A stretch of 63,801 nt of DNA, the filler included, from Reclinomonas americana ATCC 50394 (lineage: Eukaryota), in the NCBI GenBank assembly GCA_048213135.1. It is 7 parts of 5 records of this genome, joined end to end, with 100 filler letters (N's around TTAATTAATTAA, not from the genome) between each part and the next. Parts side by side here need not be neighbours in the genome. Positions count along the whole stretch, not along the records: positions 1 to 24,735 come from PS015456.1; 6 more parts are not named here. The stretch is one strand, 5' to 3'. This document shows, one piece after another, positions 1-63,801 of the stretch; positions within the stretch are counted from its first letter, which is position 1; each line of letters opens with the position of its first letter. The notes under the pieces were generated by a model that was not told the origin of the DNA, made no database searches, and worked only from the letters and a program-made list of their open reading frames with translations. A program made the position numbers and the translations under genes.

Positions 1-569
1 CACCGCAGCCACGCCCGCAGGATCGATCTGCAGCTCGGTGAACATGCGCCACATGACAGTGCGGAAGAACAGTGCATCGCCGCGAACGATCACAGTCGTC
101 GGCAGTGCCACTGTGTCGCCGACAATCTTTGCTGCTCTGCAAGTTCACACAGTCAATCACTGATACTCTTTGTCTCTCTCTCTCTCTCTCCTTCTCTCTC
201 CCATGCATTCACCTGCGTGTGAGTGCCGCCTTGTCTGCACTCTGCTCTGGTTCCGCGAGCAGTGCGTGCATGGCGGACTGCACACGTGGAGACTCGACAA
301 TGTCGTGCACATAGTCGCGCAGAGATCGTGTGCGTGGGGCGCGGAGAAAGTCGCTGCTTCTGTGGGGGCGGTGAGTCAATAGTAAGGACCTCGTGAGCGG
401 TGCTGCCCGTGTGTGTGTTGTGCGCGCGCGCTCGCAACTGCATCAGTGTGGCCACCCAGTGGAGAGTGGGGAACCATCGTTGGCGGAGATTGCGCAGGGT
501 CGCGGTGAAGGGACACACGCACACGACGAGCAGAGAGGCGATGAGGGCAAGCAGCAACCACGCCCACAT
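1..569 (-). CDS. Partial (5' end) glycerol-3-phosphate/dihydroxyacetone-phosphate acyltransferase (GNPAT/GPAT, PlsB-like), 3 exons visible
   Basis: ATG at 569 with a hydrophobic N-terminus. Spliced product ...IVESPRVQSAMHALLAEPEQSADKAALTRRAAKIVGDTVALPTTVIVRGDALFFRTVMWRMFTELQIDPAGVAAV resembles the segment preceding the acyltransferase HxxxxD motif of DHAPAT/GPAT. The catalytic motif lies outside the window. Confidence 0.55.
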
Positions 570-696
570 CGTGGATGCAAGGAGGAAGCGATGAATGGAC
601 AGTCGGAGTACGTAGTCGCGAGATGATTCATTCACAGAGAGCTCACCAACAACGCACACACGCGCGCGCACGCATACACACCACGTTCGTGAACTA

Positions 697-3600
697 TTAC
701 TCATCTTCCGGTGGTGGGGGTGGCGGTGGCGGAGGTTGTTGCTCGTCATCTTGGTACGGTGGATCACCGAGCTCGCCGCGATCGAAGCGATCCACCGGCC
801 AGTACGTGGTGATGAGCATGCGACTCATGTATCGACGACCACACAGGTTCGTCTGTGCGCGTTGTGCATCCTGCTCGTTCGCGAACCGAATATACACCTG
901 TGCAGAGGAAGTCAGTCGAGGTAGTCGACAAGTCGCTCTCTTCCATTCCCTCGCCAAACCTTGCCAAGACCGGGAACTTCGGGCTCCGATCGGTAGCCGT
1001 CGCGCATGCGCTTAATCTGCTGCTCTCGCATGCGCTTCTGCTGTCGGATCTGCTCCAGCGCCTGTGCGACAATGGGATTGTCGCGGCGCCCAACAGGCAT
1101 GGGGAAGTCGTCCTCCGGCTCCTCGTCCTCCTGCGGGCGACCACCTCGCATCTCTTCCTCCCGTCGCTTTCGTTCCTCTCTGCGCGTGGCACCAATACAC
1201 ACAGGATGTAAGAGACGAGTGGAGAATCGGTACGCGACAAACGAGAAGGGCGTAACTGTTCCGCGCGGAAACGCTCCACTTCATCGTCGGATGGCGGCTT
1301 CGGCACCACCACATCCAACACTGAGCCAAAACGCGAGGCCTCGTCCCGAATGTCCTCCACCACACTCAGACGGAACTCCTCGTCCTTCAAGTCGGTGACA
1401 TTGACTGCATTCAGCAGCACCAACACTGGAGTCGGCTGCAGTGCATTGGCTGCGGCGGGGAAGGGGAAACTTCATCAATCAACTGCACCTCCACACCACC
1501 ACTGCCAAAACGCGGACACGGTAGCACTCACCAATGTTGCCCGACAGCGACGAAATGACCACCTGCACCGGCTGCTGCATGTTCAAGAAATCTGCACAAG
1601 CCGCGCAAGACGTGTTGTCAGCAGCGTGTCAATCAACAAAATGTCGAGCGTAGCACGACACGCAACGTTCCGCCTTGATATCTTCGGGGTGGCTGCCGAA
1701 AGCACCAGGGGCTCCCACCACAGCACCACCGAGCGGCATCAAGCCAGAGGCGGCGGCATTCTGCGATCACGACGACGGTCAGGCAGGAGGAGAAAGTCAA
1801 GAGAGACTTGACATGGAAAGAGCGTACCCGCAGTCCACTCTGTGCCCGCTGCACCTGGAGCGTCTTGCCACCGAGCTGCACACCATTCAGCTGACTGCAC
1901 ACCACCTCCGTCAACGACTCGTCGACGAACTCGCAGAATGCGTAGCCCTGCACACCGGGTGAGAATGAACAAAGGAAAGAAACAGGGGGGTTGTGGTGCA
2001 CTGCGCACCTTGGAGTTGCCGGTGGCCATATCGCGGCACAGATTGAAACCCTTGAGCGGTCCAAATGTCTGCAGCAATGTCCGCAACTCGTCGTCATTGA
2101 TGCTAGACGCCAGCTGGCCAATAAAGATCTTGTTCGGCGTGTCGGGCACATTGGTGCTGATCACACCGGGGATGTAGGGCACACTCTGCACGTGCCATGA
2201 GAGTTCAATTCTCAGTACATGCGCAGCAACAATGAACACTTGAGAGCATCCGTGACGTACCACACCGCCGCCTTCTGTGATGCCTGGAATCGGCTTGAAA
2301 TTGTTTGGTCGTCGCACCTTCAGCTGCGTGCCCTGCAAGCGCATCAACCCACACATGTCAGCAAAACACACTTCTTCGTCTAGATCAGCAGGCCAACCAC
2401 AGCAGACCTCATAGTGAATGCCGTCCAGAGCCAGCGCCGCAGTGCAATCGTAGGGATCGGCAAACTCCACGAAAGCAAACGACTTGTCGGCCACCACCTG
2501 GGCGGCCACAATCGGCTGGTCGACTCGGCGCGGAACATTCTGGCTCACCATCTGCGCATTGAAAAACAGCACCAGCTCCTCCTACAAATGGTGACACGAT
2601 AACACACTATTAGGCGGCGGCGACGATGTGATGAAGGAGAATGAAAGAGAGATGCCGTGACGCAACTGGTGTAGTGTACGGAGCAATACCGCCAACATAC
2701 AACCGCTTCGCTTGCCTCATCGTGGCCTCGTCGACACCCGGCGGCAGATTCATGGCCGACGCGGCAACTTGGGCGGCCAGCACTGCACAGAACACGAGAA
2801 GTGAACTTCACAGCCACGGCAACGACAGATAAGAGACACGCAACAGTGCGTCTTGTTGAATCCCATGCCCGGCAGCGGTCCGGAGCTGAATCCAGTTGGT
2901 CGGCCAGCACCGAAACCGGCAGACGGCGCTGTGTCCCACAAACTGCGACGATTGGCACTGCAACAAACAAGAGAAAACACACAGTTGTCAGCTTCGAGCT
3001 GGACACCGGAATGGAGACGCGCAGACACACACACACCGCTTGCGCGCAGGAGAGTCGCCACCCGACGGCGATGCACGGCGGCCTGCTCGATCGCGATCTC
3101 TGTTCATCAACGACAGATGAGCGTGACTGCAAAAAAAAACACACGCAACACACTCATGCACGCAACGGCGACGGGCTGCGGTGCCGACGCTCGCGTCCAC
3201 GATCCCGATCACCACGATCTCTGTCGCGGTCGCGGTCACGGTCGCGATCCCTGTCCCTGTAATCGCGATCCCTATCACGGTCGCGGTCCCGGTCGCGGCT
3301 ACTGCCATGGCGATCGCGATCGCGGTCTCGATCACGGTCCCGATCGCGACTGCGATCTCCACCTCTGCTGCTGCTGCCACTGCTGTACCGCGAGTCCTCG
3401 CGATGCCCACCATAGCCATCATCTGCACAGGCGCACAACGGCAGTGAGTGCTGTGCGAAAAAGACAAGGTTCGGGCACATATTGCAATCGCCGACCTCGA
3501 CCCGATCGGTATGATCCACGATCGTCGCCACCCGCACCTCCATGGTAGGCTGGCGGTGGCGGTGCTGGTCCCTCAAACTGTGGTGCACCTCCATCGTACT

Positions 3601-4194
3601 GCTGCGGAGGAGGAGCAGCGTACCCCTGTGCGTGTGTGCGCGTGTGAGTGTAAGGAGTGGAAATGACGCACTCGCACGCCCGTGGAGACGCAACAGGGTC
3701 GTAGTATCCACTGCCGGGTGGCGGTGCATGTGGGCCCTCGGCGGCGTGTGCATACGGGTCGCCCGACGACGACGGAGGCGGGGCTGGTGGCCCCTCATAG
3801 TACTGCACAATGGAGTGAGTGATGGAGAATATGATTGAGCTGTCACCTCTCTATATCTCTCTCCGCGACAATGCAGTGAATTGTGTGTGTGTGAGAGAGA
3901 GAGGGGGAGGAGAGGGCACGCAGAGGAACAAGGCGGCAACATTGACCTGGCCATCACACACACACACACACACAGACAGACAGGCAGACGCCCCGCCAGC
4001 TGCTTCCTCTCCGACGACACCACACCATGCACATGCACACACGCCACCACCACAACCACCACACGCTCTTCTTCCTTCAGACACACAGAGACACGCACAC
4101 AAGATGGAGACAATGCAATCACATATCCCTCCCCGCTGCATTGCCAACTCATTCCCATCACCACATACGGGCAGAGCACCTGCTGGTAAGACAT
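697..4194 (-). CDS. U2AF2: Splicing factor U2AF large subunit (U2AF65), ~16 exons
   Basis: Spliced product has an R/D-rich region, ULM-like RRSLWD, RRM1 (RQAKRLYVGGI...KSFAFVEF...ALALDGIHYEGTQLKVRRP), RRM2 (VPDTPNKIFIGQL...[26 protein letters not shown]) and UHM/RRM3 (VEDIRDEASRFGSV...VPGLGKVYIRF...LCGRRY). All introns can be drawn GT-AG in frame. Confidence 0.95.
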
Positions 4195-4294
4195 TCGTGT
4201 TTCGTAAACGAGCGGGAGGGAAAGAAGGAGGAGCGCTAGCGAAGGAGGTGAGTCAGCGTTTGTCCACGTGCCACCCTCGCACAAACACGCACAG
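4195..4294. promoter_or_regulatory. Very short head-to-head (bidirectional) intergenic region with a probable 5'UTR intron
   Basis: ATGs at 4194 (-) and 4295 (+) are 100 bp apart. G|GTGAGT at 4248 and CACAG at 4290-4294, directly before the + strand ATG, define a 47-nt GT-AG intron. Confidence 0.45.
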
Positions 4295-7200
4295 ATGGTT
4301 GAGTTCCGAAGCGCCGCCGACGCACAAACATACGTGTTACTGCGCGCGGGAGTCGGCATCCGATTCGTCGTCTACGAGGTAAACAAGAAGAAGAAGAAAA
4401 AACAAGGAGGAAGAGATCGCTGTATGTTTTTTTCCGGACGCACTCATGATTTCATTGTGTGAAGGCCGTGCTGGCGACGAGAGACGACGAGCGATCACCG
4501 CTACAGTTGCGCCACGTACACAGTGAGCGATCAAATGCGGCGAGCAAGGCCGGTGGCGATGATAATGAGCTGTTTTCGGCCATGCGACAGTGGATGAGCG
4601 ATGAGCAGGTTCGAGAGAGAGAGAGAGTCGATCGATCGTTCATCACTGTCGTTTTTCTTTGAACACGCAAAACACACACAGGCGTTGTTCGTGGCGGTGC
4701 GAATGGCGTTGCTGGATCGCGGTGGTGTGCGGGCCAAGTACGGTTTGTCGCTGGTTGGTTGTTGGTCTGTCATCACTCTCGGTCGCTCATTCTTCTCTTC
4801 ACCGTTGCAGTGGTGATCTCATGGATCGGATCGCAAGTCGCATCCGCGGTGCGCGATGCGGTGAGGCATCATCGCAGCGGTGGCGTTGCGCAGCTGCTGT
4901 ATGGAGCGCATGTGAGCTTTGAGGTCAACGAGCTGTGTGAAATCAGCAGCGAAGGTTTCGTCGCCTTCTCACTGCACACTCGCGGCCTCCCTGCCTCGTC
5001 ACTTACACACACGAGGTGTAGACATTACGCGTCGGTTGCTGGAGAACTCGGCCGCAGGGTCGCCGTTGGTGAGCGGATCGCGGTCGCCAGTCGTTCCTCG
5101 GTCGCCTGTGCCGGTGCCGGTGCGAGGCACGGTGACTGTGCGTGCGAATTCACCGTTCCGTCGCACACGTGTGTCGCTCGAGAGGCCGCCGTCGGCCACC
5201 GTTCGCAGCACCATCTCACAGCACGATCGCGACAGCGCAGCAGGCAGACGCCGACCAGCGGTGCGTGTGTGTGTTTTCTTCCGATTTGCAACACAGCTCG
5301 TGGATCTCACAGTGTGTGCTGCTTGCTGCTGCTGCTGTTACGTAGTCTGCCGTCAACCCCAGGCGCGACTTTCAGCCTGTCACGTTTGACTTGAGTCAAG
5401 TTGCGTGCGCGCGTGTACCCAGTATCCGGCGAGGGGTCTCATTGTGCTTTCGGTGGTGCGCGTCAGGCAAGCACGTGCGACTCGGAGGTCGCTTCGCAAG
5501 AGTCGCGCGATCTCGACGAGGACGAGTACGTGATGGTGGACGGCGACGATGACCCCAGGCCTGCCGTGTCGGTGCGTGGAGGGACGCGCGACGCGCAGCC
5601 AGTGGCTGGACTTGCACTAGCCGCATCGCATACGGTGAGTCTTTGTGTCACCCGAGTGGATACTCGCTGATTCACACCATGTTGCAACACAGCAGAGGAA
5701 ACTGGTGGAATCAGAAGCAGTTTCGTCGTGCTACAAGCAGCTCTAATTGTTGTGCCACTCAATAGTCGTCTCGTGCTTACAGACTGCGGTACTTCTGGCC
5801 GGTGTCGGCAGTAATCACGTCGACGTTGCGTTTTTCTCTCGCACAGCGTCGCTGTGTTTGCTTAGCACTCACTACTCCTCGATTTGTGTGCGACGCAGTC
5901 ACCGCGCCTGTTCGGTCAAAGCCCCCCACCACTGCCGGTTGCCATGGCCAACGGTGCCTCGACGAATCACATCACACCACCAACGCCGCCGCTTGCCGAT
6001 GCCTTTGTGGACTCGGAGCCACCGACCGTGCAGCTGCCGGCAGTCACTGACGACATTGACGATCGGCGACCGGCGACACCTCCAAAGAGCGTGGCAGTCG
6101 TCGCAGTTGCCGCTGATGACGCGGTGGTGACAATGGAGCTCGAGGCCAGCGATTCGGTCGCAGCGGCACCGATCGCCATGACTCCTCAACCTCCCATGTC
6201 GCCCAAACCATCGCGGCTACCACCACGGCCAGTGCGGTCGCCAACAGCGGTGTCAGCTTCGGCGGAGGATGCTGCGACCATGACTGCAGCGGAAACAGCG
6301 CCACCACCAGTATCACCACGAAAACCGACTTCGTCACCTCGACACCTCACACAAAAGCACGTGACCACCACTGCTTCGGCGCCACCACCACCACCACCAC
6401 CGGCACCACCAGTACAGCAGCAGCAGCACGAGCAGCAGCAGCAGCAGCAACAACAACAACAACAAGATCACCTACAGGACCAGGAGCAAGATCAACAACA
6501 GTGCTCGCAAGTGGAGGAAGAGCAAGTTGTGATGTCGAATTCCGTGAGCGAGGAGGGGGCGAAAGAGGCCGAGCTGGTCGCCTTCCCACCGACGCTGATG
6601 ATCACGCCAGAGGCCGAGATCGACGCCGTGGCGCCGCTGGCGATCGGACTGATTGGACGTGTTGTCGGCGATGCGTTGGGCGTGATCAGTGCGGCTCCGC
6701 CGACAGAGGTCGCACCGGTCGCTGCAGCCGTTGCCGTTGTTGCACCAGCGACTCCCGTCGTGGAGACACGCTCGTCGCCACCTTCGACTCGGCGCGTGCG
6801 CTTCAGCGACGAAGCGCACCCCAGTGTCCAGGCGCGCCCTCGCGACGACGACAGTGATTTGCTCTGCGGCATCTCATTGGTGTCACGTGTCATTGCCGGC
6901 GCGGTTGAGACGACCGCATTGGCAGAAGCGCCTGCCCCGGTGCCGGTTAGCGGCAGTGGCATGCTGGTGTCGCGCATTCTTGCCGGTGCAGTGGAGAGCG
7001 TGGCACATGACACAGCGGCGCCTGCCCACCCGCAAGGCGATCAAGCATCGACACCTCCGCCGGTAAAGGTTCGCGCCGACGACATTAGCTTTGTGGTCTC
7101 TCGATTGGTGACCAGCACGGTGGCGAAGAGCATGGCCGCTGTCGAGGTCGCTGTGCCCGTGCCCGTACCATCCAGTCCGTCAACACCACCACCACCACCA

Positions 7201-7426
7201 GCAGCAGTAGCAGCAGCACCCAAATATGCCTCGCCCCAGCCGGCACTCGCGTCTCCAACAGCCACCAAGAGACCAGTGCATGCCGGAGAGTGGAAGGTTT
7301 GTTTTTCCGACTCCCTTATTCTTCTTCTAATATATTCGCTCACGGACCGGCTGCATGCAGAATTACCGCTGGACTTGCTGTGGTGGCTTTATCCAGAATT
7401 CTACGACATGCTTAGCCTCGCAATGA
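4295..7426 (+). CDS. ADF-H (coactosin/cofilin-like) domain protein with a long Pro/Ala/Gln-rich region and a C-terminal Btk-type zinc-finger-like motif
   Basis: Spliced exons give MSDEQALFVAVRM...RAKYVVISWIGSQVASAVRDAVRHHRSGGVAQLLYGAHVSFEVNELCEISSEDITRRLL (ADF-H pattern), a large low-complexity exon ~5900-7296, and terminal PVHAGEWK|NYRWTCCGGFIQNSTTCLASQ* (H-W-WxCC-C). Confidence 0.65.
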
Positions 7427-7510
7427 ACATTAATATGATCGATGGTCGTGAAACCAATTTGCATGCAATTTGAGGGGTTTGCCACACATCACACTCTCTT
7501 CGTTGTGAGG

Positions 7511-10784
<3,274 letters not shown>

Positions 10785-10982
10785 GCACTGCCAGTGAAAT
10801 GCAGCAGTAGATTCAGCGAATCCTCCTCGAGTCCTACACGAGACCTGCCGACTTGGCCGCCTGCAGCACGTGTCTTCGCGTCTCCTCCCACTCGCGGAAT
10901 GGTGCACTCGTCTGGAAGCGACGCAACGAGTCAGTCGCCAGCCTGCAGTCATACGGCAGTTTGATTCAGTGAAATTAGGCAG

Positions 10983-13307
10983 TCACACAGCATTTGTGAC
11001 ACCAAGACGAAACAGTCGCGCCACGGAGCGAGCCGCTGCAGAGAACGGCGTGACAATGTCTTCGGCCAGGATGCTACTGGCCGCGGCCGAACGGACACTC
11101 GTCGAATCCGGCATACCCTTGACTGGGTCGACAGACACGCGCAGCCACACCTCGGTCGATGCGGAAGAGGTGCGCAGTTTCGTCAAATCGAGAACGACTC
11201 GCCCCGGGAGGTTCAGCTGCGAGAGGTGCGGTGAGAGTGGAGTCTTGCCGCGCACGTACACGAGGCGGAGCGGATGCACCTCAAATGGCGCCCCCTCGAC
11301 AAAGAAATCCATGTACAGCGACTCGCCAGCATCCTGCAGATGACGCGCTGCATGGTTGCTGTTGTGGTGCCACTGCTCCTGGTGCAAGTAGCGACGTGCC
11401 ATGGTGACGTAGTCGTGCAGTCGCAGTAGGAAGAGTAGGTTCTCCGAGCTGTACTCGCGGACGGTCGCTCTGCTCGTGATGGTCAGTCGACACAGTCGGT
11501 GACGAAGATGCACGATCGCACACAACTGCCGAAAAAGTTCTCGGAGCTCGAGGTTGTCGAGAACATCGTGGAGGGATGAGCCTGGCAGCAGTGACTGCCT
11601 CGACGTGTAAGCATTCACACACGTGCGCGCGTACAGGCACGAGACGCAACGTGAGTAATCTCTTCTTCCGACTCTTTCGCACCGGCGTCAAATGGTTCGC
11701 GCCACGGCCACGATGTCACCGTGGCCAGCAGCATGCCAATGGCCAGCAGCTGTGGCGAGAGGAAATAGAAGACCACAAGGCCGTGCTTCTCCGAGGAAAG
11801 CGACAATGCCAGCACCGTCACGTGCACGGGTATGAGCACGCTGTGGTCGCCCGACAAATGAGTGACAGAACAGCTGGCTGCGAGATCGCTAAAACACAGC
11901 CGAACCACAACAGAAAGCCCTGCTTGATGCGATACTCGGTGGCCACCTGTCGCCACACACGCACACACACAGCCATTGTCAGCATTCCGCAGTTGGCCCC
12001 CACCACTCAGACAGCAGAGGAGTGCGAACCCTCAGCACGNNNNNNNNNNNNNNNNNNNNNNNNNNNNNNNNNNNNNNNNNNNNNNNNNNNNNNNNNNNNN
12101 NNNNNNNNNNNNNNNNNNNNNNNNNNNNNNNNNNNNNNNNNNNNNNNNNNNNNNNNNNNNNNNNNNNNNNNNNNNNNNNNNNNNNNNNNNNNNNNNNNNN
12201 NNNNNNNNNNNNNNNNNNNNNNNNNNNNNNNNNNNNNNNNNNNNNNNNNNNNNNNNNNNNNNNNNNNNNNNNNNNNNNNNNNNNNNNNNNNNNNNNNNNN
12301 NNNNNNNNNNNNNNNNNNNNNNNNNNNNNNNNNNNNNNNNNNNNNNNNNNNNNNNNNNNNNNNNNNNNNNNNNNNNNNNNNNNNNNNNNNNNNNNNNNNN
12401 NNNNNNNNNNNNNNNNNNNNNNNNNNNNNNNNNNNNNNNNNNNNNNNNNNNNNNNNNNNNNNNNNNNNNNNNNNNNNNNNNNNNNNNNNNNNNNNNNNNN
12501 NNNNNNNNNNNNNNNNNNNNNNNNNNNNNNNNNNNNNNNNNNNNNNNNNNNNNNNNNNNNNNNNNNNNNNNNNNNNNNNNNNNNNNNNNNNNNNNNNNNN
12601 NNNNNNNNNNNNNNNNNNNNNNNNNNNNNNNNNNNNNNNNNNNNNNNNNNNNNNNNNNNNNNNNNNNNNNNNNNNNNNTCGCGAATGGGCCACAGCTGAA
12701 TGAGGCTTCGCAGAAAAACAAAGAACAGAATCGTGTTGATGGCCAGCGTAAACCCGTAAACGATGCGATAGCCGAGCGCACACTGCCAGACATGCAAGGT
12801 GGCATGAGTACAGCAAAACGATCTCGATCCTCATCGACACGCGCCAACGCAACATCCTCTGGTACAAACTCAAAGGAGTCGACAACACTCGCCGTGCCCG
12901 GGTGCGGATGGGAGACCACCACCTGCGTTTCTCTCACGGTGAACCTCAACGATCGATCTCGCTCCGCGAGTGCCACCGATCACGCAACGATGATCGTGAC
13001 GACGGCGACAGCGAGGATGATCCCCAAGTAGATACGAGTGAGAACCGTCTCACGCATCAGGCGCTGCCAACGCGACTGTGGTCGCACAACTGCCTCGTCG
13101 CCACTGCCCTCGTCGGCCTTGAACATCGAGGCTCCATCGTCCTCCATTCGCTGCTGCTGCTGTTGCTGCTTGTCGGAGATCGCCTTGGACGACGCCGCGC
13201 TGGCCTTGGTGACGTTGAAGACCGCCAGCAAGCGGAACCCGCGCAGCATCGGGCCAGTGACTTGAATGGAGAAGAAGCACAGGAAGAGCGGGTACAGCAG
13301 CGTCTGC
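10983..13307 (-). CDS. 7TM-RGS protein (membrane segments plus C-terminal RGS domain); 5' end lost in gap
   Basis: RGS motifs LHDVLDNLELRELFRQATVREYSSENLLFL...LYMDFFVEGAPFE|LNLP. At least five upstream hydrophobic helices (LLYPLFLCFFSIQ, IYLGIILAVAVVTIIVA, IVYGFTLAINTILFFVFL, FLLWFGCVLAI, VVFYFLSPQLLAIGMLL). Confidence 0.75.
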
Positions 13308-13658
13308 NNNNNNNNNNNNNNNNNNNNNNNNNNNNNNNNNNNNNNNNNNNNNNNNNNNNNNNNNNNNNNNNNNNNNNNNNNNNNNNNNNNNNNNNNNNNN
13401 NNNNNNNNNNNNNNNNNNNNNNNNNNNNNNNNNNNNNNNNNNNNNNNNNNNNNNNNNNNNNNNNNNNNNNNNNNNNNNNNNNNNNNNNNNNNNNNNNNNN
13501 NNNNNNNNNNNNNNNNNNNNNNNNNNNNNNNNNNNNNNNNNNNNNNNNNNNNNNNNNNNNNNNNNNNNNNNNNNNNNNNNNNNNNNNNNNNNNNNNNNNN
13601 NNNNNNNNNNNNNNNNNNNNNNNNNNNNNNNNNNNNNNNNNNNCGTGTTTCCTTGCAG

Positions 13659-14010
13659 ATCCACCATGCTTCCAAAGGCCCGCGCGTCGCGCCTGACCTA
13701 CTCGTGGCTCGCCTTCCCTCAGTCAACCGACCAAGGCTACTTCCTCGTCAGCGGCATGTCGTCGCTCTCTGGCGACGGCTGCAACACTCATCCGTTTGGC
13801 CGCGAGTTTACCGGTGTGCCACACGCGGCGGTCTTTGCCCTCGGGTGGCAAGTGGCAACCGGCGACGGCAACAAGGGCCTCGACTACACGCTCTCGATTC
13901 AATCGCAGACAGCAGCAGCCATTGTGTGCGTGCTGACGGCACCAAGCGGCGGCGCCCTGCAGCAGATCGACTACTCGTGGGCGGCCCTCGGCTCCACCAA
14001 GACAGCATAG
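13659..14010 (+). CDS. Terminal exon of the 14325-17594 lectin gene, on a contig that appears inverted
   Basis: TTGCAG| acceptor then STMLPKARASRLTYSWLAFP...CNTHPF...ALGWQV...GLDYTL...QIDYSWAALG* aligns along its length with the last exon of the paralog (NDSRASRLAFSWFAFP...CNTHSF...SLGWQI...GLDFTL...QIDYQWAVFG*). Phase 2 matches the open donor at ~14324. Confidence 0.85.
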
Positions 14011-14148
14011 CCAATCATTCTCTTCTCTCTCTTCTCGTCGTTTTCATTCTTCGCTGTTTATCTTGCGTAACTGTTACGCAGTCCTTCCCCACGGCTGTAC
14101 TCGTGGGTGTATATGGCCTCTTCCTCTTGTTTTACCCTCCTCGTGCAC

Positions 14149-14192
<44 letters not shown>

Positions 14193-14324
14193 GTCTTGGT
14201 TTTTGTTGGCGACTTCCGAGGACATAAGTTTTGATCATTNNNNNNNNNNNNNNNNNNNNGGGCGTGAGGAAAGAGAAGAGTGGAACAGTGGCAGGATATA
14301 TACAGACACAAGAGGCACACGCAC

Positions 14325-17300
14325 CGGAAGAGGAAGCTCTGTGGCTTCACGTCGCTCAGCAGCGAGGTGAACGCGTTGTCACCGTCGCGGAAGAGCCACA
14401 CGTGTCGCAAGGACACAGCCATCACCGGCGAGGTGTGGAATTCTACAGGGAACATCACTTGTTCCTCTTGCTCGCGCACGGCACTGAGGCGGGAGACCAC
14501 CGGTGTCTCCCAGTCGGGGCGTTGACGCGACGAGAACGACATGTTGCCGGCAGCTAGGCGGCCTTCGGTCGACGTCACGCTCGTGGCCAGCACGTGTAGT
14601 CGGAAACTGCGAATCTTGGCATCACTGTCGCCGGGCAGCAATGTCAGCACACTACACGGACTAGTGCGCGCGCGCGTGCGCAGAGACGCAACGAGTAGGT
14701 CACACAGCGGATGCGCAAGTCGTTGACGGAGATGGCGGCCGTCGAGCAGTAAATGCGAGTGTCGGAGTTGGGCGCCACGCTCAGCGCTGAGATGCCGAGC
14801 AACACCTCCGGAACGTGCGCTGGCACAGGGAGATGAGGGCGGTGAGTGTGAATTACTACGATGAGAATGAGGCGAAGTTGCACGTCACTCACCAAACGGC
14901 GGCTCGAACTTGACGAGGTCCTCGTACGTGCGCATGCCGCTGCCGTCGGCGAAACGCGACGGCGCCAGCAGCGTGGGAGTGGCCGTGAAGATGTGCGAGG
15001 CCGCAGCTGTGCGAGCGTCAGCACAACGAGAAGCACAAACTAACAAAAGGGGCGAAGTGAGACACGCACCAGTGCCCACGGCAATCGTGCTGTTCGGCAC
15101 GTTTTCCCACGAGCGGGTGGACTCCTTGTAGACGCACACGTGCAGTGCGGTGCTGCGGGAGGGGTTGAACTTCATGGCAAATCGCTTGCAGTAGCCCTCG
15201 GCGCCACATGCACCAAAGCCGACATCCGGGTCCTTGGCCGAATCGGTCAGCGGCATGGTCACCAGGCCGGCCTCCAGCGGCGACGTCGGTCCGCATGGTC
15301 GGCCCTCGGGAACGAGCGAGAAGCGCGTACATGGCGTGAAATGCGTGCCAATGACGCGCAGCAGGTTGTCCTGTCCAACGTCGGCCGCATTGCGGTTGAC
15401 GCCCGTCGGGATGGCATTGTTCACCTCTGCGCGTGTGCGTGTGTGGCAATCAGCAAATATTCAAAAAAAAAGAAATGGGAGGTGTCGGTGAATCATCAAC
15501 ATACCAGTGATGGCGAATCGCGAGATCTGCACGTACGAGCTGGCGGCGCCGGCCAGTCGCAAGCAGAGACGAGCGTCCGTGGTCGGCTGCGCCACCGCCG
15601 TGCAATCACCGCGCGTGTCGACTTCCTGTATTTGATGAAAGAGAACAATTTAGCAAAAATGCGTGCAAGAAAATGACAAGCGGCTTCCCCACTCAGGGTA
15701 CTCACCAGGGACACCGTGTCGGCCATGAGGCCGGCGGGCTTGACACGGGTATTGGCGACCGGGGTGGGCTTGTTGCAGTCGGTGGACGACAAGATGGCGG
15801 CCTCCGCGTCGTCGACCAAATTCGGCAACAAGCGCGCCATGACCACGACCTTGGCGCTCACCAAACCTCCGGGCACGGCGACCGGACTGACCACCGGGTT
15901 CACTGTGCGTGTGCGGAGACAGGAGAAGGAATCAGCAAAATAAAATAAAAATGAAAGCAGTGCAAACAGAATGACGCAACAAATGTGGAAACGACTGCCC
16001 TTTAGCGGCATGTAGGGACCGCCGACGGCCGGGTCCGGGTGCGTGCACAGGTACAAGTCATATGCCGCATTGCGTCTGCACCATTCCGCGCGTGTTAGAG
16101 AGAGAGAGAGCGGAGTAAAGAAAAATGAGACAATGGGGGACCTACCGAGCAGAAATATCAAACGAGAGGGTCAGCTTGTAGGAGCTGTTGGTGCCCACGT
16201 ACTGCTGCGAGACGACCGTGACGGGAATGTCCTGGTTGGGCAGCACGGTGACGGAGCACGCCGCATCGCGTCGCAGCACGTACGCCACATTGGTGTAGGG
16301 TGCATTGCGGTCGAGGAACTATCCAAAAAGATCAAAAATTAGCAACCAGTCCAAAGGAAAGATTCGTGAACGCAGATACACACGGTACCTGTCCAGTCAG
16401 CGTGAGCACGGTTGGCGTCGGGCTGCTGACCAGAATAACATCACGACTGCGGAACGAGGCAAAAAAATTCAGCCACGGGGTCGGGGGAGCGAGCGGTAAG
16501 AACTATCTGACATGCACGCAACGGCTGGTCCACGCAGAACTCGACAAACGAGATCTTCCAGAAGTGCACCTTTGGCACCACCTTGTTCTGTGCCTCCCGA
16601 TCGGCCACATTCAGCGTCCACCTGCACACCGACACTCTTTGGTTGAGCACACCAATTTATGCGGAAAAAAGTTGCTCACGTGTCATGGACGCAACATTCC
16701 GCCGACCTCCAGCCCGTCGAAAGCCGCAAACGACTCCGCCGGGCGGAAGTCATGCGCCGCATAGATGCGGTCGTCGGCGTTGACGTTCTCGTAGCTGCCC
16801 CACGACACCTCCTGAATGGAGCCCTCGAGACCGTACTCCCAAAACCACACTGAAAACCCACTGCGAGAGCCTCCGGTGCCATTCAACAGCGTCACCGTCT
16901 GCGCACATGTGCACACAAGAAGGAGGTGGCAGATTCAGAAAACATGCGACGCACACACAGAGAGAATGTGCACACCGCACCTTGCCAGATGGATGAACGA
17001 GCTGCGCAACCACATCTCGCGCAAAATGCGCCTCAATGTCTGTGCACGCGCATGAGAACGAGACACGCTACACGCACACACACATTGACACGCGCGCGCA
17101 CACACACCAACGTGCACATAAAAGCCGGCTCGGTCAAACAATTGCCCACTGTGCGTAGTGTCATCATCATCATGGCCATTGTGAGAATCTTGCAATATTT
17201 CCGCAGTGGCTCTCTCTCACACGCACGCACACACACACATTCTCTCTCTGTGAGTGAGACGCAACGGATATGCGGGCTCCAAGAGCAGCGAGTTTGAAGT

Positions 17301-17594
17301 AAAGTGACCGGTCTCCGTAAAAGTGAATGCTCCAGCGGCGCCCGCATCACTCGACGACACAGAGCTGAAACGCGCACATGGTTGTGTGTCCACACTGCCT
17401 AATGACGATGTCTGTTGCTGCTGTTGCTGTTGTTGTTGAGGAGGTAATGAGGAGGCAGGAGCGGGTGCGGGTGTTGATCGAGGAGGTTGTTGCTGTGCGA
17501 GTGTGAGCACTGCTGCTGCAGTGATGGCGATAATGACTGCCACGAGCACGAGGACGAGCAGTGGTAGTGGTCGTCGTCGACGCGTGACGATCAT
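14325..17594 (-). CDS. Secreted multidomain protein, paralog 1: signal peptide, P-domain-like, Cys-containing beta-sandwich modules, H-type lectin-like domains
   Basis: Signal peptide (LPLLVLVLVAVIIAITAAAVLTLA). P-domain-like TVTLLNGTGG...DFRPAESFAAFDGLEVGGMWTLNVAD...FWKISF. H-lectin-like VKFEPPFAHVPEVLLGISALSV...TRIYCSTAAIS and VMFPVEFHTSPVMAVSLRHVW. Confidence 0.75.
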
Positions 17595-18449
17595 CGCGTG
17601 TGATGTCAGAGTGAAGGGTGCAATGGATTTTTCACTGGGGGCGCTTCAATTTGAGAGTTACCCCCCTTTTGTCGTGCGGTGTGGTGACTCTGCGTGTGTG
17701 TGTGTGTGTGTATGGTGTGCTCTTCGTGTGTCTCCGAGTTTCTCCGTGATTATGTGTGCATTCGTCACGTTGGTTCACTCATCGCCATGCCACTGTATTA
17801 GTGTCCGGTTGGCGAAGCAACCGCTTTAGGCATGTGGGATTCAACGCGGCGCGGGCCCTCGCAGTCTCTCGGCGACTCAAATTTGCAATGCTGGCATTCG
17901 CCTATCCGCGAGTCTGTATGCCAGAGCCGCAAGTTCATCATCGCGATTGTTTTGCAAGCACCTGCGTCGGCTTTTTTTTTGTCGCTCTTGGCGTTCCTCT
18001 TATCAGAGCAGTGATGCTGGCTGTATGCCCCTGTAGCATGGATGCCCAAGAGAATGCCGTCGCTCAAGCTGTGTGACACAAAGTTACCGTGGTAGTATTC
18101 GACCAATACGCAGTTTTCCTGGAAGACAGAAAATCGCAGACGCCGACCATATACGCGTTCCATATCGCACCCTGCTGGGGTACCGTGTGTTTTCATTGGC
18201 CAACAACATCTACTCTGAATTTTCGAGTGAAGGAGAGAGAGAGAGGGAAAACACGATGCGAAGAAAACGCAGAGGCACACACAACCACCACCAGCACCAC
18301 TACCACCGCCGACCCACCTATGGGAAACTTTTTGCCGCAACACAAGTTGACATGATGATACGAATACAAAACAAGACAAGAGAGACAGGGGAAAGAAAAC
18401 ACACACAAAAAGACTTGGCTCGACGCAGTCTGTTCTTGCCGGCGCTGGC

Positions 18450-21400
18450 TCAAGCAAGAATGCCAAACACGGCCCACTGGTAGTCAATCTGTGTAATGGC
18501 GGCGACCGAGTTCGAGGCCAAGCAGATATCCATGGATGTGGCAGCGGTGTTGTCGACAGTCAGAGTGAAGTCGAGGCCACTGTTGTTGGCCGAGTTGATC
18601 TGCCAGCCCAGCGAGAACACCACGTACTGCGGTGCCGGCGTGGTCAACACATCCTGGAACGAGTGCGTGTTGCAGGAAACCGAGCTGATCGAAGATTGGC
18701 CACCCTGCAGCGCGTACTGGCCGCTGGTGGTGGTCGACGGGAATGCGAACCACGAGAACGCGAGGCGCGAAGCGCGAGAGTCGTTCAACAGGGCAGCACT
18801 GCGCGAGCGAGCGTGTCAGAAACAACGAAAGATATTACTGTAATAAATCCCCACATTACAACGCACCGGAAGTTGAAGTTGCGCGGCGAGGCGGTGGTAA
18901 CCTTGCTTGAGAAAGCGTTGGCCGTTTCCGAGAAAATCCACAAGTGGCGCAGGCCGACAATGATCGACGGCGTGGCGGAGTAGTCCACCGGGAAGCCAAT
19001 CGAGTCGTCTTGCTCACGAGAGGCCGGCACCGAGGCAGGCAGGCGCTCCCAATCGGCGCGACCGCGCGAGCCAAAGGTGATGTTGCCGGTCGACGACACA
19101 CGGCCCAGAGAGGCCGGTGAGTAGTGCGCCAGCACGTACACGCGGAAGCGGTTGATCTTGGTGGTTCTGCGGGAGGAGAATATGAGACCAAATACGCTCA
19201 TCTTTCTTTCAAGGGAGGGAAACTCCCCACTCACCCGTACGTGACGCAGCGGCAGCGCATGTCAATGGTGGTGATCGACACGGCCGAGCAGTACAGACGA
19301 GTGTCAGACGGGGCGACCACACCAAGAGCCGACAGACCGACAATAACGTCGGGGACGCGCGCAAACGGCGTGGAGAACGTCACCGTCTCCTCGTACGTGC
19401 GCACACCAGTGCCAGAGGCGAACTGCGACTCCGTGAACGCATCGTCCGCCGGGGTGAGCTCGGCCGCCACGGCAGCTGCACACGCAAACGCATACGGCAT
19501 AAACATCACCCTCCTTTTGCGTGCACACTCTCGAAAAATAGACGCAACTGCTGCCGGCGGTGACGATGCCGTTGGGGACCTCGGCCCAGGTGGCCTGGTC
19601 GTTGAGGAGGTAGCACACCTGCAATGACTTGCCTTGCGTGACAGTCATCTTGAAGGAGAAGCGGCGGCAGTAGTTCTGGTCGCTGCACGACGACAGGCCC
19701 ACAGTCGAGTCGACGGTGGAGTCGACGGTCAGGGCGCCAGTGAGAGCCGAGGCGATCACATTGGTCGGGGCGCAGGTGCTGCCGAGCGGCACCACCGAGT
19801 ACGAGGTGATTTCGGTGAAGAACTGGCCAAACACGTGCACCAGCGACTCCACATTGATCGGGATGGCATTCGGCGTCACGCCAGTCGGGGCCGGTTGGTT
19901 CGGGTCTGTGCTCACACAAACGACCACCAATGAGCGGGAGGGAGACCATGCACACAACAGTAGACACGGCAAACGCACCGCCAATCGACATGGTGGCAAT
20001 GTTCACGTACTCGGCAGTGGAGGTGAAGCGAGCGCACAGCGGAATGTTCACTTGCGGGCTGGCAAAGGTGACGACGCCGCTGACAAGCGCGCGAGTGGCA
20101 AAGTACTACAACATCACCCCCGCGACGTCAGCTCACCGACACGAATCTCTTTGGCGACAGCCTCTGCTATGCTGCTACTCACCAGCGCAATGTAGTTCGA
20201 GTCGAACGAGGCAAACGTGATCGACGTGTTGCTGACGGCAGTCGGCGCCGTGCATCCGTTGGACGACAGAATGAGAGCATCGGCGTCACCAGAGATGTTG
20301 GGCAAGTTGGCGGCGCGGATCACCACCTTGGACTTGATCAGACCCGAGGGCACCGAGAGCGGCGACACGGTCGGGGCCACTAAAGCGGAGATACATGTGA
20401 GTATGTGAAATCGTCCCTTTTTCCCTTCTGTGCCCACAAGGTGACGCAACAAATGTTGATCGGAGAACCGCTGAGCGGCATCCAGTAGCCGCCACTGTTC
20501 ACACCCGGGTTGGTGCAGAGGTTCAGCTGCACGGCAGCCGAGGTACGAGCCAGCGTGTTGAACGTCAGGGTGAACTGGAACAGCTGGGTGTTCGAGTTCA
20601 GCAGCGGGTTGCCAGCAGTGTAGCCGACCGGAATGGCGGCCTCGCCAGACAGCGGAGTCTTGCAGGAGGTGTCGGTGAAGAACTGCAGGGCCACCTGCGG
20701 GTAGGTCGGGCTCGGGGGAATCTACCACAGAGGAACACAACAGTGAGGAACCGAGCTGCGGCGACAGTGGAAAAGGGGGTGGAGCGACGAAACAATGCCC
20801 TCCATGCCAATGGCCAGCGACGCGTCACCAACGACCAGCGACACTTGCGCTCTGCATTATTGATACGAGTGAGCGACATGCAATGACAGAGCGGGCGCTT
20901 GCAGGCGGGCGACGCAACGGTGAAAAGATGCACCAGTCCTGGTACTGAATGACCCACTGGCGAAGGCTGGAGGTGAGCGCAGCATTGTTGCTGCCGTTGC
21001 CGTCGGTGGCAGTGACAGTCCAGCTGAAGCGCGGAGAGAGAAAGAACGAATGAGTGAGATGGTGGAGACAGTTAAAAAAGAAGAGCCAACATGAGACAAC
21101 GAAACTCTCCCGCGAGGGCAGTGTTGACAAATGTCGACAGCGACTGCGCCGGCTTGAAATCAAACTGGGTGGAGCCAACGCCAATGACATTGCTGTCACC
21201 ATCGCGAGCGGCCCAGGTGTTGTCGACGCTCTGAATGTTGCCCGACATGCCATTGTTCCAGAACCACGCCTTGATGCCCGTCAGCGACGCGCCACCAATG
21301 TGCTCGAACAGCGTAACCGTCTGTGCACAGTGCATAAGCACACAAGGAGAGACAGAGAGGAAGATATGCACATGTAGCAGGTCCGTACCCGTCCCGAGTG

Positions 21401-21841
21401 AGTCAGAGTCACGGAAAAGTCGGAGAGAACGTTGCCCTTGAGATCTGCACCGTTTTCCGCACAAAGTAAGAACCACAATGAAAAACGCAAGAGAATGCTG
21501 TGCACACACACTCACCGACGTAGATGTAGAGACCATCGGCAGAGGTGATTTGCACAGTGCTGTGCGTGTGTAACGGATGAATATTTCGTTACATCACACG
21601 CGCGCGTGCCACACACACACACACTCAACTTGGTGTTGGGGACCGTAATGGTCTTGCTGCCCGAGAACGTGGGTGCCAGCAGGTCCACTCGTCCTGAGTA
21701 GAACACACCCGAGCCGTCACTGTTGTACGACGACACAGGGCGGCAATCAATGGCCAACACCGCCAACGGCAGCACAACGAGTGCCAGTGCCACTGCAGCA
21801 ATGCATGCTGATGTTGATGTCCTTGGTGAACGGCGTCCCAT
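18450..21841 (-). CDS. Secreted multidomain protein, paralog 2 (same architecture, complete)
   Basis: Signal peptide (CIAAVALALVVLPLAVLA). P-domain-like LSDFSVTLTHSG...TVTLFEHIGG...FKPAQSLSTFVNTALAGDWTVTATD...LRQWVIQY. H-lectin-like VTFSTPFARVPDVIVGLSALGV and IGFPVDYSATPSIIVGLRHLW. Intron positions are shared with paralog 1. Confidence 0.8.
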
Positions 21842-22188
21842 CTTGTTTCCTCTCTCCACAACACACGCTTTCAGATAACACCTCGTGTCTCACGTGTCTC
21901 ACCTCTGTTTGAGAAACAACAGTGAGAAAAATTGCGCGCGAAAACAAGGGAAACCTCGTCGCACATTCACAAAAAGGCACACACGCACGCACACACACAT
22001 GACACAAATGACAGCGCGACGGTGGCAGAAAAGGACGAGAGAGAGAGACGCACACAATGAGTGCGTGTGCGTGCGACGCCAAACCTCGTGAGTGTGTGCG
22101 CGCAAGAGGACCAAAAGTTTTTCGTAACGGAAATGTCGCTTCCACGGGCCGCTCCGGTCGACCAAATGCTGACCACTTAACTTGCACA

Positions 22189-22582
22189 ATGCGGAGCCTG
22201 GCACTGGTTGCGCTCTCGCTGGTGCTGCTGCTCTGCGCGGCAAGCACCTGCTCAGCGTACTATACGTTGCGTCACCACAAATAGACGGTGGGCGCGGAGA
22301 GGACAATTTCCGACGCACTCACACGCCCACTCTCCGCTCTTCTCAGTGAGGAGTTCCACACTGCGGAGGACACAGAGTCGCTTCTGCAGCGCGTGTTTGG
22401 CGCCACGCCGCAGTCACCGGCGCAGAATCCGATGGACTGGTTCACTGAGCGTGTTCGTGAATGGGTGGCGTGGGCGCGCGGCTACCGCGCGGCCACTGCG
22501 GCCATGAGCACGCCCACTGATGCAGCGTATGACCCGCGTCGTGCATCAGTGCTGCTGAACGAGGACGAGATGAATGATGAAG
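22189..22582 (+). CDS. Secreted protein of unknown function, 3' part lost in gap
   Basis: MRSLALVALSLVLLLCAASTCSAYY signal peptide. Phase-2 intron 22266-22346 (C|GTTGCG...TTCTCAG) joins in frame to EEFHTAEDTESLLQRVFG...; next donor G|GTAATG. Confidence 0.6.
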
Positions 22583-22685
22583 GTAATGATGATTGAGATG
22601 TATTGATCACACTCACACTTGCGCGCACACATTGTAGTTGTTGGTGGTGGTGGTGCTGTTGTTTGTCATCTTCTCCTCATATGTG

Positions 22686-22734
<49 letters not shown>

Positions 22735-24609
22735 GTGGTGGTGTGTTGGTTGGNNNNNNNNNNNNNNNNNNNNNNNNNNNNNNNNNNNNNNNNNNNNNNN
22801 NNNNNNNNNNNNNNNNNNNNNNNNNNNNNNNNNNNNNNNNNNNNNNNNNNNNNNNNNNNNNNNNNNNNNNNNNNNNNNNNNNNNNNNNNNNNNNNNNNNN
22901 NNNNNNNNNNNNNNNNNNNNNNNNNNNNNNNNNNNNNNNNNNNNNNNNNNNNNNNNNNNNNNNNNNNNNNNNNNNNNNNNNNNNNNNNNNNNNNNNNNNN
23001 NNNNNNNNNNNNNNNNNNNNNNNNNNNNNNNNNNNNNNNNNNNNNNNNNNNNNNNNNNNNNNNNNNNNNNNNNNNNNNNNNNNNNNNNNNNNNNNNNNNN
23101 NNNNNNNNNNNNNNNNNNNNNNNNNNNNNNNNNNNNNNNNNNNNNNNNNNNNNNNNNNNNNNNNNNNNNNNNNNNNNNNNNNNNNNNNNNNNNNNNNNNN
23201 NNNNNNNNNNNNNNNNNNNNNNNNNNNNNNNNNNNNNNNNNNNNNNNNNNNNNNNNNNNNNNNNNNNNNNNNNNNNNNNNNNNNNNNNNNNNNNNNNNNN
23301 NNNNNNNNNNNNNNNNNNACCCTCCCCCCTCCACTCAAACGCCCTCACCTTTCTCCCCACCCCGCTCCCCTTTGCAAGTCTCTTCTCCCCCTCCCTTCCC
23401 TCGATCCTCACAAGCACACGATCTTTTCTCTCACACGCCTCCTTTCTCCACACCTCCACAACCGTCATCAGCAAGCTCTTCTCTCTCATCCTCCCTGTCT
23501 CCTTAACCTCTTCCCCTTCCCCTTCTGTCCTTTTCCAACTCACATCCCTCCCGCACACCAATCCCGTCTACTTCCTCGGATACTTCTTGTCCACTTGTCT
23601 CCCCTTTCTCCCCGCTTCTCTCTCTTTCTCGATCACAGCCTTGCCTGCCATCCTCCTTGTTTCCTCCTCGCCCTCTCGATCTCACTCTCATCGCCCCCCA
23701 TCACCGTCTTACATTTCCGACTTATTTATTCTCCTCCTCTTTTCTCTCTCTCTCATTCTCTCTCTCACATGCATCACAGTCTTGCTTCTCCTTTCTCTCT
23801 TTCTCAACTACCGTCTCATTATCCCCCTCACACAACAAATACGCCTCACTCTCTTTTCTCTTCTGGACCACTCGTCTCCCGCTCTTCCCCGTGTCGAGCA
23901 CATGGTCAATCTTTCTCTCTCACCCACACACATACTCGCTCCCTCCCTTTATGTTACATCCCAACAACAAGAGACGTCAGGTCGCTCACAGGCGAGGTAT
24001 CTGGGATCTCTCTCTCTATCTCTGTATCCGACGTCTCCCGTTTTCTGTGTCTCACACACACTCACAATGCGACCTTGTAAACAATCTCTCTCCGTCAAAA
24101 AGGCTTAAAGTCGATCTCTCTCTTTCTCATCCACACACACATCCTCGCTCCCTCAATGTCTCGACCCATGAAACCAAGAGACAGGCATCCACAAGCGCGT
24201 GAGGTGCTGGCATTCAGAAAAGATGCAGCACATGCATATGTCATTCAAACTCACTCTGTGACAAGCAAATACGACTCTCGATACACTCTTGCACTCCTTC
24301 CTCGCTGCTGGCAGCGACGGAACAAGACGTCGACAGCTCTTTCTCTCTCTCACACACTCACTCTATATCTCTGACACACAAACACACAAATCGTTCTCTC
24401 TCGAACGCACGCACTTTATCGACTCCCTTGCTCTCTCTCTTATTCAGAGACACAAACACTCTCTCGCTCTCCATCGAACACGGGCACACCATACGCATTA
24501 TCTGCTCTCGCATTCCCACCTCTCACACATACAATCACTCACATTTTCACTCCTATCCACAACCCAACCCTCTTCACTTCTCTCTCCCACAACCTCCATC
24601 AACCATTAA

Positions 24610-24636
24610 CTCTCTCTTTCTCTCTTTCTCTCTTCT

Positions 24637-24727
<91 letters not shown>

Positions 24728-24842
24728 GTCGTCGTNNNNNNNNNNNNNNNNNNNNNNNNNNNNNNNNNNNNNNNNNNNNTTAATTAATTAANNNNNNNNN
24801 NNNNNNNNNNNNNNNNNNNNNNNNNNNNNNNNNNNTCGTCTC

Positions 24843-24937
<95 letters not shown>

Positions 24938-24970
24938 GCTCCGTCTCTCTCTCTCTCTCCATCTCTCTCG
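24610..24970. repeat. (CT)n microsatellites flanking an artificial join
   Basis: Long CT runs on both sides of the linker. Confidence 0.9.
24736..24835. other. Artificial 100-bp scaffold join (44 N + TTAATTAATTAA + 44 N); also at 37983-38082, 52020-52119, 55632-55731, 59792-59891, 61891-61990
   Basis: Identical six-frame-stop 12-mer centred in equal N runs, six times. Confidence 0.97.
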
Positions 24971-25108
24971 CTTGCAAGAGTTGTCGCTGCTCTCTCGTCG
25001 ACGGTGACGGGCAGAGTTTCTATGTGTGACATCAAGAGAGTGGACACCTCAGATTGTAAATTCTAATTCATGCTTTCACCACGCACTCCCATGTTCATTT
25101 CTTCTCGA

Positions 25109-28100
25109 TCACACCACGTTGATCACCTTCACCACCGTGGCCGCCGTCGCCGTCGACAACAAATCCCGGAAATTCCAACCTGCGCGGTACATGAACCCTC
25201 GCCTTGAGTAACCACACACCTCCTCGGCCACCGACTGGCGACAAAAAGAAACAGCACCCTCACTCACCAAGGAATGCAAAGAACGCAATCTTCAGGGGCT
25301 CGTTGACCAGAATGTCTGCGACAACAACATGAAGCAACAAGAGGTCAGCAGTGTACCGAATACAAAAGTCGCTCATGTCACCGTCGAACCTTGGGCCTGC
25401 AGTCACAGCGAGACACACTCATTTAGATTCAAGACAAATGCATTGTTGACAAGACAGGCTGTCACTCACCACTGGTGATTTGCAACGAGAAGCAGACATC
25501 GATCGTCATTCGATAGTACATGGAGAAAAGAAGAGAGTGAGGCAACAGCCAACTGCGACACTTGTTGACACACATGCTTATCGTCTCACTCTCGCAACCC
25601 ACAGGCACACACAATTTCATGTTTCTCCGCTATTTCTCTCTCCTCTTGCTCCTCTCCCTTCTTCAACCACTCTTACCTTCACGTATCTCACTACATGTCT
25701 GTCTCCTCTCTCTCACATTGCTTCTTTCTTTCTGCATGCGCCCCTCTTCCTTCGCTTCTGTCACTCTCTCCCCTCCCTTTGCCTCTCCTCCCCTCCGCCC
25801 TCCTCTTCTTCACGCACCACTGTCACACACACGAACAACTCGTCAGCACAAACAGCGAGGAAAGCAGAGAGCAACATCAACACTACCACACCTAATTCCA
25901 CATGCCGACGCAATGAGACCTCCATTGCCCGCCGCCTCCAAGTCCTTCATCACTCTGTACGACGCAAACACCTGTGAGTTCCTCCAAAAGGCGCATGATT
26001 CACGCAACCATAACTCACCTCGACGCCGTGATAAGAGTCATGATAATGAGGAAGGCTCCGGTGAGCCTGCAATAAATTGACAAACTTATCAGTTGAGCTG
26101 TGTTAACTTTACTGGCATTGCAGACCTCCCATCTGTCTCCTATTCTCCTTTCTCTCTCTCTCTCTCTCCCACTCCCCCTCGATCTTACTGTCCACCCTAC
26201 CTTGCATCTGCACGCAATCTCTCTCACACTGCTCTCTTCTCTGCGACTCTCCCCCGCATGCACTCTCCACCCTACTTTCCTCTGAACTCTCACGCAAAGC
26301 ACATAATCCGCAATACCCTTTCCCTCTCGCTTCTCTCTCTCTAAACCAGCTCGCTCTCCACCCCATTACCCTCTACATGCTCACATACTGCCCATTCCTT
26401 GCAACCCAGCCCTCTTCCTCCTCCTGGTCTCTCTCCCTACTTCTATCTCTCCAATCCAAAACGCCATCTTTCCATCCCTCCATCCTCTCTCTCTCTCTCC
26501 TTTCTCTCTCTCTTGCTTCCCCATTCTCCCTCCATATTACTCTCCCTCTCCTCTCGCCTCCTGCCCTCCCCCGGTCCTCCCCTTCTCCGCCTTCACTCAC
26601 CACAAGATCACAAACGTCCACGGCACGAGGGCAAGCGGAAGATCATTGTGCTGCACAGCAATTCCTTAATTCCCCATCAGGACGACAATCTCACTCTACA
26701 ACCATCCCTACCTTCCACCGCATGACAAATCGACGCAGCGCATTGCCGCTCTGCAAATCAACAGCATCCGAAGAACGTGGCACAACTGGAATCATGTCGA
26801 ACTCCGGAAGCGCCTTGGCTGTGAACCCGAGCACAATCCCGTTGAGGACAGACACGAAAATAACGCGGAATGAATGCAAGCAACATCGCCGCCCCACATA
26901 CCACTTGTCGAACACGTGGAGCTCCGCCTGCTCGATGTGCTGCTGTTCTCGTCCCATGCAATGTTTGTGGCTGTGAATCACGCACAATGACATATGGTGA
27001 GTGCAATTGAAGACAAAGTTATCTCGCGCCACATACTTCTCCTCTCCATCTACTGTATTGTATAATTGCCTTCGGCTCACCTCCCTCTCTCTTCTGTTCA
27101 CTCTCCTTCTCTCATTATACATCCCCTTCCCAACTGTTTCCACCTTTCGTCTCTCCATCTGCATCTCCATCTGAATCTACTTTGTCTTTTCCCTCGATCT
27201 CTCATTCTTCGTCGCTTATTCTTCGCAACTCCCTCCCGTTCGAGTCCCNNNNNNNNNNNNNNNNNNNNNNNNNNNNNNNNNNNNNNNNNNNNNNNNNNNN
27301 NNNNNNNNNNNNNNNNNNNNNNNNNNNNNNNNNNNNNNNNNNNNNNNNNNNNNNNNNNNNNNNNNNNNNNNNNNNNNNNNNNNNNNNNNNNNNNNNNNNN
27401 NNNNNNNNNNNNNNNNNNNNNNNNNNNNNNNNNNNNNNNNNNNNNNNNNNNNNNNNNNNNNNNNNNNNNNNNNNNNNNNNNNNNNNNNNNNNNNNNNNNN
27501 NNNNNNNNNNNNNNNNNNNNNNNNNNNNNNNNNNNNNNNNNNNNNNNNNNNNNNNNNNNNNNNNNNNNNNNNNNNNNNNNNNNNNNNNNNNNNNNNNNNN
27601 NNNNNNNNNNNNNNNNNNNNNNNNNNNNNNNNNNNNNNNNNNNNNNNNNNNNNNNNNNNNNNNNNNNNNNNNNNNNNNNNNNNNNNNNNNNNNNNNNNNN
27701 NNNNNNNNNNNNNNNNNNNNNNNNNNNNNNNNNNNNNNNNNNNNNNNNNNNNNNNNNNNNNNNNNNNNNNNNNNNNNNNNNNNNNNNNNNNNNNNNNNNN
27801 NNNNNNNNNNNNNNNNNNNNNNNNNNNNNNNNNNNNNNNNNNNNNNNNNNNNNNNNNNNNNNNNNNNNNNNNNNNNNNNNNNNNNNNNNNNNNNNNNNNN
27901 NNNNNNNNNNNNNNNNNNNNNNNNNNNNNNNNNNNNNNNNNNNNNNNNNNNNNNNACTCCCTCTGAGTTTGTTCCACTTTTTCCCTATTCTTCCTTCACT
28001 TCCAGTTCCCTTTTCCAGACCTCCCTCCCCCGCTTGTTCCTCCCACCTTTCCCCTCATCTTGCAGGTTCATCCAATCCCTTTTCTTTCCCTTCTTCCCTC

Positions 28101-31100
28101 CCGGTCTCCTCACCTTCTCTTCTTGCTTCCCATTCTTTCTCTCTTCTCCCCTTCCCTTCTCCCTCCCTTCCCATCCCTCCCTCTCCCTCCCCCCTCCCTT
28201 CCCCTTCCCCACTCACCCACTGGCAACGTCCCCTTAACCTGCCGCCTCCGACGCCCAGAGTTGCCCAGCGCGCTGATCTGAACGGGATAACTCACTTCAC
28301 CGACCTGCGCGACAAAAAAAGCACTCAGTGACACTCTCCTTTCCCGCCTCCTTCCGCATTCTCACACGCTCTCACATGTCTGTTCTCATCCTCCACCGGC
28401 TCCAGCATCGGCACGATATTGCGCGTTCGCTGTTGGTCGGCTAACAGTGTGCGCACTCGCTGCCACATTGCCGTGCTCTGGACACCACAAGTATCGCTTG
28501 AGATGCAAGCACAAAGCATGGCGACTGCAACAACGACCAAGTACCGAAGCAGACGGTACGGCGGAGACATCTTGTGCACTTGTCGAGTGCGGCGAACGCA
28601 GTGGGGTGTCGCCAGCGTGTGAACTGCATGGGCAAAAAAACGTGAGACACAACCTAAGAAACAACAAGCACGAAAAGTCTTGCCTTTGAGACGAATCAGA
28701 CGCTTGATTGTTTCGTCTACGTGCATACCAAAGGTGAATTAGTCACATCAACATACACATGCGTACTCTTCTTCAACTTTCTATTGCTACCTCGTCTCCT
28801 CCTCTACCACCGCCTGGTTTTCCATCTTGTCATTCTCTTCTTCTTCTTCATCGTCCTTCATTTTCTTCGTTTTCTCCTTCGTTTTTCTTCCTCTTCATCG
28901 TCCTTCTCTTCCGTGTCCTTACCCATTCCTTCTCATCCTCTTCCTCGTCTTTCTTCTTCTGTTGCTTCTTCTCCTTTTTCTCTTTGTCTTCGTCTCTCGT
29001 CTTCTTCATCGTTCTTCTTTCTTAAGATCTTTCTCCTCCTAACTTTACTTCCACGCCTTGTCTCGTATTCTCTTCCCACATATCTGCTCTTCCGCTTCCT
29101 TCTTCTCAGTTTTTCTTCTTCCCCCCTCTTCCTCATCCGCTTTCACATTTGCTTTCGTGTTTACTCTTGTTTTTCCTTTTTCTTCNNNNNNNNNNNNNNN
29201 NNNNNNNNNNNNNNNNNNNNNNNNNNNNNNNNNNNNNNNNNNNNNNNNNNNNNNNNNNNNNNNNNNNNNNNNNNNNNNNNNNNNNNNNNNNNNNNNNNNN
29301 NNNNNNNNNNNNNNNNNNNNNNNNNNNNNNNNNNNNNNNNNNNNNNNNNNNNNNNNNNNNNNNNNNNNNNNNNNNNNNNNNNNNNNNNNNNNNNNNNNNN
29401 NNNNNNNNNNNNNNNNNNNNNNNNNNNNNNNNNNNNNNNNNNNNNNNNNNNNNNNNNNNNNNNNNNNNNNNNNNNNNNNNNNNNNNNNNNNNNNNNNNNN
29501 NNNNNNNNNNNNNNNNNNNNNNNNNNNNNNNNNNNNNNNNNNNNNNNNNNNNNNNNNNNNNNNNNNNNNNNNNNNNNNNNNNAAGCCCCTCCCCTCTTCA
29601 TTCTTCCCTTCCTTTTCGTCTCGCTCGTCTTCTTCTGCTCTTCATCGCTAATCCGCTTCCTTATTATTTCTTTCTCCTCCTTGCTTTTCTTACATGCCTT
29701 TCTCGTCTTCTCCTCTCACGCACCTGCTCTTCCGCTTCTGTCTTCTCAATCCTTCTTCTTCTTCTTCTTCTTGCCTTTCTTCTCCTTCCACATTCTTGTT
29801 CCCAGCACTTTCGTCTTCTTCTTCTCCTGTCTTTACTTGTTCTTCTGCTTCCTTCTTCCTGTTCTCTTACTCCTCCTCAGCCTCCTAACCCCTCCCCTCT
29901 CCATCCTCTTCCACGTCTTCCTTTTTCTTCTCCTGCTTCCTTTCATTTTCATCGGTATCTTCTTCCCCTGCCCTTTACCCGTTCTTTGCTTCCTTCTGCT
30001 TTCTCTTCCTCCTCCCTCGTCCTCCTACGCCTCCTCAGCCTCCTTTCTTCTCTTCGTCTCCTTGCACTCATTTCTCACCTTAATTCTTTAGCATCCTCGT
30101 TCTCTTTCTCCTCTTCTACTCCATCTTCCTTTCCTCCTCCTCCCCGCAATATTCTTTCTTTTCCACCTCGTTCCTTCTCCTTTTACCCTCCTTCCTCCTC
30201 CTTCTCCTTCTCCTTCTCCTTCTTGACCTCCTTCTCCTTCCCCTTCTCCTTCTTGTCCTCCTTCTCCTCTCCACACTCACCCATTCTCATCGACATGAGT
30301 CGAGAAACCAGGCTCCAATGCCAAGTGAGAGCCATCCACATGAACAATGACACCACCACCCGCCTGCGCTCCACCAGCACGCGCCAATGGCCACGGTTCG
30401 GTGCGCTGCAGGCACATTACAAAACAGCGATGAGTGAATCCGCTTGGTGAGTGCATTGATACAAGAGTGAAGCGCAACAGCAACAGGCGGCGACGAGAGG
30501 GCAAGAGCGCTGGAAATAACAGTCAGCAATCACATGGATGGAGCCGCAGCGACAACAGTTGGCACAGCTGACCTTGAAGACACTGACGATGCGCCGGCGT
30601 CCCCGCTGTGTATTGAATTCGTCAGCCAACGACAGCATGCGAGAATGACGCACTCCAGTTACTTACCTCATCACACTGCTCACGTCATCCACGATGCGAT
30701 TCGCAGTCAAGAACGAGGCCAATGTTGAAGCTCTGTCATCATCGTCTACTTGTCGCTGTTGCTGCTCACGCCACAAGCGCACAAAGTCTTCTTCGGAGAC
30801 GGTCGCAGCGGCCGCATCACCGTCAGCCTGTGCGACGGCTGAGTGCCGCCACGACATGAACTCGCGGAGCAACGCCACCAGCGAAAATGAATCGGCACTC
30901 TGCGTCACCTGATGTTCCGCAATTTAGCAACACCAGAACAATCTGCAGACTAACAATGCTCACGGAGCGACCCACCGACACAGTCGGCAATCGGATGTTG
31001 GTCATGTAGTACAACCAGGCTCCAATCACGTCCTGTTGTCGCAACAAGGCAAGCACTCGCACGCGATGGAGGTCCACATTTCGTGCCACCAGCGGCGCCT

Positions 31101-34100
31101 GAGTGCAAGTGTGTCAGCGGTTTGACTGTGCAGAGGAAGGTTGAATACAAGCGGACGCACCTTCATGGCTGTCGAGTCGCCGTCGTCATTGTCATTTTGT
31201 TGGAATTCGGCGACATAGTGGGGCGAGAGTGGCATGATGGAGAGCCATGGGCTCGGTGACGTGGGGCTGCCGGCACTGGGTGGGTGAGGAAAGAGAGAGA
31301 CGCATGAGATGTAAGCCAAAAAACACTCTTCCCTCCGCAATTATTTGTACCTCCATCTCACTCACATATTCATTTTCGTTCTCTTCTCCACTCTCTCTTC
31401 TCCTCGTTCTCCTCTCTTTTCTTAACTTTTATCCTCCTTTTCCCTCTTTGTTTCTCTCCTCCACTTCCTCTTCTCTTCTCCTTTCTCACTCTTCTCGTTC
31501 TGTTATCATCAGTCTGTCGTCTCATCGTTCGCCTCTCTCTCTGTCTCCGTTTCTCTCTCTCTTTCTTCTCCGTTTTCACCTCCTCTTCGTTTACTTCCCC
31601 TTTTACTCTCTTCTCCTCGCTCCCTTCTCTTCCCCTTTCTCACTCTTCCCTTTCTTCCTGTTATCCATTCTCACTTTTCTCCTCGTTCTATTATCCTTTG
31701 TCTGTTTTCCCCTCGTTCTTCTCCGTTCTCTTTACTCTCCTCTCCTCGCTCCCTTCTCTTCTCCTTGCTCCCTTCTTCTTTCTCTCTTCTCCTCATTCTG
31801 TCGCTCTGTTATTCTTTTCTCCAATCTTTCCTTCTCCATTCGTCTTCTAATTCCCATCTCCTTTCTGTCTCTTCTCTGTGGTCTCTCATTCTCTTCACTT
31901 TTCCTCCCCTCTCTTCTCCCTTCTCTTCTCTTCCCTTTTCTTCTCATCCCTCTTCGTCCCTTCTCCTCCTTCACCTTCGTCCTCTTCTCCTCTCTCTTTG
32001 GTCTCTCATTATCTTCATTTTCCCACCCCTCTCTTCTCCCTTCTGTTCTCTTCCCCACTCCTCTCCCCATTCTCTTCTCCTCTCTGTCCCTTCTCCTTTC
32101 TATCCTCTTTTTGGTCTCTCATTCACTTCAGTTTCCCTCCCCCTCTCCCTCTCTTTAACTGCCTTCTCTTCTCTCTTCTCTTCCGTTCTCCTCCTTTATC
32201 TTCGTCCAATCCTCCATGCACTCTTTGCCCTCGTTCCCCAACCTTTACTCTCTCTCTTCTTCCTCCGTCTTTCACTTCCTCTCTCACACCTGTCTCTCTG
32301 TTCTCCTCTCCGTCCTTCTCTCTGCCCCCTTACCCTTCTTCCCCCTTCTCCTTTCCCTCCTTCTCTCTCGTCTCGTCTCCGTCTTTCTCTCTCTTCCCTT
32401 TCCCTTCTTCCCCTTCTCCTCTCTTCGACTCACCTGCTAGTCAGCGCCGTGCGACTCATGCGTACAGACGCAAGCCCACCTCCAACCGAAGGCGGCGCAC
32501 TCACATCACCATTCAACTGCCTGTCGGCCACAAACGCAAGCAGACGAGCACGTGACTCCAGCTGATCACCGGCAGCCGCCGAAGCCGTGGCGGCGGCAGC
32601 ATACTGCGCCAGCCACTGTCGTTGAAACTCATCGGCAGACATCTCCTGCAGTGAGGTTCCGTCGCCCGTCCCCGCGCTGTGCGTCCACTCGAAAAACTCG
32701 CGCTGCAGTGCAGCCAGCGAGTATCCAATGGGGACCTGGCGGATAACATGGGCAGTCGTAGTCAACAATCGGCTTCTTCGTTCCCAAGCCATCGATTTCC
32801 TCTTCCCCAATCCCTTCCTCCTAATTATTCTCCCCATTCCCCTTCCTCCATGTTCTCCCTTCCCTCCCTCCTCCTCTCTCCCCCCTTCCGACGCAACTGC
32901 ACTCTCCCTCCCATGCTGCACGTAACGCAAAAACGCGCCAAACACATCGTTCTTCCGCAATAGAGACATGGCCGTGAGCCAGTGCATGCCAGAACCGCCA
33001 CGCCCACCAAGCCGAGAACCACGCATTGCTGTGGTTGGTGTTGCTGCTGCAGCTGCTGCAGGTGGTGGTGGCGGCAGTGGCCGAGGCAATGACAAATGCC
33101 GGAACTGGGGAGCCGCAAGCAAACCGTGATGTTTCTGCACAAACGCACGCACACAAATAGTCACCATCAGCGGATCTACAGCAACTTGGCCTACATACAT
33201 CAGACATTACCTTGCGAGTCGGTGAGTCCGATCGAGACGACGTGCTGCGATCAGACTCTGCACGCTCCACGTCGGACACGTCATGAACAGCCGGCATGTC
33301 GATTGACGTCACTTCCCCTGACTCCGGTGTGCGCTTCAGTTCGTGCACGTTTGAGGGCATCTCCAGAACCAGGCGCGGTGTGCGTTTGAAGATTTGCGAC
33401 ACGATCCACACCACAGGCGCCATGATTACTCCTGTAGGCAACCATGTGAGACACTTGTATCAACGCGCGTACAGACGCAGTTTCAATGACACTGCTGCTG
33501 TTTCCCTTTTTGCTCACTCGCTCTCATTCTCCTGCATGACAGCTCGACCCATTTCCTGCCACGTCATCTTCTCATTCTCTCTCTCTCTCTCTTTGTATCA
33601 TGCCCCCACTGTAAACCACGATCCATTTCGTTCTCCCACACGCATGCCTTATCTCTCGCCCCACTTCTTCTCGTCCTTTTCGTCTCCAGTCACTACACTC
33701 CCTCACCGTCCTCCCTCACAGTTGATATCCAATTCCTTCTCTTTCCCTTCCACTACTTCCCGTCCTATCCGTCTCCAGTTACTACACTCCCTCTCCGTTC
33801 TCCCACACAGTTGATATCCAATTCCTTCTCCTTCCCTCTCATCATTTCTCTGGTTCTCCCTCTCCACACTTCCTCTCCATTTTCCTTTCCCCTTTTTTCT
33901 TCTTTCTTCCAGTTATTTCTCTTGTTCTCCCTCTCCGTGTATCACTCTCCGTTCCTCCACACACGTCACATCTCCCCGACATCCGCCTCCCCTCCTACTC
34001 TTTCTCGTCATCTTCCTCTATGTATCACGTTCTCTCTCTCCGTTCTCCTTTCCCATTTTTCTTTCTTCCCTTCTATTATTTCTCTTGATCGCCCTCTCCG

Positions 34101-36886
34101 TGTATTATGTTCACACTCCATTCTCCTTTCCCCATTTTCTCTTCTTCCCTCCTATTATTTCTCTATCTCACCCTCCGTGAATCACACTCCCTCTCCGTTC
34201 TCATTTCCCATGCTTCCTTCTTGCCTTCAGTCTTTCCCTTCTTTCCCCTCCCCGCGTATCACTCTCCGTTCCCCCACACACATCTCATGATCATCTCCCC
34301 GACATCCTCCTCCCCTCCTATTCTTTCTCTTCATCTTCCACTATGTATCACGTTCTCCTTTCTCATTCTTCCTTCTTGACCTCAGTGTTTCCCTTATTCT
34401 TCCTCTCAATATATCCCGCTACTTCGCCATTCTCCCACACACAATAGACATCACATTCTTCCTTCTTGCCTCTTGTCCTTCTCTCTCCGTGTACATACAC
34501 CGTCCCACTTTGTTCTTCTACATACACATGTCGTCTCCCATTCTTCCCTCCTTCCTTACCCTTCCTTCCCAATCACTCTCCGGACTCTTCCCGCTCTCCC
34601 CTTTCCCCTTTCCCCTTTCCCTTTCCCCTTTCCCCTTTCCCCTTTCCCGTTCCCCCCTTCCCCTGCCCCCTTCCCCCTTCCCCTTACCCCTTTCCCCTTC
34701 ACGCACCAGATATAACACCAATCAACAACTCACGCAAGAAAGCCGACCCAGCACCGGTGACCGTCGCCTGCTCGGCAAACACCGCATTGCAGTACAGCGC
34801 CAAGCAGACGGCAAACCAAAGCGTCTGTACATGGAATCGTGTGACGACACACTCGGTAATCAAGCGACGGTATGCGAAATCAAACCGTCGTGCGCTGCGT
34901 TCTGCGGAAGCGATCGGCATTGGGACACACAATCGTCGACATCCACGAGTGATTGTCTGTGCAGCGGGTAACAAGTGATCATCAAGACCAGACAGATGTG
35001 ATTTTTCACGACTTGAGACATACCGACGACGGCAGTCCACACATGCACGAGACGCCGTTTCAGCCATCCGCGACTGCGGTTGACTCGAATTACCGCATGA
35101 ACGAGACCTGTAACAGACACACGCGTGATGAGATGCATGAAGAAATGACGTCAAACCACAACTGAAACGCACGTCGGAACCGCGAGATGGCAATGAAATG
35201 CCTCGCCAATGCCAACCGAGAGTCTACATGCACTCTATAAGTGAGCCTGACTACGACCTTCCACAGGAATAAACATCAATATCCAAATGAACCTGCATCA
35301 TGCGGCTGCAGATCGCGTTCTCGCAAATCGGCAGTGGAGAATACTCTACGCGTGTACCTCACAGTAAGAGTCACGGTCATTCAACAAACTGAAACTGCAA
35401 TGCCAGTGCTTACCCGGCGAATTTCACGCCATACGAGACGGCACGCCTCAGCGGCATTCGCAACATGTTGACATGACGGACGAGCTGCTTGTCACTCGCC
35501 TGGTCGAGCTTGTAGCCAATGTATAGCTGTACCAGATAAATGACTTGAATCACTGCGACGAGACGGGGAGGAGTCAGCGACACACTGGATATCTTTGCTG
35601 TGCGTGGCACACGCAGTACGCACAGACGACAATCACAAAGGTCGAACTCCGCAAGAGTTGTCCGGTAAACAGCGACAGCAAGTCGGCCGGACTACGCACA
35701 CAACGTTAGTCTCCACAAAACAGTCAAAGGCAATCATGAAAACAACGAAACGACACGAATGTAAAGTGAATGTCGAAAATGTCGTGCACTGCACCGCAAG
35801 AAAACGGGACGCAAAGTTTAGTGCATCAAGTCAGAGCACTGTTCATCACCACCCTCACTCTCTTTCAATCCATTGTCCTTATGGCTGAAGACAATTCTCT
35901 CTTTCCCCTCCCTCTCTCTCGGTCCGCTGTTGTAAATTCTTGATCTTCTTCTTCTTCTCTTTCTCTTTTCCCTCTCCTTCCTCTCTTTTCTTTCTCGCTT
36001 CTCTTATTCCTTCTTCCTCTCTCTCTTTCCCTCTCCCCATCTCTCCGCTTTGTTTATTCTTTCTTTTTATTCCTATCCATCTCTCTCCTTTCCCTCTCCT
36101 TTCTCTGTCTCTTCCTTCTCTCACACACATACTTCTCCTTCTCTACTCTCTTTCATCTCTCTTCATTCACTCCTTTCCTCTCTCCCTCTATCTCTCTTTC
36201 TCTCTCTTCCTCTGTTCCATTTCCGTCTCCCATTTCTCTTCTCCCTCTCCCATTTCTCTTCTCTTCTTTTCCCTTCTCCCTTCACTCCCTCCCTCCTTCG
36301 GTTACGCACAATTCACGCTGAAATCCGTCATGTGATTGCAGAGACACACAAAGGACACCACATCTCGCGTTCCACTCGCCACTCGAGCATACCTACGCCG
36401 AGTGATTCAATGCAGGCTGAGGGAATACCCCCCGATAAGATCGTACGCAACGTTGAGCACCCGTCAGAGCGCCACGCCGACTGCGTCTCATTCCAGTACA
36501 CGCACAATCGGCTGAACTGGGAAACAACGGCTGTATCGAGAGAATGTAAGTTATTCGACCATACTGCTTCACTGAAGCGCACCAACAACAGGAAATGAAT
36601 GACGCACAATTGAATGTGGTATTTCGTGGGACATATTGATCGCAATCTACGCACGCCACAGCGACTTTGTAAGTCTCGAAGGTGTCACACGATGCGAGAC
36701 ACACACACGCGCACACGCAACGAGAATCATTCAGCGAGACGAGCGTGGTCTCTCCGGTCGGCGATGACGTCGAAGTTGCGGTCGCAGACGATGATCGCAC
36801 ACCGCAGTTATCCAAGTATTCCAGCAAGTCACTCTGCACCACAATTCCATTAGACGTCGATCAATCCACTCTCAGCGCACACTCTT
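25109..36886 (-). CDS. C-terminal half of a giant polycystin-1 (PKD1)-like receptor: GAIN/GPS plus ~5 TM region with a large cytoplasmic loop
   Basis: GPS CVYWNETQSAWRSDGCST|YARVASGTRDVVSFVCLCNHMTDFS (36504-36310). TM1 IQVIYLVQLYIGYKLD. PKD1-type NHSWMSTIVCPNADRFRRTQRTT|TLWFAVCLALYCNAVF, GVIMAPVVWIVSQIFKRT, LVPWTFVILWLTGAFLIIM and DILVNEPLKIAFFAFL. Probable stop at 25109-25111. Several internal exon boundaries are uncertain. Confidence 0.75.
31350..32425. repeat. Long C/T-rich (purine-rich on the sense strand) low-complexity intron with degenerate ~120-bp repeats
   Basis: Near-pure pyrimidine + strand. The block GGTCTCTCATT-CTTCA-TTT-CC-CCCCTCT recurs at ~31880, ~32000 and ~32113. Confidence 0.8.
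33685..34360. repeat. Intronic tandem duplications (~88-bp and ~317-bp periods)
   Basis: CTCCAGT-ACTACACTCCCTC...CAGTTGATATCCAATTCCTTCTC at ~33685 and ~33773; ATCACTCTCCGTT...TCTCCCCGACATCC...TATGTATCACGTTCTC at ~33940 and ~34258. Confidence 0.8.
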
Positions 36887-37246
36887 NNNNNNNNNNNNNN
36901 NNNNNNNNNNNNNNNNNNNNNNNNNNNNNNNNNNNNNNNNNNNNNNNNNNNNNNNNNNNNNNNNNNNNNNNNNNNNNNNNNNNNNNNNNNNNNNNNNNNN
37001 NNNNNNNNNNNNNNNNNNNNNNNNNNNNNNNNNNNNNNNNNNNNNNNNNNNNNNNNNNNNNNNNNNNNNNNNNNNNNNNNNNNNNNNNNNNNNNNNNNNN
37101 NNNNNNNNNNNNNNNNNNNNNNNNNNNNNNNNNNNNNNNNNNNNNNNNNNNNNNNNNNNNNNNNNNNNNNNNNNNNNNNNNNNNNNNNNNNNNNNNNNTG
37201 GCAATTCTTTGTGTATGTTGCTCACCACTGACTGATGACCATATAG

Positions 37247-37762
37247 TGACATATCTACCGTTCTACGTCCACCCGCTCTATGGTTACAAGGTGTGTGTGT
37301 GTGTGTGTCATCCATCCATATTGGAGAGGAGTGCACCCACCGCACTGAATGTCGCTGGGATGATGCAGGTATATGTGGCATCCAGCACGATTCCGATCAT
37401 CAGGAACATAGTATTCCCACTGGCCGGCAACGCCGGTGGCTCCAACCTACTCACTGTTGCGTTTGTTTCTCTCGTCGCCTCATAACACCCTATTCGGCTT
37501 ACAGTGTTTCTCGCGCAGGTTGGAGTGAGCGCTCGCGACACATATGGCGGTGCAGTGGATGTAACCACAACGATTGCTGTCGCGGGGCCCAGCGGCGGCG
37601 CAAGCCTGGCTGCCGATGCATTCTTCCTCCGGTCGAGCATCGCCAAAGCGTTGCTGCTGGATCCTGGGGATTTCAACGATGCCGAACTGGGTTCATCGAT
37701 GGCATTGTTACATGCGGGTGTCACGACGCTCAGCACTGGTGGAGCTGCCAACCTTGTCGCTG
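37247..37762 (+). CDS. REJ-domain exons of the PKD1-like gene on an apparently inverted contig
   Basis: Three + strand exons splice to TYLPFYVHPLYGYK|VYVASSTIPIIRNIVFPLAGNAGGSNLLT|VGVSARDTYGGAVDVTTTIAV, resembling the REJ pattern LP.G...LT+.V...D.+G. Confidence 0.65.
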
Positions 37763-38082
37763 GTGCGGAAAAGGAAGAGGAAGGGAAGGGAAAAGGAAAG
37801 GGGAAGGGAGGGGAAGGGAAAGGGAGAGGGGGAGGGGAGGGGAAGGGAAAGGGAGGAGGGGAGGGAGGAGGGGAAGGGAGGAGGGAGGAGGGGAAGGGAG
37901 GAGGGAGGAGGGAGGAGGGAGGAGGAGGGAGGAGGGAGGAGGGAGGAGGGAGGAGGGAGGAGGGAGGAGGGAGGAGGGAGGANNNNNNNNNNNNNNNNNN
38001 NNNNNNNNNNNNNNNNNNNNNNNNNNTTAATTAATTAANNNNNNNNNNNNNNNNNNNNNNNNNNNNNNNNNNNNNNNNNNNN

Positions 38083-41000
38083 AAAATGACGTTTAGCAAT
38101 CGAAGGCTTCAGAAATAATCGCCTGCCGATAATGGAAGCGGAGGACTCACCACACGGAAAATAGTCGTGGAGTCACCAGTGACCACGACGTCGGACGAGG
38201 CCTGTTTACTTCGCGCACCACGAATGGCGTTGCATGAAAAAATGTACCTTTTCGGAGAACACAGGTGAATAACTTGCTGCAAGCATTCAAACATGCACAC
38301 AGTGAGAGTCACCGTCCAGGCCGCGAAAACCCGTCCAAGATGTACAGCCATTCGGATCTCTCCGTGGTCACCACTACCTTGCCGCAATCGACACCGTCGA
38401 CCGTACAGCCCCAGTTGAAGACAGTGCTTGTGACGTCGACAAGAGCACGATTACGATCTGGATCCACCAGCGTAGCATGCACAGCGATCGGACTATTGAT
38501 TGCCACCACAGCGCCCTCTGTACACACCTCATGAGTGAGCCGCCAGCACAAGCAGATACGCAGTCGCAAGTCAAATACGAAACGCATGATGATGGTGAGG
38601 TCCAAGTCATGGAATGCTGCAATGCGGCAAGAAAAAAGAATTGAGTAAATGGGGAAAGATATACGACACCAAGCACAAGACATTTTCCATTCTCGCCCAC
38701 CAGTGACGATGGGCTCCCGCGACAAGATCAAGTCACCGGCATTCGCGTCGGTGACCGTGCGCACATAGAAATCGTAGTATCCAGTCGCCGCTTCGAGACC
38801 AGCCAGAGTGCACAGAACAGGTGCAGCAGACGTCCTACAAGAGTGGTGCATCAGAGGGGCCTGATATTTTCAAGTTATATGTCAAGGTGATGTGTTTGTA
38901 CTCACCATAAGCAGGGCGACGTAGATGGATCCCAGTCGATAATTCGAGTTAAACCACTGGCCTTCTTCTGCACGACCTCAAAGCGCGGATTCGGTCTGCC
39001 ACAGGCGCAAAGTGAGCTCGCAAAATGTACGCACTCTCACTTCACTGCACCGTCATAAATTCAATCACTCACTTTCTCACTCGCTCACTCACTCACTGCA
39101 CTCACTCACTCACTCACTCACTCACTCACTCACTCACTCACTCACTCACTCACTCACTCACTCACTCACTCACTCACTCACTCACTCACTCACTCACTCA
39201 CTCACACACTCACTCAATGCACTCACTCAATGCACTCACTCACTCACTCACTCACTCACTCACTCACTCTCTCTCACTCACTCACTCACTCACTCACTCA
39301 CTCACTCACTCACTCACTTTCTCACTCACTCACTTACTCACTCACTTTCTCACTCACTCACTCACTCACTCGCTCATAAACAGCTTCAAGCGCAGTATTT
39401 CCATTCAGCACATCGCCCACTGTCATTTCATCACTCTTCACACTACAATAACCTATATTCTGCATTTATCGCATTCCCCACAGTCATATTCGGTCACAAT
39501 CAATTCGTCCTTCTCACACTCTCTCACTCCCTTGCTTTCTCAATCTTTCTTTCTCTCTTTCTCACACATACACTTGCACGTTCCTCTCCCTTTCGCGTCA
39601 CTACATACTCAATATCTTTCCTCCTTTCTCACTCTCTCTGTTTGCATTCCCTCAGTTCCCCTTCCCCCTCTCTTCCCTTCTCTCTTTCCTCGTGTCCTCA
39701 CTTATCTTTCTCTTACATTTCACTCGCTCTCCCTTCGCCCCCACCTCTCTCCCTCTCCCTCTTCCCTCTTCCTCTTCCTCTTCCTCTTCCTCTTCCTCTT
39801 CCTCTCTCGCTTCACCTCTCCCTGTCTCCCTCCCCCTCTCCCTGTCTCCCTCTCCATCTCCCTCTCACTCACCCTTCTATAGGATCCGGTGCACCACTCG
39901 CGGATACGATGCTGAACATCCACAGCGTTCAGTGCAAAGCAGAAATCACAGCACGCATAACAACAGCACGCAACACAGGTGCCGTCGTGAACGACGGTTT
40001 GCCACCATAACGCATCGAAGCCGAGTGCACAAGCAGCGTCTTGCCTGCAGCACACAAAGAAAGTGCAAGAACAGTAAGTGATAAAAGGTCGCCGCGACAT
40101 GCACAGCACATGCAAGACGCAGCTGACAATAACAGTGGACACGGAATAGTCCAAGTTGCTGGCGAGTCCCACCGAAAACGTATAGTTGGTGTTCGGCAAC
40201 AGACCCGTGACCACGCACAGCACTTTCTCCGTGAAGGTGGTGGGCTGAGGGCACGGATTGGGGACCGTCGACGACCAGAGAGCTCCGTTGACCAACACCT
40301 GCAAGTGGTCGGTCGCCACTCGGGCCTCCACTTCACTCAACGCGTGCCGAACGGAATTCGTGCCGGACACGAGCTGAATGGTGAGGGTGACATTCTGTGG
40401 ACGCTGAATCACCTCGCCCACAGATATCTGCTGTCGGATGCTCGATTCTGCGGATGCACCACCACATGGTAAGACAGAATCACACTGACCAGACGTTGCA
40501 GCATCCACACGACCCACCAACAGTAATCGGCACGGCGCCTGGAATGGTGGCAAAGCTGTCGATTTCTGGAATCGCGCGCATGTCGACACACACCACGTAT
40601 TGCCGAACAAAGCGGCTGAGGACAAAGCCAGTGAACACCGCCGTGTGCGCGACATTGGTCGCCGCCGAAACGTCGGCCGTGACTGCCACGGCGACAGTGC
40701 CGGTGCGTGGCGGATCAGAGCTGGTGGAGCACGACGATATACCGTCGGTTGCCAGAGGCTCCAATCGAATGGCACGAATCGAAGCCACAGGTAGCAGCCC
40801 GAGACCGGACAGCGTAAGCGATGTAGTCTCCACCGCGGCGGGTAGCGTCACTGGCGTGAAGCCAAAGATGCGTGCTGCGCACGGGGAAAAAAGTGATTGG
40901 TTCATGACAAACGTGAGAGACATAGTAGTGGCACACCATCACCACCAATGTGCCTCACCGACAAAAATGGCATCTGAGGAGACTGACACGAATGCCCCCG

Positions 41001-44000
41001 ACGGATCGCCGGCCAGTGCGTCGAAACACATCACATACCGGCCGGCGTCGATGGATCGGCTGGCTCGGATAAACAGCTGAGATCCATCGGCTGAGACCTG
41101 CACCAAGCCAGCGAGGTCGCCATCTTGCCACACCGCTGAGCCACTGTCCACCGCAGATGACGTGGCCGAGGCAGTGCACGACAGAGCCTCCCGCTGCAGA
41201 CGAATGCGTCGCAGCAGAGGTCCTGGCGCGAGATTGGCACCAACGACAGTCACGGTGGGAGGCGGAGCGTAGAGAGCAATTGCTTGAGGTTCCAGTCGCG
41301 TGGTCGAGGCTGCAATGGAAAACGCAAAGGCGACGGACACAACCATGAGAACCGACAGCGGCTTGCAAACACAGCAATGATACCTGACAAACCAACAGAG
41401 ATTGTGGCAAACGATGCATAGGAGATCATGACGTTGGCAGTCACGTCGACACACACCGTGTACGTGTCGCGCCGCAAGGAGCCTACGAATGCCACAATCC
41501 GACTGGCATCATCCACAGCACCGACAGCACGAGGCGCCAAGGTGGCCTCCACAGTGTCAGCCGTGAATGGCGAGCACAGCATGCCAGGCACCAGACGAAC
41601 ACTGCGCACACTGACAGCGGCGCGCAGTCCGGCACCTATCACTATCACTCGCGATGTGGTGTCCTGGCGCAGTACGGCAGTCGGCGTCACAGACACTGTC
41701 TGCGCCACGAGGACTTCGTTCCCGTCGTCGGCCACTGGCCACTTGATGAGCGGTGACCCAGCAGCAACAGGTCTGCCTCGCAGGTTGACACAAATAACCC
41801 ACTGGCCCGGCGGCAATCCGTTGGCCAACAACATCCGCAGTTGCGTCTTGTCGATTGTCGTCGTCACCGACGTCGGTTGCACAATCACACCGGTCCCTGC
41901 CGGCCGACAGGCGTAGGCGAGTTGCAACTCCACCGACAACACACTCAACGCCATGTCCAGCGCCACGCCGAAAAGCGTCAGTGTGGACTGCGGAGTGTTC
42001 GGGAGTAGGGTGAGCGGCTGCATGGTGGTCGCAATGGCTGTGAAAGGCAGACGTGCGCGTCAGTGGAATGCAATGGCACCATCTGCGGCAAGAGGACTCG
42101 TCGTCTCGCACAACTCACCCGTGTGAACCGACTGAGTGCCGTCGCCAGGACCCACGCGGACGAGCCGACCAATGGGTGCCGCCGTCCACTCCACGCACAC
42201 GGCATACACACCTGGCGCAAGCCCGCGGTTGCCATCAGAACCGAGCGGCACCTTGATTGCACTGCCGTCAATGACGGAGGGATCGGGCACGATCAACGAG
42301 GAACCGGGAACGACAACAAATGTGCTTGCAGTTGTGTCGCAGGCACCGGTGGGATCGAATACCACACGCCGGATGGACAGCGGCGACAGGCCGATTCCTT
42401 ATCGCAGAGACACGGTGAGAAGATCACCTTATCAAACAGCGTGTCCATCACATACACACACATACACAAACCGTGCAGCTCCGCAGCCGCTGTCGCATCC
42501 AATGCCGCGACAGCCGTGGTGATCAGAGTGTCGACGCGACCGGCATACAGCAGTGGTGTGCCGACAATGGGAATCAGTGTTCCAGGCGGATTGAGTGTGT
42601 AGTCCACACAAATCTGCGAGTCATTGATGAGGCCAGGTTACGTGTGCACAATCACCAACAATCATGTTCACACCTGATACACAGTTGCTGGCAAACCACC
42701 GGAAGGAACGACGATTACCAGTTGCGTATCGGCGGTAGAGGCACTCGCAGACAGTGAGCATGGCAGCCGACTGGCAACTGGCGATGCCGAACAGGCTCCA
42801 ACGGCGGTGGATGACTGCACGGGAACCAGGAACACAGAGCGCACATTTGCGCCAGGTTGAAGACTGTATCCGCTCAGAATCAGGGCGGCAGAAGAGTCGG
42901 CGGCCAACAGAGTCCGTGGTGAGAAGGAGTCAACACCAACTGATGGAACATCGAAAACGAATCAATCACCACTCATGAACATACACGCACACAGTACCGA
43001 CAACCCCCCACACACACCGACGACAAGCTCCGTGGTCCCGAGTTTCGAGTACGATCCAGCAGCAACACGGGTGCTACTAACATCGACACACACGCTCCAT
43101 CTCCCCGACGGTGTCAACGGCGCTCCGCCAATGGCCACCTGCAGATCTGAGGGAGTATTTGCCACAAAGTCCGCCAGCGCAAAGCTGCGCACAATGGCCG
43201 ACGCGGGAGGTGCCACTCCAAGTGAGCATGCGCTCGTGCTGAATTCAAGGCGCGCGCCACGCAGCAATGCAAGCGTGAGATTCGCACCCTGCAGCGTCAA
43301 CGATGCATTGCCTCCCGCAGTGGCTACCGCGGATGGTGCAAATGATTGGAACCCTGCAGCGATGCACGAGAGAGAGATATGAGCGGGCAAGGAAAGCGAA
43401 ATCGCTGTTGCATCTCCATCATTCTCACCTCCTCCACACACAGCATCCGTGTCGAACAGCGGAGGACACGAGCATGATCCGTTGCCCGTCACGCCGTCAG
43501 AGCACGCGCCTCCGTTCTGACACTGACACGCAGTGGTGCACCGATTGTCATACCAACCGCGCTCGCAGTTGCTGCACCCCGTGGACGCCGACACGTGCGG
43601 AAGGCATGTCCCGCAATTTCCTGACGGATCGCGCAGCGCCGTGCATCGACAAAGACCACTGCCTTGCACGCCGTCATCACACGTGCCACCGTTGCTGCAC
43701 GACGGGCAAATGCCAGCACAGCGTCGACCATATCGACCCGCCGGGCACTGGCAGGTGAGGCCGCCGCCACTCGAAACACATCTGCGTGTCGAGAAGGGAA
43801 CGGCAACTTGTGAGCAAAGATAGAATGGGAGAAAAGGCGAATCCAAGTACGAAACGAAGAGTTTCCTTGGCAGTTGCATCGCGCTACAGATTCACGCATG
43901 CGATAAGTAACCAGCAAGCAGATTGTGGTGTGCGGTCATGAACTCACAAGAGCACACAGGTCCAGTGAGGCCGCCAGTACAAGCAATCGTCGTGAACGAC

Positions 44001-47000
44001 AGCACCACACCGCGCAACGGCGACGACAAGTCGATGACACGATAAAAGTACGTGGTGGAGGGGAGCAGTGGCGACGCTGTGAGTGACATGGGGTTGTTCC
44101 CGGCAGGAATCGTGGGTATGATCGAGTCGGCGAGTTTGATACGCCGCACGACATTGTTCCCCGTATCTACCACACATGCAGAACGATAAGCAACAAGGGG
44201 ACAGCCAAGATAAGTATGCGAATGGTGAGCGGAAGCGACACGAACCGGCTACGAACAGAGCTCCCGATTTGATGGAATCAAGAACGAGAGCGCCCTGGTG
44301 TCAGCAGCAGCAGAAAGCATCAGTGAAGCTCACTCAAAGACAAGATCCCTCGACAGCAATCTCACGAAACTGGACTGCGGAAGCTGGCACTCGTCGCTGG
44401 ACCATCAGCAGCACCCGCCAACGATAGCGCACTCGACAATGACGTCGTCACTTGTCCAGTGGCAGCATCCACTTGCCGAATCGCATGATTGGCAGTCTGC
44501 AGAAAGGAATATGAGACGCTACTTGCACTCTACAATGCAACTCAATAAACGCAACATCCGCCACATAGAGAAGACCACCGAGGACGTCCAAAGCCACATC
44601 AGATGGGCTGCTGAATCGTGCATTGGTGCCGATGCCGTCGGCGAGCGCAGGAGCGGCCGACATGTTACCAGCCACCGTGGTCATGATTCCCGACTGCAGA
44701 TTGAAGCGACGAATGGCATTGTTCCCGGTGTCAGCCACATACAATGCACGTGCCACCGGATCGAGGGCCAGTCCAGATGGGTGATTGAGCAAGGTGGCGG
44801 ATGAGCCAACAGTGCCCGCTTGACCAACGAGGGTGGTCGTCACACCGACAATGGACACGCGCCTGCAGCAATGATTGAGGGAGACGACAAAGAGAGGCAC
44901 GATTAGCAATAGTGCGAACCGCACAACATGGTTGCCCCAGTCAGCCACATAGATGCATTCTTGGGCGTCAACGTAGTCCATGGCCAGACCACGTGGACTC
45001 GACAGCTGCGCGGCGGCGCCAATGCCATCCGTGAAGGCTGGTCGACCGCTTCCAACCACAGCGTACACAGTGCCGGCGGCCAGTCGACGCAATGCGTGAT
45101 TGTTGCTCTGATTCACACACACAAGAAAAAACAATGAGTGAGATAAGCAAAGCATGCCGCCTACACATCAGCGTACGCACATCCGAAATGTAGACTTGCG
45201 CCGAATACGCGTCGACAATGACATACGATGGGCTGCAAAACAGACAAACAGTGAGTAAATGGCGAAGCGCTCGAAAATGAGCACATGCAGGCAGACCTGG
45301 AAAGCCTGGCTGTAGTCAGCGCTGCACCGTTGATGAAGCCGCTGACCATGGGCTGTCCGGCCAGTCGAACAACGGCACCAGTTGTCGAGTCAATGGAGCT
45401 CACAGTGTGTTGGCTGATACAAATGTCGTACGATGAGTGGAGCTCATTAACAAATATGGGATGGTCAAACACCCACCTCGCATCGACGACAACCAAGTTC
45501 CCCACACTGTCCACCGCAACGCTCTGTTCCACAACAGCAGTAGTGAGCGAGCAAACAATGCAAGTCAGCGGGTACGAGCGATGTGCACTTGCAAGCTGCT
45601 GACGCCAGCGGCAGGTACGGTAGACACTTGCGGTGATGAGCCGAACGCATCCGACGTGAGCGCAATGGAGAATCGCGGATTGGCTGACGGTGCGCCGTTG
45701 AGGACCAGCGACGCTTGCAAGATAGCAGACATAGCGGCAACATTGGTCGCCGCCACAGTCGACAGCAGCGGAACTGCAAACGCGCGATCGCGAGTGAGCA
45801 ACATCATGCAACATGCGTCACAGAGAAAGAATGCCCAAAAAACTACGTACGTGTGGTGGTGCTTGTGCGTGAGATCGTTCCACGTTGTGTCGATGTTGTG
45901 TCTGTCAATCGGTACAGGTACGTGGAGTTTGGCAGCAACCCGGTAGCAATGGCGCTGAATTGGTTGGCGGTAGACGTCGCCGAGCCGCCGAGACGCCACG
46001 AGGGGAGCGAGATCCGTCGAATTGCATTCGAGGCTGCCAACAAAATGTCAGTGAATGTCGAACGGTGAGGCAACAAGTCTCACAGTACGCACTGACGACG
46101 GCCAGAGAACCCTGTTTTTGATTGACGCACAGTCCGCGCTGCATGGGAGACGATAGACGCAACATGAGAAGCTCACTGACACTCCACCGCAAGAGTGCCC
46201 ACATACCAAATCGCTGAATTGCGCCGTGGCGGCAGCGCCGTTTGCATATCCTGCTTGGCCAGCCACGCCAGCCACCGTGGTGACGGTTCCGTCGCTGGTC
46301 GATACCAAACGGATTATCTTGTTGCCAACCTGCAACAAGAGAGAGAAAAGGGAAGTGAGCGCTTGAAAAGCAACAGGACGAGCGAATCAGACAACGAAAC
46401 GTCGGCCACATAGAGGACATTTGCCAGCGGGTCCAGATCCATCGTTTCAGGCTGGTTGAAGCGCGCAGCCGACGCAACGCCATCCGCCGTGCCGGTGGAA
46501 GACATCATACCCGCCAGTGTGGACACGGTTCCAGTGGCCAGCTCGATTGCACGAATGACAGAGTTGTTGCGATCGGCCACAAACACGAGTTGACGGGAGA
46601 CATCCACGGCCACGGCCATGGGCCCGTTGAAGCGTGCAGTCAGTGCGGTGCCATTTGAAGTGCCGCTAACGCCAGCTTGGCCCGCCACGGTGGTGGTGAC
46701 TCCCGAGAAAGACACACGACGGATAAGATGATTGCCAAAGTCGGCCACATACACGCACTCACGACCGGTGCTGTTGTCGATGGCGATGCCGCGCGGCTGC
46801 GTAAATGATGCAGCAGTGCCGGTGCCGTCCGCGGCCCCACCGCTACCAGTGCCGGTCAGTGTCGACATGGAGCCACCAGTCACACGCCGTACCGCATGAT
46901 TGCCGTACTACAATGACAATCATATGAGATTGTCGCGAAGGAGAGATGAACCAAAAAAATGCGCCACCCAACGCAACATCGGCAACGTAAGCGTCACCCG

Positions 47001-50000
47001 TGGCCACATCGACTCTGACATGCATCGGACTGCAACGCATCTCTGTCAGCATAAAAAACAACCACGTAAGAGCGCATCAAAAGAAAAAATGCACGAAACG
47101 ATCGCAGGGTGGCCGTGGCAAGTGCACCGTTGGTGAATCTGGAGATGCACATGTTGGTTCTCTCGTTAGTAATGGAAACATTACAAGTAATCATCACAGT
47201 AATCAGCGTACTGACCCTTCCATTCCCAGCAATCCAGCAAAGGTGGACACGGCGCCCGACGCGGACACGAGTCGAATAGCGTGATTGCTGCGCAGAATTC
47301 CGACATGAGGTACAATTGTTGTCATTTCCAAATCAGCAAAGCAAACGCACCCAGCGTCAGCCACATACACATTCCCGCTCCCATCAGAAGCCGCACCCTG
47401 TGTGCGTCACACACAGAGAAGGGAGGTCAGTGACATCGTCCAATGATGGAAAACAATGCGTGCAGGCGACGTACAGCAGGCTGGTTGAAACGCGCCGAGG
47501 CACCAATAGCCGAGTCGGTAGATCCAGTGCTGGCTGGATCGCCTGCCAACGAAGTCACCGACATAGAGGACAGGAATTGCGTCTGTTGCGTTGCCAGCTC
47601 AAACACAGGTTGAGCAGCGACACTCGCAACCACGGTTCCCACAAGTGTCATTGCATTGTGCGACACCGCGGTGGCTTGCCCAGTGGTCACCGTGGGCGCT
47701 TCGCAGAATCGAAATGCGTGTCAACCTCAAACGTTCTGAGAGCAGGAATCGCGACAATATGAAACTCACCCGACAGCGTGGTGAAATTAAGCACCGAGCC
47801 GTGTGTGCCATTGTCGAGACCAACACGGAAAACATATGCGGCCTGTGGACTGAGTTGACCGATTGATAAACTCACAGCGGCGCTGCTGGAACCAGTGACC
47901 GAGGGTGGGGAGCCAGCAATATCCGGTGCCGGAATGGTCACTCGCCGCACAGTGTTCGTCCCATCTGTGAATGCGGAGGTGAGTGAGGTGGGAGAGGGGA
48001 GAGGGAGGGAGCAAAAGAAGTGACACTGCACCTGAAACTAAGAGAGCCATGTTCGTGACATCAAATGCAACACCGATCTGTCACCTCACGATGAGCAATG
48101 ACGTCAAGCTGACCCACGACACGAGACACAAACCGGCGACGTGAAACGAGTCGCAGATGCATCTCCAGATGAGGATCCGGACGTTCCTGCCAAGCCCAGC
48201 AAGGTGCGCACAGTGCCGTTGGGTGAAACCTGACGAATAATGTGACTGTCCGTCTGTGAAAAAAACGAGAGAATGGAAAACACCATGAGCAGCCAGAACC
48301 CATCACTTGAGAAAACACAGTGATTCGCAACATCGGCGACAAACAGCGTGCCGCTCACAGGATCCAATGCGAGTCCGTTGGCAGCACTGAACTGTGCCAC
48401 CGACGGCGGCCCATCCACGGCACCCGCCAAGCCACTCCGTCCAGTCACCGTCGATACAATCAAAGTGGCGAGGTCCATGCGCCGAACCGAAAACGAACCC
48501 GAATCCAACACAAAGAGCACACTGCGCGCAGCATCCACCACCACGGCGGTGGGGGCGATAAGCCTCGCATCGATTCCGACACCGTCAGTGGATCCAGCTG
48601 CGGCTGCACTGCCGGCGACAGTCGTCACGCTGCCAAACACCGTAACCATTCTACATGTATTGAAACATAAGTGCAAGAGAAGCGAGCAATCACCGTCATC
48701 GCCACAGGCGCTCACCGAATCGCGTGATTGTCCTTGTCGGCAACGTATATCAACTGCGTGCGAGGATCCACAGCCACACCGGTGGGGTGATTGAGTTGCG
48801 CCGCAGAAGCCACACCATCGCTGCTGCCGACGGATCCATTGCCACACACGGTGGAAACCGAGCCACCAGATACAAGTCGCAATGCATTGTTGCCAGACTG
48901 TGATAAACAACAACATGAGCAACAATAGGGACAAGGTCCGCACTGCCAGACTCTTGCTCACCTCGACAATGTACAAATCACCAGAAGTGTTATCAACAGC
49001 CACACCATACGGACTACACAAGCAGCAAATTAGGGAGAGGCCAGAAAACCGGCAAGAAAGGATGAATAACAAACAGACCCATTCAGCGTTGCCGTTGCAA
49101 CGGGACCGTCCACCATGCCGCTAGAGCCTCGCACACCAGCGGCGGTGGTGACATTGCCAGCGGTGTCCATTTTGCGAACCAATGAATTACTGCATGGTGC
49201 AAGTCAGATGACAAGTGGTTGACGACAAACGACGATCGCAGAGCAACACAACTCATATTCCGCAATGTAGACGTTGCCGCTGATGTCCAAGCACACGTGC
49301 TGGTGGAGAAAAAATATTGTTGGTGAAGATTGCACACACAACATCTCCGCGTGATGAGCACATACCCGCATGCCGTGGAAGGTGGCCACGTTTCCTGCAC
49401 CATCTGCGCTGCCAGTCATGCCAACCGATCCGGCAACCAACGACGATGTCACGCTGGCGGTCAATGCAGAAACTTGGCGAGCAACATTGAAGGCCGTCGC
49501 TACGGGCTGACTGCCACCAGCGTTTACGGTGCCATTAAGGACGGCCGTTGTAGATGCCACACTTGTCGCCGCAGCAGTCGCGACAGTGGCACCTACGTGG
49601 CGCAATAAGCGGTTCTCATCGGGCACGCGCAAGAAGAAAGCAAACATGCATTCGATGCAAACCTGGCGTGGTAAACGGCACAGAGGAGCTACGGTAGGTG
49701 CCAGCCGCCACTCGCACGTTGTATGTTACCGCTGGTTGCAGTCGCTGCACCGCTGCCGACACTGCGACATCAGTGCTGCCGGAGGCAACAGACGACGGCG
49801 TGCCGGGAATAGAGGAGGCAGGTAGTTGTACTTGTCGGATCACGTGACCTGCTGCGTCTGCGGAGGTAGTGAGAAACACAAGTACAGCTGCGGAAACAAT
49901 CATGCACGGGCATCTGATCTTCACCTGCAACAATCAAGCTCTGGGTGGCCGCCGAGAACTCCACACCCCGCTGTGAACAGCTGGTAAGTATCGCGGCACT

Positions 50001-52019
50001 CAATTGCATGCGAGAGAGAGTGAAAACACCAACCAGCTGCTGGAATCTGCTGCTCGAACCATCGCCAACTGCCGATCCACTGACTCCGTACGCTCCAGCC
50101 AGTGTGCTCACCATGCACGACGGAGAGATCACACGCACCACATTACTCTGATACTGCAACACAGAAGGGGGGAGAAAGTCAGGCACGAACTCGCTTTGTA
50201 ACAGCTGAACTGCGATAACGCAACGTCGGTTGCGTAGATATTTCCCGAGTACGGATCAAATGCGAGTCCTCGAGGAGAATCAAACACAACAGCCGTGCAT
50301 GGGCCGGCCACAGTATTCACAGCACTGGCGCCTCCGGCAAATGTCACGACCTCCATCGTTAGCAGATTCAGCCGCCGTATCGCATGGTTGCCAACATCGC
50401 CAATGTATAGCATCGAGTTCTGGACGTCAAGCGCCAACGCGCTGGGTGCGCTGAAGCGAGCAGCACTGCCGGTGCCATCTGCACTCCCTGACACAGTTGC
50501 AGTCCCGGCAATGGTCGTCACCGTGCCATCGAAGGTCACTTGCCTGCGAGCGAGAAACGGGAGAGGGAGTGAATGAGTACAAGGCTGAAATCGGGAAGCA
50601 CGAAGTGTGTGATAAAATGGAGGGGGAAAAAAGGGAGTGCACAAATGCCAGGTATCGTTCACAGGACAACACACACACGAATAAGATAAAGCCACCGTGG
50701 CACGTACCGAATAGTGTGAGATGCCGTGTCGGCAACGTAAAGGACTCGAGCGAGGCAACTGGCGGCCACCGCACTCGGTGAATTGAACTGAGCAGATGGC
50801 GAATCGCTGCCGCCTGCCCCCAGTCCAGCAAGAGTTGACACGTAGCCAGATGCCCATCGTCGAATCTTGTTGTTGCCGTTCTGCGATGACACCAACAAAG
50901 TCGATAAGCACGCACAGGTCTTGCTCCATAACCCCCACCGCCCACGCACATCGACGATAAAGAACTCCGCCGAGGCATCACACAGATCAATGTCGATAGG
51001 ACTGCAAAACGAGAAGCAAATCATTAAGGAGTAGAAAGACATTGAGGGACAAGCACGAATCGCAACCAACGCAACGTATTCAGCGTGGCCACAGAAACGA
51101 GACCGTCAACACTGCCAGCGGTGTATGGCTTTCCGACCACGGTCGTCGTGTCACCGGCGGTGGAGATCTTGCGCACGGTATGCGTGCTACACATATGCAC
51201 CGGGACGTGAGTAGCGCGCAATATCATGAAACACGGCAAGGAAACGAAGCGCAACGTGGAGTCCCCAACGTAAGCGTTGCCCAGAAAGTCAACTGTAACA
51301 CCCTGCACAATCCCATCGTCGCAGGAAAACACAATCGTAATCAGCAAGAAAAGTGGAATCCCGCACTAACGCACCGTAAGAACAACTGCGACACACCGTC
51401 GGTGACTCAAACTGCGCAGCAGCACCAGAGCCATCGACATTGCCGCCCAATGAACCCGCCAGCGGTGCAACAGTCGCAGGTCGGTCGAATGCGCCGGTAA
51501 CTTGCGCCAACTCGAAGGCCACTGCCAGAGGACCACCTTCGTGAACATTCACCAAGCCGTTCAAGGTGGCCGATGTGGACGACAAATTGGTGGCTGCTTG
51601 TGCAGCTGTCGAGGGCGCTGTATCGACGAAATGTAGAGTGAGTTCAAGCAAGGCACGCAATCACACTGAAGACTAGCAGAGTCCAACAAACGTACCGAGC
51701 GTCGTGAATGATAAAAGGTTTCCACGTCCAGACGAGATTGTGTCTATCAAGCGGAAAAAGTATGACGACTGGGGCAGCAGTGCTGCGAGGGAGAGAGACA
51801 CTGCAGTGCTCGTCGTTCCTGTGACCGAACTCGGGGACGCCACAAGCGTACTTGGCGGCAATGAGATACGTCGCACAGTTTCGCCTTGTGGCCCTGCCGA
51901 CACGAATGTCATTGGTTCGAGTAAATGAACATACAACGCAGTGAACGCAAGTACACACCGGCGACAAGCAGACTCCAGCTCGTGGTGTCAAAGGCCACAC
52001 AAGCCTGTTGACGCGCAAT
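38083..52019 (-). CDS. Ectodomain of the giant receptor: FN3-like/NHL-propeller units, EGF repeats, ~7 IPT/TIG-like Cys modules, FN3-like and REJ-like domains
   Basis: NHL repeats (ARFNGPMAVAVD...VFVADRNNSVIR) at 44150-51950. EGF cluster CQCPAGRYGRRC...CSNGGTCDDGVQGSGLCRC...CQNGGACSDGVTGNGSCSC at 43440-43790. ~110-aa modules ending Y.VCVD...+.VG at 40500-43360. FN3-like TGLLPNTNYTFSV. REJ-like VDPD...VFNWGCTVDGVDC. Confidence 0.8.
39075..39375. repeat. (CACT)n tetranucleotide microsatellite in an intron
   Basis: Long CACT/CTCA run. Confidence 0.95.
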
Positions 52020-52119
52020 NNNNNNNNNNNNNNNNNNNNNNNNNNNNNNNNNNNNNNNNNNNNTTAATTAATTAANNNNNNNNNNNNNNNNNNNNNNNNN
52101 NNNNNNNNNNNNNNNNNNN

Positions 52120-52292
52120 GGGGGGAAGCGACAGGAAGGAAGCGACAGGGGGGGAAGGGACAGGGGGGAAGGGACAAGGGGGAAGCGACAAGGGGGAAGC
52201 GACAAGGGGGAAGCGACAGGGGGGAAGCGACAGGGGGGAAGCGACAGGGGGGAAGCGACAGGGGGAAGCGACAGGGGGGAAGCGACAGGGAA
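52120..52292. repeat. Minisatellite, ~13-14-nt unit G(5-6)AAGCGACA
   Basis: About 12 tandem copies of GGGGGAAGCGACA and variants. Confidence 0.9.
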
Positions 52293-52436
52293 GTAGAGAA
52301 GGAGCAGCACGATGAACGGCGGGGTGGGACGAGGCGAGAAATAACCCTCGCACTGGACAGCGCAATGAGTAGCAATGCTTCCTCTCTATGGCTCTCTCTC
52401 TCTCTCTCACACACACACTCTCCCTTCACCCTTCCG

Positions 52437-55345
52437 CACCTGTCAGCCACGAAAATATCCCCCGCCGAGTTCACCGCCAATCCAAGCGGATAGAAGAATC
52501 GAACGGCCGGGCCAGTGCCCTCAATGTATCCCGGACCATTGGCGCCGCCAGCATACGTAGTGGTCACCCCAGCCGCAGTCGTCACTCGTCGAATGCCGTG
52601 GTTATTGTTGTCACCAACGTACAGCACGTCGCCAAGGGCACTGATTGCCAGACCCATCAAATTGTTGAAGCGTGCCGACGTTCCCGTGGCATCAGTGGAG
52701 CCAGACGTTGTCGATCCCGCCAGAGTCGTCACCACACCGGCTGCCGTGATGGCGCGAATCATGCGATTATTCGAGTCGGCCACGTACACGATGCCAGTCG
52801 GGCCGACGACAACGCTGGTGGGGCCTGGGCGAGAGCAAGAATAAAGTGAGCAGCGAGTAGTATGAAAGGGAAACGATAATGCAGAGCGATGAGAGGGAGA
52901 CGAATCAAGAACGGTGGAAAGAGCGAAGAAACGCGAACGAGAAGAAAGAGTGGTTGTAATTTGACTGCATTTCTCTCGACGAATATCAAACCAGTGCTCT
53001 CCAAGTCTGGTGCACGCAGCAAGCTCACTGCTCCTTACCCTCATGAGCTCTTGCCCTCTGTCTCTCCGGAAAGCACGTGAGAAGGAAGTCAGCCTATCGA
53101 ATGGACAGTGCAGAACTCTCTGTGAGAAAGGCAGTACTCTGATTATCAAGCCACTTTCGTGCTGCTCCTCCAATCTCCTTCTCTCTCTCTGCCTCTCTCG
53201 TTATTCTCTGTCTTCTCCCTCTTCCTCTCCTCCTTGTATCTCTTGATTTGCTTAACTGAACTCACCATTAAACGTCGCAGCAGTACCAGTGCCATTGGCC
53301 GACCCTGCTACGCCCGTGGCGCTGCCGGCAAACGTGGATACAGAACCGGTCGACACGACAATCTTGCGAATCGTGTTGGAGTCCGTGTCGGCGACATACA
53401 TGTTCGCGATGGCTGTGTCTGTGGCCACGTCGCCCGGGTTGCTGAGCACACCCGGCACGCCGCTGCCAATACTAGCAGTGCCAGCAGTGCCCGCAAATGT
53501 GGTCACCACGCCGGCAAGCGTCACCTGCGAGGAACATGTGCATCAGGAAGGGTGAAGAGAGAGTCTCCAGAATGCAACACATCGCACACCTTGCGAATCG
53601 TGTGAGCGCCGGAATCGGCAACCCAGATCGTATCCGTGGAGTCAATACCAACACCGCGCGGTCCGTTGAATTGAGCACCCGTCGATGTGCCGTCTGCCGT
53701 GCCCGGCGTGCCCACTTGACCGGCCAACGTGCTGGTCACTCCAGCGGCAGTGACGTACCGGAGGGCGTGGTTGCCGGTCTGAACAGGGAAAGACGGAGGA
53801 AGAAGCAAGGGACAACTGAGGAACAAGGACGGTGGACATGCACAAATGGAGAGCGCAATAAACGACAAGGATATTCACACGAAGCGATAGTCATCGGAAC
53901 CAGAGACAAATGAGAGCGCGAGAGAGGGAGCGAGGAAAAGACGCATGGAAACAGACACTAACAGATTGTGTGACGCAAGAGGGATACCCAGAAGAAGACA
54001 AACAAACAAGTAATACGATTGGTGAAGAGCGAACGAGAAAACGACTGAAGAACGCCTCTGCCAGCGATCCAGACAAAGCACAACCAAGCATTGAGACACA
54101 CAATCCTGGCTCTGCCTCTGCCACCTCGCTTTCCCCACACTCCCTTCGCTTCGTCACGCAACATCGGCGACCACCACATTACCCATCGAGTCGACCACCA
54201 CGTCGTTCGGGTTGTTGAGACGGCCGGGTGAGCCATTGGTGGAGCCGGCGTTGCTGACGGAGCCGGCAAATGTGTTCAACGCCGGCGTAGCGGCAATGTA
54301 CCGGCGAATGGCATTGTTGCTGGAGTCGGCAATGTACACGGTGCCGGCCTTGTCGGATCGACAGCTGCGCGGGTAGAACATGCGACCCAGCGGCATGGCG
54401 CCAGTGCCGTCAGCATAGCCAGACCAGCCGCACCGACCTGTTCCCCACACACACACACACACAGAGGTGAGCAGGCAGCTCGTGATGCATGGGAAACGAT
54501 AAGTACGCACCGGCAACCGATGTCACAGCATACGGGGCGGTGGTCGACACGCGGCGCAAGCAGTGCCAGTTCTGATCGAGAACATAAAAGTAGCCGGTGC
54601 CATCGAGGCAGCCACCGACTGGCAAATTGAACACGGCACTCGTCCCGTTGCCGTCAGCGGGCGTGCTGAGTGCAGTCGTGCCGGCAACCGTGGTCACAAC
54701 GCCGCCGGGAACCGTCACCTGGCGATTGATAAAGTTACAAATATTCAGGAGACCAACAATAATAAGAAAAGAGAGCGCGAAAGACGCAACAGTCTTGATG
54801 AGGCGATTGTTCGAGTCGGCCACCCACGCCACACCATTGGTCGAGTCAACAGAAATTCCAAATGGCTGCAGCAAGGTTCAACAAGAGCAACACCAACAAC
54901 GACGACGACGCAGGAAAAAAAAACGAACACTATTGAACCGGGCAACACTGCCAGTGCCATCGACGTTGCCCGGGGTACCTGCCGAACCAGCAATGGTGGT
55001 GACCACGCCGCCGGGAACGGTGACACGACGAATGGTCGAGTTGTCGTACTGCAGCGCGGGTGAGACGATGGGATGAGAGATGCGCGTGTGTGGTGAAATG
55101 CGCAACATCGGCCACGTAGAGCGATGCGGTTACTGTGTCGTAGTCGATGCCGGCGGGATTCTGCAATAAAGAGTGAATAGCCAGCATTGATCTGCCAAAG
55201 CGGCTCCATGAGACCGACCTGAAAGCGCGCCGCGCTGCCCGTGCCGTCCACACTGCCCGACGAGCCACACGTGCCAGCCAGTGTCGTGACAGCACCAATG
55301 GGGCTACCGGTGATGGTGACCTTGCGGATGCAGTGATTTGCGGTC
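52437..55345 (-). CDS. NHL-repeat exons (roughly a dozen repeats); N-terminal part of the giant receptor or a separate NHL gene
   Basis: Repeats such as VYVADSNNRMIRAITAAGVVTTLAGSTTSGSTDATGTSARFNN and MYVADTDSNTIRKIVVSTGSVSTFAG. The contig is bounded by artificial joins, so its linkage is unproven. Confidence 0.8.
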
Positions 55346-55739
55346 TGCGTGTAGAGAGCAAAAAAAGCGGTGGAGGAAGGGGAGGAGGGGGGGAGGAGAG
55401 GGGGAGGAGAGGGGGAGGAGAGGGGGAGGAGAGGGGAGGAGAGGGGGGAAGGTGAAGGGGAAGGAAAAGGGGAAGGAAAGGGGAAGGAAAGGGGAAGGAA
55501 AGAGGGAAGGAAGGGGAAGAGCAAGGGGAAGGAAAAGGGGGAAGGAAAAGGGGGAAGAGGGAGGGGGAAGGTGAAGGGGGAAGAGAACGGGAAGAGCAAG
55601 GGGAAGACCGAAGGAGGAAAACCGAAGGGGGNNNNNNNNNNNNNNNNNNNNNNNNNNNNNNNNNNNNNNNNNNNNTTAATTAATTAANNNNNNNNNNNNN
55701 NNNNNNNNNNNNNNNNNNNNNNNNNNNNNNNTGTGCCGT

Positions 55740-58400
55740 CTGAGACGATCACCACCGTCAGACAAAAAACAATACTGCACGATCGCGTCACCACGGCAGC
55801 ACACTCACCCGGTAGCGGAACGGATCGTCTGACGGGAGCGACGCGGAGCCGGTGGCGAATCGCGACACCTGCGCCTCGTGCTCGATCCACGATGTCACCC
55901 ACCCAGAGTTGGCCAGTTTCAGACGCTGCAGCATGCCACGAGCGGCGGTGCGGCCCGATGCACGCTCCCACTGCTTGACGACAAACATGCGGCACGCACG
56001 CTGCGCCGGCAACGGCACATTCAACACCATGTCGGCCACGCTTCCGACGCGCGGGTCCTCACACGCCGCCGCTGCAGTGAAGCGAGCAATCGGAGTGAGA
56101 AAACAAGTGTGTCATGCATGGTGTGTGGGGAACGAGCACAAAACCAAAAAAAAACGCAACGATTCTCAGCGAGCACACGGCTGTACAGGGTGAGGAAGGC
56201 ACGAACGTAGCCAATGAGCTGCAAGGCTGAGAACGCCGCCGGGGCGTTGAGGCGCGCCAGCACGTTCACGTCGGGCATGTCGGGCGGCTGACCGCGAGCA
56301 AGTGCCTGCCGTACAACCGTGTCGCACAGCACCACAAAGTCGCCACGGCACTCTTGCATCAATGTTGAGCTGCCCGTGCACACACGTAAGCATGGAGATA
56401 AAGAGACTGACGCGAGTACGCCATAGCAGGACTGCATCACGCACCGCAGCTTGTTGTGCCACTCATCCTCTGCAGCCTGCACCAACAACAGGGCCAGGTC
56501 GAACGACAAGCTCTCGCCGTGGTGGGCATACTCGGCCGCCACACGCTCCGCCAACAGCTGCTTGACCACGTTGACCGAAGCCACCGCCGACTCTGCTGCC
56601 GACGCACGCACGCACGCACAATGAGATCAAATTGTTTTTGGTGGTCGAGCACAGATTCGACGCACCTCCACCAGCAGCACTGCTGCCGGCGAGGAAGTGG
56701 CCAGCCACTCCGGCGGCCGCTGGTGCCACCGCCGCAGCCTTGCTGCCAACACTCAGCAGACGACGCAGCACAGACACACGAGTGGAGATGGAGAGCTTAA
56801 AGTCGGCAAAGAACGAGGCACCACCGCGTCCCGCATCGGCCGCCGCCGGTGCCGCCTCCTCGTCGCCAAAGTTGCGTCCAGAGATCTGCCGGCGAGCAGT
56901 GAGCGACTCGAGTGACGGAACAGCCACGGCGAAAGCGCCACACTCACCAGATCAATCAGCAGCGACATCATCTGCGTGTTCATGAGATCGTCGCCGGCCT
57001 CGAAAACAAAGTGCGCAATGTAGAACTCCATCAGCAAGCTGAGAGAAATGGAGGAAGCAAATGGTGTGAGCACGAGCAACTGAGAAACATGGGAGTTGCA
57101 TCGTGCGTACCTGCACTTCTCCTTCATCAGGCGCTCCTTCTCGTGCGACAAGAAGAGATTTTCTTCCGCCGTGNNNNNNNNNNNNNNNNNNNNNNNNNNN
57201 NNNNNNNNNNNNNNNNNNNNNNNNNNNNNNNNNNNNNNNNNNNNNNNNNNNNNNNNNNNNNNNNNNNNNNNNNNNNNNNNNNNNNNNNNNNNNNNNNNNN
57301 NNNNNNNNNNNNNNNNNNNNNNNNNNNNNNNNNNNNNNNNNNNNNNNNNNNNNNNNNNNNNNNNNNNNNNNNNNNNNNNNNNNNNNNNNNNNNNNNNNNN
57401 NNNNNNNNNNNNNNNNNNNNNNNNNNNNNNNNNNNNNNNNNNNNNNNNNNNNNNNNNNNNNNNNCTGTTCAATCATGGAACACACACGCGAGACAAACCC
57501 CACAGTGCGCAGGAGAATCTCTCGCACGAGACGGTACTGCACTTCGACCGAGAGGTGCGTGTGCACCGAGCTCATCGCCATGTAATCGTGCGCATACCAC
57601 TCTGCCAGCGGCGCGTCTTCCGACACCGCCACCTCGGTAACCTCCGGCAGTGCCTGCTCCATCTGCTTCTGCAACACTTCGACAGATCTATGGAGCTTTT
57701 AGCAACTTCCACGCGCACACTCGGACATGACACGGCACCACTGCACGTACCCATTGAAGCTGTCCACCATGCCGCGCATCTGCTGCATCACCGTGTACAC
57801 GTAGTAGCCGAACGGGAAGCGCGAGTGGAAATCTGGAGTGTGCAGAGAGACGGTCGGCACCTCCACGTGACCGGTGGCGCTGAACTGCAGATTCGCCACA
57901 TGGCCAGCAAGGCACTTGTCCCACAGCTTCAGCCACATTTCACGGACAACAGCTGCGTGCGCACACACGTACGTACACAAACAACAACAACGATGAACAA
58001 ATGCGAGACAACATCGAAATGACAACACCAAGTCATACGCACGTGCGCCCTCACGGAACACGGCCAAGTTGTGGTTGCGGTCGACGTAGCTCATAATGAC
58101 AGCCATGGCCTTCAGAATCACACCCATGAGCTGCTGCTGCAGCGCCGAGTGGTAGCTGTTGGAGTGGCCGTGGTTAGTACCCAACACTCGTAACNNNNNN
58201 NNNNNNNNNNNNNNNNNNNNNNNNNNNNNNNNNNNNNNNNNNNNNNNNNNNNNNNNNNNNNNNNNNNNNNNNNNNNNNNNNNNNNNNNNNNNNNNNNNNN
58301 NNNNNNNNNNNNNNNNNNNNNNNNNNNNNNNNNNNNNNNNNNNNNNNNNNNNNNNNNNNNNNNNNNNNNNNNNNNNNNNNNACACACACACACACACACA

Positions 58401-58444
<44 letters not shown>

Positions 58445-59786
58445 CGTCACCTTCCAGCCATGCACAGTGCGCGCATGCTCGACGCCACCTGATACTGCCA
58501 GCCTTTCTCGCTGCCAAAGCCGTACTCGTTCTGCTGAATCATGTGCAAAATCTGCTGCTGCAGCTTCGGCACAAAGACGTCGTCGGACAGCAACTCCATC
58601 ACAGTGCGAATCTGACCGCGGACACTGTCGCCGTCGCGACGGTACGGGTACAACAACTGAAGAGCACACAAGGATGAGCGCAAAAGAGCACGCAGAAGCG
58701 GTCGGCACGGCAACGTACCAACGACAGAGCCATGCGGAAGTGGCGACGAAGCATCGACACGAGCGAGCCAGCTTCGTAGAAGCGATTGACCAGCTCGTAG
58801 ATACTGCGCGTGAGCATTTCCATCTGCAAATGCATGCCGAGTCAGCACTCCGAGTCATCTTCTAGATGGAGAGAATATATATATATATGTGTGTGTGTGC
58901 ACAAACCGTGTCGCCAAACTCCTCGTCCACCGACACAGTGTCGACAAAGGCGAAACCCCAGGTCTTGTCAAAGTCGAAGGTGAAGGGCGTCTCCGCCGCG
59001 CGATGCACGTGAATGAGCATCACCACGTGGCGAGTAGGCATGCCTGTGCGAGTGACGCAAATGAGGTGAGCAAATGAGGCTGTGCCAACGGCGATGGCGA
59101 CAGCGTGACGCACCGGCAGTGTACGACTTGCCACGAATGTTCTCGCACAGGTACTTGGTGTGCTGCACGCGCTGCACACTGGTGATGATCGGTTCGCACT
59201 GAATGACCAGCAGGCTCGGCTCCGGTGATCCACCAGTGAAGAACTCGGTCAGGCTGCATCACGCACAGTGAGCCAGAGAGAAAAACACACCATCTTCATC
59301 CCGACACTTTCTCCGCACCTGCGCGACATGTCTGTCTCCGAGTGCATCTCGTGCAGACGGACAACAGACACCTTGAGGTGCTCGCCCAGACCCTCATTGA
59401 GCCGTACAATCACGTCGCCGCTCAACGGCGAGAACGTGAGCAGCATTGTCAGCATGCCGAGTGAGTCGCCCCACTGAGTCGCATCACTGTGTTTCAATGT
59501 ATATGTCAGTGAGTGGCTACGCGTACGCAGAGTGCTTCGCGAATGAACGCAACGTTGCGCGCTGCGAGAGGGCCGACTTCAAGAATGTGACCAGATCGCG
59601 GTGATGCTGCTCGTGGTAGTACACCGTACTGCAGAGGGAAAGGGGCGTCAGCAGGAGCACACAAAACATAACACGGAACGGATCGACTAACCGTGCCCGC
59701 TCGATGAACATCGGCGCATTATCACGGTTCTGTGCGCGCACAATGCTCTCCGGCGTGACCACCCACAGCAGGCGGTACCACACCTG
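55740..59786 (-). CDS. RNF213/mysterin-like giant AAA+ ATPase/E3 ligase, central part downstream of the AAA core
   Basis: LLWVVTPESIVRA...YYHEQHHRDLVTFL, LLTFSPL, VVRLHEMHSETDM, LLVIQCE...TKYLCEN, RHVVMLIHVHR...TWGFAFVDTV, RFPFGYYV and WYAHDYM follow the motif order of the RNF213 post-AAA region as I recall it. Confidence 0.7.
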
Positions 59787-59919
59787 CTCAANNNNNNNNN
59801 NNNNNNNNNNNNNNNNNNNNNNNNNNNNNNNNNNNTTAATTAATTAANNNNNNNNNNNNNNNNNNNNNNNNNNNNNNNNNNNNNNNNNNNNGGTATCTAA
59901 TTGACGCACCGAGGTGGAA

Positions 59920-61890
59920 TATCGACAACGCGATGCTTGTCGACGCTCCACAGGAACGGCACCACCGACAACCACGTGAACGAGCCACGCTTCGCCTCGA
60001 GCTCCATGACTGAGCAAATGCCCTTGGCGAGCATGGGCTTCCAGCCGTACGGCAACGTCTGCGCGCATTGCAAGCGGCATCAGCACTCTATCTCTCTCTC
60101 TCTCTCTGTCTTCACGCACGACAACCCCGTGACGTACATCAAGCACGGCGTCCAGCTTGACCAGAGCGGGATCGCGCAGTCGCTGAATGAGTTGCACAGG
60201 GAACGGATCCTTGCGCGCCTCCACAGCAGCCGGTGCTGCGTAGTAGGTTCTGCACGCACGACATCAGCAAACTGTCAAAACCATACAAAAAAAGAGAGAT
60301 CACGAACCGCTGCATGTTGGCCGCTCGAGTGCGAATGTCGTTTGAGTGCACAGCGTTGCCCCAGATCGACAGCAGCGCCAGCACAATGTCATTGCGAGTC
60401 AGCAATTCTGTTCGCTCGTTGATGACCTCGCACATGAGGTCGGAGAGCAACTCGCACTCCTTGTCCTACACACACACACACACCGCACTTATCAGTCCAT
60501 GCACGTGAACGCTACTTGTGAGAGTGCCACGCAACTCGACGCAAAAAGTTCTCACGGAACGACTGCTCTCGGAACGTGTCGTACTCTTGCAGGAAATTGT
60601 TGAGGTCGCGACGGTTCTCCACCAAGTCGGAGAAGAGATCTTGGTACAGCGCCAGGAACTTGTCTTCGTTCTTGGCCATCATGCCGCCTGCGTGCAATGG
60701 GGAAAATGATGAGAAGCGGGATCATTGTACAGACGCGAGGGAGGGAGAGGGCGGTACGCACCAAAGAACGCCATCACGCCCTTCTTGCGGAACGTGTGAT
60801 AGTACGACCACTCCATGGCCCACACACGGCGATTCGGATCGTTTTCCCACTCGGTGCGTGGCTCTGCCTCGGTGCCGCTCTCGATCGAGTACTGTGCACA
60901 TGGGAGAGGTGAGGCGCACAGTGTGGTGGAGGGACAAGTGGTGATCCAACAGAGAACGAGAGATGGGCGACTCAGACGAGAGGGAGGACGTCGCTCCATA
61001 CACAGACCTTGAACTCCAACAGCGGCTTGGTGTACCCGCGAGCATTGGCCGCGTACTAGAGCAGGCGCGGGCGTGAGGTGAGGAACAGTGCACGATGAGA
61101 AACAGATGACAGTGATAGTCACACCGGCAACTTGATCTTGCACGTGTAGTGCTTGTTGTTGTTCGGGTGAGGGACCATGATTGCGCTGGCAAACTCCCAT
61201 CCGCCGACCACCTCCAGGTCTAACAACAGCACACTGACGTGAGAACGATAGCGATACACGGTGGCGTGCCACAGCTCACAAACACACACACACCTCCACG
61301 CATGCACACATACGAGCCGGCCGGCGCCGGGTCATTCAACAGCAAGTGGAACTCGACCTCGGTCTCGCCAGCCTCCGGCTCTCGGTTGACCGGTCGCCCA
61401 CCAAACGAGCCCAGGAAGCTGTCGCCCGGCAAGTACGTCGGATTGCTGTACGTGCTCGTGGCGCCGCCGGCACTGTAGGTGTACGAGTAGCCCTGCGACT
61501 GACGCGAGCCGGCACCTGCGCTCCCGGGTGAGAATCAGAGCGGCCAAGAGGGAGGGAGAGAGAGAGAGGCACGCACCATACACGCCGCCAGTGCCAGTGC
61601 CATAGCCACCACCGGTTCCGTACGAACTGCCGTACCCGCTGCCGTAGCCACCACCACCACTGCCGTAGCCGCCAGAGCCGTAGCCACCGGATCCATAGCC
61701 GCCACTGTAGCCACTGCCGTAGCCACTGCCGCCTGAGCCGTAGCCACCAGAACCGTAGCCACCACCACCACCACCAGAGCTGTAGCCACCGCCACCACTG
61801 TAGCCGCCGCCGCCAGAGCCGTAGCCACCGCTGTAGCCGCTGCCATAGCCACTGCCACTGCCACTGCCACCTGCTGCCGCGCCACTGCCT
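59920..61890 (-). CDS. Probable N-terminal part of the RNF213-like gene: G/S/Y-rich low-complexity region, CBM20-like domain, helical region
   Basis: GYGSGG repeats at 61580-61890. CBM20-like VEFHLLL...VVGGWE...HYTCKIKLP...LLEFKYSIESG...EWENDPNRRV. RNF213 is known to carry an N-terminal CBM20-like domain. Confidence 0.6.
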
Positions 61891-61990
61891 NNNNNNNNNN
61901 NNNNNNNNNNNNNNNNNNNNNNNNNNNNNNNNNNTTAATTAATTAANNNNNNNNNNNNNNNNNNNNNNNNNNNNNNNNNNNNNNNNNNNN

Positions 61991-63801
61991 CGCGTGTCGT
62001 ACTAGACGTACCAGTCAGTGTAAAGTACACCATCCAGCGCTTGATCAGCAGCACCTGCATGAACTGCACGTACTTGCGACGGAACTCGAACGCGAGCGCT
62101 GCCTGGTTGGCAAACACGTCTCGATAGTACGCATTCTGCAACTTCCGCAGCCACACGGCAATGTAGCGAATAAAGCGTGTCTCGTACAGACTGATGGAGC
62201 AGCGATTCCAGTTGTGCACCACGTAGTCGCAGAACAGCGGATGCAAGTCGCACATGAGGAACGATGATGGATCTCGCGCTTCCGAATCCGAAATCGGTCT
62301 GCAGTGCCCAGTAGAAGCGGAAAACTTAGTCCAGAGCGGTATCACCACCATCAATCACAGCAACAAATACACACACACACACAGACCTCGCCATGCTCTC
62401 ACGCGAGTACTTGTGTACAAGCGCCGAGCTGTTGGTCGGCAACGACGTCGACGACCCGGTGGCCACCGTGGACATTGCACTGAAGCCGCCGAGCAGCATG
62501 GAGCTGGGTGGTGGAGCGACGACAGCCGAGTGATTGAAGAAACCGACGGGGTTGCCGGCATTGCTCAGCAGTCCACCAGTCGACGGTACCATACCCAGCG
62601 ACGCGCCACTACCACCACCACCGCCTCCCCCCGAAAAGTCCCACGAACCGTTTCCCCCAGCAATGCCCGGTGTTGTTGCAGGGCCTCCGGCTGCCGCAGT
62701 CGCTGCAGCTCCACCGGCACCGCCATTGCCGGCGCCTACACTGACCGCACCTGCGGCAGCTTGAGAGACGTTCTCACTCAAGTACAGGTCCCACCGCCGT
62801 TCCATGTCGAGGTCGCCCAACGGACCAGTGGACGACGATCGCGCTGGAGAAAATGGCACAGGGAGCGGACTGAAGCCGTAGCTGAACGGCGCCGGCGACT
62901 GTGCCACCGGTGTGCCCCATGTGGGTCCGATGGTTGTCGCTGCTGTCGTCATGGCGCCTGGAGTGCCGAGGGTCGAGGCCACGGACGGTGAGAACACGGA
63001 GGAACCACGCGGAAGTGACTGCCGTCCGCNNNNNNNNNNNNNNNNNNNNNNNNNNNNNNNNNNNNNNNNNNNNNNNNNNNNNNNNNNNNNNNNNNNNNNN
63101 NNNNNNNNNNNNNNNNNNNNNNNNNNNNNNNNNNNNNNNNNNNNNNNNNNNNNNNNNNNNNNNNNNNNNNNNNNNNNNNNNNNNNNNNNNNNNNNNNNNN
63201 NNNTGGGTGTGAACGACGGGGGTGGGATAGGCATCATCGCACCACCACCACCACCACCGCTGCCGCCGCCACCACCACCACCACCATTTGCATTCGTGCT
63301 GCCATTGATTGCCGCCGCGGACGATGTTGTGGACAACGAGGTCGACATGTCGGTGACGGCCGACAATTGTGCGCCAGAAGAGCCAGCAGCTGCTGCCACT
63401 GCCGCCGCCGCTGCTGCGGCCATTGTGCCAGCAGACCCAGAGGGACCCTGCGTTGCTGTTGCCGACGACACGTCACCAACAACTCCCATGCTCGAACTGG
63501 TAAACGAACGCGCTGTCAACGAGAGGTTGTAGGCCGGATGAAGTGGCGGGGTCTGTGCCAGCAGCGGCGACATTGCCGGCGTCCCAAAGAACGAACCAAG
63601 GCCATCAGGTCCATTCGCTGAACTCAGCTGCGCTCGCAAACCGACCAACGGCGGCGTTGGCTTCGGTCCCAGCAGAGGCGTGGTGCCGATGGCGTCACGC
63701 AGCAGTGGCACCGTCGGCGTCAGCACGGTAGCGTCGAAGAGGCTAGGCGCTGACAAGGTGCCGGCGACGCCACTTGACTGCGAACCGCCGGCAGCAGAGG
63801 C
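61991..63801 (-). CDS. Partial gene of unknown function: Ser/Gly/Ala/Pro low-complexity region followed by a globular helical segment
   Basis: Long open frame 62390-63801 plus exon FLMCDLHPLFCDYVVHNWNRCSISLYETRFIRYIAVWLRKLQNAYYRDVF...; codon style resembles the neighbouring genes. Family not recognised. Confidence 0.55.

Follow-up and report, generated by a model that had tools for sequence, protein, structure and literature searches.

The closest described counterparts of the donors analysed here are 5′ splice sites that are recognized out of register. In humans, +1 shifted-register sites were reported by Roca and Krainer (2009), as described in the portion of PMC4856993 available to us, which puts all validated non-canonical registers combined at 1.5% of 201,541 sites. 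In Caenorhabditis elegans, the unc-73(e936) mutation (+1 G>T) creates a GU at −1, which is used, and the compensatory U1 sup-39 raises the use of this −1 GU (PMC11098459, in the part available to us). We compared these systems with one stretch of DNA, the window (all 63,801 nucleotides that were analysed, 64 kb), in which we distinguish class A donors (GTNNG) from class B donors (GTTNNG without G at +5). Like the human +1 shifted sites, as that portion describes them, class B donors start with GUU, carry the consensus displaced by one base and are cut at the GU, with G+1 proposed to replace the exon-end G opposite C9 of U1. Unlike the human sites, which are rare, class B accounts for about 20–25% of the predicted donors (both parses, this window only) and is the preferred form after a non-G exon end, and its displaced core, UGCGU, is poorly paired by standard U1. 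The G/UU context and cleavage at a GU that precedes the U1-register junction by one base recall unc-73(e936) with sup-39, where a compensatory U1 boosts use in the worm; however, unc-73(e936) is described there as a mutant allele with an out-of-frame product, whereas class B donors are in-frame, conserved and wild-type in many genes. The bulged +2/+3 U1 register (Roca 2012, Tan 2016; both through the same portion of PMC4856993) also has an extra U between the GU and the paired part of the intron, but it favours G at −1, which class B lacks. Finally, class B resembles the split between AG//GUNNN and NN//GURAG sites, where a weak exon side is offset by a strong intron side, in combining a near-perfect intron motif with the lack of G−1; those two classes, however, share a single register, whereas class B, with C+5 and G+6, has a motif displaced by one nucleotide and not merely a stronger one. 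We found no description of a lineage-wide donor class of GTTGCG type, or of shifted or bulged type, in the Creative Commons papers of PubMed Central or in bioRxiv.

All junction counts given here are predictions from gene parses of this single window, which holds about ten multi-exon genes, several of them paralogues or internal repeats, so that the counts are not independent. The donor-agnostic parse, whose inputs are GT..AG, codon usage, an acceptor matrix and length, gave 107 donors (62 class A, 20 class B and 25 neither). The self-trained parse gave 108 introns (72 class A, 27 class B and nine neither), and its donor model includes position −1, which biases its −1 counts. The motif itself is strongly enriched: GTTGCGT occurs 44 times on both strands against 13.1 ± 3.9 expected from dinucleotide-preserving shuffles, none of 100 of which reaches 44, and 34 of the 44 lie on the minus strand, where the majority of genes sit. 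Enrichment at +3 concerns T only, with minus-strand counts of 34 for GTTGCGT, 4 for GTAGCGT, 5 for GTCGCGT and 10 for GTGGCGT; we therefore rejected the idea that the inserted base can be any nucleotide.

The initial annotation had listed 31 shifted donors, all after a non-G exon base. Each of the 31 coincides with the first base of GTTGCG, GTTACG, GTTTCG, GTTGTG or GTTGAG on the strand given, and G stands at −1 in none of them. The agnostic parse chose 13 of the 31 as donors and the self-trained parse 20; for five more (first intron bases 1256, 3694, 14692, 51255 and 37456) the coding frames on either side or a hand-built U2AF2 model speak in favour. The remaining six are candidate donors known from the motif only, all on the minus strand: a/GTTGCGA at 432..438, a/GTTGTGT at 11520..11526, c/GTTGCGT at 11644..11650, c/GTTGCGT at 17259..17265, c/GTTGCGT at 36445..36451 and t/GTTGCGT at 39968..39974 (first intron bases 438, 11526, 11650, 17265, 36451 and 39974; the slash marks the cut and the lower-case letter is the −1 base). 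In addition, the self-trained parse contains seven class B sites beyond that list, at 5825 on the plus strand and at 60535, 56160, 49252, 48331, 38583 and 20793. The agnostic parse picks class B sites five times over their share of GT dinucleotides (20/107 versus 3.7%, p = 2.6e-9). For the frame to stay open, the cut must fall before the G: an exon that retained this G would meet an earlier stop or lose its frame in 26 of the 27 class B introns. On this ground we rejected introns that start with TT and leave the G on the exon. A real donor at the GT five bases downstream was rejected as well, as homology scores are lower there.

The most detailed single case is U2AF2, the large subunit of U2AF (697..4194, minus strand), with 15 GT-AG introns in a single 703-residue frame that contains an RS region, two RRMs and a UHM. 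This model was built by hand from explicit coordinates, as constrained parses take a wrong frame in the RS region; an HMM built from 40 homologues scores it at 480 bits, and it has RRM and homologue matches. The reported split of its donors is exact in the hand model, with six of 15 shifted after non-G and nine of 15 normal after G, and the frame is open only when all six class B donors are cut at the GT. These six introns, all on the minus strand, are t/GTTGCGT at 3626..3694 (in-frame in a low-complexity region; chosen by neither parse), c/GTTGCGT at 3100..3166 (RS region; also in the self-trained parse), t/GTTGCGT at 2783..2844 (both parses), a/GTTGCGT at 2582..2666 (within RRM1), c/GTTGCGT at 1592..1666 (linker; both parses) and a/GTTACGC at 1180..1256 (UHM insert; flanking frames, chosen by neither parse). 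A second GTTGCGT lies 17 nt inside the intron at 3100..3166. For the intron at 2582..2666, homology confirms the junction: it is the best of 121 GT/GC..AG candidates, with 97.4 bits, and with free boundaries it ranks second of 161 peptides and is the sole GT-AG pair in the top two. Among the junctions at 2666, 1666 and 1256, to which outside homology was applied, only 2666 is confirmed in this way. The best matches of U2AF2, at 45–52% identity, are from fungi, amoebozoans and vertebrates, and the best match of TMEM260, also a gene of this window, is from a jakobid (35%); the collections searched contained no close relative of either. For one U2AF2 exon, a word-indexed search of proteins gave no match. 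A metagenome scan for relatives returned four loci; the best lies on a contig of 40% GC, is 56% identical in a single exon and is too distant for donor comparison.

A second group of sites lies in an NHL-repeat coding array (44362..55371, minus strand), which is represented by four models, split by parse and gaps. In many of its repeats an intron directly follows the ..VAD codon, and splicing at class B donors recreates the VADxxNHxIR spacing of those NHL repeats that have no intron. The class B introns here are t/GTTGCGC at 55049..55106 (after ..YVAD; both parses), t/GTTGCGT at 53779..54162 (after ..VVAD; 384 nt; both parses), c/GTTGCGC at 51187..51255, where splicing restores the repeat motif ..YVGDSTTHTVRKI, c/GTTGCGT at 51002..51075 (self-trained parse; a second GTTGCG lies 9 nt downstream), c/GTTGCGT at 50154..50224 (after ..YATD; both parses), t/GTTGCGA at 48254..48331 (after ..FVAD; both parses), t/GTTGCGT at 46908..46977 (after ..YVAD; self-trained parse), c/GTTTCGT at 46330..46400 (after ..YVAD; both parses) and t/GTTGCGT at 44497..44555 (after ..YVAD; both parses), together with the variant a/GTTGTGT at 49190..49252 (both parses), all on the minus strand. 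The remaining sites are scattered: a/GTTGCGT at 60466..60535 (both parses), c/GTTGCGT at 56072..56160 (self-trained parse) and c/GTTTCGT at 38518..38583 (both parses) on the minus strand, and c/GTTGCGT at 5825..5898 and 22266..22346 (both self-trained parse) and t/GTTGCGT at 37456..37518 on the plus strand, the last with a good acceptor and with coding frames that are open and positive on both sides. Since every junction is inferred from sequence, the whole class could in principle be an artefact of gene modelling, with the true junctions elsewhere or the sites unspliced; the two parses together missed 11 of the 31 listed sites, and early parse versions were noisy. Such an artefact is nevertheless hard to credit, because class B is enriched even by a parse that is blind to donors, because the homology result at 2666, the open U2AF2 frame and the restored NHL motif agree with it, and because moving the cut by one base destroys the frame in nearly every class B intron.

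The base at −1 separates the two classes. In the agnostic parse, G occupies −1 in 44 of 62 class A donors and in one of 20 class B donors (Fisher p = 1.3e-7), and the difference persists below 43 kb, without the NHL genes (19/29 versus 0/10, p = 4e-4). In the self-trained parse, in whose donor model −1 is included, the figures are 60/72 and 0/27. A two-component mixture fitted to the agnostic-parse donors recovers G/GTGCGT (65%, with G at −1 in 66%) and h/GTTGCGT (35%, with G at −1 in 7%), with a BIC of 3499 against 3525 for one component. The dependence is not absolute: as had been noted initially, normal donors also follow non-G exons, in 12 of the 72 class A cases of the self-trained parse, so that after non-G this parse has 27 class B donors versus 12 of class A. 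The class B logo has T at +3 (100%, by definition), G at +4 (85%), C at +5 (93%), G at +6 (100%, by definition) and T at +7 (93%), and the class A logo has G at +3 (64%), C at +4 (47%), G at +5 (100%, by definition) and T at +6 (76%). The −1 composition of class B (A22 C41 G0 T37) resembles the −2 composition of class A (A19 C32 G15 T33), and the class B variants repeat those of class A with a displacement of one base (GTTGCGT/GTGCGT, GTTTCGT/GTTCGT, GTTGAGT/GTGAGT, GTTACG/GTACG and GTTGTGT/GTGTGT). A second donor class thus exists in this window, which depends on the −1 base and in which one T displaces the local consensus.

The same dependence appears between two paralogues on the minus strand, gene 16 (18450..21841; H-type lectin domain; 12 predicted introns) and gene 17 (14625..17179), which are 37% identical over 532 residues and have nine intron positions in common. 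At these nine positions the donor class tracks the −1 base at 18 of 18 donors, with three concordant switches. Three positions are class B in both genes: a/GTTTCGT at 21024..21105 is homologous to t/GTTGCGT at 16622..16695, c/GTTGCGT at 20852..20918 to c/GTTGCGT at 16447..16522, and t/GTTGCGT at 20380..20450 to t/GTTGCGT at 15903..15980, the gene 16 members being found by both parses and the gene 17 members by the self-trained parse and the paralogue comparison. At the switched positions, t/GTTTCGT at 20722..20793 (both parses) faces g/GTACCGT at 16388, and a/GTTGCGT at 19476..19548 (both parses) faces g/GTGCGT at 15069, the class changing along with the −1 base. The third switch runs in the other direction: c/GTTGCGT at 14625..14692 in gene 17, placed by its flanking frames and with an acceptor that is the best among several, faces g/GTGAGT at 19234 in the same phase. 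Gene 16 also has a class B intron, a/GTTGAGT, at 21560..21629 (both parses). The donor class therefore co-varies with the −1 base between the paralogues.

Apart from the donor, class B introns do not stand out from the rest. The median intron length is 72 nt in both classes, and acceptor scores do not differ between them (p = 0.25); all 27 class B acceptors are CAG or TAG. Within 8–45 nt of the 3′ end, 20 of 27 class B introns carry a CTVAY branch motif, as do 51 of 72 in class A. With GT-AG ends, a restored frame and a common branch-like motif and YAG acceptor, class B introns appear to be U2-type (major) introns. Minor, U12-type introns have the donor (A/G)TATCCTT and a branch site near the 3′ end; this type was rejected on the donor motif, as class B donors all read GTT(G/T/A)(C/A/T)G; the distance of the branch motif has a median of 24.5 nt. 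An all-against-all blastn-short comparison of the 108 introns gave 15 hit rows, all of them exact matches of 13–16 nt and several of them overlapping hits within one pair. Introner elements were rejected, because the introns lack similarity beyond microsatellites, and in this comparison paralogous introns also showed no similarity, their bodies no longer aligning. These observations bear on the idea that no special recognition is involved, that the extra T is a neutral slip from GT to GTT, that other signals choose the donor, and that common descent or mutation bias accounts for the shared heptamer. An intron can gain one base without any cost to the reading frame, and many of the counted sites lie in repeats or paralogues. 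A neutral slip is very unlikely, however, given the strict −1 dependence of class B, its near-invariant +4 to +7 positions, donors that are conserved between such divergent paralogues while the intron bodies cannot be aligned, the three concordant class switches and the lack of mutual similarity among the introns beyond microsatellites.

With moderate confidence we favour the reading that class B donors belong to regular GT-AG introns of the major type, with a 5′ splice site that is recognized in a register displaced by one nucleotide. In class A (G/GUGCGU), an RNA guide, presumably the 5′ end of U1 and then U6, would pair with the exon-end G, then G+1 and then UGCGU. Where the coding sequence forbids an exon-end G, the intron would carry one extra U (/GUUGCGU); G+1 would then fill the slot of the exon-end G, U+3 would act as U+2, and GCGU would be read at +4 to +7. 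The cut would fall in front of the sole GU, one base upstream of the junction implied by the guide register. The U1 of the organism, or a second U1 with an A opposite U+2, would have to be adapted to UGCGU. In nearest-neighbour folding, no register yields a stable duplex between the human U1 5′ end and class B donors (median +0.5 kcal/mol), and class A reaches −6.5 kcal/mol after G and −2.6 kcal/mol after non-G. The best human U1 duplex places G+1 opposite C9 in three of 27 class B donors, a count for the human sequence, from which the organism's own U1 may differ. Since little pairing is expected between GUUGCGU and a standard U1 5′ end, and since C at +5 is 93% conserved, a putative adapted or second U1 is likely. 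The initial annotation had suggested a variant U1 or U6 snRNA, or altered U1 or U5 proteins, as a possible cause. The window contains no U1, U5 or U6 gene: Rfam gave no match at gathering scores, and at E values up to 5 it gave six weak, unrelated matches, none of them to U1, U5 or U6.

The extra U could instead be bulged, with normal pairing at G+1 and U+2, a bulge of the U at +2 or +3, and pairing that resumes at GCGU. Among human registers, a +2/+3 bulge has been validated, and 68 sites are predicted to use it (Table 3 in the portion of PMC4856993 available), the bulge could migrate between the two adjacent U's, and cleavage at the GU would need no special explanation. We nevertheless regard bulging as unlikely. 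It keeps −1 opposite C9 of U1, so that G should be found at −1 at least as often as in class A, yet G is absent there from the class B donors of the self-trained parse and present in a single one of the agnostic parse. Moreover, the paralogues turn class A once −1 is G, and the human U1 5′ end has no stable bulged duplex either. A shifted register is favoured over a bulged one because of this lack of G. Of the second class initially proposed to be shifted or bulged, the class itself thus stands, real, −1-dependent and displaced by one T, but the data favour the shifted and not the bulged form; calling it a mainstream mode of the lineage is an extrapolation from a single window.

A shift with one U1 does not account for everything. 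Whatever its sequence, a single U1 would pair no worse with class A donors after non-G than with class B donors, yet class A is the less frequent form after non-G; therefore a plain one-U1 shift leaves this preference unexplained. That class B has no G at all at −1 (self-trained parse) also exceeds what a −2-like slot predicts (about 15% G) and counts against the shift. In a special case of the shift, with two U1 species, a second U1, in which A replaces the C that faces the second heptamer base and which is fully complementary to GUUGCGU, would serve class B. This special case is possible, although we hold it with low confidence. The preference for class B after non-G, which a single U1 leaves unexplained, speaks for it, as do a class B motif much stricter than that of class A, a C at +5 that cannot pair with standard U1, and the poor pairing of class B with the standard U1 5′ end. 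Few known RNA sequences are as conserved as the U1 5′ end, which counts against two U1 species. The window also lacks a U1 gene, and strict motifs could come from protein contacts or from U6. A precedent for such a U1 is the worm suppressor sup-39, which raises the use of a GUU-type site (PMC11098459, in the part available to us). In a tentative picture, two parallel 5′ splice-site codes would be read by two U1s that differ opposite +1/+2 (C versus A), about a quarter of all introns would be defined by a U1 whose register is set one base downstream of the cut, and U6 and Prp8 would later fix the cut at the sole GU.

In animals, out-of-register 5′ splice sites are rare exceptions, each proven singly by means of suppressor U1s. 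If the pattern of this window held genome-wide, an out-of-register mode would serve a large share of the introns of this organism under a simple rule: an exon-end G is followed by a normal donor, and any other exon end by a donor with one extra U. In such a genome, a gene finder that has learned just one donor matrix would get about a quarter of the introns wrong. With two U1s, the genome would be a natural, genome-wide counterpart of worm sup-39. With the pattern genome-wide, the organism would provide hundreds or thousands of natural sites at which to study how the cleavage position gets fixed once U1 leaves, and the same sites would bear on how U1 and U6 handle a spacer that is one base longer.

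We compared two classes of donor in the window, GTNNG (class A) and GTTNNG lacking G at +5, such as GTTGCGT (class B), and from the sequence we regard the second class as confirmed. All 31 coordinates listed as displaced donors by the initial annotation mark where GTTGCG or a named variant begins on the stated strand, and, as it claimed, none is preceded by G. GTTGCGT occurs 44 times, 34 of them on the minus strand, where most of the genes lie; the chance level in dinucleotide-preserving shuffles is 13.1 ± 3.9, and 44 was reached in 0 of 100. The enrichment at +3 is for T only (34 minus-strand counts versus 4, 5 and 10 for the other three bases). The window, 63,801 bases from an intron-rich eukaryote, has a G+C content of 40–60% per 4-kb window and contains 4,176 N over 23 runs.

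The use of these motifs as donors was analyzed with gene parses, computed by dynamic programming on each strand separately. The agnostic parse, which received GT..AG, self-trained codon usage, an acceptor matrix, an intron-length curve and nothing more, returned 107 introns (62 class A, 20 class B and 25 neither). Class B patterns account for 18.7% of the chosen donors compared with 3.7% of all 7,923 GT sites (p = 2.6e-9), and GTTGCG for 13 of the 107 compared with 1.0% of GT sites (p = 6e-11). A blind two-component mixture on these donors yielded G/GTGCGT and h/GTTGCGT (the slash marks the exon end), with a better BIC than one component (3499 versus 3525). When this mixture was added as the donor model, the re-parse (self-trained parse) gave 108 introns, comprising 72 of class A, 27 of class B and 9 others; seven of these class B donors lie beyond the initial list. 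The listed sites themselves were chosen as donors in 13 cases by the agnostic parse and in 20 by the self-trained parse. Eleven fall outside both: 1256, 3694, 14692, 51255 and 37456 are supported by open, positively scoring frames on both sides or are demanded by the U2AF2 model, while 438, 11526, 11650, 17265, 36451 and 39974 carry the motif as putative donors.

The two classes differ in the last base of the exon. In the agnostic parse, G occupies −1 in 44 of 62 class A donors versus 1 of 20 class B donors (Fisher p = 1.3e-7); the sole exception, 51066, lies in a tandem motif, of which it forms the second copy, and the later parse picks 51075 instead. The difference persists without everything above 43 kb, which removes the NHL-repeat genes (19/29 versus 0/10, p = 4e-4). 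The self-trained parse gives 60/72 versus 0/27, counts that are not independent because its donor model includes −1. In that parse non-G exon ends carry class B in 27 cases and class A in 12, the latter bearing out the earlier remark that some such exons still use normal donors. Duplicate class B motifs lie 17 nt downstream of donor 3166 (3143–3149, minus strand) and 9 nt downstream of donor 51075 (51060–51066, minus strand); both may serve as alternative or spare donors.

The U2AF2 gene was modelled with explicit coordinates. It has 15 GT–AG introns, 14 of 61–85 nt and one of 377 nt, and translates as a single 703-residue frame with an RS region, two RRMs and a UHM, scoring 480 bits against an HMM from 40 homologues. 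Its best matches, 45–52% identical, are from fungi, amoebozoans and vertebrates, and the U2AF2 genes recovered by a metagenome scan are all distant. The split of donors previously described for this gene was reproduced exactly: six class B donors follow non-G bases (t, c, t, a, c, a) and nine normal donors follow G. At intron 2666 in RRM1, the proposed junction ranks top of 121 frame-compatible GT/GC..AG pairs with the homologue HMM (97.4 bits); with free boundaries it ranks second of 161 distinct peptides, the first requiring a CA..GT intron. The same test does not discriminate between junctions at 1666 and 1256, where conservation is lacking in the flanks. The UHM contains a highly charged insert of ∼73 residues (960–1179, minus strand), which forms its own exon bounded by class B intron 1256 and intron 959. 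Since homologue profiles score better once this insert is omitted, it may be an alternative exon.

A tandem pair of paralogous genes on the minus strand (21841–18450 and 17179–14644) shares 37% identity over 532 residues, with intron positions and phases in common. Counting eight aligned positions and 19234/14692, all 18 donors obey the −1 rule. At three positions both copies follow non-G and are class B, and at another three both follow G and are class A. At the remaining three the class switches, the non-G copy being class B and the G copy not: t/GTTTCGT versus g/GTACCGT, a/GTTGCGT versus g/GTGCGT, and c/GTTGCGT versus g/GTGAGT. The intron bodies at shared positions gave no blastn-short match to each other. 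The donor g/GTACCGT (intron 16319–16388, minus strand), whose paralogue is class B, has G+6 and T+7 after an extra C, with the exon-end G before it, and may represent a different one-base displacement, with the extra base at +4/+5. The upstream gene of the pair contains an H-type lectin domain (exon 19237–19473, E = 8.6e-8), and the remainder matched no Pfam family.

The reading frame also bears on the position of the cut. For 26 of the 27 class B introns, an earlier stop appears once the cut is moved so that the exon keeps G, the position expected from the normal U1 register. In the NHL-repeat genes, class B splicing gives back the VAD-x-x-N-H-x-I-R spacing of the intronless repeats in the same genes. 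Introns following the ..VAD codon are class B in seven cases, with the codon ending GAT or GAC; class A follows GAT in two cases and also occurs where the codon is GAG. The coding sequence of these genes is interrupted by fillers. Paired 44-N blocks with 12 bases between them lie at 24736–24835, 37983–38082, 52020–52119, 55632–55731, 59792–59891 and 61891–61990, and these six spots adjoin larger N runs; their form suggests masked or withheld sequence more than ordinary scaffold gaps. A (TCAC)n microsatellite of ∼79 copies (39061–39376) adjoins the 3′ part of an EGF/NHL gene.

In other respects the introns of the two classes are alike. The median length is 72 nt in both, acceptor scores are similar (p = 0.25), 51 of 72 class A and 20 of 27 class B introns have a CTVAY motif 8–45 nt from the 3′ end, and all three phases are seen in each class. 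An all-against-all comparison of the 108 introns gave exact matches of 13–16 nt only (15 hit rows); they are therefore not mobile-intron copies. Nor do the donors have the general features of the U12 type. Among neighbouring genes, a TMEM260-like protein O-mannosyltransferase gene (7949–10784, plus strand) has five class A introns, and its product has its top database match in the jakobid Andalucia godoyi (35% identity). No Rfam family reached its gathering score in the window, and no snRNA appeared when the search was relaxed to E up to 5. A weak match to the trypanosomatid C/D-box snoRNA family snoTBR2 (5573–5672, plus strand; 25.9 bits, E = 1.2, full model length) sits within a predicted 211-nt class A intron (5572–5782), three times the usual length, and may be an intron-hosted snoRNA. 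A gene-poor tract of ∼12 kb (24000–36000), pyrimidine-rich on the plus strand with a GC skew of −0.38 to −0.45, contains (CT)n runs and degenerate CT-rich repeats of 69–163 nt.

Finally, we considered how class B donors might be recognized. In the self-trained parse, their logo has G at +4 (85%), C at +5 (93%) and T at +7 (93%); that of class A is less strict, with G at +3 (64%), C at +4 (47%) and T at +6 (76%). The variants of class B are those of class A displaced one base later, and its −1 composition resembles that of class A at −2. The initial annotation, which is partly supported here, had proposed shifted or bulged recognition, possibly through a variant U1 or U6 snRNA or altered U1 or U5 proteins. 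A bulged register would leave −1 opposite C9 of U1 and predicts a favoured G there, but G is absent from this position in class B. The mirrored variants, the missing G and the likeness of −1 to the class A −2 point instead to a shifted register, in which G+1 of the intron would take the place of the exon-end G. Both shifted and bulge U1 registers have been described in humans, where, in the account of PMC4856993, the validated non-canonical registers together make up 1.5% of 201,541 sites, and 68 +2/+3 bulges are predicted. In unc-73(e936), the −1 GU created by a +1 G>T change serves as a splice site, and splicing at both this and the original site is increased by the compensatory U1 sup-39 (PMC11098459). 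The literature searched, a limited collection, held no report of a lineage with a common displaced donor class.

A simple shift meets difficulties in the pairing. Nearest-neighbour folding with the human U1 5′ end printed in PMC4856993, which may differ from that of this organism, gave class B no stable duplex in any register (median +0.5 kcal/mol); with the same 5′ end, class A reached −6.5 kcal/mol after G and −2.6 after non-G. If a single U1 is assumed, whatever its sequence, class A after non-G should pair no less well than class B, which counts against a simple shift, as does the strongly conserved C at +5, which needs a partner absent from standard U1. From these three points we infer that the RNA reading these donors is probably adapted to UGCGU; the preference for class B would be best explained by a putative second U1 carrying A opposite U+2.

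Follow-up and report, generated by a model that had tools for sequence, protein, structure and literature searches.

Evidence for two near-exclusive 5′ splice-site states in ordinary introns of Reclinomonas americana

The short, ordinary GT-AG (U2-type) introns in a 64-kb window of the Reclinomonas americana genome appear to carry 5′ splice sites in two near-exclusive states. (By window we mean the whole stretch of DNA analysed, 63,801 nucleotides of joined genome parts.) The best explanation that we can offer is that both states are read in one register by a U1 RNA that differs from the textbook form, and we give this combined reading of donor rule and pairing mechanism a probability of about 0.6. 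In state 1, the last exon nucleotide (position −1) is G, and the intron begins with the degenerate sequence GT[A/G/C]N(G)(T), for example GTGAGT, GTGCGT, GTACGT or GTATGT. In state 2, position −1 is A, C or T, and the intron begins with the near-invariant sequence GTT[G/T]CG[T], of which GTTGCGT is by far the commonest form and GTTTCGT the next. State 2 accounts for about four-tenths of the introns in the window, whose host is a GC-rich and intron-rich eukaryote. A single intron position is able to hold either state depending on the amino acid at the exon end, as is evident both from two paralogous genes and from a series of NHL repeat units. The encoded amino acid fixes the −1 base, and the intron side adapts accordingly. 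All coordinates below refer to the minus strand unless stated otherwise.

Donor states in two H-type-lectin paralogs

Paralog 1 (P1, 14325..17594) was built by hand as an open-frame model of 14 exons that extends to an N gap and is aligned to paralog 2 (P2, 18453..21841), which has 13 exons and a full open reading frame from ATG to stop. The P1 product, which is secreted or membrane-bound, contains H-type-lectin-like repeats, and the P2 exon at 19237-19473 matches the Pfam family H_lectin (PF09458, E 8.6e-8) in a search of single exons. The apparent last exon of P1 (13659..14010) lies on the opposite (plus) strand, within a contig piece flanked by two N gaps. It shares 44% identity with the last exon of P2, closes the P1 reading frame and gives a weak H_lectin match (E 0.0011). 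The translations of both hand-built models are free of stops, and the two proteins are 37.5% identical. The genes have 12 intron positions in common, of which 10 agree in alignment column and phase; another is one column off because of an alignment gap, and the first is displaced because of gaps at the N terminus.

All 26 donors of the two paralogs obey the rule, with 15 that join a −1 G to GT[AG] and 11 that join a −1 base other than G to GTT (Fisher p=1.3e-7). Five of the 12 shared positions carry ordinary donors in both genes, four carry GTT donors in both, and three are switched. Two of these switches had been proposed in an earlier note on this DNA, and both are confirmed; the seven donor coordinates noted there all hold on the minus strand, with open frames in the hand-built models. 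After the residues CVTY, in phase 2, P1 has TC|GTTGCGT (14686..14692), which splits a Ser codon (TCT), and P2 has GG|GTGAGT (19229..19234), which splits a Gly codon (GGA). After AVGT in P1 and TAGS in P2, both in phase 1, the donors are TG|GTGCGT (15064..15069, splitting Ala GCT) and CA|GTTGCGT (19542..19548, splitting Thr ACT), respectively. The third switch, overlooked previously, is in phase 0: AG|GTACCG follows Gln CAG in P1 (16383..16388), and TT|GTTTCGT follows Ile ATT in P2 (20787..20793).

At each of the three switches, an amino-acid change determines which base stands at −1. Exon lengths match over all three pairs: the exons upstream of 15069/19548 are 357 nt in both genes, those upstream of 16388/20793 are 58 nt in both, and for the remaining pair 114 + 127 = 241 nt. 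The states thus interconvert at a constant intron position, and the exon boundary is unmoved. The most economical route between them is a substitution at −1 combined with the gain or loss of a single T after GT. In this comparison of P1 with P2 alone, either state may be the older one at each switch.

Where both copies keep a base other than G, GTT donors are retained. The P1 donors TT|GTTGCGT (15974..15980, phase 1) and CC|GTTGCGT (16516..16522, phase 2, in a conserved Pro codon) have identical partners in P2 at 20450 and 20918. The earlier note had listed these two pairs together with a third, and all three indeed keep GTT donors; in the third, AT|GTTGCGT of P1 (16689..16695, phase 2) faces the variant GTTTCGT, as GA|GTTTCGT at 21105, and not a second GTTGCGT. 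The first donor of P1, CC|GTTGCGT (17259..17265, phase 2), probably corresponds to AA|GTTGAGT at 21629 in P2.

Covariation of the last exon base with donor class across the window

The association between the −1 base and donor class extends outside the paralogs to a U2AF65-like gene, to NHL units and to introns called by a gene finder. In the U2AF65-like gene, the donor CCA|GTTGCGT (2660..2666) lies between the start of RRM1 and the main RRM1 exon. Tblastn comparisons with seven homologs show exact residue spacing over this junction in six of the six that match on both sides, the seventh (P0003) having no upstream match. The best database matches of the U2AF65-like gene, and of a TMEM260-like exon, reach no more than 39% identity and include no close relative.

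Within an NHL-repeat coding region (44000..55400; Pfam NHL PF01436, E 1.7e-9), an intron recurs immediately 3′ of the Asp or Glu codon of a YVAD motif. Glu places G at −1 and is followed by an ordinary donor (GAG|GTGAGC, 48956..48961), and Asp places T at −1 in GAT|GTTGCGT (46971..46977). Further Asp units carry GTT-type donors at 44555, 55106 (GTTGCGC), 48331 (GTTGCGA) and 46400 (GAC|GTTTCGT). Nine NHL junctions are validated by the repeat motif, comprising six GTT-type donors after T, C or A, two ordinary donors after G and one ordinary donor after T. The rule is not absolute: two or more donors, of the form T|GT[G/A]CGT, genuinely break it. One is GAT|GTGCGT (50944..50949), whose junction is fixed by the unit spacing D|NGNNKIRRW, and the other is T|GTACGT at 47474, whose junction is fixed by the NHL repeat motif.

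For all 26 paralog introns, the U2AF65 junction at 2666 and the nine NHL junctions, the intron starts with GT, ends with AG and leaves the frame intact on removal. We rejected a cut one base later (HG|TT..), by which the intron would begin with TT and a variable base would follow the AG at its other end; the exon downstream of a GTT intron begins with T in 8 cases, A in 7, C in 6 and G in 3.

The home-made gene finder, in its final passes, scored only the intron side of donors and never the exon bases. It called 88 introns, and among the 68 that passed our filter, those with a base other than T at +3 have 34 G and 7 non-G at −1, versus 1 G and 26 non-G for those with T at +3 (p=2.6e-11). The corresponding counts are 23/4 versus 0/24 (p=1.3e-10) for a high-confidence set of 51 introns, and 15/4 versus 0/15 (p=2.2e-6) for the 34 introns that remain when the paralogs are left out; all come from one 64-kb window, in which neither the two paralogs nor the NHL units are independent by descent. 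Four other ordinary donors after a non-G base occur in the gene-finder output, three of them inside GT repeats, where they may be misplaced. The final pass misses five of the 26 curated donors and reads through some in-frame introns (e.g. 2407, 48331, 50949). Earlier passes, based on either GC3 only or a codon table without a signal model, fused genes and failed to remove introns that kept the frame open, and were replaced.

The heptamer GTTGCGT occurs 44 times in the window, compared to 13.1 ± 3.9 times in 100 shuffles, none of which reached 44, and only 3 of the 44 copies are preceded by G. Within the high-confidence set, state-2 donors have C at +5 in 22 of 24 cases and G at +6 in 24 of 24, although selection of these introns by a motif score inflates the purity.

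Gene models built from sequence alone, with a home-made gene finder, invite the suspicion that the true donors lie elsewhere or that the genes are pseudogenes. We consider such an artefact very improbable, as both paralogs have full-length open frames and have kept equal exon lengths despite their divergence. Moreover, homolog spacing is exact at a junction in the gene of an essential splicing factor (U2AF65), splicing at the predicted junctions brings the NHL units back to their usual spacing, and GTTGCGT is strand-specific, with 29 copies on gene-sense strands and 5 on antisense strands.

Nature of the introns with GTT donors

A near-invariant 5′ motif is also typical of U12-type introns and of some introner families, and U12-type introns resemble the GTT introns in that their 5′ motif is long and rigid and shows no preference for G at −1. 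The GTT introns could accordingly form a class of their own, made up of inserted introner elements or of U12-type introns. This reading is largely refuted, and we assign it only a very small residual probability. Either donor state is found at the same positions in paralogs and in NHL units, with the same phase and equal exon lengths, which upholds the earlier claim that the GTT donors, there called shifted, are a second form that the same introns can take rather than the mark of an inserted family.

Intron lengths, acceptors and sequences lead to the same view. Median lengths are 72.5 nt for GTT-type introns and 73 nt for the others, and every intron of both classes in the high-confidence set has a YAG acceptor. 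A strict regular expression, which misses many sites in both classes, placed a branch-like YTRAY motif (mostly CTGAC or CTGAT) at a distance of 8 to 45 nt from the 3′ end. It did so for 9 of the 24 introns with GTT donors and for 12 of the 27 with other donors. An all-against-all blastn-short comparison of the 51 introns yielded only 12 matches of 12 to 16 nt, which were driven by GT repeats and were in no case family-like. The GTT introns thus have no common sequence beyond (GT)n runs and therefore do not form a separate family, as the earlier note had held.

With regard to U12-type introns specifically, the 5′ motif RTATCC(TT) is present in 0 of 24 GTT-type introns, and the branch site CCTTRAY occurs near the 3′ end in 1 of 24. 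Unlike U12-type introns, those with GTT donors lack RTATCCTT and, as a class, a TCCTTRAY branch site, are far too frequent, and interchange with ordinary donors at the same positions.

Possible U1 pairing and comparison with known systems

GTTGCGT can be viewed as G plus TTGCGT, and when right-aligned to GGTGCGT it matches at 6 of 7 positions. Both states would then represent one heptamer, G-[G/U]-U-G-C-G-U, and therefore the snRNA that recognizes 5′ splice sites would pair with the two states in a single register. In state 2, the G at +1 of the intron would stand in for the exonic G at −1 of state 1, and cleavage would remain at the sole GU. State 2 demands ..GCGU and not ..GAGU (unfiltered counts in the window are 44 for GTTGCGT and 5 for GTTGAGT), and therefore the RNA that pairs with it probably has a 5′ end other than that of textbook U1. 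More likely, the partner would be a U1 modified in this lineage or a second variant of U1. An Rfam scan of the 64-kb window returned nothing at gathering thresholds and, with E values up to 1, only a weak chance match to IRES_Bip, with no snRNA.

Pairing predictions bear on whether a single U1 with the standard C8-C9 might suffice. In such a scheme, GTT donors would be read in the +1-shifted register of the human type: G at +1 pairs with C9, U at +2 is mismatched to C8, and U6 and U5 then fix cleavage at GU. The right-aligned heptamer common to both classes fits this scheme, as does the fact that the state bearing the mismatch is the invariant one, which is expected if everything else must pair. 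The register also occurs in humans, according to the available portion of Tan et al. (2016, PMC4856993). However, the extra U weakens the predicted duplex for every U1 end with C at position 8. With textbook U1, C|GUUGCGU is predicted to pair at +0.5 kcal/mol versus −1.4 for C|GUGCGU, and with a hypothetical ACGCACC end the values are −6.2 for state 2 and −9.3 for C|GUGCGU. Thus, textbook U1 in a shifted register is predicted to pair more weakly, not more strongly, with state 2, and should prefer GUUGAGU or GUUAAGU, contrary to the heptamer counts. We regard this scheme as possible but doubtful.

A second alternative retains the canonical register and bulges U at +3 (or +2) from the U1 helix and later from the U6 helix. 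Removal of one U from GTTGCGT, GTTTCGT and GTTGAGT indeed gives GTGCGT, GTTCGT and GTGAGT, two of which are the commonest ordinary donors. Bulge +2/+3 is documented in humans for 54 to 68 predicted sites, as given in the accessible part of Tan et al. (2016, PMC4856993). Nevertheless, bulging leaves unexplained why GTT donors are restricted to a non-G base at −1, as no combination is weaker than a bulge together with loss of the −1 pair, and ViennaRNA never chose a bulged structure for the oligonucleotides tested. We therefore judge it improbable.

Shifted base-pairing registers between human 5′ splice sites and U1 are reportedly the subject of work by Roca and Krainer in 2009. As in the human shifted or bulged registers, at least as they appear in what is available of Tan et al. 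(2016, PMC4856993), the introns here are GU-AG introns that start with GUU, and strength is required of the remaining motif. Cleavage in those human cases stays at GU, with the helix one position off or with a bulged U, whereas for R. americana the register is a proposal only. All validated noncanonical registers in humans total 1.5% of sites by the same source, in contrast to about 40% of introns for the GTT donors, which are also of the GCGU rather than the AAGU type and near-exclusive with G at −1.

Among the hypothetical partners, ACGCAAC alone favours state 2 in predicted energy. We tentatively suggest, as a minority possibility, a U1 whose 5′ end is complementary to GUUGCGU, either as a second variant that differs opposite +2 or as one remodelled U1. 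One major spliceosome would then read two donor dialects, with the dialect dictated by the amino acid at the exon end. The −1 bases of state 2 are C in 10 cases, T in 8 and A in 6, and upstream exon positions show no lengthening of a shifted helix.

There is precedent for a U1 5′ end changing to fit its donor. The available part of Roy and Bowser (2022, 10.1101/2022.06.08.495308) describes GUUUGU(U) donors in Entamoeba with a co-evolved U1 (5′-AACAAAC-3′), one uniform donor motif in 88 to 90% of the few introns of this genus, and a U1 variant (ACGUAC) in Mastigamoeba. As in that account of Entamoeba, the state-2 donor is lineage-specific, has U at +3 and carries high information to +7. Unlike in Entamoeba, two motifs coexist here in an intron-rich genome, and the last exon base selects between them. 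If U1 is in fact complementary to GUUGCGU, this would be a dimorphic U1/5′ splice-site system in coexistence, and not a finished takeover.

Among the matches listed in our literature search, nothing relevant described a GTTGCGT-type motif as a splice donor. Interdependence between G at exon position −1 and intronic 5′ splice-site positions is said to be captured by the MDD model of Burge and Karlin and by Carmel et al. in 2004. The present rule resembles that kind of dependency in that greater strength on the intron side makes up for the loss of G at −1. However, MDD-type compensation keeps the register and improves the match at +3 to +6, whereas here it involves one additional nucleotide and a fixed heptamer of its own.

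Donor models based on a single matrix would misplace or miss about four-tenths of the introns in this organism, and therefore a two-state donor model is needed for annotation. Co-evolution of splice signals and snRNAs is usually visible only as a completed, genome-wide replacement. In the present case, the two states occur side by side and replace each other at the same intron positions, and a simple, measurable variable, the last exon base, selects between them. Protein evolution leads intron sequence, as evident where Asp codons impose one type of donor and Glu codons permit the other.

Donor classes in the tandem lectin paralogs

The window is eukaryotic, with genic parts of ~58% G+C and numerous N gaps. 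The donor finding is located in two tandem minus-strand genes for H-type-lectin paralogs, P1 (17594 to 14325) and P2 (21841 to 18453). Exon models for both were built by hand, with three-frame open reading frame (ORF) segments, the similarity of individual exons in the two copies and the output of a small dynamic-programming gene finder as guides, and both predicted models are stop-free on translation. Identity between the two proteins is 37.5% (306 of 816 aligned residues), and one P2 exon carries the H-type lectin domain (PF09458, E 8.6e-8). The last exon of P1 is separate (~13659-14010, plus strand), lying on the strand opposite the remaining gene with its own acceptor upstream, and shares 44% identity with its P2 counterpart. 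The contig piece that carries it (13644-14239, plus strand) is flanked by N gaps at 13308-13643 and 14240-14259, and looks to be inverted within the scaffold.

It was claimed in the earlier note that homologous introns of these paralogs switch donor class together with the last exon base (position -1). This observation is confirmed and extended here, and all donor coordinates given for it are correct when both genes are read on the minus strand. Fifteen of the 26 paralog donors have G at -1 followed by GT[A/G] (ordinary donors), and A, C or T precedes GTT in the remaining 11 (GTT-type donors: 8 GTTGCGT, 2 GTTTCGT and 1 GTTGAGT), with no exception to the rule (Fisher p=1.3e-7).

Twelve intron positions are common to P1 and P2. 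Ten share both alignment column and phase, one is offset by a single column due to a gap (its upstream exon is 58 nt in both copies), and the first falls at different columns owing to N-terminal gaps in the alignment. Donors are ordinary in both copies at 5 of these positions, GTT-type in both at 4, and switched at 3. For the pairs said to retain shifted donors (15980/20450, 16522/20918 and 16695/21105), the coordinates hold, with the added detail that 21105 reads GA/GTTTCGT and not GTTGCGT (a slash within a sequence marks the exon/intron border).

In the first switched pair, TC/GTTGCGT in P1 (14692) corresponds to GG/GTGAGT in P2 (19234), where the upstream exon measures 114+127 nt in P1 and 241 nt in P2. 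The second pairs TG/GTGCGT (P1, 15069) with CA/GTTGCGT (P2, 19548) after exons of 357 nt in both copies. A third, additional to those of the earlier note, pairs AG/GTACCG (P1, 16388) with TT/GTTTCGT (P2, 20793) after exons of 58 nt. With equal upstream exon lengths across each pair, the exon boundary has stayed in place. In all three cases the -1 base is dictated by the residue encoded at the junction, which is Ser (TC/T) versus Gly (GG/A), Ala (G/CT) versus Thr (A/CT), and Gln (CAG) versus Ile (ATT), respectively.

Two introns on the minus strand are found only in P1, at 16145 (CG/GTAGGT) and 14892 (TG/GTGAGT). Both have an ordinary donor after G, and the P2 coding sequence is continuous at these sites, reflecting introns gained or lost in one of the copies.

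The donor rule in other genes and across the window

A minus-strand U2AF65-like gene (~770-3500) was compared by tblastn with 7 homologs. Splicing from CCA/GTTGCGT (2666) to the acceptor before 2581 gives the exact residue spacing of the homologs in all six that match on both sides; the seventh (P0003) has no upstream match. Alignment to homologs also supports ordinary donors at 2407 (G/GTCTGC), 2260 (G/GTACGT) and 2008 (G/GTGCGC), the first belonging to an intron of 75 nt that stays in frame and is read through by the gene finder. C at +3 after G is seen in three minus-strand donors, at 2407, 49078 (G/GTCTGT) and 55218 (G/GTCGGT).

In the NHL-repeat region (44-55 kb), an intron recurs immediately 3′ of the Asp or Glu codon of the YVAD motif. 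Nine minus-strand junctions were fixed by requiring the downstream unit motif; 54162 and 50224 failed this filter and were left out of the counts. GTT donors follow GAT at 55106 (GTTGCGC), 48331 (GTTGCGA), 46977 and 44555 (both GTTGCGT), GAC at 46400 (GTTTCGT) and A at 49252 (GTTGTGT), while ordinary donors are present at 48961 (GAG/GTGAGC) and 47350 (G/GTGCGT). Asp codons never end in G, and the Asp units carry GTT donors except at 50949 (GAT/GTGCGT), whereas in the sole Glu unit (GAG) the donor is ordinary. A second exception, T/GTACGT at 47474, is backed by NHL unit spacing. The NHL repeats are part of a very large gene, or several, at 40095-55400 (minus strand), which also includes a Cys-rich region, judged EGF-like on visual reading of its translation, and additional exons of no clear family.

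The 39 curated donors (paralogs, U2AF65 and NHL) comprise 20 ordinary donors after G, 1 ordinary after non-G, 18 GTT after non-G and no GTT after G (p=3e-10). Outside the paralogs, 5 ordinary donors follow G and 1 follows non-G, versus 0 and 7 for GTT donors (p=0.005).

The final pass of our gene finder scored donors on intron positions +3 to +8 alone with a two-component matrix, such that exon bases were never scored. It called 88 introns and recovered 21 of the 26 donors curated in the paralogs. Requiring scores of at least 3 for both flanking exons, a length of 55-135 and a YAG acceptor leaves 68 introns, in which the correlation of -1 base with donor class persists: introns without T at +3 follow G in 34 cases and non-G in 7, versus 1 and 26 for those with T (Fisher p=2.6e-11). 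With a donor score of at least 1.5 also required (the high-confidence set, n=51), these counts are 23 and 4 versus 0 and 24 (p=1.3e-10), and with the paralogs removed (n=34) they are 15 and 4 versus 0 and 15 (p=2.2e-6). These values come from a home-made finder and a one-window sample in which the NHL repeats, like the paralogs, share common ancestry. The same association was seen in an earlier pass that used a cruder donor score. Three of the four listed exceptions, ordinary donors after non-G, lie within GT repeats, and their donors may be misplaced by two bases.

The heptamer GTTGCGT occurs 44 times in the window, compared with 13.1 +/- 3.9 in dinucleotide-preserving shuffles (0 of 100 reach 44) and 4 to 27 copies for each of its one-letter neighbours. 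Its copies in ~39.7 kb of genic sequence number 29 sense and 5 antisense, making it the second most sense-biased GT-heptamer, behind only the GT microsatellite. The preceding base is C in 18 copies, T in 15, A in 8 and G in 3, compared with a G before 22% of all GT dinucleotides (binomial p=0.016). At least one of the three copies after G is antisense to a gene, and the curated and high-confidence sets contain no G/GTTGCGT donor. The signal for GTTTCGT is weaker (15 copies versus 8.1 expected; 7 sense, 2 antisense). A plus-strand ORF at 22190-22272 opens with an exon resembling a signal peptide and ends TAC TAT AC/GTTGCGT, which is probably another GTT-type donor of a gene running into an N gap.

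In the high-confidence set, GTT-type introns resemble the others in median length (72.5 versus 73 nt, with identical interquartile range) and in the YAG acceptor present throughout (itself a filter condition). A YTRAY motif, mostly CTGAC, was located 8-45 nt from the 3′ end in 9 of 24 GTT-type introns and 12 of 27 others, using a strict pattern that leaves many branch sites of both classes unassigned. Phases 0, 1 and 2 are all represented in both classes. No intron start matches RTATCC and a U12-like branch motif is present in only 1 of 24 GTT-type introns, which rules out U12-type identity. All-against-all blastn of intron interiors yielded only 12 short matches, driven by GT repeats, ruling out a repeated inserted intron family. 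Together with the switches at fixed positions and the equal exon lengths, these findings support the proposal of the earlier note that a GTT-type donor is an alternative form which the same introns can take.

Among the 27 ordinary donors of this set, position -2 is A in only 2 (T 11, C 8, G 6), and thus the usual MAG/GT exon-side consensus is absent in this organism.

A candidate pairing register and known systems

It is textbook knowledge that a donor's intron side and its -1 G compensate for each other. When right-aligned, both donor forms present one heptamer, GGTGCGT (-1 to +6) or GTTGCGT (+1 to +7), which suggests that a single snRNA register would read both, with intronic G+1 replacing exonic G-1 and cleavage staying at the sole GU. 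This 'shifted' donor mechanism is a hypothesis. The rare H/GTRCGT donors (H is A, C or T), as at 50949 and 47474, are plausible intermediates between the two states.

G+1 standing in for G-1 is the logic of the human shifted register (PMC4856993), but two observations speak against its plain form here. The predicted duplex with the textbook U1 5′ end is weaker for C/GUUGCGU (+0.5 kcal/mol) than for C/GUGCGU (-1.4), as is that with any U1 end placing C opposite +1/+2. In addition, GTT donors keep to ..GCGT (44 GTTGCGT versus 5 GTTGAGT in the window), whereas GTGAGT and GTGCGT are equally common among the ordinary donors in the high-confidence set (8 each). Because textbook U1 would favour ..GAGT, the pairing partner of GTT donors probably differs from it. 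Among the partners computed, only a hypothetical ACGCAAC favours the GTT form (-10.5 versus -6.3), a consistency check on an invented sequence and not evidence. Within the window, no Rfam family was detected at gathering thresholds and no U1 gene was found.

Precedents for an altered partner come from a study of Archamoebae (10.1101/2022.06.08.495308), in which Entamoeba pairs GUUUGU(U) donors with U1 5′-AACAAAC-3′ and the U1 of Mastigamoeba reads ACGUAC. These transformed donors with co-evolved U1 form a uniform motif, whereas two nearly exclusive forms coexist in the window at ~6:4. In humans, shifted and bulged registers are well established yet uncommon, with validated noncanonical registers at 1.5% of sites and the +2/+3 bulge at 54-68 sites (PMC4856993). 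The present case differs from these systems in that two forms occur side by side in a genome rich in introns, with the last exon base determining which is used and exchanges taking place at fixed positions. No description of a GTTGCGT-type donor motif was present among the literature matches listed.

Other features of the window

A long pyrimidine-rich, low-complexity stretch with numerous N gaps occupies ~22700-40000 (plus strand). Over most of its length the GC skew lies between about -0.2 and -0.5, and its G+C content is 33-54%; no gene model was found there, and stop-free frames encode only S/L/P/F-rich strings. A TMEM260-like O-mannosyltransferase gene is present at 7850-10772 (plus strand); for this gene and the U2AF65-like one, identity to the best protein matches does not exceed 39%. 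At six places (24736-24835, 37983-38082, 52020-52119, 55632-55731, 59792-59891 and 61891-61990), two 44-N blocks lie exactly 12 bases apart, a regular pattern of masking or gaps unlike other N runs; the filler between joined parts lies at these places.
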